Shown here: piece by piece, positions 1 to 63,772 of the stretch
How positions within the stretch are numbered: the stretch's first letter is position 1
Layout: each line of letters opens with the position of its first letter
NCBI GenBank assembly: GCA_964384595.1
Contig: CAYLLY010000004.1
Location: 1 to 63,772, forward strand
Direction of reading: 5' to 3'
Origin: an uncultured Nitrospirales bacterium
GTDB taxonomy: Bacteria > Nitrospirota > Nitrospiria > Nitrospirales > NS-4
Length of the DNA: 63,772 bases
The notes under the pieces: model-generated
The model's database searches: none
The model's input: the letters and a program-made list of their open reading frames with translations, nothing else
Told to the model about the DNA's origin: nothing
Made by a program: the position numbers and the translations under genes

Positions 1-483
1 CTCTTCACGCGCAACTGGCCCTATGCCTGGTCCTTGTTTGAACAGGAGGGGTCGCCGGTTCGCGGGAAGGTCGGGGTGGGCCCGCTGCCCAGTTTCGGCG
101 GTGGACCGGCGGTTTCGACCCTTGGCGGGTGGCACCTGGGAATTGCGCATGACAGTCGTCATCCGGAGGCGGCCTGGCAGTTCATCGAGTTTCTCACGTC
201 CCCTGAAGCCCAGAAGGTGATGGCCCGCAAGGTAGGAATCGCGCCCACCCGAAGAAGCGTGTATCACGATCCCAAGGTGGTTGCCTCGCAGCCGATTCTC
301 TCCACCTTGCAGCCGATCCTCGAACGCGCCCGGCCGCGTCCGGTCACCCCTTTCTACCCGATGGTCTCTCAGATCCTGCAGTCGGAATTCAGCGCGGTCC
401 TTGCCGGCCTGCGCCCCCCCCGCACGGCCCTCGTCGCGGCGGAACGGGAACTCCTCCACACCCTTTTGCTCGAACGGCTATGA
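1..483 (+). CDS. Carbohydrate ABC transporter substrate-binding protein, C-terminal part (5' truncated by window edge)
   Basis: Frame 1 is open from base 1 (LFTRNWPYAWSLF...). It contains the TLGGWHLGI and PRPVTPFYPMVS motifs typical of trehalose/maltose-type binding proteins and precedes two permeases. Confidence 0.88.
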   Translation, partial: LFTRNWPYAWSLFEQEGSPVRGKVGVGPLPSFGGGPAVSTLGGWHLGIAHDSRHPEAAWQFIEFLTSPEAQKVMARKVGIAPTRRSVYHDPKVVASQPILSTLQPILERARPRPVTPFYPMVSQILQSEFSAVLAGLRPPRTALVAAERELLHTLLLERL

Positions 484-1376
484 ACCGGCAGTCAGAGGCC
501 CGCACCGGCTACCTTCTGCTCTTTCCCGCCCTGTTCACCCTCACGCTGCTGGCGCTCTGCCCGATCCTCATCCTGTTCTGGCTCAGCACGCGATACCGGG
601 TCTTGCCGTTCGGCATCGACGCCTTCGCGGGGATCTACCACTACGTGGTTCTCCTCCAGGCGCCTCGCTTCTGGAACAGCCTGGGTGTGACCCTCTACTT
701 TGCGGCGCTCTCTGTGACGCTGGAACTGCTGCTGGGGCTCGCCATTGCCCTCCTGCTAAGCCGTCAATTCCGCGGAGCGGGCTGGGTCCGAGCCCTGATC
801 CTGCTGCCATGGGCCGTCCCGACCGTGGTGACGGCCAAACTGTGGGACTGGATCTACCATCCCGATCTCGGCGTCTTGAATTATCTTCTCCAGCACCTCG
901 GAATCACGACGGCGCCGGTGAATTGGCTCGGCATGCCCTCTTTGGCGATTCATGCCGCCATCATCGCTGATGTCTGGAAAACCACCCCGTTCGTGGTCAT
1001 TCTTCTGCTCGCGGGCCTCGCCCTTGTCCCGCCGGATCTCTATCGAGCGGCCGCCTTGGACGGCGCCTCTTCCTTGCAGACCTTCGTCCATGTCACTCTG
1101 CCGCTGCTCCGCCCGATCCTGCTGGTCGCGGCGCTTTTTCGCACAATTGACGCCCTTCGGGCTTTCGACCTGCTGTATGTTCTGACGGGAGGAGGGCCCG
1201 CCGACGCCACGGAAACCCTGTCGATTTACGCGTACAAGATTCTCTTCCAGACGATGCAGTTCGGCTACGGTTCGGCGATCGGAGTCATGATGTTTGCGGT
1301 GGTGGCCATGCTCAGTCTGCTACAGCTCTGGCTCGGGCGACATGACATGCGCAGACTGGTAGGGAGGCTCCCATGA
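480..1376 (+). CDS. Carbohydrate ABC transporter permease (MalF-like)
   Basis: 298 aa, multiple TM helices, EAA-like loop LYRAAALDGAS, ATGA overlap with the SBP gene. Confidence 0.93.
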   Translation: MNRQSEARTGYLLLFPALFTLTLLALCPILILFWLSTRYRVLPFGIDAFAGIYHYVVLLQAPRFWNSLGVTLYFAALSVTLELLLGLAIALLLSRQFRGAGWVRALILLPWAVPTVVTAKLWDWIYHPDLGVLNYLLQHLGITTAPVNWLGMPSLAIHAAIIADVWKTTPFVVILLLAGLALVPPDLYRAAALDGASSLQTFVHVTLPLLRPILLVAALFRTIDALRAFDLLYVLTGGGPADATETLSIYAYKILFQTMQFGYGSAIGVMMFAVVAMLSLLQLWLGRHDMRRLVGRLP

Positions 1377-2200
1377 CGGCTCGACCTGGTCGCGACATCG
1401 TGTCGCGGCTCCTGCTGGTCCTGGTGTTGGTCTGGACCCTGTCGCCGCTTCTCTGGCAGGGCATCACTTCGCTGAAGCCTGATAGCGAGCTGATGCAACT
1501 GTCCCCTTTGCTGCCCTCGCATCCCACCCTGGCGCACTACCGGGCGCTGTTCGAGCACCAGCCCTTTCACCGGATCATGCTGAACAGCTTCGGCATTGCG
1601 GCGCTCACAGCCATGACGGCTCTGGTCGTAGGGGCTCTCGCCGCGTTCCCGCTGGCGCGGTTGCCGGTGCGGGGCAAGCTCCTCATGCTGGGTTTCGTTC
1701 TGGGAGCGACCATGTTTCCGGCCATTCTGACGGTGGGGCCGCTGTTCATGTTCATGCGCGTCTTGGGTCTTCGCGACACATGGTGGGCCGTGCTCGTCAG
1801 CCATACGACGTTCGCCCTGCCGCTGACGATCTGGATGCTCGCCAACTTTTTTCGGGAGCTCCCGGAAGACCTCTACCGGGCCGCGCGAGTTGACGGGTGT
1901 TCACCCTGGCAGGCCTTCACGCGGATTCTGCTGCCGCTGTCCCGCCCCGGGCTGACGGCGGCCGGAGTCCTCGCGTTCATCTTCTCCTGGACCGAGTTTC
2001 TTTACGCCTTCACGTTCACGGCCACGGAAGCGTCCCGCACCGTGCCGGTCGCCATCGTGCTGTTCCCGGGCCTCCACGAAATCAGGTGGGGGGAGATCGC
2101 CGCCGCGTCGGTCGTGGTGACGGTGCCCGTCATTGTCTTGGTCTTGGTCTTTCACCGGCATATCGTGCAGGGCCTGACGGCCGGCGCGCTCAAAGGGTAA
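1373..2200 (+). CDS. Carbohydrate ABC transporter permease (MalG-like)
   Basis: 275 aa, FFRELPEDLYRAARVDGCS EAA-like loop, ATGA overlap. Confidence 0.93.
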   Translation: MTARPGRDIVSRLLLVLVLVWTLSPLLWQGITSLKPDSELMQLSPLLPSHPTLAHYRALFEHQPFHRIMLNSFGIAALTAMTALVVGALAAFPLARLPVRGKLLMLGFVLGATMFPAILTVGPLFMFMRVLGLRDTWWAVLVSHTTFALPLTIWMLANFFRELPEDLYRAARVDGCSPWQAFTRILLPLSRPGLTAAGVLAFIFSWTEFLYAFTFTATEASRTVPVAIVLFPGLHEIRWGEIAAASVVVTVPVIVLVLVFHRHIVQGLTAGALKG

Positions 2201-2205
2201 GGGGC

Positions 2206-3342
2206 ATGCCCGAGGTCCGATTCGATCGCGTGGAGAAACGATACGGGCATCGGCCGGTCATCCGGGACTTCTCGCTGACGATCCGCGAAGGGGAATTCTT
2301 TACTCTGGTGGGGCCAAGCGGCTGCGGGAAGTCCACGGTGCTGAATCTGGTCGCGGGCCTTGAACCGGTGACCTCCGGGGAGATCTACTTCGGCGATCGG
2401 CCCGTCACGTACCTGTCGCCTAAAGAGCGCGATATCGCCATGGTGTTCCAATCCTATGCGCTCTATCCGCATAAGACGGTGTTCGAGAACCTGGCCTTCC
2501 CGCTCCGGCTCCGCAGGGTGCCACAGGGCGCGTTACAGGGCGAGGTTCAGCAGGTCGCAAGCCTCCTTGGCCTCGCAGGGCTTCTGGCCAAGAAACCGGC
2601 AGAGCTCAGCGGCGGGGAACGCCAACGGGTGGCGTTGGGTCGGGCCTTGATTCGCGAGCCGCAAGTCTTTTTGATGGATGAGCCGCTCTCCAATCTTGAC
2701 GCCCAACTCCGAGTCCAGACCCGGGCGGAAATCAAGCGGCTGCATGCCCGACTGAAGACCACGACCCTCTACGTTACCCACGACCAGGAAGAGGCCCTGA
2801 GCCTGTCCGATCGCATCGCGGTACTGAACAAAGGGGCCATCCAGCAGATCGGAACCCCGATGGACATCTACCGTTGTCCGTCCAACACCTTCGTGGCAAA
2901 GTTTATCGGCAGCCCGCAGATCAATCTTGTTCCCGGCCGGCTCCATCCCGGCCCCCCTGCCCATCTGGACGTCGGGCCTGTTCAAGTTGCGCTCGTGCGG
3001 GACCCCGCCCTCCAAGCAGATTCCCCAACGCCGGCGAACTCTCTGGATGTGCTCGTCGGCATCCGGGCGGAAGATGTCTTGATCCAGGGGACACCTGAGA
3101 GCTTGCCGGGACACTCGGCCAGCGTGGTCGACAGGGAACCGGCCGGCGCCCGGTCATGGGTGACCCTGCGATGGGGTTCGGCTGAAATCAGAGCGGAAGC
3201 ATCGAGCGACTTTCTCATGCCCCAGAATCATTCCGTGGGGGTCGCCATCAACACCGAGCGGTTGCACGTTTTCGACGCCGCATCCGGCGCCCGCTTGCCA
3301 TGGATCGCCCTTCCTCCCAAACGGCAACATGGTTATAAATGA
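2206..3342 (+). CDS. Carbohydrate ABC transporter ATP-binding protein (MalK-like)
   Basis: Walker A GPSGCGKST, signature LSGGERQ, Walker B FLMDEPLSNLD, C-terminal OB-type extension. ATG at 2206 chosen over the ORF-track start at 1897, which overlaps the permease. Confidence 0.95.
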   Translation: MPEVRFDRVEKRYGHRPVIRDFSLTIREGEFFTLVGPSGCGKSTVLNLVAGLEPVTSGEIYFGDRPVTYLSPKERDIAMVFQSYALYPHKTVFENLAFPLRLRRVPQGALQGEVQQVASLLGLAGLLAKKPAELSGGERQRVALGRALIREPQVFLMDEPLSNLDAQLRVQTRAEIKRLHARLKTTTLYVTHDQEEALSLSDRIAVLNKGAIQQIGTPMDIYRCPSNTFVAKFIGSPQINLVPGRLHPGPPAHLDVGPVQVALVRDPALQADSPTPANSLDVLVGIRAEDVLIQGTPESLPGHSASVVDREPAGARSWVTLRWGSAEIRAEASSDFLMPQNHSVGVAINTERLHVFDAASGARLPWIALPPKRQHGYK

Positions 3343-3359
3343 GTCTACGCCCTCCCTTG

Positions 3360-5144
3360 TCAGAGAGCTTCACTCCAGGGAGGGCTGACGGCGAAGGCGG
3401 CGTTGATCAGTCCCACATGGGAGTAGGCCTGGGGAAAATTCCCGCATTGAGTACTGGTCGTCGGCAGGAAGTGTTCCGAGAAAAGCCCTAGGCTGTTCGC
3501 TGCGATCAAGACCCCAGCCAGAATCTCTTTCGCTTCTGCGGTGCGCCCGAGCCGAGCCAAGGCCTGGGCGATCCAAAAAGAACAAATCACAAAGCCGGAT
3601 TCCGGCTTTCCGAAATCGTCGTCGCGGACATAGCGGTAAAAGAGGCCGGTCGCCGCAGTCCCGTTCCGGATTCCAAGCTGGCTGACAATCTGGGAGGTTG
3701 TGGCTTCGCAGAGTTGCCGGTTGGGGTATCCGAGGATCGTGAGTTGCGACAGTGCGGCGTCATAGCTATCATCCGTCGGGCCGTTATGTACGCCAACCTT
3801 TTTTGCGGCGCGGAGCAAGGCCTCCGCCGCGCGGATCCGCGCTCCTGGCAGGTCAAGCGATAATGAGGCGAGATGCCCGGCCTGCCGGATGCGTTCGAGA
3901 CGTTCCAGCCCGGCCCAGCACATGAGGTTGGTGAACGAGTGCTCCTGCCAGCCGCTTCGGCTTTCCCAGAGCCCGGCGTCGGGCTGGCCGATGCTGCGTG
4001 CGCACAGATGGGCCAAATGTGCGAGCAACGCTTCGTGCTCATTGGTGCGAAGGTCGAAAAACCGCTCGTCGAAAAAAATGGGTGCAAAGGTCAGGATCAT
4101 TTCACCATACACGTCGTTCTGCACCTGCTCCGCAGCTTGGTTATTGCTCCGGACGGGCGTGCTTTCCCGGAAGCCTTTCCAATTTGCATGCTCGGTTTCC
4201 GGCAGCGGCAGGCCCTGGCTCAACGTGTACACGGGCCGCAGGCGGTCTCGGGAGTGTTCGTGCGCGTGGGCGATGTTCAACAGGAATTTGAGGAAGGCTT
4301 CCATTTCCTCAAAGTGGCCGAGGTTGTTGAACGCGGTCAACGCGTAATAGGCATCCCGCAGCCAACAATAGCGATAGTCCCAGTTCCGCCCGCCGCCGGG
4401 CTGTTCTGGCAGGCTTGTCGTCAAGGCGGCCAGAATCGCACCCGTATCTTCAAAGCAATGGAGCTTGAGCGCCAGCGCGGATCGGATGACTTGTTGCTGG
4501 TGCAGGACCGGGACCGAGCAGTTCTTCACCCACGTGCGCCAGTAGCGCGTCGTCTGGCCGAGGAACTCCTGCGTTACTTTCACCAGGTCGTCCTCGATGC
4601 CCAACCCCCAGGTGAGCCCGAAGTAGAGTTTCTGCGTCAGCGCGACCGGAGTCTCTTCGCACAGATACGTCAGCGGCATATTGGTGAGCAGACGGAGCAC
4701 GTCGCCACGAACTTCGAAGCGGATGTGGCTGCTCCCGCGAATCGAGCGGACCGGCTCCTTTTCCCATCCGGATACAGGCCGGCAGCTCACGACGACCGAC
4801 GGATGCCCGGAGACGGCCTCCACGATGCGGAACAAGGCCGCCGGGCGGTACATGCGGCCGTATTGCTCGAACCGCGGGCAAAAGTCCGTGATTTGGAACG
4901 AGTCCCCGTTGGCGAGCGAGACGATCGTCACTAGAATGTTGGTGTTGGGCAAATACTGCTGGGATGTCTTGAGATGTTCCGGAGCCGCAGGGCTGGAGAT
5001 CGCGAATCGCCCGCCGTCGGGGTCCAGGATTCCGCCGAACACCGGTGGGCTGTCGGGTCTCGGCAGGCACATCCAGTCGACGGACCCTCTGTCGCTGATC
5101 AACGCGGAGACCTGGCAATTGCCCACGAGCCCGTAGCGGTACAT
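3360..5144 (-). CDS. Glycoside hydrolase family 15 (trehalase/glucoamylase-like)
   Basis: 594 aa with the GH15 motifs RSALALKL, TTSLPE..GG.RNWDYRYCWLRD, Q.DVYGE, GLWE, LFSE and GNFPQAYSHVGLINAA. Confidence 0.93.
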   Translation of the reverse strand: MYRYGLVGNCQVSALISDRGSVDWMCLPRPDSPPVFGGILDPDGGRFAISSPAAPEHLKTSQQYLPNTNILVTIVSLANGDSFQITDFCPRFEQYGRMYRPAALFRIVEAVSGHPSVVVSCRPVSGWEKEPVRSIRGSSHIRFEVRGDVLRLLTNMPLTYLCEETPVALTQKLYFGLTWGLGIEDDLVKVTQEFLGQTTRYWRTWVKNCSVPVLHQQQVIRSALALKLHCFEDTGAILAALTTSLPEQPGGGRNWDYRYCWLRDAYYALTAFNNLGHFEEMEAFLKFLLNIAHAHEHSRDRLRPVYTLSQGLPLPETEHANWKGFRESTPVRSNNQAAEQVQNDVYGEMILTFAPIFFDERFFDLRTNEHEALLAHLAHLCARSIGQPDAGLWESRSGWQEHSFTNLMCWAGLERLERIRQAGHLASLSLDLPGARIRAAEALLRAAKKVGVHNGPTDDSYDAALSQLTILGYPNRQLCEATTSQIVSQLGIRNGTAATGLFYRYVRDDDFGKPESGFVICSFWIAQALARLGRTAEAKEILAGVLIAANSLGLFSEHFLPTTSTQCGNFPQAYSHVGLINAAFAVSPPWSEAL

Positions 5145-5194
5145 GAGGTCACAATATTTGATTTCGGGGGTGGTTGTAAACTAAGTTGTTCGGT

Positions 5195-7423
5195 ATGCGG
5201 TTGTCTCTCCGGTTCCTGCTCCCCCTGGCCGTCGTCCTGGCGGGGATTGCGTACGCCGTCATCCCGCTAGTCGACACCCTGACCTTGAAGTGGTTTGTCC
5301 GGGACCTGGAGATCCGGTCGAAGCTGGTCGCGAGCACGATCGAGGCGCCGCTGGCCGAGCTGGTAACGTCGGAATCGAAACGCAAGATCCTCGCGTACTT
5401 TCAGCGCATCGTCCAGGACGAGCGGCTCTATGCCCTGGGGTTCTGCGATTCCCAAAACCGCTTGCTCTATAAGACCCCGACCTACCCCGACGAGATTTCG
5501 TGTGAAGGGGCGGCCAGCCTCGCGCCCGGTTCCGCCGAGGTGTTCAAGCTGAGCCATGGGCTCGTGCATGTGGCGGCTGCCTCCATCGAAGCCGAAGGAC
5601 GCACGGTCGGCCGCCTCATGCTCGTGCACGACATGAGTTTCGTCCAGCGGCGCAGCGCCGATACGAAGTGGTACGTCTTTTACCTCTTCGTGGCGCTGGG
5701 CGCTGCGATCTCCCTGGTGACGGTCTTGGTGGCGCACTTGAGTTGGAAGGGATGGGTGGCCGGCGTCCGCGCCATGCTCACAGGGGAAGGCCTGCTCACA
5801 CTGCTCAGCCAAGACCACGCGCCGGAGCTGCAGCCGGTCGCGAAAGATCTCAGGGCGCTGATCCGCGACCTTGAAGCCGACCGTCGCATGCGCGACGAGA
5901 GCCACATCACGTGGACCCCCTCGAGCCTTCGGACGATTCTGCGCGAGCAACTGGCGGGGGACGAAATCCTGATCGTGTCCAACCGCCAACCCTACCTCCA
6001 TAACCGGCGGGACCGGCAGATCGAAGTCCAGGTGCCGGCCAGCGGGCTGGTCTCGGCGCTGGAACCGGTCATGCGTGCCTGCTCCGGCATCTGGATCGCC
6101 CACGGCAATGGATCGGCCGATCGGGAGGTAGTGGACTCGCGCGACCATGTCCGTGTACCGCCGGACAACCCGGCGTATGAGATTCGCCGTATCTGGCTGA
6201 CGAAGGACGAGGAAGCAGGCTACTACTATGGCTTTGCGAACGAGGGCCTGTGGCCCCTCTGTCACATCGCCCACATTCGGCCCACGTTCCGCTCGTCGGA
6301 CTGGAACCAGTACGTGGCGGTCAATGAACGGTTCGCGCGGGCCGTATGCGAAGAAGCCAAGTCCGACGACCCCGTCGTGCTGGTTCAGGACTATCACTTC
6401 GCCTTGCTCCCCAAAATGATCCGGGAGCGGCTGCCGAACGCGACCATCATCGCGTTCTGGCACATTCCGTGGCCCAATGCCGAGCGGTACGGCATCTGTC
6501 CGTGGCGCCAGCAGATTCTGGAAGGGCTCCTGGGGAGCAGCATTGTGGGGTTCCACACGCGGGTGCACTGCAACAACTTCATCGACAGCGTCGATCGGCT
6601 GCTGGAGGCCCGGATCGATCGGGACCACTCGACCATTTCCTACGGCGGCAAACTGACCGCCGTCAATCACTACCCGATCTCCATCGAGTGGCCTGTGCGA
6701 TGGGTCCAAGACCAACGGCCGGTTGAGGAGTGCCGGGCGCGAATCCGGGCGCTCCACGGGATGGCGTCAGACCGCCTCGTCGGCGTTGGAGTAGACCGGC
6801 TCGATTACACCAAGGGCATCATCGAGCGGTTCCTCGCCGTGGAACGGCTCCTGGAATTGCAACCGGAGTGGATCGGCAGGTTCTCGTTCGTCCAGATCGC
6901 CGCGCCCAGCCGCACTCTGATTGACCAATACCAGCACTTCGCCGGACAGGTTCATGCTCTGGCGGAGCAGATCAACAAGCGGTTCGGACGCGACGGCTAT
7001 GCCCCCATCTGCTTGAAGGAGCAGCACCATGAGCCGGCGCGGGTGTTCGAGTATTACCGGGGCGCCGATGTCTGCGTGGTCAGCAGCCTTCACGACGGCA
7101 TGAACCTCGTCGCCAAGGAGTTCGTGGCGGCGCGCGATGACGAACTGGGAGTCTTGATCTTGAGTCAGTTCACGGGGGCGTCCCGGGAGCTCCCGGAAGC
7201 CCTGGCCGTCAATCCATACGACATTGATCAATTCGCGGCGGCGCTCCACGTGGCGCTGACCATGCCGCCGGCCGAGCAGCGGGCCCGGATGCGGAGCATG
7301 CGCGGGTTGATCCAGGAGTTTAACGTCTACCGCTGGGCCGGGCGGATGTTGATGGATGCAGCCCGCATGCGTCAGCGCAATCGGGTCATGCGGCGGGTGG
7401 AGCAGTCGAACCCACCGGCATAG
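5195..7423 (+). CDS. otsA: Trehalose-6-phosphate synthase (GT20) with N-terminal TM-periplasmic-TM extension
   Basis: GT20 motifs YYGFANEGLWPLCH, QDYH, FWHIPWP, VDRLDYTKG, DGMNLVAKE. About 240 extra N-terminal aa containing two hydrophobic segments. ATG 5195 preferred over TTG 5186. Confidence 0.93.
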   Translation: MRLSLRFLLPLAVVLAGIAYAVIPLVDTLTLKWFVRDLEIRSKLVASTIEAPLAELVTSESKRKILAYFQRIVQDERLYALGFCDSQNRLLYKTPTYPDEISCEGAASLAPGSAEVFKLSHGLVHVAAASIEAEGRTVGRLMLVHDMSFVQRRSADTKWYVFYLFVALGAAISLVTVLVAHLSWKGWVAGVRAMLTGEGLLTLLSQDHAPELQPVAKDLRALIRDLEADRRMRDESHITWTPSSLRTILREQLAGDEILIVSNRQPYLHNRRDRQIEVQVPASGLVSALEPVMRACSGIWIAHGNGSADREVVDSRDHVRVPPDNPAYEIRRIWLTKDEEAGYYYGFANEGLWPLCHIAHIRPTFRSSDWNQYVAVNERFARAVCEEAKSDDPVVLVQDYHFALLPKMIRERLPNATIIAFWHIPWPNAERYGICPWRQQILEGLLGSSIVGFHTRVHCNNFIDSVDRLLEARIDRDHSTISYGGKLTAVNHYPISIEWPVRWVQDQRPVEECRARIRALHGMASDRLVGVGVDRLDYTKGIIERFLAVERLLELQPEWIGRFSFVQIAAPSRTLIDQYQHFAGQVHALAEQINKRFGRDGYAPICLKEQHHEPARVFEYYRGADVCVVSSLHDGMNLVAKEFVAARDDELGVLILSQFTGASRELPEALAVNPYDIDQFAAALHVALTMPPAEQRARMRSMRGLIQEFNVYRWAGRMLMDAARMRQRNRVMRRVEQSNPPA

Positions 7424-8186
7424 GCGGATCGGGAACGATGCACTACCTTCTGTCGGCAAGCGGTAGACGACAGCTGGATCGTTTGGCTGGCTCGCCCTCC
7501 CTCTACGCCTTCGATTTCGACGGCACGCTGGCCAGAATCGTCCGGAACCACCAAAATGCGCAGCTCGCGCGGCCGATCCGGGAGGGGCTGGTCGAACTCG
7601 GCAAGCGGGCCTTTACGGCCGTCCTCTCGGGACGATCGGTTGAGGACCTCCAATCCCGACTCGCCGGCGCCGTACCCCATCTAATCGGCAACCATGGTCT
7701 GGAAGGGCTTCACGCAGCGCCGCAGATCCTGCGGCGAGCCCAGGAAACATGCGAAACCTGGAAGCGGCAGATAGGGAACAGCTTCGGCGTCGAACTGGCG
7801 CGCGTCGGCGCGACGGTCGAGGATAAGACCTATTCCCTCGCGCTCCATTACCGCGAGGCCGCGCGAAAGCGGGAGGCCCGTGAAGCGGTGTTCATGGCAC
7901 TGGCGAAGCTCCAGCCCACGCCTCGGACCCTGCTCGGAAAGGATATCGTCAACGTCATTCCGTGCGGTGCGCCCCACAAGGGCGTCGCGTTGCTGGAGAT
8001 GATGCGACAGATGAACCTCGGGACGGCCTTATACGTCGGCGACGACGAGACGGACGAAGACGTGTTTTCGCTTCCCGACGCACGTATCGTCACCGTCCGT
8101 ATTGGAAAGAAGAAAACCTCGGCGGCCAGGTTCTACCTCGAGCGGCAGTCAGAGATCACAGAACTACTGCGGTATCTCATCAAAGC

Positions 8187-11876
<3,690 letters not shown>

Positions 11877-11884
11877 ATTAGGGG

Positions 11885-11913
11885 ACTATACTGGATAGCG
11901 CACGCCTTCGCAA
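11885..11913 (-). promoter_or_regulatory. Sigma70-type promoter of metH (TTGCGA-N17-TATAGT)
   Basis: Hexamers and 17-nt spacer read directly. The -10 ends 8 nt before the ATG and there is no SD. Confidence 0.6.
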
Positions 11914-11926
11914 GACGACCGTCTTG
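11911..11926. promoter_or_regulatory. Palindrome CAAGACG-AC-CGTCTTG between back-to-back -35 elements (candidate operator)
   Basis: Perfect 7-bp inverted repeat with a 2-nt centre. Confidence 0.4.
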
Positions 11927-11953
11927 ACAATCCAGGAACCGGCCCCGTAGGAT
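11924..11953 (+). promoter_or_regulatory. Sigma70-type promoter (TTGACA-N18-TAGGAT)
   Basis: Consensus -35, TAnnnT -10, then GGAG SD and ATG at 11974. Confidence 0.65.
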
Positions 11954-11973
11954 TTGCGCACTTGGAGCCCCTG

Positions 11974-12786
11974 ATGAAAACGGCTTTGCTCCTTTTTGTC
12001 GGAATCGTCGTCTGGGCAACCTCGCCTCACCCCGCGTTTGCGGTCGCATTCTTTTCGGACGGGTATCTCGGCCTGACCCAGGAAGAGCTCCGCGCCAAAC
12101 TCGGACCGCCGAACAAGATTCGGACCATGACGGCTGCCCTTCGCATCTATATCTACCATCCAGTCGAGGAATGGGAAACCGTTTTGAAGGAACAGCTTCC
12201 GGACACGATCGGCGAGGATGTGTATCTCTATGTCCGGGACAAAACCAACGTGCGGTATTCGTTTCAGTACGCCGCGGAGAGAAAACCGAACTCTGATACG
12301 CCCACCCTCATCGTGAAACTGGTAGAAGTCGAATTCCTGAGCCCCGATCCGGTCACCGGCTCCGTCGAGGGCCCGGTGGCTGTTCCGTTGGCGGTTCCGC
12401 TGGCGAAACTGCCGGCGCTCGTCCCGGAGTTCAAGCCGTCCCTTGCGGACGACGCTCCCACCTACCGCTCAAATTTGTTCGTCATTCTCCTCCAGAACGA
12501 CGTGTCCAAAGAAGCCAGGCGACTGGTCAAAGACCGACATCGCGACGAATATGACTGGTCCCTGTCCTATCGTCTCTACACCACCGAGGTTCTTCCGTCA
12601 CAACTCTCGTTGAGTGCCACCATGAACCGCATCGAGATCGCCGTCGATAGCGCGCAACTCATCAATGACAACAACAAGTTGACGCACGAGGCAATCATTA
12701 ATCCCTATTCCGCCAAGGCCGCTTCACTTCCTCCTCCTCCCGCGCCTCCCCAGAAAAAAATCCCAAAACCTCGCTACGCGCCGTAA
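11974..12786 (+). CDS. Exported hypothetical protein
   Basis: Signal-peptide-like N-terminus (MKTALLLFVGIVVWA...AFA), GLTQEELRAKLGPP motif, Pro-rich C-terminus, SD GGAG. Confidence 0.8.
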   Translation: MKTALLLFVGIVVWATSPHPAFAVAFFSDGYLGLTQEELRAKLGPPNKIRTMTAALRIYIYHPVEEWETVLKEQLPDTIGEDVYLYVRDKTNVRYSFQYAAERKPNSDTPTLIVKLVEVEFLSPDPVTGSVEGPVAVPLAVPLAKLPALVPEFKPSLADDAPTYRSNLFVILLQNDVSKEARRLVKDRHRDEYDWSLSYRLYTTEVLPSQLSLSATMNRIEIAVDSAQLINDNNKLTHEAIINPYSAKAASLPPPPAPPQKKIPKPRYAP

Positions 12787-12788
12787 TG

Positions 12789-13157
12789 TCAACATTCCGG
12801 GCCGTCGGCAAACCGGACATCCCGCTGGTCCGTCAGGAGAAGATAGGCTTCTCCCCATTGCCACGCGCTGTCGAGGCTCCATTCCTCATCGGGTTCGAGC
12901 GGCTTCAGCCGTATCCCCCCATTCCCCCCGGAAACCAGATAGACCGTGCCGGCGCCTGAATCCTCCACCGGCCGAGCCATCGCCGGACACACTGGCGCCG
13001 AGGGGTCGTCCCGCCAGCCGGTCACCCGGCACCATTCGCCGGTCGAGATGCGGTCGTACACCCGTACCTGAGAAACCGGCCGGCCCGGCCCCAGTTCCCG
13101 GAATCGGATAAAAACGGAATGCTCGCAATTGGGATTGGCATCGACTTCAACGTACAT
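12789..13157 (-). CDS. Hypothetical protein
   Basis: 122 aa ORF filling the gap between convergent genes, with normal globular composition. Confidence 0.7.
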   Translation of the reverse strand: MYVEVDANPNCEHSVFIRFRELGPGRPVSQVRVYDRISTGEWCRVTGWRDDPSAPVCPAMARPVEDSGAGTVYLVSGGNGGIRLKPLEPDEEWSLDSAWQWGEAYLLLTDQRDVRFADGPEC

Positions 13158-13184
13158 ACGCCGCCCTCGTCATGACCGGCGCGC

Positions 13185-13214
13185 TTGACCATCCGGAAAT
13201 CACGCTGGTAGATT
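13185..13214 (+). promoter_or_regulatory. Sigma70-type promoter (TTGACC-N18-TAGATT, extended TG)
   Basis: The -10 ends 7 nt before ATG 13222, which predicts a leaderless start. Confidence 0.55.
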
Positions 13215-13221
13215 ATAGGAA

Positions 13222-13599
13222 ATGCGCGCTCCCGACACCGTGACAGACGAGACGCCTGCGGCTTCTCCCTCCCCGCCCTATCTCTGCCGGCGTTCCGTCC
13301 GCCTCACCCTATATGTCGTGCTCGGGGTGGCGTTGCTCGGCATGATGACCTGGCGCTTTCTGCCGCATTACCAGTACGCAACTCTGGATGAGGCCGTCGC
13401 CAAGCAACGCGTGGTGGTCGGCATGAGTCGTGAACAAGTGCTGAAAAGTTGGGGCTCTCCCTACAAGATTGACGTGACGTACACCGACTCGGGCATCCGC
13501 CGGGAACTGTGGGTCTTTGAGCATTGGCTCAACAGCGCGACCGTCAAGCACCGCTATCTCTATTTCGAGGAAAACGCCCTGGTCGGCGGGTGGTACTGA
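13222..13599 (+). CDS. Membrane-anchored SmpA/BamE-like small domain protein
   Basis: One N-terminal TM helix followed by VVVGMSREQVLKSWGSP...W.F...YLYFEENAL, the pattern of SmpA/OmlA-like domains. Confidence 0.7.
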   Translation: MRAPDTVTDETPAASPSPPYLCRRSVRLTLYVVLGVALLGMMTWRFLPHYQYATLDEAVAKQRVVVGMSREQVLKSWGSPYKIDVTYTDSGIRRELWVFEHWLNSATVKHRYLYFEENALVGGWY

Positions 13600-13606
13600 C
13601 ACACGG

Positions 13607-13858
13607 TCACCCCGCATGCCCGTCGCGCTCGGGCGACTCGACCATGGCATCGAGAAAATCGCGAGCCAGCAGCGAGGCCCGGTCAAGATCGGATTCGGCG
13701 ACCAGGATCACCCGCTCGTTGAAGGGGAAGATATTGAGGCCCGGATACAGGCCGCCGAAAAACGCATTCTGGACGTGAAATACAATGCCGTTGCCTTCCA
13801 GGAGGCTCGTCAGCACCATCAGTTCGGCTTCGTCGCGGGGGGATAGGAGCCTGGTCAT
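13607..13858 (-). CDS. DUF2007-like small protein
   Basis: 83 aa, E...L.SLLEGNGI...V.N..FGGLYP...ILV..SD...A pattern. Confidence 0.7.
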   Translation of the reverse strand: MTRLLSPRDEAELMVLTSLLEGNGIVFHVQNAFFGGLYPGLNIFPFNERVILVAESDLDRASLLARDFLDAMVESPERDGHAG

Positions 13859-13863
13859 GTTTG

Positions 13864-13893
13864 ATTCTAGGCCCCGAGTAGCTCAAAATGCAA
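13864..13893 (-). promoter_or_regulatory. Sigma70-type promoter (TTGCAT-N18-TAGAAT)
   Basis: The -10 ends 5 nt before ATG 13858. Confidence 0.6.
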
Positions 13894-13912
13894 CGCCGGA
13901 GCGATGGTATGC

Positions 13913-14197
13913 TCAGGGCGTCTCGGTGATTTGAATGCGCCGTTCCTGGCCGGGTCCGCCGGACACCATCATGACCCGTTTCCACTCACGAATCGTATAA
14001 ACCGCCCAGGCGTTGGGCGTGCCCTGATAATATGCGTCAGGATCTTCGCCGGTGGCGTTGAAATAGATGGGTTCCGTAAAGCCTTCGCTGAGGACCGTGT
14101 CGAGCAGGCTCTCGGCTGTAACGCCTCGCCCTTTGAGCGAGACGTCGGCAAGAACCTTAAAGATGTCTTCGGTGTTTTGAATAGTCAGGGCGTGCAT
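13913..14197 (-). CDS. Hypothetical protein (94 aa)
   Basis: MHALTIQNTEDIFKVLADVSLKG... The upstream ATG at 14209 falls inside the predicted -10, so 14197 is favoured. Confidence 0.7.
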   Translation of the reverse strand: MHALTIQNTEDIFKVLADVSLKGRGVTAESLLDTVLSEGFTEPIYFNATGEDPDAYYQGTPNAWAVYTIREWKRVMMVSGGPGQERRIQITETP

Positions 14198-14207
14198 TTG
14201 ACGACGC

Positions 14208-14236
14208 ATTCTAACGGCTCGCCCTGCGCGATGCAA
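14208..14236 (-). promoter_or_regulatory. Sigma70-type promoter (TTGCAT-N17-TAGAAT)
   Basis: Same hexamers as the 13864-13893 promoter; the -10 ends 10 nt before ATG 14197. Confidence 0.6.
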
Positions 14237-14247
14237 CGGAGAACGGT

Positions 14248-14991
14248 ATGAAGCCTCTCTCGAGCGAACTGTTCCGCGAAAAAATGATGGTGATCATGGA
14301 TCGGAAAGACCACTGGGCTTGGCCGCACTTCTCAGGCCCCCAAATCACCAAGGCTCAGCTTGAAATCCACTTCCGGCAGGAGTACGCCGTTTACGTGCGG
14401 GACTTCCCCGTTTTCCTGGGCCGAATCCACGGGAAAAATCCCCCTCGCCCCGTCCGGAGCGACCTGGCCCGCAACCTGTACGAAGAAGACACCGGCGGCC
14501 TCACGCTGGGACAATCCCACCCCGACTTGTTTCTGACCATGATGCTCGGCTTGGGGTTCGAGCGGGCGCACTTCCGCGACGTCAGCCTGCTCTCGGAGAG
14601 CCGGGCATACCGGGAGTGGCTCGACAAGGTCACCATGGACGGCGACTGGTTGACCGGGCTCGCCGTCGTGACCATATTCGTCGAAGGGAACGTCCATGAC
14701 CGGCAGGAAGTCCTCCATCCGTCTCCCCCCAAGGACGCCGAGCAGATTGAGGAATGCGTGCGCAAGCATTACTTGGTGCAGAACCACGGGATTGACCTCA
14801 AGTATCTGGACCTCGTCCGCGTGCATCTGATGGTCGAACCCTCCCATCGCCAGGCGGCCTGGCAGAGCGTTCAGACATACGCGACGGGAGCCGCCGACCA
14901 GCAACTGATTCTCGGCACGCTGCAGGAAGGCCTGGAACACTGGCTCCGCTACCGGGACGGGGTTGCCCGGTCTTGCGGTCTTCGGAAATGA
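14248..14991 (+). CDS. Heme-oxygenase-like diiron enzyme (TenA/PqqC/CADD superfamily)
   Basis: NLYEE...SHPDLF, IFVEG and VHLMVEPSH give the E-H / E / H-E-H ligand pattern of HDO enzymes; SD GGAGA. Confidence 0.8.
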   Translation: MKPLSSELFREKMMVIMDRKDHWAWPHFSGPQITKAQLEIHFRQEYAVYVRDFPVFLGRIHGKNPPRPVRSDLARNLYEEDTGGLTLGQSHPDLFLTMMLGLGFERAHFRDVSLLSESRAYREWLDKVTMDGDWLTGLAVVTIFVEGNVHDRQEVLHPSPPKDAEQIEECVRKHYLVQNHGIDLKYLDLVRVHLMVEPSHRQAAWQSVQTYATGAADQQLILGTLQEGLEHWLRYRDGVARSCGLRK

Positions 14992-14997
14992 CGCGGC

Positions 14998-15381
14998 TTA
15001 CTCAGGCTTGATGATGAAATGCAGCGCGGTATCGGCAAGAATGCCGCCCCAGGCGATCAGGTTGAGGGTTCGCAGAGGCCGCGCCTGTTCGCGGTGCCAG
15101 ATCCGTACCAATTGAGCCAGCAATAGAGCCTGCGTCACCAGAGATGGGAGCCGGTGGACATGGGGTGAAAGCGCGCCGCTTTCGCTGGCCATGGCGACCA
15201 CAGCCGTGAACAGGTAGCACACCAGAGCTGAAACCTGAAGTATCGTATCATGTTTTTTGGCTTTTCCTTTGATTGCCCAGACGATGGCGGCGCTGAGCGT
15301 AATGACGACCAGCAACAATAGCAGGGGAAACAGCGGCCACCAGACTTTCGCGCTGAGAAATGCGGTTACGCTATGGGCCAT
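14998..15381 (-). CDS. Small membrane protein (about 4 TM)
   Basis: 127 aa with several hydrophobic segments. Confidence 0.7.
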   Translation of the reverse strand: MAHSVTAFLSAKVWWPLFPLLLLLVVITLSAAIVWAIKGKAKKHDTILQVSALVCYLFTAVVAMASESGALSPHVHRLPSLVTQALLLAQLVRIWHREQARPLRTLNLIAWGGILADTALHFIIKPE

Positions 15382-15458
15382 GCCGAGCCAGACATTAGCA
15401 CGGAGGGCGACCGGGATTCCAGCAACCGCGCCCTGCCTTTAGAAAGGACGGCACTCAC

Positions 15459-16106
15459 GTGAGCGCCTGCGAGATGAACGTCCGCTCCGGGCTGTACTAC
15501 CCGTTCCATTTGTGTCCCCCGGAGAGCCTGGAACATTTTCTGTCCAGGTACGACACCGTCCATTTTCGGGACTATATGGCTCTCCAACTGACCCCCCACA
15601 GCGGCACTATGGCGTACTCCGACCGCATGGGCGATATGCACCCTGATCTGCTGGAACAAGGGCGCATCGTCCATGGCCACAACGTCAGCGGACCCTTGAG
15701 CCCGGAAATGGATCGCCGCATCGACCGTGACTTGAAGGATCGCGAGTGGCGCGAAATCTTCCATTTTGCCGTCCGGAGCGACGTGCGCTTTCAACGGGGC
15801 CTCGCCGAGCAGGGAACCGCGTTCGACCCGTGGATGCCGGAACGGTGGACACACTGGCAAATCACGCTCGCGGACATCCGCCAGATGTCCTGCTTGAAGC
15901 TGGACCCGGAACGCGCGGTGGCGCTGGAGTATGGCCTGATGCTGGTAAAAACCTCCGTCTCCCTCTGGCACACGATCCAGTTGTGCCAGCGACACGGCAT
16001 GGACGCCATCACCGACTCAACGCGCCACGATCAACTGCTCCAGCGCACCATGAAGCGTGACCGCCTGTCCCTGCCGACATACCTGCTGCGGCTGGCTCTC
16101 CCCTAG
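15459..16106 (+). CDS. Hypothetical protein
   Basis: 215 aa, GTG start with AAAGGA SD, directly upstream of clpS. Confidence 0.7.
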   Translation: MSACEMNVRSGLYYPFHLCPPESLEHFLSRYDTVHFRDYMALQLTPHSGTMAYSDRMGDMHPDLLEQGRIVHGHNVSGPLSPEMDRRIDRDLKDREWREIFHFAVRSDVRFQRGLAEQGTAFDPWMPERWTHWQITLADIRQMSCLKLDPERAVALEYGLMLVKTSVSLWHTIQLCQRHGMDAITDSTRHDQLLQRTMKRDRLSLPTYLLRLALP

Positions 16107-16110
16107 CGAC

Positions 16111-16404
16111 ATGGCGCCTCTCCCCTCAGCCCCGATTCCCGAGGCCGTAGAAGAGTCGGACACCTTCACCGGTGATGAGCTTGGAGCCCGTGTCATTGTC
16201 TATAATTGTGACTGCCACACCTACCAGCAGGTGATTGACTTGCTGTGCCGGGCCGTTCCCCAAATGACTCCCTCCCGCGCATTCGAACTCGCATACCGGA
16301 TCGACCACACGGGATCGGCCGAAGTCTATGAAGGGCCACTCAAAATATGCGAGCAGGCCGCCTCCATTCTGGCGGGTGGCGGCTTGCGAGTGGCTGTCCA
16401 GTAA
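16111..16404 (+). CDS. clpS: ATP-dependent Clp protease adaptor ClpS-like
   Basis: RVIVYNCDCHTYQQVIDLL...A..LA..I..TG.A.V fits the ClpS fold pattern; ATG 16111. Confidence 0.8.
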   Translation: MAPLPSAPIPEAVEESDTFTGDELGARVIVYNCDCHTYQQVIDLLCRAVPQMTPSRAFELAYRIDHTGSAEVYEGPLKICEQAASILAGGGLRVAVQ

Positions 16405-16422
16405 GGCGCCTTTCCTTCACTC

Positions 16423-16698
16423 TCAGCCTTTCCTGATGAAGCTGATGGCGTCCTTGTATTCCGCGATGGCCGCGGCCAACGCCCGGGCTCCGAGAGGGAT
16501 ATTGGCTTCGAGGACGGCTTCCACGTCGGATGGCTCGATCACGACTTCATACCGATCCTGCACATTGGTCATGCGAACCCCTTCCCCGGGAACATCTCGC
16601 GGCATGTAGAGCTCATGCCAGACCTCCTTTTCAACGAGGCACACGTCGCGAAACCGCTCGTACAAGAGCTTCAGCTTCTCAGGGTCACGCTCTTTCAT
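16423..16698 (-). CDS. Hypothetical protein (91 aa)
   Basis: MKERDPEKLKLLYERFRDVCLVEKEVWHELYMP...; start uncertain. Confidence 0.65.
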   Translation of the reverse strand: MKERDPEKLKLLYERFRDVCLVEKEVWHELYMPRDVPGEGVRMTNVQDRYEVVIEPSDVEAVLEANIPLGARALAAAIAEYKDAISFIRKG

Positions 16699-16825
16699 GG
16701 GATGCACATGCAAAATCAGGGCGGAAACGCCGAAGGGCCGGTCGACTTCCTCAGCCGACCGGCCCCGCGTCACACCTTATCAGCAGTTTTTCCGGTCAAT
16801 CACACACGCCGGATTTCGGTTGCCC

Positions 16826-17221
16826 TTAGGCGGTTCGGACGCGCTTCCGTGATTGAGCGACCGGCATCACGAATCCGTTGGGCTGGACTTCCTTGACTTG
16901 GGCCGTCGTATAAATCCGCGCCCCGTACAACTCATAAATTTTCGCCACCGCCCCTTTGTCGCCTTTCCGCGCTTTCGCAAACAGCCGGCGACGCTCATCC
17001 AACTCGTCCTCGGCCACGGTGGTGGCAAGCGCCGATTGCCCTTTCGTTCTTTCAATCGGGCGGGCGGGCCTGATGCTCTCGGATGGCTTGGCCGGGCCGC
17101 CGGTCACCGCCGCGATCTTCCGATGTCTCTCAGTACGATGCCCGGCCAGTTTGTGGGCTTTATGTGCCTTGAACGCTTTGTGCGTCCTGACTTTTGTTTT
17201 ATGTTTTCGAATCTTCTTCAT
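16826..17221 (-). CDS. Small basic Lys/His-rich protein
   Basis: 131 aa, SD GAAAGGAC, N-terminus MKKIRKHKTKVRTHKAFKAHKAHK. Confidence 0.7.
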   Translation of the reverse strand: MKKIRKHKTKVRTHKAFKAHKAHKLAGHRTERHRKIAAVTGGPAKPSESIRPARPIERTKGQSALATTVAEDELDERRRLFAKARKGDKGAVAKIYELYGARIYTTAQVKEVQPNGFVMPVAQSRKRVRTA

Positions 17222-17430
17222 GTCCTTTCGTCCTCAGGCCTCCAGGTATTGCGATACCGGGTTTTTCATGTTACCACAAACTGCCCTTCTTCTGCTAAAG
17301 ATCTCATTAATCCATGCGAGATACGTATTCCACCTTGCTATAATATTTATAAGCCTTTGATAATGAACATAAATTCTCAATATCTCGTTAAGGATAACGA
17401 TTCAGATGCCTTAATGTGGTGTGTTAAATC

Positions 17431-17439
17431 TTATCCACA
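17431..17439 (+). promoter_or_regulatory. Perfect DnaA box TTATCCACA in an AT-rich intergenic region
   Basis: Exact consensus 9-mer. The surrounding 17281-17460 has 62 G+C in 180 nt by hand count. Confidence 0.55.
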
Positions 17440-17451
17440 GAAATGGGATGC

Positions 17452-17460
17452 TGTTATAAT
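17452..17460 (+). promoter_or_regulatory. Extended -10 promoter TGTTATAAT (second one, TGCTATAAT, at 17336-17344)
   Basis: TGn-TATAAT upstream of SD AAGGAG and ATG 17503. Confidence 0.6.
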
Positions 17461-17502
17461 GATGACGTGCGCGGAACTCGTTGAAACGAAAGGAGACGCC
17501 CG

Positions 17503-18177
17503 ATGGCGATGACATACGACAAGGAGACTCCTCCGACTGACGCCCAGGACGATCCCGAAGCCAGAGGACTCTTACGGCGCGCCTTCGAGAAGACGGCGCG
17601 CTGGCCGGCCGAGTTCAAAGGTTTCACCGCCGACCTTACCGTGAACGTGGACGGAAAAACGCTCACGGGAACCGTCACCATCAAGTCGGCGCAGGATGTC
17701 GCCGTATCGCTTGCGGATGCCGAAACCCAGAAGTGGGCGGCGGGCACGATCGGTATGATCGCCGTCCACCGTGGTCCCCGGACGTTCGATCAATCCGACG
17801 GGAAAAGCGTTCTTACGCTGGACAAAAGCGCCGTCCATCCCTTGGGCCAGACCATTCACATTCACGACGCCATGAAATCCCACTACCGGGTGAAGGACGA
17901 CCGGATCACCCAGATCAATCGCTCAATGGGACCGATGCAGTTCACCATCAACGTAGAGGACAGCACCATGACGCCGGACAACAAATACCTGACGACGCGG
18001 TACACCGTCTACTACTTCAATCCGCAGGACGGCCGCCTGACGAATGTCGAGAGTTTTACCGACTCCCACGTCAGGGTCGGCCAGGCCGATCTGCCCGCGT
18101 CACGCCGTATCATCTCCGCGGAGAACGGGACCGTGTCGGTCAAGACCCTCACGTTCTCGAACCACCGGCTGCTGTAA
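17503..18177 (+). CDS. DUF3386 family protein
   Basis: A...RRAFEKTARW...F.GF.ADL, YRVKD..I.QINR..G...FTINV pattern; strong SD. Confidence 0.8.
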   Translation: MAMTYDKETPPTDAQDDPEARGLLRRAFEKTARWPAEFKGFTADLTVNVDGKTLTGTVTIKSAQDVAVSLADAETQKWAAGTIGMIAVHRGPRTFDQSDGKSVLTLDKSAVHPLGQTIHIHDAMKSHYRVKDDRITQINRSMGPMQFTINVEDSTMTPDNKYLTTRYTVYYFNPQDGRLTNVESFTDSHVRVGQADLPASRRIISAENGTVSVKTLTFSNHRLL

Positions 18178-18189
18178 GGAGACCCGCGC

Positions 18190-18720
18190 ATGTCGATGGA
18201 CATTCCAGGCTCGACCGGCATGGGCCCGATGAAGGGCAACACGCCCGATTCGCTCATGGGACGAGTGGAACGTCCGCGGCCGAACGATCTGACCAAGGAA
18301 TATCCGCGGAGCTCCCGCGATCTATTGGGCGGCTATGTTCACCTGGCCAGGATGATCGACAAGGCCCGCGCACGCGAGGCCGGGATCAACGGACCCTATA
18401 TCTACCCCTGCCCCCTGGACAAGGCCCTGTTGTCCTTTCTTGAAGTCTCCGAGCAGGACTTCGCCTATGCGTCCAAGTCACGCAGCGACGAGCTCATCCT
18501 CGATTGGCTGGCCGTGCACGGGCGGCCGCGTTCCAGAAAGCAAATTGAGATATGGAACAAGCAGATGCTGGAGCGGGGTCCTGACGACGACGCCCAATGG
18601 GCCTATTTTAAAAAAACCCGGGACGCGATCGATCCCTCGCGCACCGACATCGCCACGTGGATCGACCTCTTGGACCTTGAGGAGGGGCGTCCCGTTCCAC
18701 AGCGTGTCACTGCTCCCTAG
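18190..18720 (+). CDS. DUF5069 family protein
   Basis: DLT..YPRS....LGGY.HL.RMIDKARA...G..G.YIYPCPLD...FL pattern; SD AAGGAG. Confidence 0.8.
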   Translation: MSMDIPGSTGMGPMKGNTPDSLMGRVERPRPNDLTKEYPRSSRDLLGGYVHLARMIDKARAREAGINGPYIYPCPLDKALLSFLEVSEQDFAYASKSRSDELILDWLAVHGRPRSRKQIEIWNKQMLERGPDDDAQWAYFKKTRDAIDPSRTDIATWIDLLDLEEGRPVPQRVTAP

Positions 18721-18723
18721 ACG

Positions 18724-19161
18724 TCACTCTTCGTCGTCATCCGCCCAGGGATCGGCCCGCTCAAGCGCCCGCTGCTGCTCCATCGCGTTTTCGAGGAGGA
18801 CCCGAACGAAGAGCGCCACGGCCGAGTCGTTGGGTGGGAGCGATATCGTGCTCGCCGCCCCCACAGTGTCGAGCCACGCCTTCTGGTCTGAAGAAATCTG
18901 AATGCGGATCTCGACCAGGTCCTTCTTTTCCAGCAGGGCGTTCAACGCTTCGCGGGGAACGGTGTCCAGACTCTGGCGCAGCTCTTCCGAATTCCACAGC
19001 ATCGTCCGCATGAAAATAGAAATCACGGACCCTTCGGGGAGGCTGCCGCCCGGCGGGACGGCAATCTTGCCTTTCTTCATCATCATCTCCAGCCAGGCCT
19101 TCTGCTCCGCCGTGATCATGACGGGAATTTCGACCAGGGGAACTTTTCCGAAAAGATCCAT
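18724..19161 (-). CDS. Hypothetical protein with two tandem RHH-like repeats
   Basis: LVEIPVMITAEQKAWLE...SVISIFMRTML and LVEIRIQISSDQKAWLD...SAVALFVRVLL; SD GAGGA before ATG 19161. Confidence 0.7.
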   Translation of the reverse strand: MDLFGKVPLVEIPVMITAEQKAWLEMMMKKGKIAVPPGGSLPEGSVISIFMRTMLWNSEELRQSLDTVPREALNALLEKKDLVEIRIQISSDQKAWLDTVGAASTISLPPNDSAVALFVRVLLENAMEQQRALERADPWADDDEE

Positions 19162-19183
19162 AGGGGGTCCTCTGGTTGACCGC

Positions 19184-20131
<948 letters not shown>

Positions 20132-21595
20132 CTAGGGTTTCTCAGGTGAGCGCGTATCCCTGCCCGGGCCGATGGTGAACTCGATGCGCGCCACGCCTTT
20201 CACGTTCGCGCACCAGTCGCCCAGGCCGGGCGTGACGAGGCGAAACGGCCCTCCTTCTTCCTTGCTCAGGGGACGCCCGTCCCGCTTGTAAATGAGGATG
20301 CCGTTTTCCGCCGCTTCCTTCATGTGCAGGCTGGCGGCATACTGCCCGTCGGCCGAATGAAACGTCACATGGTCCGCGCCGATCTTGCAAGTGGCGCTAT
20401 TCAGCAGCGCGCGAACGCGGACGGCCTGTCCCTTCATGTCGGCGGCTTCCACGGACACGTCCGGGATCTGTTCGTTCGCCGGCAGTTTGGCGAGGGCCTC
20501 GGCATCGAAGATGAGCGGCTGGATCACCTGGCCGTCGACCCTGAGGAGGGCAGGTCCCATCGGCGCCGGCTCGGTGATGGTCTTGATCAAAGCGCAAACG
20601 GCCTCATTGACCGGAGTCCGGATCCCCATCTCGGTCCCGCGCCGCACGAGGTAGCCGTTGAGATGGTCGATCTCGGTTCGGCGGCCGGCCTTCCAGTCGT
20701 CGAACATGGACGTATGGATATCGCGGATCTCCTGTGACCACTGGATGACCTTGTCCGCGATGTCGGGGGCGAGCGCCACGCCGTCGGCCTGCGCCACCGC
20801 CACCGCCTCCTCGACGATCAGCTTGATCATCACGCGCATCTCCGGATGCGAGATGGCCTTTGAGACACGGTCATTGATCAGGACCGTCAACGGATTGAAC
20901 GCCACGTTCCAGCACATCTTTTCCCATTTCGTCCGCATGATGTCTTCGGACACCTGGCAGGGGACTCCGGCTCCCTCAAAGAGGGCCTTCACATCCTCGA
21001 GCGCGACGCTCGGAATCGGCGCGGCAGGCGACGGAGGGCGGCCTCCATGCCTCCGCAGCTCTCCGAGTTTGGCGAACGGCCCCTTCCCCTCGGCAACAGA
21101 AGAGGACGCATCCTCCTGCACTGATGGTTCCTCTCCCTCCGCGGAATTCCAGGCCCCGATTGCCAAGGCTCCCCGTTTGTAATGTTCAATGACACCGGGT
21201 TCGGCGACCCTGGAATAAGTGTACGCAACCCCTCCGATGACCGGGATGCCCGGAGCCAGCTCCCGGATACGCACCTCCGTGTCAACTCCGTTCTGAAGCG
21301 TCAGCACCGTCGTCTGCGGGGACAGAATGGGCTGAAGCTGGGCGATGACCTCATCGAGATCGTAGCGCTTGACCGACAGGATAACGAGCTCGGACTGCGG
21401 CAAGTCGCAGGGATCGCAGCTCGCGATCGGGTGCACCGTAAACGACTGGTCCACGCTGTGGACCGACAGGCCCTTCTGCCTGACCGCAGCCAGTGTGGTG
21501 GAGCGCAGCAGAAAGGAGCACGGCACACCGGCGTTCACCAGGCGGGCTCCGAAAAAGCCTCCCACCGCCCCGGCTCCCACCATCATGACCTTCAT
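20132..21595 (-). CDS. panE: 2-dehydropantoate 2-reductase fused to a C-terminal molybdopterin-oxidoreductase-like domain
   Basis: GAGAVG, QNGV, WEKMCWN..FNP, TSM..D...GRRTEID. C-terminus has DG.V..PL.F, F.SADG.Y..SL, DG.PL..E.GGPFRLV.P and NVKGV.RIE. Confidence 0.85.
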   Translation of the reverse strand: MKVMMVGAGAVGGFFGARLVNAGVPCSFLLRSTTLAAVRQKGLSVHSVDQSFTVHPIASCDPCDLPQSELVILSVKRYDLDEVIAQLQPILSPQTTVLTLQNGVDTEVRIRELAPGIPVIGGVAYTYSRVAEPGVIEHYKRGALAIGAWNSAEGEEPSVQEDASSSVAEGKGPFAKLGELRRHGGRPPSPAAPIPSVALEDVKALFEGAGVPCQVSEDIMRTKWEKMCWNVAFNPLTVLINDRVSKAISHPEMRVMIKLIVEEAVAVAQADGVALAPDIADKVIQWSQEIRDIHTSMFDDWKAGRRTEIDHLNGYLVRRGTEMGIRTPVNEAVCALIKTITEPAPMGPALLRVDGQVIQPLIFDAEALAKLPANEQIPDVSVEAADMKGQAVRVRALLNSATCKIGADHVTFHSADGQYAASLHMKEAAENGILIYKRDGRPLSKEEGGPFRLVTPGLGDWCANVKGVARIEFTIGPGRDTRSPEKP

Positions 21596-21680
21596 TCGAT
21601 CCTCGCTCCCGGCATGCATTCCCGTTCCATCATGCCCCATGCTTTCGCGGCAGCGCAAGACCACAGTCCGCGGACATGCG

Positions 21681-22412
21681 CTAGCCTGGTAGCGGCGCGC
21701 CGAGCACCGTCAAGAGCTCGTCCAGGCCGCTGATCGTGATCACGTCCTGGCGCCGCTCTGTGCCCTTCCCGGTCCGGTCGAGGTGCACGCCGCCGAGCCC
21801 GGCGGCAACGGCCGCCTGCGCGTCCTCCCGCAAGCTGTTTCCGACATGCACCGCTTCGCGTGCCCCCGCGCCGTGCTTGTGGAGCGCCCGCTGGAAAATT
21901 TTAACCGAGGGCTTGGCGGCGCCGGCGGAGCTGGAAATCGTCACGCTCTCGAAAAACCGGTCAATCCCCAGGCCAATGAGAATGTCATAGAGACGCGAAT
22001 CGAAGTTCGACACGATGCCGCACTCGATCCCGCGCGCCTCCAAGGCGCGGAGGGCGGGCACCACGTCAGGGTAGAGCTCCCACGACTCGGGCCTGGAGAA
22101 ATACGTGAACACGTCTTCGAAGTACTCATCGAACCCCTCGAACATTCCGACACGATAGAACACGCTATGGACCACGTCGAACCACCACATCCGCTCACAG
22201 GACTTGATCTCCTGCGGGTCGCTCACGGCGAACACGGGCGGCGGCGCGTCGGCAAACGCCCTGGCAAATGCCTGCTGGATGACTTCTCGCTCGGCTGTCA
22301 CTCCATACTTGAGCGCATGGCTGCGGTACACCTCCCCCACCGACCCTTTCACGTGAAAGAGCGTGTCGGCGGCGTCGAAGAAAATCACCCTGGCGCCGCA
22401 TAAAAGGCTCAT
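21681..22412 (-). CDS. HAD-IA family hydrolase (REG-2-like)
   Basis: FFDAADTL, VSNFDSR, AAKPS..IF, HVGNS..ED. Confidence 0.88.
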   Translation of the reverse strand: MSLLCGARVIFFDAADTLFHVKGSVGEVYRSHALKYGVTAEREVIQQAFARAFADAPPPVFAVSDPQEIKSCERMWWFDVVHSVFYRVGMFEGFDEYFEDVFTYFSRPESWELYPDVVPALRALEARGIECGIVSNFDSRLYDILIGLGIDRFFESVTISSSAGAAKPSVKIFQRALHKHGAGAREAVHVGNSLREDAQAAVAAGLGGVHLDRTGKGTERRQDVITISGLDELLTVLGAPLPG

Positions 22413-23581
22413 GCGCCACGCCCCCGTCTCTCCAGGATCGATACGACCACCACGATGATCGTGCCTTGCAGCAGGAGAAACAGCGCATCCACCGCGCGGG
22501 CGGATCGAAGAACGACCCCGGCCAACCCCAGCGCGATGCTCAGGAGAAAAATCATCAGGACCGCGTCCGTCCGGCTGCCCAGAGACCGTTCCATCCGATG
22601 GTGCATGTGGTCCTTTCCAACATATTCCAGATACTGCTTCAGCGTCGTGACTTTGCCCGTGTAAAGCCGCTCCACCGTCGTATGCACCATATCGTAGATG
22701 AGTATCCCGAAAATTAAAATCGGCGTGGACACCGAGACGATGGGCTTCCCATGCGCCCAGTTCCCCTTGACCGCCAGGCAGGCCAGCGTAAATCCGAGAA
22801 AGGTGCTCCCCGCGTCTCCGAGAAAGATCGTGGCAGGCGCGTGGGGCTTGAAGTTATACGGGAGAAACCCCAAGCCCGCTCCGATGAGCGCAACCATCAC
22901 CCAGCCCAGAACGGGCTGGTTGGTTTGAAACGCGACGATGCCCATGAAAAATGCGATGATGATGGCGAGCCCCGTCGCCAGGCCATCCATACCGTCGAAG
23001 AAATTCAACGCGTTGGTGATCCCCACGATCCAGAGCACCGTCAGGAACACATTGAGCGTGTCACCGAGCAACCCGTGGGGGAAAAAGGTCAGGAGTTTGC
23101 CGGACCAGATGACGATTCCTGCGGCGATGATCTGCGCCAGCAGTTTCGTTATAGCCGGCACCCCTCGGATATCATCCCAGAGGCCGACGAGAAAGAGCAG
23201 GGTTCCACCGACCAGCACACCCAACATACCCTCGGTTCCGATCAAGGGATCGACCATTCCCGCCGCGTTCGCCAGAATGGCGACAAGGAACGCCAGATAC
23301 ACCGCGACTCCACCTAACAAGGGAGTCGAAGTCTGATGAATCTTCCTGGGTGATGGATGGTCAACGGCACCGATCTTGCGCGCCAACTCCCGCACGAACG
23401 GAGTCAGCCCTGCAGCCGCAAAAAAGGACACCAGCAATATAAAAAGCCATCGCATGCCGGCGGTGTAAAACCAGCCATGCACAGCAGGCTGCAGCAATAC
23501 CACAGCGCACAGAATTGCCCATACCACTACATGTCGTTCGAGTCGTGGAAACAGCATGTTCTTTGTTTCGACTTGTTCCAT
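22409..23581 (-). CDS. wecA: Undecaprenyl-phosphate HexNAc-1-phosphate transferase (WecA/TagO, MraY family)
   Basis: RKIH..STPLLGG, WDDIRG, NALNFFDGMDGLA, FLGDAGS, DHMHHR; polytopic. Confidence 0.88.
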   Translation of the reverse strand: MEQVETKNMLFPRLERHVVVWAILCAVVLLQPAVHGWFYTAGMRWLFILLVSFFAAAGLTPFVRELARKIGAVDHPSPRKIHQTSTPLLGGVAVYLAFLVAILANAAGMVDPLIGTEGMLGVLVGGTLLFLVGLWDDIRGVPAITKLLAQIIAAGIVIWSGKLLTFFPHGLLGDTLNVFLTVLWIVGITNALNFFDGMDGLATGLAIIIAFFMGIVAFQTNQPVLGWVMVALIGAGLGFLPYNFKPHAPATIFLGDAGSTFLGFTLACLAVKGNWAHGKPIVSVSTPILIFGILIYDMVHTTVERLYTGKVTTLKQYLEYVGKDHMHHRMERSLGSRTDAVLMIFLLSIALGLAGVVLRSARAVDALFLLLQGTIIVVVVSILERRGRGA

Positions 23582-24637
23582 CTAGGCCAGCACAGTCCGC
23601 ATTGCGCCCGCAATCCTTTCAACGTCCGCATCAGTGAGCGAGGGATAGATCGGGATCGACAACGCCCGTTCCCAAGCCGAGTCCGTCCCCGGAAACCCCC
23701 GGAGGCCCAGGTACCGGTGAATCGGCTTGAACACGGGACGCCTGCAGTGCACGCCGAGCTCGGCAAACTTTTCCAAGGCAGATTCCACCGGATCCTGAAG
23801 CCGGACGACATAGCGGTAAAACACATGGTCATGATGCGGGATGCCGGCAGGCGGGTCCGCCTTCAAACCGCGCAAGGCGTCGGCATACTGCGCGGCGATG
23901 GCCTGGCGCCGTTTGATGAATCCGGGCAACGCCTTGATCTGGCATAGCCCCAATGCACCCTGCAGCTCCGTCATCTTGTAATTGAACGCCGGCTCCAAGG
24001 CGTCCGCTTCATCATACTGGCGCAGAGTACGGATACGGGCCATGCACGGCTCGGCGCGTCCCAAAACCATGCCGCCCTCTCCGGTAGTGATGAGCTTCGT
24101 GGCATAGAACGAGCACACGGTCAGGTCCCCGACACTTCCGACCGGGCGCCCCCCCATGGACGCGCCGAGCGCTTGCGCGCAGTCTTCGATGATGGGAACG
24201 CCCGACTTCTCCAATTCAGACAGATCGGCCGGAAGCCCGAACAGATGCGGCACGATGACGGCCTTGGTCTTGCGGGTGATCGCGCGGGTCACCGCGGCCG
24301 GCGACGGGTGATAGGGCACGGGATCAATATCGACCAGGACCGGCGTGGCGCCGGCATAACTCACCGCATGCCACAATGCCGTGCAGACAAAGGAAGGGAT
24401 AATCACCTCATCGCCGGGACCGATCCCCAACCCCTTGAGCGCAAGAAACAGCGCCGCGGTGCCGGAGCTTGCGGCGACACCCTGCGCCTGACCCGTCATA
24501 TTCGCCAGAGCGCGCTCGAACTCCACAACTTTTTCACCTTGGGCGATCCGTCCGGCGCGAATCACATCGGTCACGGCCTGCGCCTCGGCCTCTCCGAGCG
24601 AAGGGCAGGAATGCGGTATCACCGTCGGGCGGCTCAC
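23582..24637 (-). CDS. DegT/DnrJ/EryC1/StrS PLP-dependent sugar aminotransferase
   Basis: SSGTAAL, IEDCAQA, SFYATKLITTGEGG (PLP Lys), FNYKM. Confidence 0.93.
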   Translation of the reverse strand: MSRPTVIPHSCPSLGEAEAQAVTDVIRAGRIAQGEKVVEFERALANMTGQAQGVAASSGTAALFLALKGLGIGPGDEVIIPSFVCTALWHAVSYAGATPVLVDIDPVPYHPSPAAVTRAITRKTKAVIVPHLFGLPADLSELEKSGVPIIEDCAQALGASMGGRPVGSVGDLTVCSFYATKLITTGEGGMVLGRAEPCMARIRTLRQYDEADALEPAFNYKMTELQGALGLCQIKALPGFIKRRQAIAAQYADALRGLKADPPAGIPHHDHVFYRYVVRLQDPVESALEKFAELGVHCRRPVFKPIHRYLGLRGFPGTDSAWERALSIPIYPSLTDADVERIAGAMRTVLA

Positions 24638-25263
24638 GCGAGGTCCGGGCCTACATTGATGAACAACCTCAGCGGGACGAAGGCCTCGGCAGCGCGGACC
24701 CGTCCCTGGAGTCCGCGGAAGTGCGCAGAGGCGCGGGCGATTTCAAGGATGCTTAATCCCTCAACGTTGGTCTTCCTCACCTGGGAGGCATGCGCCTCCA
24801 GAGAACGCACCTTGTCCTCCAGAAGGCCGTCGATGTCGACATACACCGTGGGAGAAAAGTTCTGCGTCGTGGGAGTCTCGTAAAAAAGGACGTTGCGCGT
24901 GTAGCGTGTGGCGGTCACCGTGCACGTCGCCAAGTGGCGATGGTCCTGATGGGTGTCGTCGAAATAGTTCACAAAAATGAAGGCGGGATCGACTTTCTTG
25001 ACGACGTCTTCGATCTGCTGGATGGCCTCACGGGCGACCGGCAGTTCCGTATCGCGATAGCCTCCCCAAAAGATGTTCCGCGCCCCGAGAATCCGTGATG
25101 ATGCCACCTGCTCGTTCCGCCGCACCTCGGAATCGCCGCCGCGCGCGCCGTCCGTGAGGATCATCAGCTGCACGTGATGGCCCGCGCGCGCATACTTGAG
25201 CAAGGCCCCCCCGCACCCGATTTCGATGTCGTCAGGATGCGCTCCCAGCGCCAGGATGTTCAT
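24634..25263 (-). CDS. PIG-L/LmbE family deacetylase
   Basis: GAHPDDIEIGCGG, RR.E, DTHQDH. Confidence 0.9.
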   Translation of the reverse strand: MNILALGAHPDDIEIGCGGALLKYARAGHHVQLMILTDGARGGDSEVRRNEQVASSRILGARNIFWGGYRDTELPVAREAIQQIEDVVKKVDPAFIFVNYFDDTHQDHRHLATCTVTATRYTRNVLFYETPTTQNFSPTVYVDIDGLLEDKVRSLEAHASQVRKTNVEGLSILEIARASAHFRGLQGRVRAAEAFVPLRLFINVGPDLA

Positions 25264-25266
25264 GTT

Positions 25267-25953
25267 CTACCTCGCTCGAGCTTCGCGGATATAACGGAAG
25301 CCCTCTCCTCCGCAATTGAACAGCAGATCGACGGCCGACAACCCCGCGATGAAGGGCCGATAGACTTGCGGGTACTCCGGACTCACAAAGTCCTGGAACT
25401 CCACTGCGATCCCCGCGGCTTGAAAGTCTTCAAGTTTCATGTAGCTCCGGCCGCCGGCCCCCGCCAGATAACAATCGGCGCCGACCGCCTTGCACAAGTC
25501 CACAATCCGCCCGGTCTGCTCTTCCCTGGCCTCAAACCGGCCGGCCTTGACGACCGGCGTCGTGATGCCGAAAGCCTCGGCCAGCGCCGCAAGCATCGCC
25601 TCGCTGAGGAGAGCCAGTCTCTCCCAGTCGCGGGCCAGGAGTTCCTGAAAAATCGGCGCGTATCGCCCATACTGCGGCGCTTTCCCGTAGTGGGTCTCCA
25701 ACGCCTGCGCGTGCTTCCGGCGCCAATCGACCTGGTTGTTGATCCGCACGCCGTCGAGCCGCTGAGGAAATCCGTGCCGCACCGGAACGGTCAGATACTG
25801 CCAGCCTTGCGCCGTCCTGATGCGGTTCCGGTTCTGCCATTCGTTCTTCTTGAACTGGACGGTGTCCAGCAGCACGAAGACGTCCGCCCGGTCCAGTTTA
25901 TCAAGATACCCCAACCAGGGCAAATACTGGGGTTGATGGATCGCGACGCGCAC
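25267..25953 (-). CDS. wbqC: WbqC family protein (putative glycyltransferase)
   Basis: IHQPQYLPWLGY..K, D.VQF.K..WQNRNRI, YLAG.GG..Y, LSAVDLLFN.G. Confidence 0.92.
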   Translation of the reverse strand: MRVAIHQPQYLPWLGYLDKLDRADVFVLLDTVQFKKNEWQNRNRIRTAQGWQYLTVPVRHGFPQRLDGVRINNQVDWRRKHAQALETHYGKAPQYGRYAPIFQELLARDWERLALLSEAMLAALAEAFGITTPVVKAGRFEAREEQTGRIVDLCKAVGADCYLAGAGGRSYMKLEDFQAAGIAVEFQDFVSPEYPQVYRPFIAGLSAVDLLFNCGGEGFRYIREARAR

Positions 25954-25955
25954 GG

Positions 25956-27491
25956 CTACGGCAGTACCCCCGCCAGGTTCGCACGGCGACGCACGAAAAT
26001 GGGGTTGCTGACGATGCGGTGATCTCCCGAACCGATCAGTAGTCGGAAATAACCCCCAGCGCTCTGGGGAACCACATCGCGCAACTGGACACTGAACGGA
26101 GTTGTTTCGGTCGTCGCCGACATCACCAGGCCGGAACGAATGACCTGTACCAAAACAGGCCGATGCCGTCCGTCCGTGGAAGACACCTCGACCCGCACAT
26201 GAAACGGAGCATTGGCGGGCGCCTCCAGCGTTTCACCTGAGATCCGCGATTGCCCGGTTTCACCGGACGTCACGGAAAACTCATTAAGAACCAGCCCATA
26301 GTCCTTGCGCCGCTCACGCGCGTACATCCGGCCTTTGGCAATCGCCTCCAGCAGCGCAGCCGGCGTGCGCTCTTTGACCCACAGCACGGTTTCCACGTTA
26401 TCCAGCCGTTTCCCGGCACTATCGGCTCTGTGATAGGCGACCTCACCGATCCCCCAGGGTGGGCTGTCGCGATGCCCCTCAAGATACGCCATCAGTGCGG
26501 TATCCCAGACACCGCCCGGATCGGTGACAGTGACCGTATCTTCGTAGACCGCCCCAAACCCTGTATAACCGGACGTTTTTATGATCCCCTCCGGATAGGG
26601 GTCGGTCTTCACCGTGACCATGCCCAGCCGGCCGTAGTCATACCGGTTAAAGTCCCTGGCTTCGGGCATAGACCAGACTGTAAGCCCTCCCCGTTCACGG
26701 ACGTAATCGATCAGGTCCTGATGAGGGCGCCAGCCGGCGTCATCACGGTAGGGGTCATAGCGCGCCGCGCCGAATGGATAGTTATTTACCAGCAGCAGTC
26801 CGGCCAGCGCCAGCAAGGAAATCCCCGGCGCCATTCGCCGCTCGCGCACAACCATGAACGTCCACCCAACCCGGATTTTCCGCTCCACACGGCGGTTGAC
26901 CAGCCAGATGCCGGGCGGGATCAGCAGAATTGGCGACAGGCCAATGGCCGTCGGCAACCCGTACTCGTAGGATGCGTAGTTTCCCATAGCCGGCATCCGG
27001 CCATAGTCGTCCGCGCGGGGCAATCCCAGAACCAGCACATTTTTCTGCGCGTCGTGCATGGTCAGGTCTTTGCCGAAAATCGAGCCAGTCCAGTAATAGT
27101 GCGGGACGACTTCCACACCTGGAATGAGTATGACATCGGGGTGGCGGAAGCCTGCCTCTCGAATCTGGGCAAGGTACCGGTCAACCCCGACATTCAGGAC
27201 CGAGGGCAGTTCAACCGTCCGCCGTATCAACCCACGTAGGGGGAACAGCCCATACTCGTACCGAAGCAGGAAATTGTCGGTCAGGAAAATCGCTTCAATG
27301 CCGGAAGCCCTGGCCTGCGTGGCCAGAGCCTCGAACGAGTCGCTGCCGGTGCTGAGCATGCTGTGGACGTGGAACGCGGCGGGCACGTGCCGCCATGCCT
27401 GGACGGGTTCCTGCGCCGACCCGGCGGTGCTCCAGAACCACGTCGCCAGCAACACCCCCCCGCCGATCCATGCACGCTCACACCGCGGCAT
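25956..27491 (-). CDS. Exported/membrane-anchored PHP-like protein (degenerate metal ligands)
   Basis: Signal-like N-terminus, FHVHS..STG, FLTDN, IPGVEV, internal two-TM hairpin, C-terminal beta-rich domain. Confidence 0.7.
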   Translation of the reverse strand: MPRCERAWIGGGVLLATWFWSTAGSAQEPVQAWRHVPAAFHVHSMLSTGSDSFEALATQARASGIEAIFLTDNFLLRYEYGLFPLRGLIRRTVELPSVLNVGVDRYLAQIREAGFRHPDVILIPGVEVVPHYYWTGSIFGKDLTMHDAQKNVLVLGLPRADDYGRMPAMGNYASYEYGLPTAIGLSPILLIPPGIWLVNRRVERKIRVGWTFMVVRERRMAPGISLLALAGLLLVNNYPFGAARYDPYRDDAGWRPHQDLIDYVRERGGLTVWSMPEARDFNRYDYGRLGMVTVKTDPYPEGIIKTSGYTGFGAVYEDTVTVTDPGGVWDTALMAYLEGHRDSPPWGIGEVAYHRADSAGKRLDNVETVLWVKERTPAALLEAIAKGRMYARERRKDYGLVLNEFSVTSGETGQSRISGETLEAPANAPFHVRVEVSSTDGRHRPVLVQVIRSGLVMSATTETTPFSVQLRDVVPQSAGGYFRLLIGSGDHRIVSNPIFVRRRANLAGVLP

Positions 27492-28692
27492 GTTTCCCCT
27501 GCCACACGGCGCCGTATAGGTGCTCGATCGCCCGGACCATCGACCCGGCATCGAATCGCTCGCCCACGCGTTTCTTCCCTGCATTCCCGTATGCGGCCAT
27601 CCGCCGGCGGTCCCGCAACAGTGTCAACATCGCGGCGGCCAGCGCCCTCTCGTCCTGCGGCGGAACCAGCAAGCCGTTCGTTCCCTCGACGACGAGGTCC
27701 GGGATGCCGCCGACGCGGGTAGCAACCACCGGCAATCCCGCCGCCATCGCCTCGACCAGTGCCCGCCCCATGCCCTCGTTGAGCGAAGGAAAGACAAAGA
27801 GATCCAACGCCGCCAGGCAATCAGGGATGTCTTGCCGCATCCCCAGAAACTTGAGATGGGAGGCCACGCCCAACGCGTTTCCCAGTTGCGCAAGCTCGCC
27901 GCGAAGCGGCCCATCACCCACAAACACAAAACAGGTCTCGGGGAGCTCAGCCACCACATGCGGGACGGCCCTGATCAGCCAAGCATGGCCCTTGATCGGG
28001 ACCAACCGTCCCACCGTCCCGACGACCGGCCCACCCGCAGGCAGCCCCAGTTCCTTCCTTTTCATCGCGGGATCCGCGCCAACCGACCTGAACGCCGCGA
28101 GGGTAATGCCGCTCGGGATCGTCACGAACTTGTCCGCTCCCGCAATCCCGAGACGGACGTGCTCTTCTCGCCCCCGATCCGTCAAGGTCACGATCCGATC
28201 CGTGATCCGGCCCAGCGCACGTTCGAGCAGCCGAATCAGCCAGCTCATCACCGGCCCGTAGTAGCCGTAAAAAATGTGCCCGTGGGGTGTATGGACCACC
28301 ACCGGCGTACCGGCCAGCCACGCCGCGATTCTGCCGATGGCGCCTGCTTTGGATGTATGCGTGTGGACGATATCGGGCCGTTCGCGCCGCAGCAGGCGCC
28401 ATAGCGACAGCGTCGCACGCGCATCCTTCAGCGGTCTGACCTCGCGCACCAACTCCGGCACTTCAAAAAGCCTCACCCCGGCTCGGCAAAGCTCCTCCCT
28501 GTCCTTCTCCGCACAGGACGCCTCTTCCGCTGTCTGCGCCTCCGCCCGCCCATAGACCACGCCCACACGAAACCGGCTTCGGTCATGCCCGATCGCCGTC
28601 AGGAACGTGTTGCGCGCCGACCCTCCTTGATCGAGCCGCGTAATGATGTGGACGACAGATTGTCGGCCGTCCTGGGAAGATCGGTCCGTCAT
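27478..28692 (-). CDS. Glycosyltransferase family 4
   Basis: HIITRLDQGGS, VHTHTSKAG..GR, PSLNEGMGRALVEAM; TGATG coupling to the upstream gene. Confidence 0.92.
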   Translation of the reverse strand: MTDRSSQDGRQSVVHIITRLDQGGSARNTFLTAIGHDRSRFRVGVVYGRAEAQTAEEASCAEKDREELCRAGVRLFEVPELVREVRPLKDARATLSLWRLLRRERPDIVHTHTSKAGAIGRIAAWLAGTPVVVHTPHGHIFYGYYGPVMSWLIRLLERALGRITDRIVTLTDRGREEHVRLGIAGADKFVTIPSGITLAAFRSVGADPAMKRKELGLPAGGPVVGTVGRLVPIKGHAWLIRAVPHVVAELPETCFVFVGDGPLRGELAQLGNALGVASHLKFLGMRQDIPDCLAALDLFVFPSLNEGMGRALVEAMAAGLPVVATRVGGIPDLVVEGTNGLLVPPQDERALAAAMLTLLRDRRRMAAYGNAGKKRVGERFDAGSMVRAIEHLYGAVWQGKHAAV

Positions 28693-29918
28693 CAATGAGA
28701 GACCATCGCGTGAAGGCCGAATGCCTCGGGCAGGATGGCCTCGATCCGCTCGCAGTGATGTTCCCACGTATAGTCGCGCAGCACGAGGGCGCGGCATTCC
28801 GCCGACAACCGCTCGCGCAACGCCGGGTCGGCCGTCAGCCGACGGTGCAGATCGGCAATACCGGATGCCAGCGACGCGGCGTCGGAGCCCGCCGCGATGA
28901 AAGACGGGTCGAGCTTGCCCAGAATCTCCTCCGTCGCTCCGACCGGAGTTCCGAGCACCGGCGTCCCTGAAGCCAAGGCTTCCACCGTGACCAGCCCAAA
29001 ACCTTCGAGTTGAGCCGTCGGCAACACAAACACGTCGGCAGCCCGGTAATAACCGGGCAATGCGTCCTCCGGCACAAACCCGAGCAGCCGGACGCACTCT
29101 TCCAGCCTCAACGCTTTCACCAGCGCATCCAGTTCCGCATGGAGAGGCCCGCTCCCGCCGATCAGCAATCTGATCCGGGGAATCGCAGCGCTCAGGCGGG
29201 CCATCGCGTGGATCAGCGCGCCAAGCCCCATTCGAGGCTGTAAATTGCGAACCGTGAAGAGGATGAACTCGCCGTCGGCCAAGCCGAGCGCGGCCCGGAT
29301 CGCCCGCCGGTCGGGCGCCGGACAAAACATTTCCGTGTCGACCCCGCCGGGCACCACGCGGACGCGATCGTCCATGATGTGGTGGCATGCCGTCACCCGC
29401 CGTCGCATGAATTCGCTCAGGACAACGATGCGCTGCGCCCGTTGCAGCGCCATCCGCTCGATCCACTTTCTGGCCGTGGACTGGCAGCGATACCACACCC
29501 ACCCCATCACGCCGGACGGCGGCCGGTTCCGCGTCTCGAACTCCTCGTGCGCGAGCGAGAGGCAGACGTAGACGGCCGGGATCCGCAGGAATGCTCTGAG
29601 GACGGCCAACCCCGGCAAGGCTTGATGGACCAGCAGGACGTCCGGCTGGTTCTCGCGCGCCATCGTCGTGAACACGTGCCGCGCGTTCCGCATGGACGAG
29701 ATCAAAAACGCGATCGGGCCGCGGCGCGCTACAGGGTACCGGCGCTCCGCGATCCCTCCGACGACGATCCGCTCTTCCTTTTCCCCTTCCGGGAGCCTCG
29801 TCAGGAGACGGACCGTGTGGCCGCGTTCCGCAAGGCCTTGCGCCTGCTCGCGCAACACCCGCTCCGCCCCACCGATGACCTGCGCCATGGAGACTTCGGC
29901 GACCATCACGATGTTCAC
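28692..29918 (-). CDS. Glycosyltransferase family 4
   Basis: IGGAERV, TVRNL.PRMG, LEGFGLVTVEALASG; GTGA overlap with asnB. Confidence 0.92.
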   Translation of the reverse strand: MNIVMVAEVSMAQVIGGAERVLREQAQGLAERGHTVRLLTRLPEGEKEERIVVGGIAERRYPVARRGPIAFLISSMRNARHVFTTMARENQPDVLLVHQALPGLAVLRAFLRIPAVYVCLSLAHEEFETRNRPPSGVMGWVWYRCQSTARKWIERMALQRAQRIVVLSEFMRRRVTACHHIMDDRVRVVPGGVDTEMFCPAPDRRAIRAALGLADGEFILFTVRNLQPRMGLGALIHAMARLSAAIPRIRLLIGGSGPLHAELDALVKALRLEECVRLLGFVPEDALPGYYRAADVFVLPTAQLEGFGLVTVEALASGTPVLGTPVGATEEILGKLDPSFIAAGSDAASLASGIADLHRRLTADPALRERLSAECRALVLRDYTWEHHCERIEAILPEAFGLHAMVSH

Positions 29919-31798
29919 ACCGAACGGCCCTCCACGCACAGCCGCTGCCAGATCTCCAAGACCAGGAGCGCATGGATTTGGTCCTTAAAATTCCGGCGAC
30001 CCGATTCATGCTCGTCCAACAGCCAACGGACATACGGATAGCGAACAAAGCCGCGGTCGGCGACGGCCTGCTCCGACAGAAGCTCCCGGACCATGTCCTT
30101 CAGGTCGGCCTTGAACCAGCGCGCCAGTGGGATCATGAATCCTTGCTTCGGCCTGGCCAGGATTTCGTCCGGGAGGTGCGCGCGCAGTGCCCGCTTCAAA
30201 AAGGACTTCAGTCGGCGGTCGCGGAACCGCTCCCTGGACGGGAGGCCCATGGCGAACTGGGCTAAGACGTGATCGCAGAACGGCACCCGGACCTCCAGCG
30301 AATGCGCCATGCTCATCCGATCCCCTAATACCAGTAGATCGTCCGGCAGGTAGGTCTGCAGATCGAGCGCCATCGCATGCTCGGCGGGATCGGAGGAATG
30401 CCATTCACGGAACATTCGGGCGTACTCGGACTCAGGCCTCGCCATGCCTGCCGACGCGCGCACCTCCGGCGTGAACGCCTCATCGCCCCATTCGGGCGGA
30501 AGGTATGTGATCCAGCGCAGGTATCGTTCTTCGGGAGCGAGACCGCCCGCACTCAGAAATCTCCGGATACGGCCGGGCCAATTATCGGCGTGCGCGGACT
30601 CCGGGATCCACCGACTCGCCGTGGCCAGGCCCTGACGCAAGGAAGGCGGCAGCCGATCATACACCGCGCCGGCGCGCAGACCCAGGTAGCGGGGATACCC
30701 TCCGAATAACTCATCCCCTCCATGACCGGCCAGCGCTACCGTCACGGTACGGCGCGCGACCTGAGAGATCAAATAGTTCGGAATGGCGGAGGAGTCGGCA
30801 AACGGCTCATCGAAGGACTGGACGATGCGGGGCAGCAGGCGCACGGCGTCCGGCTCCACGATTTCCTCATGATGGTCGGTCCCGAATCGATTCGCGACGA
30901 GCCGGGCGTACGCCAATTCGTTGTATGTCCCGTCCTGGACGCCATACCCGATCGTGAAGGTCTTCATGGGGGTTCCCGACACCTGGCGCATCATGGCGAC
31001 CAGGACGCTGGAGTCCATTCCACCGCTCAGGAAGATCCCCAGGGGCACATCACTGATCAGGTGGAGCCGCACCGTCTCTTTCAGATGCGCCAGGAGCCGC
31101 TCTTCGGCTTCCCTCCCGTCAAGCGCGGCCGCCGCCGGGTCAGGCGTCAGCGACCAATAGCGCCGCAGCCTCAACCGGCCGCGCGCGAAGGTCAGGGTGT
31201 GGCCGGGCGGCACCTGACGGATCCCTTCGAAGATCGTCGCCGGGGACGGCACGTACAGGAACATCAGAAACTGGCGGAGCGCCGCGGTGTCGACCGTGCC
31301 TCCCACCCCGCCGGCCAGCAGGGCTTTGATTTCCGAGGCGAACCACAACTGCCCGCCCCGCACGGCGTAGAAGAGCGGCTTGATCCCGAGCCGGTCACGC
31401 GCGAGCAGGAGGACCTGCCGTTCGCGGTCCCAGAGCGCGAACGCGAACATGCCGCGCAGGCGCTCCACGCAGTCCTCACCGTGCTCCTCGTACAGATGCA
31501 CCAGCACCTCGGTATCGGACTTCGTCGTGAACCGATGTCCGCGGGCCGCCAGATCCTCGCGCAGTTCCTGGAAATTGTAGATTTCCCCGTTCATCACCAC
31601 GCAGACCGTTCCGGTCTCGTTCCAGATCGGCTGGCGGCCGCCGGCCACGTCAATGACGCTGAGCCGGCGCATGGCCAGACTGACCGTCTCGTCCACATAG
31701 CGGCCTTCATCGTCCGGCCCCCGATGGACCAAACTCCCGACCATTCGGGCCAAGCGCTCATCATCGCGAACCCCGCTGAACCCGCAAATCCCGCACAT
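29915..31798 (-). CDS. asnB: Asparagine synthase-like amidotransferase (glutamine-hydrolysing)
   Basis: N-terminal MCGICG, HRGPD, RRLS.ID, NGEIYN, RDRLGIKP, LSGG.DSS, G.GGDELFGGY, SLEVRVPF. Confidence 0.93.
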   Translation of the reverse strand: MCGICGFSGVRDDERLARMVGSLVHRGPDDEGRYVDETVSLAMRRLSVIDVAGGRQPIWNETGTVCVVMNGEIYNFQELREDLAARGHRFTTKSDTEVLVHLYEEHGEDCVERLRGMFAFALWDRERQVLLLARDRLGIKPLFYAVRGGQLWFASEIKALLAGGVGGTVDTAALRQFLMFLYVPSPATIFEGIRQVPPGHTLTFARGRLRLRRYWSLTPDPAAAALDGREAEERLLAHLKETVRLHLISDVPLGIFLSGGMDSSVLVAMMRQVSGTPMKTFTIGYGVQDGTYNELAYARLVANRFGTDHHEEIVEPDAVRLLPRIVQSFDEPFADSSAIPNYLISQVARRTVTVALAGHGGDELFGGYPRYLGLRAGAVYDRLPPSLRQGLATASRWIPESAHADNWPGRIRRFLSAGGLAPEERYLRWITYLPPEWGDEAFTPEVRASAGMARPESEYARMFREWHSSDPAEHAMALDLQTYLPDDLLVLGDRMSMAHSLEVRVPFCDHVLAQFAMGLPSRERFRDRRLKSFLKRALRAHLPDEILARPKQGFMIPLARWFKADLKDMVRELLSEQAVADRGFVRYPYVRWLLDEHESGRRNFKDQIHALLVLEIWQRLCVEGRSV

Positions 31799-31831
31799 CA
31801 CGCCTTCCCCTTCCGCTGCGCCCGCCTGCCG

Positions 31832-32014
31832 CTACTCCGTGGTCTTTTCGATGCGCTGCTCGCGAGTGATATCCTTCGGCTCATAGACACCGGGAGCGTA
31901 CGAATAAAACGACTCGATGAGCCGGCTCAACCCCATGGCCGCCAGCGCGGCCAGCACGCTGAATACCACCACGAGCCCCCAGAACTTCACGGGCGATGGC
32001 TTTCTCCAAGGCAT
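31832..32014 (-). CDS. Small single-TM protein (60 aa)
   Basis: KFWGLVVVFSVLAALAAMGLSRL TM segment followed by a charged tail; weak SD. Confidence 0.5.
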   Translation of the reverse strand: MPWRKPSPVKFWGLVVVFSVLAALAAMGLSRLIESFYSYAPGVYEPKDITREQRIEKTTE

Positions 32015-32212
32015 CGTTATGGCCACACGAGAAAGGGAGCTTTGGCGGCCATGACTGTAGCGGCCACAAAGAGGCAGTGGGACAGCGACAACGCATCGGC
32101 GGGAACGTGATGGACATCCTGCAGCCGGTCCTTCATACGCATACGTGCCTAGGGAATGCCTCCAGAGCACAGTACGACGGAGTGGCCGGAAGGTCAAGGG
32201 GATCGAACTCCC

Positions 32213-33316
32213 TCATCGTCTGCGACCCACCTTGCGCAGCAGTGCCACGACGCGCCCGGCGGTCAGCTCGAGCGTGAACGCCTCGGCCCGCGCGAGTCCT
32301 TGCCGCCGCATATGCTCGCGCATGTCCGACTGAGAGAGCGCCCTAGTCATGGCTTCCGCTATCGCGGAAACGTTTTCCGGATCAAACAAAACCGCCGCAT
32401 CCCCGACCACTTCCGGGATCGCGGCCCGATTCGACGCCGCAACCGGCGTGCCACAAGCCATCGCCTCCAATGCCGGAAGACCAAACCCTTCTTCACAAGA
32501 CGGAAGGACGAACAGGGCGCATCCGCTGTAGACAGCCGGCAGGTGCGCATCTTCGATCAAACCCGGAAAAAGAACGCGATCGGCTACGCCCAGGCGTCGG
32601 GCCAGGCATTCAAGGTCGTTCCGGTGCTCCCGATCACCTCCGGCGAGTACCAGTTGGTGCGTGCCCTTGAGCTCCTTGTCGAGACACGCATACGCCTGAA
32701 TCAGCCGTGGAACGTTTTTGTGGGGAAGGAAATTCCCGACAAAGAGGATGTAGGGCGGAACAATCCCGTATCGTTTCGTCACCTCGTCGGTCAGGGCTTC
32801 CCGCTTGAATTCGGCCCCGAGCGCGACCGGGATGACGGTCACTTTGGCCGCGCGCACGCCGAGCATTTCCACAATGGCCCGTTTCGTATATTCCGAATCC
32901 GCAATGACGGCGTCGGCCCGCGCCGCATACAATCGCGCCAGGTGGGTCATGACGGCAACGTAAACCGGACGCCCATCTCCAGGGTAGCGGATAAAGAAGA
33001 GGTCGTGGACCGTGATGACGACGGGACAGGGAGCCATCAGCGGGCATTTGTAGTAGGGCGAAAGAAAAACCGAAATCCGGTCTTGAACAAGACGGCGCGG
33101 AAGACTGAATTGATCGACCCATGGTGTCCAGGCGCCGGGCAGGCGGCGACCGCTCACCCCCGGCAACCTGACGGGAAGGCTGGTTGTCTCATCTCCGTAG
33201 ACGAGGCACTCGAGACCTTCATTCGCCGCCGCGCGCAACACCTCAACCAGGTAGCGGCCGATCCCGGTTCGCCTGCCGCTGACCAGTTCGCGGCCGTCCA
33301 CGCCGATCCGCATCAT
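32213..33316 (-). CDS. Glycosyltransferase family 4
   Basis: RIGVD.R.L....TGIGRY, HKN, EEGFGLPALEAMACG. Confidence 0.92.
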   Translation of the reverse strand: MMRIGVDGRELVSGRRTGIGRYLVEVLRAAANEGLECLVYGDETTSLPVRLPGVSGRRLPGAWTPWVDQFSLPRRLVQDRISVFLSPYYKCPLMAPCPVVITVHDLFFIRYPGDGRPVYVAVMTHLARLYAARADAVIADSEYTKRAIVEMLGVRAAKVTVIPVALGAEFKREALTDEVTKRYGIVPPYILFVGNFLPHKNVPRLIQAYACLDKELKGTHQLVLAGGDREHRNDLECLARRLGVADRVLFPGLIEDAHLPAVYSGCALFVLPSCEEGFGLPALEAMACGTPVAASNRAAIPEVVGDAAVLFDPENVSAIAEAMTRALSQSDMREHMRRQGLARAEAFTLELTAGRVVALLRKVGRRR

Positions 33317-34626
33317 GCGCGGGACGGGTCCGAAATCGGAGGTTTGCGCGCCTTGAAAATCATTTCGCAGAACCCGACGTACTGACAGTCCACAATCTCA
33401 TACCCTTGCGCGAGAAGCCGTCCCGCCAAGTCATCCCGGTCATAATGGGTGATATGCTCATGCGCATAGGCGCCCGGCAGCACTTTCCCATAGACCCACT
33501 CGATGGCCCACCAAAGCCAGCGGCCGTAGTCCGGTGTCCCCACAATCAATGTTCCCCCTGGCCGTAGGACACGCCACATCTCCGTCCAGATCTCAGACGA
33601 ATCAGGCACATGCTCGATTACTTCCGAATTGATGACCGTGGAGAAGGCGGCATCGTGGAAGGGCAGGGAGTCGCAGCTCCCTCGAACCAACAGGTTATGG
33701 CACGGTTTCAGCCAGCGCAACTTGTTCTGGAGGATGTCCAGTCCGACCGCGGCGGGCAGATCCAGGATGATCCGGCTGGACCCGCAGCCGATGTCCAGTA
33801 CATCCTTCCGGCCGTCCAGGTAGCCGAGGACGATCCGATGCCGCGTCTGTTGCCAGTACCGCTGGAGCCAGATCGGGCTGTCGAATGCACGGTAGTCGTA
33901 ATCGGCCGACTCCACGGAGTTCCGCAGCCTCCACATCCGCACCAGCGTCTTCAGGAACGCCAGGCCGAACTTGAAAAGCCGCACGTGCGAACTGCCGGAG
34001 CCTCGCGCCATGTAATGGAACGGCACTTCGAGTATCCGCCACCCCTCCGCATGTACGCGAATCAGTACCTCCTCCAATATGTCGAAGTCTTGTGCTGCCA
34101 GCGCCATTCCCGCTAACACTTCACGGCGATACATGCGAAACCCGCTGGACAAATCGCGTATCGGCAATGACAGAACCCGGCCGTAGGTCCGGTTCAAAAT
34201 ATGGCTCAGCAGCCTCCGGAACCACCCCATGTCGGCCCGCCCCCCGGGCACGTAACGCGATGCGATCAAGACCTCGGCCTCATCCCGACGTCGCCAGAAT
34301 TCTTCCAGGAAGACCGGACGGTGTGACAGGTCGGCATCCATCGTGACAATGTAGGGCGCGGCGGTGGCGGCAAAACCCGCCCGGAGCGCTCCGCCATACC
34401 CGGGCTCTGTTTGGAGGATCACGCGTGCCCCTCGTTTTTCGGCGGCGTCACGCGTTCCATCTCGGGACCCGCCATCGACCACAACGATTTCCGCCGTGAT
34501 TCCCATCCCGACGACCACTTCCTTGAGCGCCGGAAGCAAGAGGTCGAGGTTTTCCTTTTCGTTCAAGGCCGGGATCACGATCGCGATCTCGGGCGCGCGT
34601 GCCGTCTGATCGGCCGGACGTGTCAT
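33313..34626 (-). CDS. Polyprenol-phosphate glycosyltransferase (GT2, DPM-like) fused to a class I SAM methyltransferase
   Basis: IPALNE, VDGGS.DGT, GYG.A...GF, MDADLSH, ASRY..GG, SGFR.YRR, then LDIGCGS, SEVIEH and HITHY. Confidence 0.88.
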   Translation of the reverse strand: MTRPADQTARAPEIAIVIPALNEKENLDLLLPALKEVVVGMGITAEIVVVDGGSRDGTRDAAEKRGARVILQTEPGYGGALRAGFAATAAPYIVTMDADLSHRPVFLEEFWRRRDEAEVLIASRYVPGGRADMGWFRRLLSHILNRTYGRVLSLPIRDLSSGFRMYRREVLAGMALAAQDFDILEEVLIRVHAEGWRILEVPFHYMARGSGSSHVRLFKFGLAFLKTLVRMWRLRNSVESADYDYRAFDSPIWLQRYWQQTRHRIVLGYLDGRKDVLDIGCGSSRIILDLPAAVGLDILQNKLRWLKPCHNLLVRGSCDSLPFHDAAFSTVINSEVIEHVPDSSEIWTEMWRVLRPGGTLIVGTPDYGRWLWWAIEWVYGKVLPGAYAHEHITHYDRDDLAGRLLAQGYEIVDCQYVGFCEMIFKARKPPISDPSRA

Positions 34627-36815
34627 GCGTCAACTCGCGCTGAAGCGCGGAGACGCCCGACAAGAATCCACGCCAGACCTGCCACGCCCACAAGCTTGCC
34701 CGCCGCCAGCAACGACAGCGCCCCCTGGTGAAACGCCGGAAACTGCTCCAACGAATAGCGACTCCCCAGCAGCAGAATGGCCGCAACCAGCACGACGAGG
34801 TCCCTGGCCCGCATCCGCTCGATGGAGTCGCTCAACAACAGGAGCATCAGCGGCAGGAGGAGGATGACCAGGTGATGTTCCTCCGTCACCGGAGACAGCA
34901 GGAGGACCGCGCACAACCCTAACCCCCAGGTCCAGTCGAGCGTGGACAAGTCCGACGTCGGTGTTCTGGGCATAGCCCGCGCGAACACGCCCAGGAACAG
35001 GGCATCCAGCGCCAGCGTCAGTCCATCTGCGAGCAGCCGGCCGTCGCCTGGGGCGGCTAGCAACCGGTGAACCGTCCCGCGTGGCGAAATATTTGCGGTC
35101 CAGGTGGCCAGATAATCCGGCAAGGCCGTCACGTACCGGACATACTCAACATGGTGCGACGGACCCAGCGCAAGGACGCCCACACTCAGACCGAGCGCGG
35201 CGAGAGCCAGCGCCCGGAAACTGACCTGACGATATCCGATCCACCAGAGCAGCGGGAGCAGGAGCGCATACTGAATCTTGCTATGGACAACCACCGCTAT
35301 CGCCACAGCCGACATCCACGGCCGTTCCGAGCGCAGCCCCCACCACACCACCGTCAGCAGCAACAACAGCCAGATGTTGGATTGCCCCAGCGCCAGGCTT
35401 TCCATCAGCGGCTGATAATTCAGCATCACGAACAGTGCCACGGCCACCTGGGTCGGCGACGCCTCCCCGTACCGATGGATGCAGAGCCAGAGCACGAGCA
35501 CAAGGCACGCCTGGCTTGCGAGCAACCACCCGATCGCCGCGGCGCGAAACGGGAGATAGACCCATGGCTGCATGAACAGATAGAACAGCGGCGGGTAATT
35601 GGCCGCGGCGCCGGCCCGCCGAAGATTGAGCATTGCGTCGACCGCCCCCACAGCCTGAGGATCAAACGGATTCATGCCGAGCGAGACGACGGTGGCATAC
35701 GTATAATAGTGGGCAAAATCGATGAAGGGGGCCTCGACCACAAGCTTGACGAGATCGTGGCCATACCGGAACAGGCTGAACACGACGACGACCGCCAGCA
35801 GCAACAGAAACGCGTGAGTCCCCGAACGCGCCGAGCGCTCGGCCGTCTGAGGTACAATCGCCCGAACCGCTTCAAGGCAGGCGGCACATGCGGAGGCCCG
35901 GTTCAGCAACGCTTCCTCGCGCTGCGAGAGCAGCCACGACGCCACGCGATACAAAAGGCGACGGATTTCCAACTCCCGTAAGGCGATCCAGCGGGCCATC
36001 GATCCGCCCCACACGGGAAAATGCTTGTCGAAGTACAGAATCCGGCTCTTGTACGCTTCGCAGAGCATCCGCTCCGGAACCTGCTCCGTACTCTTCCCCC
36101 AACTATGTATGACGGACGGTTCTGCCAGGTACCGCACCCGGCACCCTGCCTCCCCGATTCGCTTGCACAGGTCCACGTCCTCACTGTACATAAAAAACCG
36201 CTCGTCGAACCCTCCACACGACAGGAAGAGGTCCCGCCGAACCAGCATGCACATCCCTCCTCCCCATGCCACATCACGTGTGCGCAGATGCGCCTTCAGG
36301 GTCGCGCGCAGCAGCCAACGATGGAGCGCCGGGCGACGGTACACGGCATACCGCAGAGAAGAGAGAAAGAACAGGTCGCCGAGCTGGGACCAGGGAGACG
36401 GGAACGACTCGTGCACGGACGGCTGCAGGGAGCCGTCCGGGTTCAGAATTCGGCACAGGACCATTCCGATTGCGGGGTCTCGATCCAGTTCGGCAACCAT
36501 GGAAGGAAGTGAACCGGGCTGCAATTCACAGTCGCTGCCAAGAATCAACAAGGTCCTGCCCCGGCTGACCTTCGCTCCGATATTGCTGGCCCGTCCGAAG
36601 CCGACGTTTTCACCGTTTTGAACTATCCGCACGTGGGGAAACTCCTCGGCCAGCATCGCCTGGGTCCCGTCAGTCGAGCCGTTGTCAACTACGACGATCT
36701 CGAAGGTCCGCTTCTCAGCCGCTCCGGGGACGGCGCGAAGGCATCTGGCCAGGTAGTCCCGCGTGTTCCAACTGACGATGAGGATCGAAATATCTGGAAT
36801 GGGGTCGCGCGTCAT
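34623..36815 (-). CDS. GT2 glycosyltransferase fused to a GT87/DUF2029-like GT-C membrane domain
   Basis: N-terminal IVSWN, VDNGSTDG, N.GFG..N, FDERFFMYSEDVD; C-terminal DF..YY.......G.NP, NYPPLF, GQSN with many TMs. One continuous frame. Confidence 0.85.
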   Translation of the reverse strand: MTRDPIPDISILIVSWNTRDYLARCLRAVPGAAEKRTFEIVVVDNGSTDGTQAMLAEEFPHVRIVQNGENVGFGRASNIGAKVSRGRTLLILGSDCELQPGSLPSMVAELDRDPAIGMVLCRILNPDGSLQPSVHESFPSPWSQLGDLFFLSSLRYAVYRRPALHRWLLRATLKAHLRTRDVAWGGGMCMLVRRDLFLSCGGFDERFFMYSEDVDLCKRIGEAGCRVRYLAEPSVIHSWGKSTEQVPERMLCEAYKSRILYFDKHFPVWGGSMARWIALRELEIRRLLYRVASWLLSQREEALLNRASACAACLEAVRAIVPQTAERSARSGTHAFLLLLAVVVVFSLFRYGHDLVKLVVEAPFIDFAHYYTYATVVSLGMNPFDPQAVGAVDAMLNLRRAGAAANYPPLFYLFMQPWVYLPFRAAAIGWLLASQACLVLVLWLCIHRYGEASPTQVAVALFVMLNYQPLMESLALGQSNIWLLLLLTVVWWGLRSERPWMSAVAIAVVVHSKIQYALLLPLLWWIGYRQVSFRALALAALGLSVGVLALGPSHHVEYVRYVTALPDYLATWTANISPRGTVHRLLAAPGDGRLLADGLTLALDALFLGVFARAMPRTPTSDLSTLDWTWGLGLCAVLLLSPVTEEHHLVILLLPLMLLLLSDSIERMRARDLVVLVAAILLLGSRYSLEQFPAFHQGALSLLAAGKLVGVAGLAWILVGRLRASARVDA

Positions 36816-36857
36816 CAGCGATTCCAATCGGACTGGGTCCCCGGTCCGCAGCGAGCC

Positions 36858-37976
36858 TCAGAGAGACACGATTTGTTCATAGACCTCCAACGTGCGCGCA
36901 ACGTAGCGTTCGATGGTGAACTCAGCCTGGACTCTGGCAACGCCGCGTTGCCCAAACCTCGCACGCAGCCCAGAATCCGCGATCAGTTTTCCAACCGCAT
37001 GTGCCAGCGCATCCGGGTCGCGCGGAGGGACCAGCAGCCCCTCTTGCCCCTCCCGGACGATCTCCGGCGTGCCGCCGGTATTCGTCGCCACAACGGCGGT
37101 ACCCGACGCCATCGCCTCGAACAGGACCCTGCCGCAGGGCTCCGCCTCGGAGGCCAAGACCAGGATGTCGAGGCCACGCATGACCCCAGGGATATCGCGG
37201 CGGAAGCCCACGAAACGAATCCGGTCATCGAAGCCCGTCTCCTTCACCCGACGGCGGAGCGCGTCGGCGCGCCACGCATCTTCGGGGAAGAGCGTATCGC
37301 CGATGATGAAAAACCGTGCGGCGCAGCCTCCCGTCAGCAGGCGGACCGCGGCCTCGACGAACACGTCATGCCCCTTGCCCAGACCGATCCGCCCAACCAT
37401 CCCCACGGCGGGGGCCTCGTCCGGCACTCCCATTTCCAGCCGGATCGGCTCACGCGACTGTCCAGGATGAAATTCCCGTGTGTCCACGGCATTGAGGATT
37501 GTCACCGACTTGTCCCACGCCGAGCTTCCACGAAAGCGTTCCCTGATCGCGTCGGAATTGCAGATGATTCGCGCCGGCAGCCACGAGAAGGCCCGGTCCA
37601 CATCCCACATATCGCCATAAAGGAGATTCCGCATATGCCAGACGGCGGGCACACCGGTCAACCTGCCGGCTAGTCCCGCGCAGACATTCGTCTGCGGGCC
37701 GTTGGCATGGAGCAGGTCGATTCGCTGCTCCAGAATCAGGTCCCGCAGCCGCCGTACCGACCTGATCACTCCCACGATGCTGCGCAATGGACCGAATGGG
37801 GCTGCGAAAACCGGTATCCCCTCACGTGCCAGGGCTTCCGGAAAGGGCCCGGACTGTGGCCCCCCGAACAGAGGCGTTACCCGCGCTCGATCAAGGTGGC
37901 GACACAAGAGCAACAGGCTGTTTTCAGCCCCGCTCAGTTGCTCCACGTGATGGAGGTAGAGCACCCTAATGGCCAT
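36858..37976 (-). CDS. Glycosyltransferase family 4
   Basis: SGAENSL, GRI..GKG, EPCGRVLFEAMA. Confidence 0.9.
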   Translation of the reverse strand: MAIRVLYLHHVEQLSGAENSLLLLCRHLDRARVTPLFGGPQSGPFPEALAREGIPVFAAPFGPLRSIVGVIRSVRRLRDLILEQRIDLLHANGPQTNVCAGLAGRLTGVPAVWHMRNLLYGDMWDVDRAFSWLPARIICNSDAIRERFRGSSAWDKSVTILNAVDTREFHPGQSREPIRLEMGVPDEAPAVGMVGRIGLGKGHDVFVEAAVRLLTGGCAARFFIIGDTLFPEDAWRADALRRRVKETGFDDRIRFVGFRRDIPGVMRGLDILVLASEAEPCGRVLFEAMASGTAVVATNTGGTPEIVREGQEGLLVPPRDPDALAHAVGKLIADSGLRARFGQRGVARVQAEFTIERYVARTLEVYEQIVSL

Positions 37977-39147
37977 GTGCCTGCGTCTCGGCCGCACGCG
38001 TGAGAACCGCTTCGTATTGCTCCGCAATCCGGTCCCAATCAAACAGGGCCTCAGCGCGTGCACGACCGCTCTCGCCCAGACGGCGACGCAGCGCTTCATC
38101 GCGCGCCAGCGTGATCATCGCCTCCCCCATCGCTCGCCAATCCCCTGTCTCCACCAGCACGCCCGCCTCGCCGAGTACCTCCGGCAGCGCGGTGCTTCGC
38201 ACCGTCACGACAGCCAGACCATAGCTCATGGCCTGCGCGACAACAAGCCCGAAGGTCTCAAAGGTGGAATGGAATACAAATACATCAGAGGCCAGAAAAT
38301 ACGATCCGAGCTTCTCAGACGGGATATAGCCGACAAAATGGACCTGCTTCTCTATTCCGAGTTCTACGGCCAGCGCGCGTAGCTTCCCTTCGTCGGGCCC
38401 CTTTCCACCGATCAGCAAGACGCCGGCATGCCCCCCGTCAAGGTAATGCCGCATCGCGTGTAGCATAGTCCCCACTCCTTTCTCCGGCACGAGCCGCTGA
38501 AGGGCGAAAAACAGCCGTTCTCCTTGCGGGATGCCCAGTGATCGCCGAAGCGCGGCCCCTTCTCCAGGCGGCGGAGGAATCTGCACGCCATTGTAAACCA
38601 CCTGGCCCCGCACGGTACCGTGCCCATACAGGGCCGTCTGGCAGTATTTCGACACATAGGTGACATCGCAGACAAGGGCCAAGAGTGCCCGCTGCCACCA
38701 CCGCCACAGAGCCGGCACTCCCGGCCCGGGCACGTCACGTCCGTTTAACGTCACAACCGTGGGAATTCCCAAGACCCTCTCCGACCACACGCCAGCCAGG
38801 CCGGTCGGCATCACATAGTGCACGTTCAGGACATCCGGACAAAACCTCCGGGCGGCATACCGGACCGCGCCGACGGCCGACAGGGAAAAAGGCGGGATCG
38901 CGCCTCCGGTCAACCGGTGGCCGGGAATCCGCATGAAGGAGATACGGTCATGGTAGCGCTCCACGGGAAACGAAACCAGGGCCTCATACTCCTTGCCGGC
39001 CTGGTCGCGCACCAATGCCGGGTCAAGATGGGGCGTCACAAGCAGGACTTCATGGCGCGTGGCCAATCTTCGGTAGACTTCGAAAAGGACCATCTCGGCG
39101 CCCCCGACTACGGGGAGAAACGTTGGGGTCAGGACCAGGATCTTCAC
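37966..39147 (-). CDS. Glycosyltransferase family 4
   Basis: FLP.VGGAE, RLVPEKG, ETFGLVVAQAM; GTGA overlap. Confidence 0.9.
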   Translation of the reverse strand: MKILVLTPTFLPVVGGAEMVLFEVYRRLATRHEVLLVTPHLDPALVRDQAGKEYEALVSFPVERYHDRISFMRIPGHRLTGGAIPPFSLSAVGAVRYAARRFCPDVLNVHYVMPTGLAGVWSERVLGIPTVVTLNGRDVPGPGVPALWRWWQRALLALVCDVTYVSKYCQTALYGHGTVRGQVVYNGVQIPPPPGEGAALRRSLGIPQGERLFFALQRLVPEKGVGTMLHAMRHYLDGGHAGVLLIGGKGPDEGKLRALAVELGIEKQVHFVGYIPSEKLGSYFLASDVFVFHSTFETFGLVVAQAMSYGLAVVTVRSTALPEVLGEAGVLVETGDWRAMGEAMITLARDEALRRRLGESGRARAEALFDWDRIAEQYEAVLTRAAETQAHGH

Positions 39148-40280
39148 CGTCGCAGCACCCGGGCGTACAGATTGCGCGTCTCCTGCGCGATGACGGACCA
39201 CGAAAATCGGGCGGCCACGGCCAGCGCCGCCTTGCCCAAGCAGGCAGCCTCCTCGGGTTTGGCCAACAGGGAGGCGATCCGGGATGCCAGGGCGACGGCG
39301 TCCTTCGGGGGGACGAGCGCAATGTTGTCACCATCCCGGAGATAGGCAGAGGGCAGGGTTGAAACGGTGCTGACGACGGGACGCCCGTGTGCCAGGCCTG
39401 CCATCAAACTCCCCCGGCGAATGGAGACCCCGTCGTCGTATGGAACGACGAAGATGTCGGCGGCATTCAGGATGAGCGACACCTCTTCGCCGGGCCGGCG
39501 GCCCAGCCAGATGATGGCCGAAGCGACTCCGAGGCGCCCTGCCAACGCCTTGAGGTATTCCATGTACCAGATATTTTCCGGTCTGTTATCTCCAACGATC
39601 GCAAGTCTTACTTGAGGTTGTACGCGAAGAAGTTCGGCAAGCGCCGCAAACAGCGTCTCCAGACCCTTGCCCGGGTAGATTAACCCGAAGTGGACGAGGA
39701 CCGGCCCCTCTTGGGGAAGACCAAGCGTCGCCCGCGATACCCTCTGCATCCCGGCCGGCTTCGTCGGAATATTCGCGCCGATCGGTATTTCCGTGCAGCG
39801 GCCGGCGAACGAGGGAAGCCGTCGGCGAATCAATGCGCTGACCTCCTCGTTCGCGCTGATGCTCCACCAGGCCGACAGAAGGAGCAACGGCGCCACGACT
39901 CGTGACCGCAGGGAACCGCCGACCAGCGTGTGGAATGTGATCACCACCGGCGGGCCCGACCTGATCCGTGCGAGCAACGGCACGAACTTGAAGCCCAGCC
40001 CCTGCCCATACAGATCGGGAGTGTATTGCAGATGAATCAGGTCGACGGGCGGGCTGATCGCGGACGACGTGAGCCGCAACGCCTCGCCGACCGTCCACGC
40101 CCGCACCCGGGGCAGCACCGCGACGGGACCGCCGGTCTCTCCACGGTAGCGATCCGACGTCAGCACGACCACGTCTTCGCCCTGACCGGCCAATTCCTCC
40201 GCAAGACAGCGCGTATAATCACCGACACCGCAGGTGACATCTTGAGGGGGATATGACGGGCACACCATCAGAATCCGCAT
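39144..40280 (-). CDS. Glycosyltransferase family 4
   Basis: CGVGDYT..L, FGLIYPGKG, PYDDGVS.RRGSLMAGLAHG.P. Confidence 0.88.
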   Translation of the reverse strand: MRILMVCPSYPPQDVTCGVGDYTRCLAEELAGQGEDVVVLTSDRYRGETGGPVAVLPRVRAWTVGEALRLTSSAISPPVDLIHLQYTPDLYGQGLGFKFVPLLARIRSGPPVVITFHTLVGGSLRSRVVAPLLLLSAWWSISANEEVSALIRRRLPSFAGRCTEIPIGANIPTKPAGMQRVSRATLGLPQEGPVLVHFGLIYPGKGLETLFAALAELLRVQPQVRLAIVGDNRPENIWYMEYLKALAGRLGVASAIIWLGRRPGEEVSLILNAADIFVVPYDDGVSIRRGSLMAGLAHGRPVVSTVSTLPSAYLRDGDNIALVPPKDAVALASRIASLLAKPEEAACLGKAALAVAARFSWSVIAQETRNLYARVLRR

Positions 40281-40281
40281 G

Positions 40282-41727
40282 TCACTGTTCGATCCTCTTC
40301 ATCTCTTTTTTCCACAATCGGAGAAGAAGCCAGGCGATCCCGCCCAGAACAAGCAGATTCGCGCCGAGCAGCAGGAGCTGGTTTCCGGCCAGCCGCGCCC
40401 CTTCGGCAGTCGGCAACAGGCGCAAGAGGTCGCCGGCGTTGACATCCGGGCGGCTCACCACCGTGTGCAGCGTCTCCACTCCCAACCACTGCGGCAATGC
40501 CTCCTTAAACACGACGCCCATGCCGGTACCGGACAGCCACGTTTTCACGGCATAGGGAAACGGGTTTGCGGTCGGGATAATGCCGGCTTGCGCGCTCAGG
40601 TAACCGCACAGAACCGAGGGAATTCCAGCCGCAAGGAGCAGGTTTCTGCTCATACGGTCCATGACAGGAGCGGCAAAGGCGGCCAGCAACGGAACGGCCG
40701 GAAACATCATGCGCGGCCCGAGGCTGTGCGCCCAGGAGGCACGGTCGGCAAACTGGGACTGCCAGCCGGCGGCGGCAAGCCAAAGGCCGGCCAGAAAAAC
40801 AAACGCCACCATCGCCTCGCCGGACTTCCCTGTCCGCCATGCGGCACCCAGGCCGGCCACTGCAAGGAGAAGGAACGGGGCATAGAGGAACAAGCCCCCC
40901 CGCGGCCCTGCCAAAAGGTCTAGAAGAATCGCACCCTTGGGAAAAACGAACCCCAGATTGGAAAGGCCGGTGACAAAGTAATATCCGGTCAACCACGGTT
41001 GCCCGAACAGCCACGTGTTGTACGCGCCAAGCGCAAAGACGAGCGGAGCGCAACCCGCAAGAAACGCCCCGGCCTGCTTGACGCCCTCCCGCTTTCCCAC
41101 CAGCAGCGACAACAACGGAATGAGCAGACCGGCCGGGTATGTCACCGCCGTCGCCACGCCACACATCGCGCCTGAGGCCAACCGGCGCCAGTTTCCTCCC
41201 GGTTCCACGGCCAGCCGAACGGCCGTCAATACCGCCAACGCCGAAAGATTTTCTTTAAACAGGGTCGTTCCCAAAAAAAAGTCCTGTGTCCCGAACGCGA
41301 CGAGGGCGGCGGTCCACAACCGTCCCCGACGGGCCGCGCCCAGCCAGCCGGCCAGCCAGGCCGATTGGACCGCCACCAGCGCCGACGCCGTCGCACCCAC
41401 TGTGAGCGCCAGAGCCCCATTGAGCGCCTGGAATGCATCCATGGTGTCCGCCGGCCCCACCAGAAAGCGCCATCCCAGATAGAACGGCATGATCAACACT
41501 GCCGTTCCCGGCGGCTCGGCCGACACCAACCGTCCGTGAGCCATCGCCGTGTCCTTGCCCTCATATAACCGGGGGTGGGCCATTTCCCAGCGGCCTGTAT
41601 CCACGAAAGATACCGCCACATCCAAAAAATTAAACGTCATTGAAGACTGCAACCAGGGATTCCAGAACGCCGCATACACCAGCCATGCGGTCAGAAAGAT
41701 GCGGGCAGCGTCGGTCTGAATGCTCAT
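40282..41727 (-). CDS. Polytopic GT-C-fold-like membrane protein
   Basis: About 12 TMs; the N-terminal periplasmic loop has KD.A..HG..VS..PPG; GL..Y.P and GPR motifs near the C-terminus. Confidence 0.65.
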   Translation of the reverse strand: MSIQTDAARIFLTAWLVYAAFWNPWLQSSMTFNFLDVAVSFVDTGRWEMAHPRLYEGKDTAMAHGRLVSAEPPGTAVLIMPFYLGWRFLVGPADTMDAFQALNGALALTVGATASALVAVQSAWLAGWLGAARRGRLWTAALVAFGTQDFFLGTTLFKENLSALAVLTAVRLAVEPGGNWRRLASGAMCGVATAVTYPAGLLIPLLSLLVGKREGVKQAGAFLAGCAPLVFALGAYNTWLFGQPWLTGYYFVTGLSNLGFVFPKGAILLDLLAGPRGGLFLYAPFLLLAVAGLGAAWRTGKSGEAMVAFVFLAGLWLAAAGWQSQFADRASWAHSLGPRMMFPAVPLLAAFAAPVMDRMSRNLLLAAGIPSVLCGYLSAQAGIIPTANPFPYAVKTWLSGTGMGVVFKEALPQWLGVETLHTVVSRPDVNAGDLLRLLPTAEGARLAGNQLLLLGANLLVLGGIAWLLLRLWKKEMKRIEQ

Positions 41728-42989
41728 GGCGTGGCGTTCGATCCCGACGGACGAACCACACGAAAGGCGAGCGCGGCCAGAATCATCAGGCCGTAGGTCT
41801 TGATCCCGCCCAGAAGAACCGCGGGCCCCGTCGCAATGAGCGGATGCGCATAGTAGTCATCGATGCCGCCGATCAGGAGCACGGCGACGGCGATCCACGG
41901 AATCAGCGCGACCTGCCGGTGGGGTCCCAGGGCCCGCTCGAGCAGGACCGCCAGCGGGATGAACGTGAACACCAAATGGTTGATCGTCGTGTTCGGCGTC
42001 GCGAGGAGAAGCGCCGCGGAGAGGAACGCGATCTCCGCAACCATCCGGCCGGGAGCGACCTGCCCCGTCGGACGGAGAACGGCAAACGCCGCCGCCAGCA
42101 ATCCGAACGAGGCCGCCTGCCCGATGAATCGCCAGAAATCGGCCGGAACGGCATCCAAGAGGCCCGCGCCGGTGTTTATCATCAGGCCCGATAGTGAATG
42201 ATTCCCTAATCCGGCAAAGGCCCGGGCATACTGGGGAGCCACCAGAGTTGCATACTGAACAGTGGCATCCCACCCCGCCAAAGGGAGGGCGATCAGCGTA
42301 CAGGCCATCGCCGTGCCCGCACCCCACGCACAGGCCCGCCATTCCTTCCGCCAGGCAAGATACAGAATGAACAAAGCGGGATGGACACGAAGCGCCGCAG
42401 CGAGGCCGATTGCGACTCCGGCCATGGCGGGACGCCCCGCGCGAAGAGCCGCTAAAAACAGGCCGGTGAGGGCCAGAATCAGCAGGTTGATTTGACCGAG
42501 CCCCAAGGAATTCTCCAAGGGTTCAGACACGAGGGCGACACTCACGAGGACGAGTCCGGCTTCAAGCGACAACGGGACCGCCCGCCAGAGGCACCAGCCG
42601 GCCACGGCAAGGAATCCGAGGCTCAGCGTTTGCCAGAGCACGGCGGCAGGCTGAAACGAAAGCGCCGTGAACGGACTAAACGCCAAGACCGTAAATGGAG
42701 GATAGGAGAATGCGTGGATGTGAACGAAATCATCGTGCGCATGGAGCGTGCCCAGACGCTTCGCCGCCTCAATCAAGACCGCGTTGCGATTCAACCCGGT
42801 TTCGCGATCCAACTGCGGATCATAGAACTCGCCGCCGAAGCGAAAAACATGCGCCGCCGTGTAGACGGCCGCGAAGTCTCGATGTTCTCCCTTGCGGGCA
42901 AGCTGAAGCATGTGGACGGCAAACTGCCCGGTGAGAACCGTGAGCACCACCACCAGCGCGAGGGCGCCACGCGAAACCGGCTGGCTCAC
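41724..42989 (-). CDS. GT87/DUF2029 family GT-C glycosyltransferase
   Basis: RDF...Y.AA.....G..YD, FSYPPF, GQIN, NHS; polytopic. Confidence 0.82.
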   Translation of the reverse strand: MSQPVSRGALALVVVLTVLTGQFAVHMLQLARKGEHRDFAAVYTAAHVFRFGGEFYDPQLDRETGLNRNAVLIEAAKRLGTLHAHDDFVHIHAFSYPPFTVLAFSPFTALSFQPAAVLWQTLSLGFLAVAGWCLWRAVPLSLEAGLVLVSVALVSEPLENSLGLGQINLLILALTGLFLAALRAGRPAMAGVAIGLAAALRVHPALFILYLAWRKEWRACAWGAGTAMACTLIALPLAGWDATVQYATLVAPQYARAFAGLGNHSLSGLMINTGAGLLDAVPADFWRFIGQAASFGLLAAAFAVLRPTGQVAPGRMVAEIAFLSAALLLATPNTTINHLVFTFIPLAVLLERALGPHRQVALIPWIAVAVLLIGGIDDYYAHPLIATGPAVLLGGIKTYGLMILAALAFRVVRPSGSNATP

Positions 42990-44116
42990 CGACGCTGTTC
43001 CATCGCAAAAGTATACACGCGAAGGGTTCGGACTCCTGCGGCCGCCATGCTTTCGCGTACCGCATAGGTTTGAGCGGCAGCGGCAAGCCGTGCACGGGCT
43101 TGCGCATCCGCCAACAACCGCGCGAGGGTCTCACGGAGCGCAGCCGGATCGGCCGACGGAACCAAGGCGAGACAGGAGCCTCTGGCCTGGACCTCACGCA
43201 CCGTGGGCAGATCAGTCGCCACGACAGGACGCCCCTGGCCCAACGCCCGGTGCAAGGAGTAGGACATGCTGCTGTCTGTGGCATACGGAACGACCACCAC
43301 ATCCATGGCTTCCAGCGCAATCGGGACCTCGGCGGGTTCAAGGTAACCGGTCACAACCAGGCGATCACTGATGCCATACCGCGCAGCCGCCTCTGCCAAA
43401 TCCCTTCGCATCGTCTCGTGGGCGGGAAGTCTCGGGCCTCCGGCCAGCAGGAGAACTGCTCTGCTCGGGAGCGATGCGACGGCTTCCATCAGGTCGGAAA
43501 ACCGTTTCGAGCCCTCCAGAAATCCCAGCACCCCTACCGTCTGGCTGCCGGAGGGAATGCCAACGCGGGCGCGGAAGGCATCGACCTCACCGACTTGCAC
43601 CGGGACACGCGAAGGAATGCCGGGGGAGACGACGTGGATTCGATCCGGGGGAAGGCCACGCGCCACTAGACGCTGTTTATGGAAATCCGCATGGACGATG
43701 ACGGCGTCGGCCCGACGAAAGGTTTCGACATCGATCCAGGCGGGGGCGCCCGCCGCATTCGCAAGCCGACTACCCAGGCCGCCGTCGAGACGAGCCGGCC
43801 CTTGGTCCCGAACCGTGTGCGCGGTGAGGACCATCGGCGTCCGGATGCAGGCGAAGAGGATCCGGATCAACAGTGTATAGGTCAGCTGATCGATCCCCCA
43901 AAAACTATATGTATGCTGAATATGAGCGACATCCTGACGGCTGAGGCGCAGGCCGGCAAATACCGGCCGCAGGGGATTGAGGTTGGCGGCGCAGAGCGGA
44001 ATGGTCGTGATGTCCGCGTGCACGGCAAGAGTACTGATCAACTCCCGGGTGTAGTCCGCAATACCACATCGGGGCCCGACGGTGGCATACATCCCGACAC
44101 GGAGCCGATCGCTCAT
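42986..44116 (-). CDS. Glycosyltransferase family 4
   Basis: CGIADYT, GFL...KR, VPY....S.SL..ALG.G.PV. Confidence 0.88.
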   Translation of the reverse strand: MSDRLRVGMYATVGPRCGIADYTRELISTLAVHADITTIPLCAANLNPLRPVFAGLRLSRQDVAHIQHTYSFWGIDQLTYTLLIRILFACIRTPMVLTAHTVRDQGPARLDGGLGSRLANAAGAPAWIDVETFRRADAVIVHADFHKQRLVARGLPPDRIHVVSPGIPSRVPVQVGEVDAFRARVGIPSGSQTVGVLGFLEGSKRFSDLMEAVASLPSRAVLLLAGGPRLPAHETMRRDLAEAAARYGISDRLVVTGYLEPAEVPIALEAMDVVVVPYATDSSMSYSLHRALGQGRPVVATDLPTVREVQARGSCLALVPSADPAALRETLARLLADAQARARLAAAAQTYAVRESMAAAGVRTLRVYTFAMEQRR

Positions 44117-45240
44117 TTTACCAATCCCTTGGCCTCCAGTTCAGCCTTGGCCTGGTCGACACAGTCCACGGCATGCTGCGATTTAGCCCACGCCGCTAGG
44201 TCCAGGATGCCCGTCTCCAATTGAATGGCAGGCGCATACCCCAAGATACGCCTGATCAGCGTGATGTCTCCCACGCAGTGCCGGATATCTCCATCCCTGA
44301 ACTTCCCCACGATCTCAGGCGCGCACGGAACTCCCATTACCTCCCCAAGCAAACGCGCGACTGTCGCAATGGACGTGGCACACCCCGTTCCGACGTTCAG
44401 AGCGACATCGGCGACATCGTCCCGTTCCAGCGCCAGGCAAAAGGCCCGCACGATGTCCCGCACGTGAATAAAATCACGACTCTGGCCCCCATCTTCAAAA
44501 AGAAGGGGCCGTTGTCGGTTTAATAAACGAGAGGCAAAGATGGCGGCGGCGCCGGTGTACGGGTTGGACAGCGACTGCCGTGGCCCGTAGACATTGAATA
44601 AGCGCAACGCGACGGCGCCGATTCCATACGCCCGACCGACACTGAGGCACAACTCCTCCTGATCGCGCTTGGTGACGGCATAGACGGAGGTAGGGAAGAG
44701 GGGCTTTTCTTCGTCCGTTGGAACAGGCACGGCGGATTTTCCGCAGGCCGGGCATCGCATTTCCCAATCCCGGGCTTGAAGCTGGCCTGTCGAGCGCAGC
44801 CGCGGAGCGATGGGACCACACTGGGCACACCGGTAGCGCCCTTCTCCGTAAATGGACATGGAAGACGCCACCACGAGTCGCTTGACGCCATGCCCCCCGT
44901 TAACCATGACATCGAGGAGGGTCGCCGTCCCCAGCGCATTCGTTTCCACGTAGGGAGCAATGGCGTACATGGACTGCCCCACCCCAACCGCAGCCGCGAG
45001 ATGCACCACGGACCGCACCCCGTTGAGCGCCCGGTCAACCATCGCCCGGTCGGTGACCGATCCATGAAGAAATTCAACCCCGGGGGGAAGTAGCGAGGGA
45101 TGCGTGGCACCCGGTCCGTGAACCTGAGGGTCCAGATTATCCAACACCCGGACGGTCAGACCTTGAGCAAGCAGGGATTCAACCAGGTGGGAGCCTATGA
45201 ATCCAGCTCCACCCGTCACTAAAACAGGTTGCGGGATCAT
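44113..45240 (-). CDS. NAD-dependent epimerase/dehydratase (extended SDR, WbiB-like) with a CxxC..CxxC insert
   Basis: VTGGAGFIG, HLAAAVGVGQS, SSMSIYGEG, YAVTK, NVYGPRQSLSNPYTG, FRDGDIRH. Confidence 0.88.
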   Translation of the reverse strand: MIPQPVLVTGGAGFIGSHLVESLLAQGLTVRVLDNLDPQVHGPGATHPSLLPPGVEFLHGSVTDRAMVDRALNGVRSVVHLAAAVGVGQSMYAIAPYVETNALGTATLLDVMVNGGHGVKRLVVASSMSIYGEGRYRCAQCGPIAPRLRSTGQLQARDWEMRCPACGKSAVPVPTDEEKPLFPTSVYAVTKRDQEELCLSVGRAYGIGAVALRLFNVYGPRQSLSNPYTGAAAIFASRLLNRQRPLLFEDGGQSRDFIHVRDIVRAFCLALERDDVADVALNVGTGCATSIATVARLLGEVMGVPCAPEIVGKFRDGDIRHCVGDITLIRRILGYAPAIQLETGILDLAAWAKSQHAVDCVDQAKAELEAKGLVK

Positions 45241-46244
45241 GACGGGAACTCCTCTCTGGGGGGCGCGAACCGCTGGATCAACGTTTGATGATCGAGCACT
45301 TGCGTACGCTGAATTTCTCGTCGCGCCACCCATGTGTCCGGCAAGCGTATAAGATTGTATATGAACCCCAGCATCATCGCCAACGCCAGCTTCAGGTTGC
45401 GCCTGGTGACATGCCAGACAATGCGGGCCGACAGATGCGCGGCCAGGCGAGCCGCCGTCGTGAGGGGCAGGCATTTGATCGCGAAGCGCAGGAGGTTCGC
45501 ATGATAGCTGACCCGCCGATGAAACCAGAATTTTGGAATCTTCCCGGGTGCAACGCTCTGGATCAAATGATGGTGCTCGTCCCCCGACATGCCGACCTTG
45601 TGATACAGCCAAGCGTCAGGCACGTACACCGTCCGCCAGCCCCGGCGCCACGCGCGCCAGCACAAATCCGTGTCTTCAAAATCGATGAAAAATGTCGGGT
45701 CGAACCCACCGAGCGCCTCAAAGCGATCCCGCCGCACGAGCAAGCTCCCCGCGCATCCCCATGGAACCTCAACGGGCCCTGGGGCCGGCGCCGTGTATTC
45801 CGCTGCAAAGGGAGGGATGACGGTGCTCAAGTACCGGCCTGGAACCAACCGGGTCCGCCCATGAATAACCCGGGAGCCGTCCCAGGAAAGCTGCGTCGGA
45901 TCCACAGCAAAAAGCGAGGGGTCTTTTCCCAGAACATGCACCAGCCTGGACACACAGTCCGGCGGGAATTTCATGTCGTTGTTGACGATGAAAAGACAGT
46001 CCCCTGTGGCCTCCTTCGCCGCCAGGTTGTTGGCTCTGGAGAATCCCAGATTGCGGCCCAACGGCAGCCAACGAACATGGTATGACGCCGCCACGGACGC
46101 GCTGTCATCAATACTGCCATTATCCACGACGAGTATTTCGAGCGCAGGCCAGTCCTGCGCGCGAAGGCTGCTCAGGCAGTCCGGCAACAGATGCGCCCCA
46201 TTGTAGTTGAGGACGATCGCGGTGATGCGCGGGCTTTCCGTCAC
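45237..46244 (-). CDS. Glycosyltransferase family 2
   Basis: IVLNYNG, VDNGS.D, NLGF..ANN, NNDM, GFDP.FF..FED.DLCWR. Confidence 0.9.
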   Translation of the reverse strand: MTESPRITAIVLNYNGAHLLPDCLSSLRAQDWPALEILVVDNGSIDDSASVAASYHVRWLPLGRNLGFSRANNLAAKEATGDCLFIVNNDMKFPPDCVSRLVHVLGKDPSLFAVDPTQLSWDGSRVIHGRTRLVPGRYLSTVIPPFAAEYTAPAPGPVEVPWGCAGSLLVRRDRFEALGGFDPTFFIDFEDTDLCWRAWRRGWRTVYVPDAWLYHKVGMSGDEHHHLIQSVAPGKIPKFWFHRRVSYHANLLRFAIKCLPLTTAARLAAHLSARIVWHVTRRNLKLALAMMLGFIYNLIRLPDTWVARREIQRTQVLDHQTLIQRFAPPREEFPS

Positions 46245-46373
46245 GCCATGCACTCGATGGCCACAATGACGACGGACTGACTGCCACGCCTGGCAAGACA
46301 CTGCGAAGCCGGTCTCATCCCGCCTCTTTGCCCGGTCTGGCCGTTATCAGAATATCCATCGCCGACGGCAACT

Positions 46374-47201
46374 TCACTCCCCTCGAGCTGATTCGATGCC
46401 GCCTTCAACGCGAACAGCCCGGACCACGCAGGTATCGCGAAGCGACGGCCAGAGAATCCTGGCAGGCCAGAGCAGTGCGCGCAATACGCGTCGGATGAGC
46501 GAGATACCGACCGCCACTTGATCAATGAAGGTGCGCCGAACCACCTGGAACCCGGACGCTTCAAGAAGCGAGACCAGTTCGGCCATGGTGTAGAGCCGCA
46601 GGTGTCCATAGGTGCCGTCGATGACCCTCAAAGGACTTTGTTGGGGAGAATGGCCCCGCAGCAGGAGTTCCCGGTTGGTCCATGCCGCCAGGTTAGGGGT
46701 CGTCAGGACCAGCACCCCGTGCGGCGCCAGAATTCTACTGATTTCGGCCAAGGCTGTGGGAACTGCGTGGGGTGGAAGATGCTCGACAACTTCGGCAAAG
46801 ACAGCCACGTCGAAGGTCTGTGACCGGAACGGCAGGCCGGAGCCTACGAGATCGGCTGCGACCAACCGGATTCGCTCGTCGGTCAGCCGTGCGCGATACT
46901 CAGGCAGCCAGACATAGGGGCGCCGCGGATGCTCGACCCCGATCATCTCTGCTTTGGGGAACTGATGCCGGAGGGCACTGGCAAGGGTCAGGTAGCCGGT
47001 GCCGATCTCCAGCAGCCGACGCGGTTCCGGTCCGTCGTCGAGAAGAGCCACCGTCCGGGCGAGGCGAGAAGCCTCCTGCCGTATCAAGACTTCGACTCCA
47101 TGCGCCGCGCATGATTCGATTCCCCATCGATCCCAACCACGGAACATCTTGGTCAGTAAAGCGGCGATCGCGTTCTCGTCCATGCGTCCGCCGGCACTCA
47201 T
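46374..47201 (-). CDS. Class I SAM-dependent methyltransferase
   Basis: LLEIGTG, FAEVVEHL, LVLTTPN, HLRLYT; ATGA overlap (alternative start 47183). Confidence 0.85.
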   Translation of the reverse strand: MSAGGRMDENAIAALLTKMFRGWDRWGIESCAAHGVEVLIRQEASRLARTVALLDDGPEPRRLLEIGTGYLTLASALRHQFPKAEMIGVEHPRRPYVWLPEYRARLTDERIRLVAADLVGSGLPFRSQTFDVAVFAEVVEHLPPHAVPTALAEISRILAPHGVLVLTTPNLAAWTNRELLLRGHSPQQSPLRVIDGTYGHLRLYTMAELVSLLEASGFQVVRRTFIDQVAVGISLIRRVLRALLWPARILWPSLRDTCVVRAVRVEGGIESARGE

Positions 47202-47878
47202 ACTTTGGTCGCGAGCACGGCCCACCCTACCGCATCGCGAATGCCGGCTCGACTCCCGTGCCCGCAGACCCACCCATCCAGCCAGTCGAACAGCCGATAG
47301 GCAAGCGCCACAAAGACCAGCCGTGTCTTCGGCGGGAGGTTCCACTCGATCGCGTGAAAGACGACGAGAAAGGGTCCGCCCGTCGGGCGGATATCCTGAA
47401 TGTGCAACCCGGCCTCCTTGCAGAGATAACGGAGTCCTTCATGAGTGTACCGATAGAAGTCCCCCGGATGATCATGGAGAATACAGTATTGGGGCGTCGT
47501 TAAACAGAGATACCCTCCCGGCCGCAGCACCCTCGCGCATTCCAGAAGCAGGAGAAGGGGGGCCGGCACGTGCTCCAAGGTTTCCATCAACAGAACCACG
47601 TCTGCAATTTTCTCCTGGAAAGGGAGATGGTGCCCATCGGCCAGGATATCGACGCCACGGCCCGGCTTGATCTCGATCGCAACCCGCTTTCCCTTCCACA
47701 GATCCCCGAATTGAAAAGGTTCAAAGCCGGCGCCCAGGTCTAAGAGGAGTCGTGTCGCTTCGGTGCGCTCGGTGATCAAGCCGAGCATTCGCCGCGCATG
47801 CTGAATCGGATGGTCTGTTCCCCGGCGTACCCATCGGTGGTGGTACCGCAGATATGTCGCTTTCAGCCAACTAAGCAC
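47198..47878 (-). CDS. Class I SAM-dependent methyltransferase
   Basis: LLDLGAG, ADGH.LPF, ETLEHV, HD.PGDFYRYT. Confidence 0.85.
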   Translation of the reverse strand: MLSWLKATYLRYHHRWVRRGTDHPIQHARRMLGLITERTEATRLLLDLGAGFEPFQFGDLWKGKRVAIEIKPGRGVDILADGHHLPFQEKIADVVLLMETLEHVPAPLLLLLECARVLRPGGYLCLTTPQYCILHDHPGDFYRYTHEGLRYLCKEAGLHIQDIRPTGGPFLVVFHAIEWNLPPKTRLVFVALAYRLFDWLDGWVCGHGSRAGIRDAVGWAVLATKV

Positions 47879-47896
47879 AAGTGACCTCCATGCACA

Positions 47897-49312
47897 TCAT
47901 TGCGCGAGTAACCGCTTGACCGTCAGCAGGTCGGCACTACGAAGATATCCGACAAGGAGAAGGCCGGCGCCGTAGGCCAACGCGCCGAGAACAACTTCCA
48001 GGGCCAGCGCGAGGTCCCGGCTTCCCCAAAGGACAACAGCCATGACGGCGGCAGCGACAAGGTATCGCCAGAGCCCTTCATACGACAAGGAAAGACCGAA
48101 CTCCCGCCGTACCATCCTGACCACAAGCGCCAGATTGAGCCATTCGCACGCGACGGTGGCAACCGCCGCGCCCACCGGCCCCCAGCGAGGAATGAGCGCG
48201 ACGTTAAGAAGGACGTTGACCGCTACGCTCAAACCGTAGACCCTCGCCAGCGGCAGTACCACATCTGCCGCGAGCAGCGCCTGGTTCGGAATCGTGATCC
48301 AAAGAAGGGGCAGGCTGCCCAGAATCAACACCTTCAGCACAACCCCGGCCTCGACGAACTCATCCCCGAACAACACCTGCGTCAAAGAATCCGCCAGGAA
48401 AAACGTTCCGATCAGCACGGGCAGACCCAGCACCAGAAGCGGTTTCCAGGTCCCCTCCAACAGATTCCGAATCCCTGGCAGGTCGCGCCCCACCATGCTC
48501 GCCAAACGGGGGAAGAAGGGACCGCCGATAGACGCTGCCAGAAGGATCACGGCGTCCAGGAACCGGTATGCCGCGGCATACAGGCCGACATCGCGGGGCT
48601 CTCGGAGCCAATGCAGCATGATCATGTCCACCCTGTAATAGAGGGCGTAGCCCAGCATCAACAAGCCGAACGGCAACGCCCGGCGAATCATGGTCCGGAC
48701 GTGGACGAAAAGAACAGCCGGCGGAGACGGCGCGCTTCCGGCAAGGAAACGCGCAAAGACCAGCATCAGTCCATTGACGGCAGCCGATGCCGCCAGCAAA
48801 CCGAGCGACGCCCCTTCCTGCAGGAGAACCATCACGGTCACTATGGCCACCAGAGCCGATGCCGCCACGCGGTGCACCGAGACCAGATGGAGATCTTCCC
48901 GGGCCGTCAGGGCGACAATCAACGGCGTGGTCGCCGCCGACAACAGCATGGAGAGTGCAGCCAGCCCCATGCACAACATCGTCGTCGTATCGTGGCCGGC
49001 CCCAATCGCCACGCCCATCATCGCCACGCTTCCCAACCCTGACAGAAGCAGCACGGCGCGCCGGAGGCCGGCAACCACCTCTGGTCCACGCGCTGGCGCC
49101 CGGCTGATCTCCCTGATCGCAAAGGTTGCCAACCCGAAATCCGCAACAATTCCGAATGGATAGGCAAACGCCAGCACATAGGCATAGCGGCCCAGTTCCT
49201 GCGCGCCCAGGTATCGCACCACGGCAATGGAAACGGCAAAATTGATGAGCTTGATCAGCGCTTGGGCGGAAACCAGGGCCGTGAGGTTGAATAGAAGGGT
49301 TCCTTGGCGCAC
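47897..49312 (-). CDS. wzx: Wzx flippase (MOP superfamily)
   Basis: 471 aa, about 12-14 TMs, RYLG..ELG.Y, DFGL, R.D.IML, VGLY.AA.R. Confidence 0.88.
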   Translation of the reverse strand: MRQGTLLFNLTALVSAQALIKLINFAVSIAVVRYLGAQELGRYAYVLAFAYPFGIVADFGLATFAIREISRAPARGPEVVAGLRRAVLLLSGLGSVAMMGVAIGAGHDTTTMLCMGLAALSMLLSAATTPLIVALTAREDLHLVSVHRVAASALVAIVTVMVLLQEGASLGLLAASAAVNGLMLVFARFLAGSAPSPPAVLFVHVRTMIRRALPFGLLMLGYALYYRVDMIMLHWLREPRDVGLYAAAYRFLDAVILLAASIGGPFFPRLASMVGRDLPGIRNLLEGTWKPLLVLGLPVLIGTFFLADSLTQVLFGDEFVEAGVVLKVLILGSLPLLWITIPNQALLAADVVLPLARVYGLSVAVNVLLNVALIPRWGPVGAAVATVACEWLNLALVVRMVRREFGLSLSYEGLWRYLVAAAVMAVVLWGSRDLALALEVVLGALAYGAGLLLVGYLRSADLLTVKRLLAQ

Positions 49313-49323
49313 CCGACTTTGCC

Positions 49324-50754
49324 CTACCGATGCGTACCAGAACCACGCAGGACGGGAACAGGCGTCCGCATTCCGTTTCTCGTGCCCTCCACGAGATCAG
49401 GCTGAGCGGCCTGGCTAATGGTCAAGCCCCTCACCACTAAGGCCGCCACCAACCAAAACGGCTCCATGATCCGGACGATGATAAAAGTATTGGCCCCAAC
49501 CGCATGGACAAGCAGACCGAGAAACCCCAGCAGAAACCCCATTGCCAAACCTCGTGGAAAGGGATCTTGGGCCTGCCGGTAAACCGACCATCCCGTGCGG
49601 AACACGGCTCCACTGAGGATGAAGAACGCCACAAGCCCCACCGTCCCCGTCTCGGTCAGAACACGGGGATACATCGCGTCCATAAACGGTCCACCCGTCA
49701 CCCCTGCCCCCCAAATGGGGTAGGACTGCCAAAATTGCGCGGCCTGTTGCCACGAACGGAGCCGGTCGGAGGTAGAGGTATCCACTCGGATGGCGCCGAT
49801 ACGGATCTGCCCCTCTTCCACAGGCTGGGTAAACGTATAGAGGATCCTGTTGGTAACCGCTTCGGGCGCCCACCACGGAGAGGCCAGCAGCACGATCAGG
49901 ATAATAGGAGCAACAACCGGCTTCCGACGCAGCAGGCGCAGGGAAAGAACCAGCACCACCACGGCTGCCGCTAAAAACGACGACCGCGAAAGCGTCGCGA
50001 ACAGCCCGATGGCCCCGCAGACCAAAAGCACATAAAGGGGCCATCGCCTCGGTGTAGACCCGGGCACCAAGATAAGCCCGGTGATGACCGACAGCATGAA
50101 GACGAGATACCCGCCCAACGTATTCGGCTCCCCGGTTTCTCCCTCGAACGGCGCTGATGCTCTCTCTCCGCTTGGGATCTGCGCGATAGCAAATAAGGAG
50201 ATCAGAAAGCATACCACGAGACTGGCGATCACCAGGTTTTTGGCCTGCTTCTGGGTCTCCACCGAGCTGACCACCATGAAATAAATGAAGACGTACTCGT
50301 AGTATTTGAGAATGAAAAAGAAGCCGGTCAACCCTTGCACCCGTCCCTCCAACATGCCAAGCAACGTCGAGCAGACAGCTATCGCAATGTAGAACATGAT
50401 CGGGCCATTCAACGGGGTCCGCATGAACGGACCGCCCTCTTTGAAAAAAGCCCTCTTGGCCAACCACACAAAGCCGATCACTATCAGAAGGATATCGTCG
50501 AACCGAAGCGTGATTCCGCGCCCCTCCGTCGCGGACGTTCCTCCCAGCCCCCCGACCATGAACTCAGGACTGAGAAGCATCGAAAAGACGAGAATATACA
50601 GACTGGCTGAAGTGGAAAGGAATGCGACAACCAGCAGCAGGAGACCGAAAAAAACCGGAAGGACGTTGGTCGGCTCATTGGTGACAATCAACACGCCCAA
50701 GGCTCCCGCCAGGACGAGAGCAACGAGGATAAGCAGCCCCTTGTTAGCCTCCAT
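49324..50754 (-). CDS. O-antigen polymerase/ligase family (Wzy_C) protein
   Basis: Polytopic; EPNTLGGY, T.SRSS, S...R..SW.....PIWG.G, Y...L.ETG.VG; sits between wzc and wzx. Confidence 0.8.
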   Translation of the reverse strand: MEANKGLLILVALVLAGALGVLIVTNEPTNVLPVFFGLLLLVVAFLSTSASLYILVFSMLLSPEFMVGGLGGTSATEGRGITLRFDDILLIVIGFVWLAKRAFFKEGGPFMRTPLNGPIMFYIAIAVCSTLLGMLEGRVQGLTGFFFILKYYEYVFIYFMVVSSVETQKQAKNLVIASLVVCFLISLFAIAQIPSGERASAPFEGETGEPNTLGGYLVFMLSVITGLILVPGSTPRRWPLYVLLVCGAIGLFATLSRSSFLAAAVVVLVLSLRLLRRKPVVAPIILIVLLASPWWAPEAVTNRILYTFTQPVEEGQIRIGAIRVDTSTSDRLRSWQQAAQFWQSYPIWGAGVTGGPFMDAMYPRVLTETGTVGLVAFFILSGAVFRTGWSVYRQAQDPFPRGLAMGFLLGFLGLLVHAVGANTFIIVRIMEPFWLVAALVVRGLTISQAAQPDLVEGTRNGMRTPVPVLRGSGTHR

Positions 50755-50828
50755 CGCAGACGTTCCTCAGAGGACGTGCCGACCCGTCCGGGCCCGAACT
50801 GGCGAGAGAGAACGCGTAGCCGCTCCGC

Positions 50829-52976
50829 TCAGGAAGAGTATCGATAGTACTGGTGCTTCGCGTAATCGGGAGAAAATTCAGCGCTGACGTTGCTGAGCAC
50901 CACGCCGACGATATGAGCCTGCGCATTTTCCAGAAGCGATTTCGCGCGCTGCAGCGGCGTCCGCCCGACTTTTCCGACCTGGTACACCAAGATGACGCCG
51001 TCCACCTTCGGCCCGATCAGAACGGCGTCGGCAACCGGCAGAATGGGGGGACAATCGAAGATCACCAGATCGAAGTTGTCTTCCAGTTCCGCGATCAGGT
51101 CCACGATGCGCTGGGAATTGAAGAACTCGGACGGATTCGGCGGAAGATGCCCGCTGGTGACGATACTGAGATTATCCACGCCGGGGGCGCTCATGACCTG
51201 ATCAAACCCAAGCTTCCCCAGCATCAGGTCGGCGGCGGTCTGGACAACCTCTTTCCACGGCACATTGCCGACCAGGACCTCGCTCAGGCCCGGCTCCTGC
51301 TTGAGGCCGAGCCGGCTGTGCACGGCGGGCTTTCTGAGGTCAGCATCCACAACCAAGACCCGCCGCCCGTCCTGCGCGATCGTAATCGCCAGATTGAGGA
51401 CCGTCGTCGTCTTCCCCTCGCCCAAGCCCGCGCTGGCAAACGCCAGGCTCTTGATCGTCCGGTCCTGACACGCAAACTGCATATTGACCTTCAGCGACCG
51501 GTAACCCTCCGCGACCACGCCCTTGAGATCAAACAGCGGAGAAAGTCGCCCCAGCAATTTGAGGCTTTCCGGATCAATCGTCTCCGGGAAAGTCTCTTTG
51601 AGTATCTTCTCTGTCTCCCGGTGGTCCTCACGTGGAATGACGCCCAGCACGGGAACGTGCAGAAATGCTTCTACGTCCTCGATGGTGCCGATGGATGTGT
51701 CGAAGGACTCCCGGACGAAGGCCAGTACAACGCCCAGCAAGACTCCGATGAGAGAGCTGAGGACGAGATTGAGGGTGAGCTTGGGGGGATTTTTGGCCCC
51801 CCCCGGAGGCACGGCGGGCTCGATGATGGACACCTCTTCGATCCGTTCGGCCCCGCGGATCAAGAACTCCTGGTGTTTTTGCTTGAGATTGGCGTACAGG
51901 TCGCCATTGACCCTCACTTCACGCTCCAAGCTGGCCAGCTCCAACGCAGCCTTGGGCAGGTTGATGTAGCGTTCCTTGTAGCGCCCGATGGAATCCCGGA
52001 TGGCGGATTCCCGCTCGTTGAACGTGCGCAACTTGGCTTCCAATTCCTGGACCATCTCCTGCTTGACGCTCAGGATACGGGCGTCGAGCTCGCCGACCTG
52101 CGGGTGCTTCGGAGTGTAATTGATCAGGAGCGCAGCCCGTTCCGTCGTCAGGTCGACGAGCTTCTGGTTCAGTTTGGCGATAAGCGCCTGGACATCGTCG
52201 GAAAAGACCCGTACCGGTCCGGCCTCCGGAAGCGACTCGCTTGCTCGCAAGAGCTGGAGCTGGTTGGCCACTTCGCGCTTGACCTGGGCCAGTTTTTCCC
52301 GTTCGGACTCCAATCGGTTATAATTCTCAAGCGCCTGACGCGCCTCTTCGTTGAGAAAGACATTGCCTTCCCGCTCCTTGAATGCGACCAGGGCGTGCTC
52401 GGATTTCCTGTAGTTTTCCTCGATCGCCTGCAACTGTCCTTCCACAAAGAGTTTCGCCTCGTCCACCTGCCGGTTCCGGGTGGCGATATTCTCTTCCCGG
52501 TAGGCCTCCGCCACCGCATTGGCAACGGCGGCGGAACGCACGGCCTCGCCGGTCGTTGCGGTGATTCTCAGAATGTTCGTCCCCGTCTCCTGGGACACCG
52601 AGACCTGGTTCTTCAGGTCGTACACCTTGGCCAACACATCTTGCGGGGCACGGGCTTCCTTGGGATCGATGTCCTTGCTCACAAATCCGAGCTTCTGCCC
52701 GGCACGCACCAGGACCGGGACGCTCCGGACGACTTCCGTCTGGGTCGTGATGCTGTTGCCTTCCGAGAACGCCATCATCTCCGTCATCAGGCCGGACAGC
52801 GATGTGGACCGATCAAACTTGACGCGGGCCGATGCTTCGTACAGAAGTTGCGGACGGGCCGCCTGGGCCATGATCCAGGTGGCGCCAAAGACCATCACAG
52901 TCGTGGACATGATGATCCACTTGCGCTTGCGCACGATCAGCCAATAGTCCCGCAGGTTCAGTTCGTATTGGGCCAT
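50829..52976 (-). CDS. wzc: Polysaccharide co-polymerase with C-terminal BY-kinase (Wzc-like)
   Basis: Two TMs flanking a coiled coil; Walker A GEGKTT, DADLRKP, DCPP; C-terminal Tyr cluster DYAKHQYYRY. Confidence 0.9.
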   Translation of the reverse strand: MAQYELNLRDYWLIVRKRKWIIMSTTVMVFGATWIMAQAARPQLLYEASARVKFDRSTSLSGLMTEMMAFSEGNSITTQTEVVRSVPVLVRAGQKLGFVSKDIDPKEARAPQDVLAKVYDLKNQVSVSQETGTNILRITATTGEAVRSAAVANAVAEAYREENIATRNRQVDEAKLFVEGQLQAIEENYRKSEHALVAFKEREGNVFLNEEARQALENYNRLESEREKLAQVKREVANQLQLLRASESLPEAGPVRVFSDDVQALIAKLNQKLVDLTTERAALLINYTPKHPQVGELDARILSVKQEMVQELEAKLRTFNERESAIRDSIGRYKERYINLPKAALELASLEREVRVNGDLYANLKQKHQEFLIRGAERIEEVSIIEPAVPPGGAKNPPKLTLNLVLSSLIGVLLGVVLAFVRESFDTSIGTIEDVEAFLHVPVLGVIPREDHRETEKILKETFPETIDPESLKLLGRLSPLFDLKGVVAEGYRSLKVNMQFACQDRTIKSLAFASAGLGEGKTTTVLNLAITIAQDGRRVLVVDADLRKPAVHSRLGLKQEPGLSEVLVGNVPWKEVVQTAADLMLGKLGFDQVMSAPGVDNLSIVTSGHLPPNPSEFFNSQRIVDLIAELEDNFDLVIFDCPPILPVADAVLIGPKVDGVILVYQVGKVGRTPLQRAKSLLENAQAHIVGVVLSNVSAEFSPDYAKHQYYRYSS

Positions 52977-52988
52977 GGGTGCTTGCGC

Positions 52989-53843
52989 CTACCGCACGGT
53001 GATGGTGGGAGTGAGAATGGGTTGCACGTTATTGTCCGACAAAAACTTCACGAGGGCCTCTGGGCTCAAGGACTGCGCGCCCAGGAGGAGCGTGAGCGTG
53101 GGGTTGATTTTGGCAAGGAACGAATTCCAGTCGGCAATCCGTTGGCGAGGCACAAAGACGATGTCGTTATCCTTCAGCACGATATCCTGGCTGCGGTCAC
53201 CGTACTGGTACAGACGCTGGATGTCCACGGGGATCACCTCCTGCTTCTTGGCGTCTCCCCTGATCACTCGAACATCGTCCAGCACCGCGACGTCGTTGAA
53301 CCCGACTTGGGCGACGAGCTGCCCGACCGATGTTTTGCGATCCAGGTCCACAAACTTCGCGATGCCGGTCAAGAGCGTCCCGGCGCCGGCCCCGCTGCCC
53401 CCACCGATGATATACACCCGCTGCTTGCGCAACTGAAGTTTCTTCTGTTTGATCGCGACCTCAACGCGCGGATTGCGGATAATGGTCGCCACTTCCTCGG
53501 TGAGACGGGCTTCCGCTTCCGGCACGGTCAGGTTTTTCACTTCAACGTCCAGAACCCCCACATAGACCCGCCCATTGTCCCGGACCGTAACCGTTGACCG
53601 CTCTTCTCCGGCCCCCCGTCTCACCACCACCTCGATGCTGTCGCCCGGTTCGATTTTGGGAGGGCCCTGCTCGGACTCTTCAACATACAGGTCCTCGGGC
53701 TTGACGGGACGGGAATACGGAGACTGCGCGCCAGACGTAAACGGGACCGGCGAGCATCCGAAGGATGGGCTCAGCAATGCAACCAGGGCACAGACCAATC
53801 CGACCGCTCTGGCCAATGAGACAAGACTTAGATGCGCCGTCAT
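52989..53843 (-). CDS. wza: Polysaccharide export lipoprotein (Wza/OPX-like)
   Basis: Lipobox-like SFGC; I.PGD, V..NG, T..E, NP.V.V; SLBB region L.D.DIVFVP; amphipathic C-terminal helix. Confidence 0.8.
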   Translation of the reverse strand: MTAHLSLVSLARAVGLVCALVALLSPSFGCSPVPFTSGAQSPYSRPVKPEDLYVEESEQGPPKIEPGDSIEVVVRRGAGEERSTVTVRDNGRVYVGVLDVEVKNLTVPEAEARLTEEVATIIRNPRVEVAIKQKKLQLRKQRVYIIGGGSGAGAGTLLTGIAKFVDLDRKTSVGQLVAQVGFNDVAVLDDVRVIRGDAKKQEVIPVDIQRLYQYGDRSQDIVLKDNDIVFVPRQRIADWNSFLAKINPTLTLLLGAQSLSPEALVKFLSDNNVQPILTPTITVR

Positions 53844-54874
53844 TCCTGCTGGTCGTCCTGGACAACCTCGGTGATATGGACCAATGACGTCTGGCTGAGG
53901 TTTTGCAGCCGCGGTTCCCGCAGCTCGACATGGCCGGGATCCATGTAGACCTTGACGACGGGCCGGAGCGGATACTGCGGATTCAACTCCACGACCTCTC
54001 CGATCTCACCCGTGTTGAGCTGCACCCGGGTTCCCAAGGGGAACACTGAGAATTGCTGAATCAGACACTTCAGAATTCTCGTCGAAAACGACGCCTTCTC
54101 CTTGACCACCAGTTCGCGTACCGCTTCATGCGGAAGGAACCGCTTGCGGTAAGGGCGGGTATGGAGAAGCGCATCAAACGTGTCGGTCAAGCCGATGATC
54201 TGCGCGTACTCATGGACCTCCGCGCCCTTGAGCCCACGCGGGTATCCCTCCCCCCCCACTCGTTCATGTTCCTGCACCACGATGTCCGCAAGCCATGCGG
54301 TCTCCTCCCCTAGCTGGCGAATCGCCTGGGCGCCTTGTTCCGGGTGGCGCTTGATGAGCGTGCGTTCATCCGGACTCAGCGGGCCCTGCTTGTTCAGAAT
54401 GTCGTCGGGGATCAGGCACATCCCGACATCGTGCAGGATGGCCGCAAGCCCCAATCGAAGAAGATCGTCACGGGTATACTTCAAACCGATTCCTATCTTG
54501 ATCGACATGATGGACGCGTTGACCAGGTTGGCGATCACCTGGCCGCCCCGCTCGGCGGAAATCGCTTTGACGAGGAGCCGATCGCTCTGGGAGAGGGAGT
54601 CAACAAAGCCCTGCACAACCTGCGTGATCCCATCGAGAGAGAACTTCTTGGCCTGGCGAACGGCCCCCACGATGGGGGACAACTCCATCTCGGCCTTGGC
54701 ATGCCATTGGTCGGCATCGAGAATGAGCTGGGCGTCCTGCTCCGCGGCCGCCTGCGCAATACTCGCCTCGATGTTCTTGAAGGAAACGGTTTTCGGCCGC
54801 TCTTTTTTTAACTGGTCCACGCCTTCGACCCGCGGGCTTTCCTGATTCCTTACAAGTTCATTGAGCCGCGCCAT
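53840..54874 (-). CDS. HD-GYP domain protein
   Basis: LHDVG, HP..G, HER..G.GYP.GLKG, II...D.FDAL...RPY; C-terminal FPLG..V.LNTGE tail. Confidence 0.88.
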   Translation of the reverse strand: MARLNELVRNQESPRVEGVDQLKKERPKTVSFKNIEASIAQAAAEQDAQLILDADQWHAKAEMELSPIVGAVRQAKKFSLDGITQVVQGFVDSLSQSDRLLVKAISAERGGQVIANLVNASIMSIKIGIGLKYTRDDLLRLGLAAILHDVGMCLIPDDILNKQGPLSPDERTLIKRHPEQGAQAIRQLGEETAWLADIVVQEHERVGGEGYPRGLKGAEVHEYAQIIGLTDTFDALLHTRPYRKRFLPHEAVRELVVKEKASFSTRILKCLIQQFSVFPLGTRVQLNTGEIGEVVELNPQYPLRPVVKVYMDPGHVELREPRLQNLSQTSLVHITEVVQDDQQE

Positions 54875-54880
54875 AACGGA

Positions 54881-55678
54881 CTATTGGGCCTCCACAAACG
54901 CTCTCTTGACGACCTCCGGGCCAATCTGCGGGCACCGCTCCATGAACCCGATCAGGAGGGCGAGGTCGGCAATGGTATTCACTTTCCGCGGGATGCCGCC
55001 GCTCGCTTTGTACACAGCCGCCACAGCCTTCGGCGTAAACACCACCCGCGAGGCGCCGGCCGCCTGCATCCGAAAGGCAATATACTCTCCAACTTCGTCA
55101 ACATCGAACGGCATCAGATGATACCGAATCACGACCCGTTGCGCCAACTGCTTGAGAGCCTCCACCTTGCTTCGTAATTCCGGCTGCCCAAGCATAATCA
55201 ACGTCAGCAAAAACCGGTCGTTGAGCTGAAAATTCAAGAGCAGCCGCAGTTCCTCGAATATTGCCAGGTCGTTGATGGCCTGCGCTTCATCGACCACCAC
55301 GACGGTATCCTTCCCCTTGTTGAGGTTCTCCAAGAGCCGATCGTTGAGCGCATGGATCATGTCCAGCTTCGTCCCGGTCTGGTTGATTCCCAGTTGGTAG
55401 AGAATTTCTTTAAGAAAGTCAGTGACTTCAAAACTAGGATTGGCGACGAGAGCCAAATCGTATCGCTCATGGGCGAGGTGTTGGATCAGGGTACGACTCA
55501 ACAGGGTCTTTCCGCAACCGATTTCCCCTGTCAGCATGACCGCCCCTTTCCGCGCCTCCACGCCGTACAGAAGCCTGTGCAATCCCTCCTCGTGCCTGGA
55601 GGAAGGAAAATAAAAGCGGGGATCAGGAACGTTATCAAAGGGAGCCTTTTTTAGCCCCCAGAAATCTTCATAGTGCAA
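54881..55678 (-). CDS. ExeA/MshM-like AAA+ ATPase (type II secretion protein A family)
   Basis: YEDFWGL...PF...PD, GEIGCGKT, VDEAQ, L.GQPEL, GGIPRKVN. TTG 55678 preferred because ATG 55723 lies inside the predicted promoter. Confidence 0.88.
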   Translation of the reverse strand: MHYEDFWGLKKAPFDNVPDPRFYFPSSRHEEGLHRLLYGVEARKGAVMLTGEIGCGKTLLSRTLIQHLAHERYDLALVANPSFEVTDFLKEILYQLGINQTGTKLDMIHALNDRLLENLNKGKDTVVVVDEAQAINDLAIFEELRLLLNFQLNDRFLLTLIMLGQPELRSKVEALKQLAQRVVIRYHLMPFDVDEVGEYIAFRMQAAGASRVVFTPKAVAAVYKASGGIPRKVNTIADLALLIGFMERCPQIGPEVVKRAFVEAQ

Positions 55679-55713
55679 TCTGTACCCCGATCTAACATAC
55701 GACCCGGTTTTGT

Positions 55714-55742
55714 ACTGTAACATCTAATAGATACACCGTCAA
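55714..55742 (-). promoter_or_regulatory. Sigma70-type promoter at the head of the polysaccharide operon (TTGACG-N17-TACAGT)
   Basis: Hexamers read directly, with an AT-rich UP-like tract upstream. Confidence 0.6.
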
Positions 55743-55800
55743 GAAAAATATAGCAATAATAATAGGTTGCGCGATTCACCACGGACCCGATCACAAAACC

Positions 55801-58356
55801 TCACGCCGTCGCACTACAGATTCCGGGTTCACCGAAAAGCCGTCGGAAGTTCCGGACTTCAACATTTTCAGTCCCCCATCCTCCGCTCCCAAACTTGACT
55901 CGTCGCAGACGGCGCCCTGACTCGCAGCTCAACTGAAGGCCGGTTCCCGTTTCCAGCACCGTGATCGCGCCATGCAAGTCCGTTCGCAGGATCGGAATCC
56001 CGAGTCCGGCATACGTATCCAGCATTACGGGGGACGGATGCCCGTACGCATTCGCGCGGCCGACCGAAATCACCGCCACGCGCGGCTTGACGGCTCTGAG
56101 GAAAGGCTCGTAAACGGATCCCCGCGCTCCATGGTGAGGAACCTTCAGGATGGCAGCCTCAAGCTCTTTGCTCCTGCCGGCGAGCCATAATTCCCCTTCT
56201 CGCTCGATGTCGCCGGTGAAGAGAAACGCCGACTTGCTGCAGCGGAGATTGAGAACAACCGATTGATTATTCAGGTTTTTTTCGCTGATCTGTTGAGCTG
56301 CTCCATCCGGAGAGAAGACCGGATTCAACACGCGAACCAGGCACCTCCCCACCGACACTTCTTCATCCGCGCTGGAGACAGATCGGACCGGCACCCCGCG
56401 CGCGGCGATGGCTTCTTCAAGCCGCCGGAGGAACGCCGCATCACGGCTCACACCGTTCGTCCAGAACTCCCCGATCTCGAACTTGCCCACGACGAAGGCC
56501 AGCCCCCCGACGTGATCCTGCTGGGGATGGGTGGCCACAACCAGATCGAGGCGCCGGATTCCACGATCCCATAGCAGCGGGGCAACCGCCATCCGCCCGA
56601 CATCATAGGTATCGGATGCCGCCCCGCCGTCGATAAGGATCGTGCGTCCGTCGGCCGTTTCAACCAAGGCCGCATCGCCCTGTCCCACGTCCATGAACGT
56701 GAGCCGGACCTTCCCCGGTTCCGGCAGGTCGCGCGGAGCCCAGACCCAGAGGGCCAGCATTCCCAGGACCAACACCCCTGCAGCCCTTCCCACCATACGC
56801 CGCCGGCAGAGGAAGCAAGCAGACAGGCACAGGTAAAAGACCACCATCTGCCAGCCGGCGGGCGACGGCACACGGAGTTCCGCGCCCGGCACAGCCGCAA
56901 ATCCCCGTACAATCCAGACAAGCGCATCCAGCAACGGTTGCACGATCGCGCTCCCCGCCAACCCTTCCGATCCGCCGAGGAGAGTCCCCAGGCACGCCAG
57001 CAGGCTGGCGGGAAGAACAAGGAATCCGACGAACGGCACAACCAGGATGTTCGACACGCCCCCAACCCACGCCACTTGATTGAAATACGCCGCCACAAGC
57101 GGAGCGCTGGCCACAGTGACAAGGACGCTCACGAGCAGGACATCCGCCATCCCTTCCTTCATCCGCGCTCGGACCCCGCCCTCTCCGGAAAACGCGCCGG
57201 CCAGGGATTCCCCTTCGCATGGACGCCGCGCTTCCATGACGAGCACAATCACCAGCACAGAGAGAAAGGACAACTGGAACGAGACGTCGAAGGGCGCCAG
57301 CGGGTCCCATCCCACGATCAGCAGCAATGCCAACGCGAGGCCGGTCCCGACACCGTGGGTCCTGCCCAGAAGGGTCGCGGCCAGAACAATGAGGATCATA
57401 ATAAGCGATCGCACGGTGGCCACCTCCGCGCCGCCCAACAGGGCATAGAGCGCCACGGGGAGGATTGTCGCGCCGGCCGCGATGCGTGTGGCCGTCGTAT
57501 GCAGGGACACCCGCAGCAGCCACTGCGGCGGAAGGGCCAGGACCGCCCGCCGCACGCACCAGAAGACGACGAGTCCGATTAAGCCGAGATGCGAGCCCGA
57601 GATCGAGAGGATATGCGTGGTCCCGGAAGCCATAAAGGCATCCCGGATATCCTGCGACAGATATCCGGTTTCCCCCGTCACCAGGGCGAGGTACATTCCG
57701 GCAATCGGAGCCGGCAAAGTCTGGAGAGCCGCTTCGCGGGTCCGGCCCCGCCACTGATCCACACGAGACAGCAGCGGGGAAGACCCCTGTGCCAGCACCC
57801 GAAAGGCCGACCCGTCCTGACGCAGCGTCACGCTCCCGACCGCTTGGATGCCCGACCGCCGGAGATGGCCGGCATAGTCATAGCCTCCCGGATTCAGAAG
57901 CCCGCCGGGCGGCCTGAGACTCGTTTCAAACTCGATCAGATCGCCGACAACCAAAGGCGGAACCGCCCCTCGAATCGACAGCCTGACCCGGCCGTCAATG
58001 GGGCGCGTCCCGCCCTGTGCGACCAGACGCTGGACGGCCACCACCGCCACGGCTCGGTCCGGCCCGAATCGGACCGGCTCCGCAATCACTCCGATAAGGT
58101 CTGCTTTCCCAGGCCCGGCCAATCGCATCACGGAAGAGGCATCCGCCCGTGCCTGCGCCAGTGAGGCCCCGATCGTGCCCAGAAGAAAGACCCCGAACAC
58201 GACGCACCCGAATGCGGGAGAACAGCGGCCGAGGAAGGAAAGCAGGACGATCCCTCCGAGGAGGAGGATCAGGAAGCAGAGGATGGAAACCGGAAAGAAG
58301 ACAGATGTGGACCCGGCAAGGGAGCCCAGGAGCAGGCTGACAGACAGAACCGTCAA
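55801..58356 (-). CDS. comEC: DNA uptake channel ComEC/Rec2
   Basis: NPGG.DY, H..SISGSH, SFQLSF; metallo-beta-lactamase domain DVGQGD, THP..DH.GG, KVPHHG. Confidence 0.95.
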   Translation of the reverse strand: MTVLSVSLLLGSLAGSTSVFFPVSILCFLILLLGGIVLLSFLGRCSPAFGCVVFGVFLLGTIGASLAQARADASSVMRLAGPGKADLIGVIAEPVRFGPDRAVAVVAVQRLVAQGGTRPIDGRVRLSIRGAVPPLVVGDLIEFETSLRPPGGLLNPGGYDYAGHLRRSGIQAVGSVTLRQDGSAFRVLAQGSSPLLSRVDQWRGRTREAALQTLPAPIAGMYLALVTGETGYLSQDIRDAFMASGTTHILSISGSHLGLIGLVVFWCVRRAVLALPPQWLLRVSLHTTATRIAAGATILPVALYALLGGAEVATVRSLIMILIVLAATLLGRTHGVGTGLALALLLIVGWDPLAPFDVSFQLSFLSVLVIVLVMEARRPCEGESLAGAFSGEGGVRARMKEGMADVLLVSVLVTVASAPLVAAYFNQVAWVGGVSNILVVPFVGFLVLPASLLACLGTLLGGSEGLAGSAIVQPLLDALVWIVRGFAAVPGAELRVPSPAGWQMVVFYLCLSACFLCRRRMVGRAAGVLVLGMLALWVWAPRDLPEPGKVRLTFMDVGQGDAALVETADGRTILIDGGAASDTYDVGRMAVAPLLWDRGIRRLDLVVATHPQQDHVGGLAFVVGKFEIGEFWTNGVSRDAAFLRRLEEAIAARGVPVRSVSSADEEVSVGRCLVRVLNPVFSPDGAAQQISEKNLNNQSVVLNLRCSKSAFLFTGDIEREGELWLAGRSKELEAAILKVPHHGARGSVYEPFLRAVKPRVAVISVGRANAYGHPSPVMLDTYAGLGIPILRTDLHGAITVLETGTGLQLSCESGRRLRRVKFGSGGWGTENVEVRNFRRLFGEPGICSATA

Positions 58357-58400
58357 CGGCCGTACCGCCGGCTCAGGGGGTCGACGTGTCGCAGCCGGAA

Positions 58401-59756
58401 TCAGGCTTCGCCGACCTCCGTCCTGAGCACATCGGCCAGATGCCGGACGATCTCTTGAACCGTCCCGGAGTCCTGCGCCTCAACCATGATACGGACCAGG
58501 GGCTCCGTCCCCGAATACCTGACCAGAATCCGGCCGGTCCCGTTCAAGGAAGCCTCATACGAGCGCACCGCCTGCTGGAAGGGAGCGATGTCGGCGAGTT
58601 CCTTCCGTTCGCGGACCCGGACGTTCACCAGCAATTGCGGGTAGAGGGTGATCCGCTCCGTCAACTGGGACAATGTTTTCCCGGAACGACGCATCAGCGC
58701 CATCAGTTGCAGCGCGGAGATCAGCCCGTCTCCCGTAGTATTGTGGTCGAGGAAGATGATATGTCCCGATTGCTCTCCGCCGAAGTTGTAGTCCTCGGAT
58801 AACATGCGTTCCAGGATGTAGCGATCTCCCACGGCCGTCCGGACCAGCTTGATGCCCGCGCGCATCATCGACTGTTCCAGCCCCAAGTTGCTCATCACCG
58901 TGGTCACCATGGTCCGCCGCGCCAGACGGTCGCGGTCCTTGAGATCCAACGCCAGCGCCCCTAGAATCTGATCGCCGTCCACGAGACGGCCGCCCTCGGA
59001 CACAAAAACGGACCGATCCGCATCCCCATCATGCGCGACGCCGAGAGCGGCCCCCGCCGCCTTGACGCTCTCTTGAAGGAGACGGGGCTGAATCGCGCCG
59101 CATTCCCGATTGATGTTCGTACCGTCCGGCTTGTCGCCCAGGACCGTCACGTCCGCCCCGAGCTCGCGATAGACATGCGGCGCGACCTTGTAAGCCGCTC
59201 CGTGCGCGCAGTCCACGACCACCTTCAGCCCTTCCAGGTCGAAACCCTTGGGCAGCGACTGCTTCACAAACTCGATGTAGCGCCCTTCGGCATCGTCGAT
59301 GCGGAAGGCCTTCCCGATCTCGGACGCCGTCGGGCGGAGCGCATCAATGCTCCCTGAGACAACCAGGTTCTCGATCTGCTGCTCGACCTCGTCCGGGAGC
59401 TTGAGTCCCTCACGGGAGAAAAATTTAATGCCGTTGTCCTCGTACGGATTGTGCGAAGCCGAGATCATGACCCCCGCATCGGCCCTGAGGCTCCTGGCCA
59501 GAAACGCGATGGCGGGCGTCGGCATGGGGCCGACCAGCAGGACATCCACGCCCATGGAGCAGATCCCCGACGTCAGGGCCGACTCGATGAGGTACCCTGA
59601 GAGCCGGGTATCCTTTCCGATGACGATGCGATGGCGACCCGGCCTGGTTTTGAACACATGGGCGGCCGCACGCCCCAGCTTCAAGGCGGTTTCGCTGGTC
59701 ATGGGCTCGACGTTCGCCACGCCCCTGATGCCGTCAGTCCCGAACAGCCGACGCAT
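58401..59756 (-). CDS. glmM: Phosphoglucosamine mutase
   Basis: LFGTDG.RG, ISASHNP (phospho-Ser), DGDADR, GGEQSGH, RYSGTEP. Confidence 0.97.
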   Translation of the reverse strand: MRRLFGTDGIRGVANVEPMTSETALKLGRAAAHVFKTRPGRHRIVIGKDTRLSGYLIESALTSGICSMGVDVLLVGPMPTPAIAFLARSLRADAGVMISASHNPYEDNGIKFFSREGLKLPDEVEQQIENLVVSGSIDALRPTASEIGKAFRIDDAEGRYIEFVKQSLPKGFDLEGLKVVVDCAHGAAYKVAPHVYRELGADVTVLGDKPDGTNINRECGAIQPRLLQESVKAAGAALGVAHDGDADRSVFVSEGGRLVDGDQILGALALDLKDRDRLARRTMVTTVMSNLGLEQSMMRAGIKLVRTAVGDRYILERMLSEDYNFGGEQSGHIIFLDHNTTGDGLISALQLMALMRRSGKTLSQLTERITLYPQLLVNVRVRERKELADIAPFQQAVRSYEASLNGTGRILVRYSGTEPLVRIMVEAQDSGTVQEIVRHLADVLRTEVGEA

Positions 59757-59785
59757 ACGTTGCTCCTTCCTACGCCCGGACTCGC

Positions 59786-60679
59786 TCATGACGCGCTGAT
59801 CGAAGCCTGGTCCTGCGGGACAGCCTTCGCGTCCCGGATGGCCTGCGCCATACGCGCCACATCTTTCATCTGCGCGACGGCATGGACCCGCACCACATGC
59901 GCGCCCTGCAGCACCCCGGCCGCCACCGTCGCAGCCGTTCCCCATTCTCGTTCGTGGACCGGGCGTTCCAGCACGGCGCCCACGAAGGATTTCCGCGACG
60001 GCCCGATGACGATCGGACGCCCCAGCGCCTGAAAGACAGCGAGGCCGTTCAGCAGCGCCAGGCTCTGCTCGCCGGTTTTCCCGAAACCGAGGCCCGGGTC
60101 CACCGCGATCCGCTCACGCGCAATCCCGGCGGCGACCGCAGCGTCGATGCGCGCACGGAGAAAATCCCGGACCTCCTCGACCACCGCGTCATAGGCCGGA
60201 TGATCCTGCATCGTCGCCGGGGTCCCCTGCATGTGCATCAGGATCAGGCCGGCGCGGCTCCGCGCCACCACGTCCGCCATCCCGGGATCGTCGCGGAGCG
60301 CGCTGACGTCGTTAATGACGGCCGCGCCCGCGTCGAGGGCCCGTTGGGCCACTTCCGCCTTGGTCGTGTCCACGGAGATGGGAATCCGAATCCGCCCCGC
60401 CAACGCCGACACCACCGGCAGGACACGGGCCAGCTCCTCGTCCAGGGAAACCGGCCGCGCCCCTGGACGCGAGGATTCCCCGCCGATGTCCAGCAGATCG
60501 GCGCCCTCGGCTTCGATCGCCTCGGCGCGGGCGACCGCCACGTCAACGCACTGATAGTGCCCCCCATCCGAAAACGAGTCCGGGGTGACGTTCAGCACAC
60601 CCATGATGAGGACGCGCTCCTGGATCGGGAAACCGTGCCCTCTCGCCGTCCACTGCATGCGCTTCGCTTGGAAGTTCAT
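59786..60679 (-). CDS. folP: Dihydropteroate synthase
   Basis: MGVLNVTPDSFSDGG, DIGGESSRP, DPG.GFGK, SRKSF, VRVH.V. Confidence 0.97.
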   Translation of the reverse strand: MNFQAKRMQWTARGHGFPIQERVLIMGVLNVTPDSFSDGGHYQCVDVAVARAEAIEAEGADLLDIGGESSRPGARPVSLDEELARVLPVVSALAGRIRIPISVDTTKAEVAQRALDAGAAVINDVSALRDDPGMADVVARSRAGLILMHMQGTPATMQDHPAYDAVVEEVRDFLRARIDAAVAAGIARERIAVDPGLGFGKTGEQSLALLNGLAVFQALGRPIVIGPSRKSFVGAVLERPVHEREWGTAATVAAGVLQGAHVVRVHAVAQMKDVARMAQAIRDAKAVPQDQASISAS

Positions 60680-60777
60680 GGAACATGTCCCTACTGTTTA
60701 TGGGACACCGGAAACAGGCAAAGGTCACAAGGGGCAAGAATTCAGGCGAAACAGGGGCCGGGTGTTCCGGGCATGGC

Positions 60778-62598
60778 TCAGGCGGAAGCCCCTTGGGGTT
60801 CCTGCGGAAGCGCCCCCTGGATGATCTGGTCGATCTCGGAACTCTCCAGGACTTCTTTCTCCAGCAGAGCCTCGGCAAGCGCCTTCAATGCGGCCATGTT
60901 CTCGCGCAGCATGCGTTTGGCGCGTTCGTAATTTTCGGTGACGAGACGCTTGACCTCGGAATCAATTTTGAGCGCGATTTCCTCGCTGTAATCCCGCCGC
61001 GTGGCGATTTCCCGTCCCAAAAAGATTTCTTCGTCCTTCTTCCCGAACGTGAGGGGGCCCAGCTCTTCGCTCATGCCCCACTCGCAGACCATCTTCCGGG
61101 CGAGGTCGGTCGCCCGCTCGATATCGTTGCCGGCGCCGGTGGTGATCTGCTTGAACACCAGTTCTTCGGCGACCCGCCCGCCCATGAGAATGGCCAGGCT
61201 GTTGTACAGGAACTCCTTCGAGTAACTGTGCCGGTCGTCCACCGGCAATTGCATGGTCACGCCCAGAGCCCGCCCTCGCGGAATGATGGTGACCTTGTGG
61301 ACCGGGTCGGTCCCCGGGATGAGCTTGGCCATCAGCGCGTGCCCCGCCTCGTGGTAGGCCGTGGTGCGCTTCTCCTGTTCGGTCAAGACCATGCTCTTGC
61401 GCTCCACCCCCATCAGAACCTTGTCCTTGGCGAACTCAAAGTCCTTCAACTCGACGGTGGTCTTGTTGAGTCTCGCCGCCAGGAGCGCCGCTTCGTTCAC
61501 GAGGTTCTCGAGATCGGCCCCCGAGAAACCGGGCGTGCCCCGTGAGATGACGGCGAGATCCACATCCTGGGCAAGCGGAACCTTCTTCGTGTGAACCTTC
61601 AAAATCTCGGCGCGCCCCCGCACGTCCGGCCGGTTGACGGTAATCTGCCGGTCGAAGCGGCCGGGCCTGAGCAGGGCCGGATCCAGCACATCCGGCCGGT
61701 TGGTCGCCGCGATCAGGATGACCCCTTCCGTCGTATCGAACCCGTCCATCTCCACGAGGAGCTGGTTGAGCGTCTGCTCCCGCTCATCGTGGCCGCCCCC
61801 CAGACCGGCTCCGCGGAGCCGTCCGACGGCGTCGATCTCATCGATGAAAATGATGCACGGCGCGTGCTTCTTGCCTTGTTCGAATAAATCGCGCACGCGG
61901 GAGGCGCCCACACCGACGAACATCTCCACGAAATCCGATCCGCTGATGCTGAAAAAGGGCACTCCCGCTTCGCCCGCGATCGCTTTAGCCAGGAGTGTCT
62001 TGCCGGTCCCCGGCGGGCCGACGATCAGCACGCCCTTCGGAATGCGTCCCCCCAGTTTCTGGAACTTATGCGGGTCCTTGAGGAACTCGATGATCTCGAC
62101 GACCTCTTCCTTGGCCTCATCAATCCCGGCCACGTCGGAGAAGGTGATCTTCTTGCGGTCTTCCGTCAGCATGCGCGCGCGGCTGCGGCCGAAGGACAGC
62201 GCCTTATTGCCGCCGATCTGCATCTGGCGCATCAAAAAGAACCAGAGCGCCAGGAAGAGCACAAAGGGGCCCACCTGCACGAGGAGCGTGATATACCAGG
62301 GGCTGTCTTCAGGGGGCTTCGCATTGATCGTGACGTGGTTGTCGCGGAGCAGTTTCACCAGGTCGGGATATTCGATCGTATAGGTCTTGAACGGGCGCCC
62401 GTCCTTGAACAGGCCGTTGAGATGGCTGCCGCGGATGGTCACCTCCCGGACGTCGCCCTGTTCGACCTTGGTCACGAATTCGCTGAACTTGACCTCTTCA
62501 TCCGGCGATTGGCCTTGGAACGTGAAGAGGTTGAACAGCAGGATCATGAAGAGGCCGACAACGACCCAGAAAACCAGATTTTTCGCGCGGGAATTCAT
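60778..62598 (-). CDS. ftsH: ATP-dependent zinc metalloprotease FtsH
   Basis: Two TMs, [37 protein letters not shown]. Confidence 0.98.
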
Positions 62599-62625
62599 CC
62601 CTGGCTCCCCAAAAAATTCAGTGTA

Positions 62626-62655
62626 ATCCTAGCACACCCCCCCGCAGGGACACAA
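62626..62655 (-). promoter_or_regulatory. Sigma70-type promoter of ftsH (TTGTGT-N18-TAGGAT, extended TG)
   Basis: Located in the hpt-ftsH gap; followed by a GGGGAG SD. Confidence 0.5.
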
Positions 62656-62665
62656 TACGCCCACC

Positions 62666-63214
62666 TCAGACCGGCTCACCCTCTTCATTGACCTTGTCCA
62701 GAACCGCCAGATACGGAAGATTCCGGTATTTTTGCCGGTAATCGAGCCCATACCCGACGACGAATTTGTTGGGAATGTTGAAGCCCACATAGTCCACCAC
62801 CACCTCGACCTGGCGGCGGTCGGGTTTGCTCAACAACGTACAGACCTTGATCGATTTCGGTTTCCTGGCATTAAGCGTTTTCCTGAGGTGTTGGATGGTG
62901 GACCCGGAATCCACGATGTCCTCCACCAACAGCACGTCCCGGCCTGCGATGTCCTCGGTCAGCGCGGTCAAGACTTTGATCTTTCCGGAAGACTTGGCTT
63001 TCCCGGCATAACTGGAGACCACCAGAAAATCCACCTTGAGCGGCAGCCGGATGGCCCGCGCCAAGTCCGCATAGAAGGCGTAGGCGCCCTTCAGAATCCC
63101 GATCATGATCAAATCCTTCTGCGCGTAATCGGCGGTGATCTGGCGCCCCAGCTCGCGAATGCGCGCCCGCATTTCTTCCTGGGTCACAAGGGGCTTGCCG
63201 AAAAGGCCTTCCAC
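62666..63214 (-). CDS. hpt: Hypoxanthine phosphoribosyltransferase
   Basis: ILKGA, SSY, LLVEDIVDSGST, FVVGYGLD, YRNLP; GTG start just after the tilS stop. Confidence 0.96.
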   Translation of the reverse strand: MEGLFGKPLVTQEEMRARIRELGRQITADYAQKDLIMIGILKGAYAFYADLARAIRLPLKVDFLVVSSYAGKAKSSGKIKVLTALTEDIAGRDVLLVEDIVDSGSTIQHLRKTLNARKPKSIKVCTLLSKPDRRQVEVVVDYVGFNIPNKFVVGYGLDYRQKYRNLPYLAVLDKVNEEGEPV

Positions 63215-63215
63215 G

Positions 63216-63772
63216 CTAGTCGCTCTCCTCCGTTCCAACGGGAGCGGCGAGCGAGAGCGTCACCGGACGGATGGTCGTCGGCCCCGCCGCGAACCGTTCG
63301 TCTCCGCGGTAGCCGGCCACCCACACGATCCCGGCCGGGGCGACCACCAGGGGAATCCGGGCCCGCATTTTCCGGTCAACCTTCCCATCCACAAAAAAAT
63401 CCTGAAGCTTCTTCCGCCGCCCGCCCATGCCGACCGGGCAAAACCAGTCTCCCCGCCTCCAGTTTCTGACAGACAGCGCCCCCTGGAATCGATCACCGTC
63501 CACAACGAGCGCCGCCCGGCCGTCGGAGGCACCGTGCACCCCTTCGACCGCCAGCAGCCGCCCGCCCCGGTCGCCGATCCCGACTTCTCCGGGAACCGGC
63601 AACGGCATACCGGCTGTCAGCTCCGCCAGGGAGAAGTCCTCCCCGTGACACCCGCCGTGCTCCATCACGATGAGAGCACGGTTGCGTTCCACCCGGAGAC
63701 CACCGGGAAGATTCAGTCCTGCCCCATGAGTCCCCTTCAGGACACGCTCAAGGATATCGCTCACATGACGGA
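63216..63772 (-). CDS. tilS: tRNA(Ile)-lysidine synthetase, C-terminal part (5' end beyond window)
   Basis: RNWRRGD.F.P.GM.G..KKLQDFF.D.KV....R..IPL, IVWVAG; tilS-hpt-ftsH synteny. Confidence 0.92.
   Translation of the reverse strand, partial: RHVSDILERVLKGTHGAGLNLPGGLRVERNRALIVMEHGGCHGEDFSLAELTAGMPLPVPGEVGIGDRGGRLLAVEGVHGASDGRAALVVDGDRFQGALSVRNWRRGDWFCPVGMGGRRKKLQDFFVDGKVDRKMRARIPLVVAPAGIVWVAGYRGDERFAAGPTTIRPVTLSLAAPVGTEESD

Follow-up and report, generated by a model that had tools for sequence, protein, structure and literature searches.

Gene content and order of the locus

The window, the whole stretch of 63,772 nucleotides that was analysed, carries a 25-gene exopolysaccharide (EPS) locus of the Wza/Wzc/Wzy/Wzx type that contains candidate decoration genes. 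All genes named in an earlier sequence-only reading were found, encoded on the minus strand and with coordinates equal or close to those given there. The gene calls and the 4-nt start/stop overlaps at the majority of gene junctions, indicative of translational coupling, confirmed the tightly coupled gene set that it had described. The source setting of this Nitrospirota EPS cluster is a hot spring. The features are as follows, with the basis of each assignment in parentheses.

22409..27584, minus: conserved 3' block of five gene types (NCBIfam, Pfam, synteny)
27478..29939, minus: two more GT4 genes, 28692-29939 and about 27478-28650 (Pfam, NCBIfam)
29915..31801, minus: AsnB-type glutamine amidotransferase, XrtA/PEP-CTERM-like, below cut-off (Pfam, NCBIfam)
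32213..33316, minus: GT4 glycosyltransferase (b), kept immediately downstream of DPM-MTase (Pfam, synteny)
33313..34626, minus: DPM1/DPMS-like GT2 fused to a class I SAM methyltransferase, 437 aa, here DPM-MTase (Pfam, PDB, NCBIfam)
34623..36827, minus: WbbL/chondroitin-synthase-type GT2 fused to a GT87 GT-C, 734 aa (Pfam, PDB, JGI names)
36858..37976, minus: GT4 glycosyltransferase (c), in the conserved core of three GT4 genes (Pfam, start selected, synteny)
37966..39147, minus: GT4 glycosyltransferase (d) (Pfam, start selected, synteny)
39144..40280, minus: GT4 glycosyltransferase (e) (Pfam, synteny)
40282..41727, minus: polytopic 481-aa membrane protein of GT-C fold (AlphaFold model and Foldseek)
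41724..42989, minus: standalone GT87 GT-C glycosyltransferase, PimE-like (Pfam, PDB, NCBIfam)
42986..44116, minus: GT4 glycosyltransferase (f) (Pfam)
44113..45240, minus: NAD-dependent sugar epimerase/dehydratase, GalE/LegB-like (Pfam, NCBIfam)
45237..46301, minus: GT2 glycosyltransferase, rhamnosyltransferase/EpsD-like (Pfam, NCBIfam)
46374..47201 (ORF to 47345), minus: class I SAM methyltransferase, Methyltransf_23 (Pfam)
47198..47878, minus: class I SAM methyltransferase, Methyltransf_11 (Pfam)
47897..49312, minus: Wzx/MOP-family flippase (Pfam Polysacc_synt/MurJ, NCBIfam)
49324..50754, minus: Wzy_C-domain polymerase (or ligase)-like membrane protein (Pfam)
50829..52976, minus: Wzc-like PCP-2a co-polymerase with a tyrosine autokinase domain (Pfam, NCBIfam)
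52989..53843, minus: Wza/OPX-like polysaccharide export protein (NCBIfam)

Four of the GT4 genes and a single standalone GT2 gene fall within 33313-47878. Across the whole locus there are eight GT4 enzymes and, counting the one that makes up the N-terminal part of the 734-aa fusion, two ordinary GT2 domains. Pfam confirmed the two further methyltransferases noticed earlier (46374-47201 and 47198-47878), after which Wzx, Wzy, Wzc and Wza come next (47897-53843). The probable start of the first of these methyltransferases is the ATG at 47201, which overlaps the upstream stop, and that of the epimerase/dehydratase is the ATG at 45240 rather than the start of the 499-aa ORF. The AsnB-type protein probably provides a sugar-acid amidation step. 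The 3' block encodes a secreted PHP/CehA-like metallohydrolase, a WbqC-like protein, a PIG-L deacetylase, a DegT aminotransferase and a WecA/MraY-family initiating phosphoglycosyltransferase; the co-occurrence of a PHP protein with the module was confirmed.

The three GT-C proteins

The enzyme classes, topology and conservation described here were observed by sequence or structure. The 734-aa fusion begins with a GT2 region (residues 1 to about 300; Pfam match at 14-254, 3.7e-26) and continues through a TM helix at 335-353 into a GT87 GT-C domain (about 355-734; Pfam match at 411-646, with 66 bits where the cut-off is 25). The GT87 profile matched PimE (9dm5) at 9.7e-14, and the equivalents of Y92, Q163, K195 and H321/H322 are kept. 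The GT2 is necessarily cytoplasmic; a single TM helix and then the conserved D370-F-A-x-Y-Y loop come after it, an order which indicates that the GT-C active site is periplasmic. About 90 clusters of fused GT2-GT87 proteins were found in Nitrospirota and Rokubacteria/Methylomirabilota. The GT2 half was considered as a DPM-like donor synthase and rejected, being of the WbbL/chondroitin-synthase type; only the protein at 33313 is DPM-like.

The standalone GT87 matched Pfam at 5.6e-35 (121.6 bits), PimE 9dm5 at 1.3e-6 and the NCBIfam mannosyltransferase PRK13375 at 7.7e-15. It is a paralogue of the fused GT87 domain (29% identity across 197 aligned residues). GT87/PimE enzymes have a role in mannan biogenesis (PMC12041525).

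In regards to the 481-aa protein, Pfam and PDB sequence searches gave no match, and the NCBIfam match, to LA_3751/LA_3752, was weak. Its AF2 model (pLDDT 92, pTM 0.92) was compared with the PDB using Foldseek; all 25 of the 25 best matches were GT-C enzymes, including ArnT (7.8e-5), Pmt4, ALG9, ALG3, PimE and PglB. A profile search collected 6724 distant relatives. Ten of them were scanned with Pfam: eight gave no match, one carried PMT_2 and another was a methyltransferase fusion. Profile comparison gave no similarity to GT87. As judged from the modelled fold, the 481-aa protein belongs to a separate, uncurated GT-C family that is absent from Pfam. The three GT-C assignments, which had been open to refutation by HMM and structure, hold: two by HMM, with PimE-type functional residues, and one by structure.

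The candidate donor synthase and its neighbours in other genomes

DPM-MTase combines a DPM1-like domain (residues about 12-235; Glycos_transf_2 at 16-171, 3.6e-24) with a methyltransferase domain (Methyltransf_11/23, residues about 254-412). Conservation is equal in the two halves, and the methyltransferase half has intact SAM motifs. The AF2 model is of low confidence (pLDDT 67), so the geometry between the two domains is not readable from it. The best solved relatives in the PDB sequence comparison were PfDPMS (5mlz, 3.4e-24), ArnC and GtrB, and the best NCBIfam matches were AglJ, Dol-P hexose transferase, ArnC and PpgS, all below the curated cut-off; the DPM1-like GT2 subfamily also has a weaker likeness to soluble GpgS enzymes. 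The protein contains a DADLSH motif in which DAD is kept. R124, R137 and S141 correspond to the lipid-phosphate-binding R117, R131 and S135 of PfDPMS, and R208 and F181 to its R202 and F177; the DAD motif and all five residues are invariant among 36 homologues. These relatives and residues strengthen the DPM-like assignment made earlier. K178 of PfDPMS, which contacts the mannose and the phosphoester (PMC5526996, also for the other residue roles), is replaced by an invariant Asp in the DPM-MTase family, so the sugar, and even the acceptor chemistry, may differ. No TM helix was predicted in DPM-MTase, and its DPM1-type domain would be membrane-peripheral; PfDPMS without its TM region is still active and membrane-targeted (PMC5526996). 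DPM-MTase is a candidate polyprenyl-phosphate-hexose synthase/methylase.

Homologues at least 72% identical to DPM-MTase are present across phyla. In other lineages and phyla, homologues with 72-78% identity directly adjoin GT-C genes of different families: GT87 in L033, L034 and L040, and PMT/PMT_2 with a second GT-C-like protein in L039. A homologue without an adjacent GT-C occurs in L038, and GT87 without DPM-MTase in L020, L022 and L031. Within the locus, 20 of the 25 genes keep their order in Rokubacteria/Methylomirabilota contigs. The arrangement was found again in more than 20 independent contigs of two phyla, which indicates that it is not due to chance. The locus is syntenic across Nitrospirota and Methylomirabilota/Rokubacteria and not hypervariable, and its conserved core consists of the three-GT4, GT2-GT87 and DPM-MTase genes. 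The standalone GT87 and the 481-aa GT-C vary independently in presence or absence among otherwise syntenic loci.

These neighbourhoods bear on two alternatives. The 437-aa protein could be an ordinary cytoplasmic enzyme that adds and methylates a sugar on the Und-PP-linked repeat unit, with the GT-C donor made by a synthase encoded elsewhere. The lack of a TM helix, the Asp at the K178 position and the NCBIfam matches below cut-off would agree with this, as would the glycan-acceptor precedent of the GT2+PF08241 flagellin enzyme of Clostridioides difficile. We consider it improbable, however, as the best relatives are all lipid-phosphate glycosyltransferases, GT-C genes of several families recur beside the homologues in different phyla, and TM-domain-free human DPM1 and truncated PfDPMS are functional.

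It is likewise unlikely that DPM-MTase and the GT-Cs serve another acceptor and that the EPS genes are merely neighbours, in the manner of actinobacterial Ppm1/Pmt (protein O-glycosylation) or of ArnC/ArnT and RgtE/RgtA-D (LPS core/lipid A). GT9 heptosyltransferase-like genes adjoin the DPM-MTase/GT87 pair in L003, L033 and L034, a hint that the acceptor could be the LPS core in some lineages, but a GT9 gene is absent from the window. The PMT-family neighbour in L039 and the structural closeness of the 481-aa GT-C to ArnT (lipid A) and Pmt4 (protein O-mannosylation) also point to other acceptors. Against this, the GT-C genes of the window are interleaved and translationally coupled with repeat-unit GT4/GT2 genes, this order is maintained in two phyla, and a repeat-unit-type GT2 is physically fused to one GT87.

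Proposed pathway and comparison with known systems

We propose, with a probability of roughly 0.6, that the locus encodes a multi-GT-C version of three-component periplasmic glycosylation inside a conserved Wzx/Wzy/Wzc/Wza EPS pathway of a diderm Nitrospirota. The WecA-type enzyme would prime undecaprenyl phosphate, and cytoplasmic assembly of a large Und-PP-linked repeat unit would fall to the eight GT4 enzymes together with the two ordinary GT2 domains. The DPM1-like domain would charge polyprenyl phosphate with a hexose, most likely mannose. The fused SAM methyltransferase would O-methylate the lipid-linked sugar on the still cytoplasmic donor, which may thus be methylated before flipping. 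To our knowledge the periplasm contains no SAM, so the cytoplasmic lipid-linked stage would be the only chance to methylate a periplasmically added sugar. The methyltransferase-fused distant relative of the 481-aa GT-C was counted in favour of the proposed pathway. A GT2-Methyltransf_11 fusion of C. difficile was proposed to add and methylate the same sugar (PMC5207246).

The charged donor would then be flipped across the inner membrane by some flippase. A search across the window found no GtrA-like small multi-TM ORF, as the earlier reading had noted, and no GtrA, SMR or second MATE flippase. The Wzx/MOP protein (47897..49312) is the sole flippase candidate within the locus; the suggestion that the GT-C at 40282 flips the donor was not supported. 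The three GT-Cs (fusion GT87 domain, standalone GT87 and 481-aa protein), with predicted periplasm-facing active-site loops, would attach the sugar either to the flipped Und-PP-linked repeat unit or to the polymer as it grows, ahead of polymerisation by Wzy and export through Wza. The wording "after export" was imprecise: the step would follow flipping and take place on the periplasmic side of the inner membrane. The fusion and DPM-MTase would form a fixed core, and the other two GT-Cs a variable cassette that alters decoration between lineages.

Least probable is that the GT-Cs build a periplasmic homo-oligomer or polymer (mannan-like, possibly methylated) on a lipid-linked primer made by the GT4 enzymes, as MptA, MptB and MptC do in mycobacterial lipomannan: the PIM/LM-like gene content (several GT4, a DPM1-like synthase, several GT87) and the work of characterised GT87 and related enzymes in mannan biogenesis would fit, but the complete Wzx/Wzy/Wzc/Wza set argues for repeat-unit polymerisation and both accessory GT-Cs are dispensable in related loci.

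The proposed periplasmic glycosylation resembles the GtrA/GtrB/Gtr* systems of Salmonella and Shigella O antigens and the pentofuranose system of Citrobacter youngae (GT136 GT-C and MATE flippase; PMC11127046), in which a cytoplasmic synthase loads polyprenyl phosphate with one sugar, a GT-C enzyme performs the periplasmic transfer, and the system is embedded in, or acts on, a Wzx/Wzy-made glycan. Unlike these, the Nitrospirota module has no GtrA/SMR or dedicated MATE flippase gene, has three GT-Cs, drawn from two or three families, where those systems have one, uses a methyltransferase-fused synthase without TM helices, carries one GT-C fused to a cytoplasmic GT-A, and forms a conserved locus core rather than a serotype-converting add-on.

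As in mycobacteria, a DPM1-type catalytic domain that lacks a TM anchor of its own (Ppm1, the polyprenyl-phosphate-mannose synthase) and GT87 enzymes with PimE functional residues (PimE and other GT87/GT-C mannosyltransferases) are combined, with GT4 steps in the cytoplasm followed by GT-C steps in the periplasm. The host, however, is a diderm and not an actinobacterium; an Und-PP-linked EPS unit, not phosphatidylinositol, is the presumed acceptor; the synthase is fused to a methyltransferase whereas Ppm1 is fused or paired with an Lnt-like membrane domain; and the GT87 domains have low sequence identity to PimE.

One synthase serving several GT-Cs has precedents in Ppm1 with the PimE/Mpt enzymes and, in Gram-negative bacteria, in rhizobial RgtE (bactoprenyl-phosphate-GalA synthase) with the periplasmic RgtA-D/F; among solved structures, ArnT, which acts with ArnC, comes closest in fold to the 481-aa protein. 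The Rgt and Arn systems, in contrast, decorate lipid A or the LPS core outside any Wzy locus and have neither a methyltransferase fusion nor a GT-A/GT-C fusion. The type B flagellin GT2 of C. difficile (PF00535 + PF08241) is also a GT2-methyltransferase fusion, but it is not DPM1-like, its pathway is soluble and makes a protein glycan, and its acceptor is a glycan and not polyprenyl phosphate.

Calling this a new system goes too far, since a lipid-phosphate-sugar synthase plus a GT-C is the known three-component paradigm. The underlying decoration mechanism is already known; what is unstudied is this variant of it, a probable donor synthase-methyltransferase fusion together with three GT-Cs.

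Layout and extent of the exopolysaccharide (EPS) locus

The EPS locus forms a single long run of minus-strand genes with a GC content of ~62%. Most neighbouring genes share 4-nt start/stop overlaps (33316/33313, 34626/34623, 39147/39144, 41727/41724, 42989/42986, 44116/44113, 45240/45237, and 47201/47198), which indicates that the genes are translationally coupled. On the minus strand, Pfam and NCBIfam scans gave the following gene order from 5' to 3'.

53843-52989 (-), Wza-like OPX protein; then Wzc-like PCP with tyrosine kinase, Wzy_C protein, and Wzx (-): export and polymerisation
Two class I methyltransferases, GT2, NAD-epimerase/dehydratase, and GT4 (-): upstream modification
41724-42989 (-), standalone GT87: variable GT-C cassette
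40282-41727 (-), 481-aa membrane protein without a Pfam match: variable GT-C cassette
Three GT4 genes (-): conserved core
34623-36827 (-), GT2-GT87 fusion (734 aa): conserved core
33313-34626 (-), GT2-methyltransferase fusion (437 aa, DPM-MTase): conserved core
GT4 (-): conserved core
AsnB-type amidotransferase, two GT4, secreted PHP/CehA-like protein, and WbqC-like protein (-): downstream block, first part
PIG-L deacetylase and DegT aminotransferase (-): downstream block, last part
23581-22409 (-), WecA/MraY-family initiating transferase: downstream block, last part

The scans agreed with the inventory that the sequence-only reading had drawn up for 33313-47878, and the EPS system reaches well past that interval, to roughly 22.4-53.8 kb. 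A full Wzx/Wzy pathway set is thereby present in one locus: the initiating phosphoglycosyltransferase (PGT), Wzx, Wzy, PCP-2a with kinase, and OPX. Housekeeping genes border the locus at both ends: ComEC, GlmM, FtsH, Hpt, and TilS at one end, and MetH, OtsA/B, and an ABC permease at the other. Membership in a PEP-CTERM/exosortase locus was unsupported: AsnB, Wzc, and Wza matched XrtA/PEP-CTERM models only below cut-off, and no exosortase gene was identified within the window.

Several features lie in or beside the locus. Directly upstream of Wza are an HD_5/HD-GYP-like protein (53840-54874, -) and an ExeA-like AAA_22 ATPase (54881-55723, -). The PHP/CehA-like metallohydrolase (25956-27584, -), which keeps its position in nearly all related loci, begins with a signal-like segment and has a hydrophobic segment further in. 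It could work as a phosphoesterase in the periplasm, with the polymer or the carrier lipid as its substrate, and not as a CpsB-like cytoplasmic phosphatase. The sole sizeable intergenic gap inside the locus, 412 bp between AsnB and a GT4 gene, contains a 121-aa ORF (31832-32197, -) that has one hydrophobic segment and is of doubtful validity; gene callers put ORFs of 39-60 aa in this gap on identical contigs (L035-L037). In a 510-aa ORF (20132-21664, -), a complete 2-dehydropantoate reductase (PanE/ApbA, residues 25-364) is followed by a partial match to the SoxC/SorT sulfite dehydrogenase catalytic subunit (residues 414-498); this may reflect the remnant of a gene, or an ORF joined in error. 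An upstream trehalose module (3360-8223), unrelated to the EPS module, encodes a GH15/trehalase-like protein, an OtsA-like GT20 of 745 aa with a long N-terminal extension, and an OtsB phosphatase. The sequence words of the window were wholly contained in a hot-spring metagenome run, identical genes occurred on JGI/ENA contigs, and the runs holding the window sequence were DNA metagenomes only.

The predicted donor synthase and the three GT-C enzymes

The best PDB matches of the GT2 domain of DPM-MTase were the Pyrococcus dolichyl-phosphate mannose synthase (PfDPMS; 3.4e-24 over residues 12-233), ArnC, and GtrB. The best NCBIfam matches were AglJ, Dol-P hexose transferase, ArnC, and PpgS, every one below the curated cut-off. 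We assigned residues by alignment to PfDPMS, using the residue roles described for that enzyme (PMC5526996) and conservation over 36 homologues. The segment 97-DADLSH-102 aligned with PfDPMS 89-DADLQH-94, and the DAD(L)xH motif was invariant in the 36 homologues. Equally invariant were R124, R137, and S141, which correspond to the PfDPMS acceptor phosphate site R117/R131/S135 (PMC5526996), F181, which corresponds to the gate residue F177, and R208, which corresponds to R202 of the A-loop. PfDPMS K178, which contacts the mannosyl O4/O6 and a phosphoester oxygen (PMC5526996), was not kept and aligned with D182, an invariant Asp in the same homologues. This substitution indicates that the donor sugar of DPM-MTase need not be mannose. 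Judged by these relatives and the invariant lipid-phosphate-binding residues, DPM-MTase is a predicted polyprenyl-phosphate monosaccharide synthase of the DPM1/GtrB/ArnC type, and the earlier description of a DPM-like donor synthase fused to a methyltransferase stands.

DPM-MTase has no TM helix, and its C-terminus is a methyltransferase, not a membrane anchor. PfDPMS without TM helices is still membrane-targeted and active (PMC5526996), and human DPM1 likewise has no TM helix. In an AF2 model of low confidence (pLDDT 67, pTM 0.47; shallow alignment with all sequences ≥72% identical), predicted helices at residues 135-152 and 213-235 coincided in position with interface helices IFH1 and IFH2. 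The SAM motifs of the methyltransferase half were intact (VLDIGCG, an acidic residue ending strand 2, and LRPGG), and the degree of conservation was equal in the two halves. For so large a family, DPM-MTase is unusually well conserved, the best 120 database clusters all being ≥72% identical; this level of identity spans Nitrospirota, Methylomirabilota, and Acidobacteriota, and the named members belong to Nitrospirae, Methylomirabilota, and Pyrinomonadaceae.

The GT2 half of the 734-aa fusion was also considered as a donor synthase and was ruled out. Its best relatives were chondroitin synthase, ppGalNAc-T, and MftF- and EpsD-type enzymes, with DPMS at just 1.3e-4, and JGI labels the homologues of the fusion as WbbL-type rhamnosyltransferases. 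These relatives and annotations indicate an ordinary cytoplasmic transferase. A single TM helix (335-353) runs from this domain into the GT87 domain; gene callers begin the fusion at a later start.

PF09594 matched the standalone GT87 at 121.6 bits and the fusion at 66.1 bits (cut-off 25). The two GT87 domains were 29% identical over 197 aligned residues, which include the DF..Y, YPP, and GQxN motifs. The profile of the fused domain matched the mycobacterial mannosyltransferase PimE (9dm5) at 9.7e-14. The donor/phosphate-binding residues Y92, Q163, K195, and H321/H322 of PimE aligned with Y411, Q482, K517, and H651/H652 of the fusion, which were invariant or near-invariant across the fusion family, and the standalone GT87 carried Y96, Q, R (in place of K195), and H at these sites. 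PimE W319 was not conserved. In PimE, the first periplasmic juxtamembrane helix carries the catalytic D58, together with Y62, at its tip. Both window proteins have an invariant D-F-A-x-Y-Y motif after TM1 (D370 in the fusion, D38 in the standalone GT87). By motif and position only, the HMM alignment to PimE starting at residue 89, this motif is a putative counterpart of D58/Y62.

The 481-aa protein had no Pfam match and no PDB sequence match, and its sole NCBIfam match, to LA_3751/2, was weak. No Pfam domain was found in any of its 120 listed homologues, all annotated as hypothetical. The AlphaFold model, built from 39 homologues, reached pLDDT 92 and pTM 0.92, and its best 25 Foldseek PDB matches were all GT-C enzymes (probability ~1, query-normalised TM-scores 0.29-0.50), among them ArnT (7.8e-5), Pmt4, ALG9, ALG3, PimE, DPY19, PglB, ALG6, Emb, and AftD. 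The model thus predicts a GT-C membrane architecture. A divergent GT87 was ruled out (hhalign probability against GT87, 2%), and the protein lies outside the curated GT-C sequence families (PMT_2, GT87, ArnT, and others), representing a GT-C family absent from Pfam. With two GT87 proteins recognised by Pfam and the 481-aa protein by AF2 and Foldseek, the earlier count of three GT-C proteins withstood both HMM and structural comparison.

A library-wide profile search with the 481-aa family returned 6,724 distant relatives. Eight of ten scanned relatives had no Pfam match, one matched PMT_2, and one was fused to a methyltransferase. In P0387, a distant relative of 887 aa from the representative search, a GT-C domain of the 481-aa type (residues 19-484) is followed by a C-terminal class I methyltransferase (635-813), which is a second, independent link of GT-C enzymes to methylation.

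Conservation of the module in other genomes

We mapped the window proteins onto 40 fetched loci (L001-L040) by local phmmer/hmmsearch. A 20-gene order was kept in the Rokubacteria loci and largely kept in the Nitrospirae loci: GT2, epimerase, GT4, GT87, 481-aa GT-C, three GT4, GT2-GT87, DPM-MTase, then GT4, AsnB, two GT4, PHP, WbqC, PIG-L, DegT, and WecA. The co-occurrence of GT2-methyltransferase, GT87, and PHP genes, which had been proposed as a search in other genomes, was thus found within this order in the Rokubacteria loci. The invariant core across loci ran from the three GT4 genes through GT2-GT87 and DPM-MTase to the GT4 that comes next. In a scan of species-representative genomes, the GT2-GT87 fusion was found solely in Nitrospirota and Rokubacteria/Methylomirabilota MAGs; the fusion-type GT87 was unfused in L019, L020, L022, and L031.

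The standalone GT87 and the 481-aa GT-C came and went independently of each other. L003 had neither, L004, L007, L009, and L010 had GT87 only, L023 had the 481-aa protein only, and in L001 and L002 the 481-aa gene was tandemly duplicated (476 and 484 aa). The two genes behave as a variable cassette on a conserved backbone. L001 and L002, in which the fusion protein is 77% identical, also carry toxin-antitoxin genes among the EPS-locus glycosyltransferase genes (two PhdYeFM/ParE pairs and one lone PhdYeFM antitoxin; in L001, e.g., 5460-5714, 14804-15338, and 19625-20229).

Beyond these phyla, near-identical DPM-MTase genes directly adjoin GT-C genes of other families. A divergent GT87 lies beside DPM-MTase in L033, L034, and L040, and in L039 the neighbours are a PMT/PMT_2 protein and a second, DE-motif GT-C-like protein; L038 had no adjacent GT-C. 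The recurring partner of DPM-MTase is therefore a GT-C of whatever family, as expected of a donor synthase. In the Acidobacteriota-type loci L033, L034, and L040, DPM-MTase is 75-78% identical and flanked by an epimerase and the very divergent GT87, and the synthase is far better conserved than any neighbouring gene; L033 and L034 additionally carry a GT9 heptosyltransferase-like gene and NodU/CmcH-type carbamoyltransferases.

Proposed pathway and relation to known systems

From the enzyme classes, the topology logic, the conservation, and the gene linkage, we infer the following pathway. WecA would prime Und-P, and the GT4/GT2 set, to which the fusion contributes its cytoplasmic half, would assemble a large repeat unit, with sugar modification by AsnB, DegT, PIG-L, WbqC, and the two free methyltransferases. 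DPM-MTase would produce a polyprenyl-phosphate hexose, which a flippase would carry across the membrane. The repeat unit would be flipped by Wzx, the three GT-Cs would attach residues at the periplasmic face, and polymerisation by Wzy would precede export by Wzc/Wza.

The absence of a GtrA-like small flippase had been remarked from the sequence, and our search for small multi-TM ORFs agreed: neither the locus nor its surroundings contained an ORF of ≤300 aa with ≥3 TM segments. The window had no GtrA/SMR gene and no second MOP/MATE gene, nor did either show up among the Pfam domains of those related loci that we examined, and the lone Wzx is the sole flippase candidate in the locus. Two small ORFs (14998-15381, 4-TM; 16956-17360, 3-TM) were rejected as GtrA-like; neither matches a Pfam family, and both are outside the locus, ~7 kb and ~5 kb past its end, respectively.

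The acceptor may possibly be LPS core or protein instead of EPS, given that GT9 heptosyltransferase-like genes adjoin the DPM-MTase/GT-C pair in three loci and that the fold of the 481-aa protein is ArnT/Pmt4-like.

The lipid-linked sugar may be methylated by DPM-MTase before flipping. The fusion of synthase and methyltransferase suggests this order; at no other stage could a periplasmically added sugar meet SAM. DPM-MTase might then make a polyprenyl-phosphate-O-methyl-hexose, a new class of periplasmic glycosyl donor; we hold this tentatively, at a probability of roughly 0.3. Lipid-phosphate sugars are altered before flipping in ArnD deformylation and in mycobacterial DPR epimerisation. A GT2-PF08241 fusion of C. 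difficile has been proposed to add and methylate one and the same sugar (PMC5207246).

The module follows the logic of three-component periplasmic glycosylation (PMC11127046), a synthase with a co-encoded GT-C, but includes no donor flippase of its own, whether small (GtrA/SMR) or MATE. Several GT-Cs accompany one donor synthase, as in mycobacterial Ppm1/PimE and rhizobial RgtE/RgtA-F. Five features set the module apart: a synthase-methyltransferase fusion, a GT-A/GT-C fusion, a GT-C family not in Pfam, no recognisable donor flippase, and a place as the conserved core of an EPS locus shared between phyla, not as a serotype-converting accessory. In the literature on Nitrospira GT87/DUF2029, GT2/GT-C, and synthase-methyltransferase fusions, we found no account of this locus or these fusions.

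O antigens, teichoic acids, and mycobacterial glycans are established cases of periplasmic glycosylation from lipid-phosphate sugars, but environmental phyla and EPS pathways have scarcely been studied in this respect. To this the locus adds a donor synthase-methyltransferase fusion in fixed association with GT-C enzymes, a GT-A/GT-C fusion spanning both membrane faces, and a GT-C family missing from Pfam. Three concrete enzyme targets are open to testing, and we suggest correcting the annotation of thousands of proteins now named "glycosyltransferase" or "hypothetical". We regard the locus as of moderate interest overall, and of greater interest if the methylated lipid-linked donor is real. 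Such a donor would explain by one simple rule how glycans of the periplasm, where there is no SAM, come to carry methylated sugars, and because DPM-MTase partners with GT-Cs of several families, the mechanism would be common among bacteria of soil, groundwater, and hot springs. If the proposed chemistry is true, nitrite oxidisers and their relatives would share a conserved, possibly methylated envelope polysaccharide.
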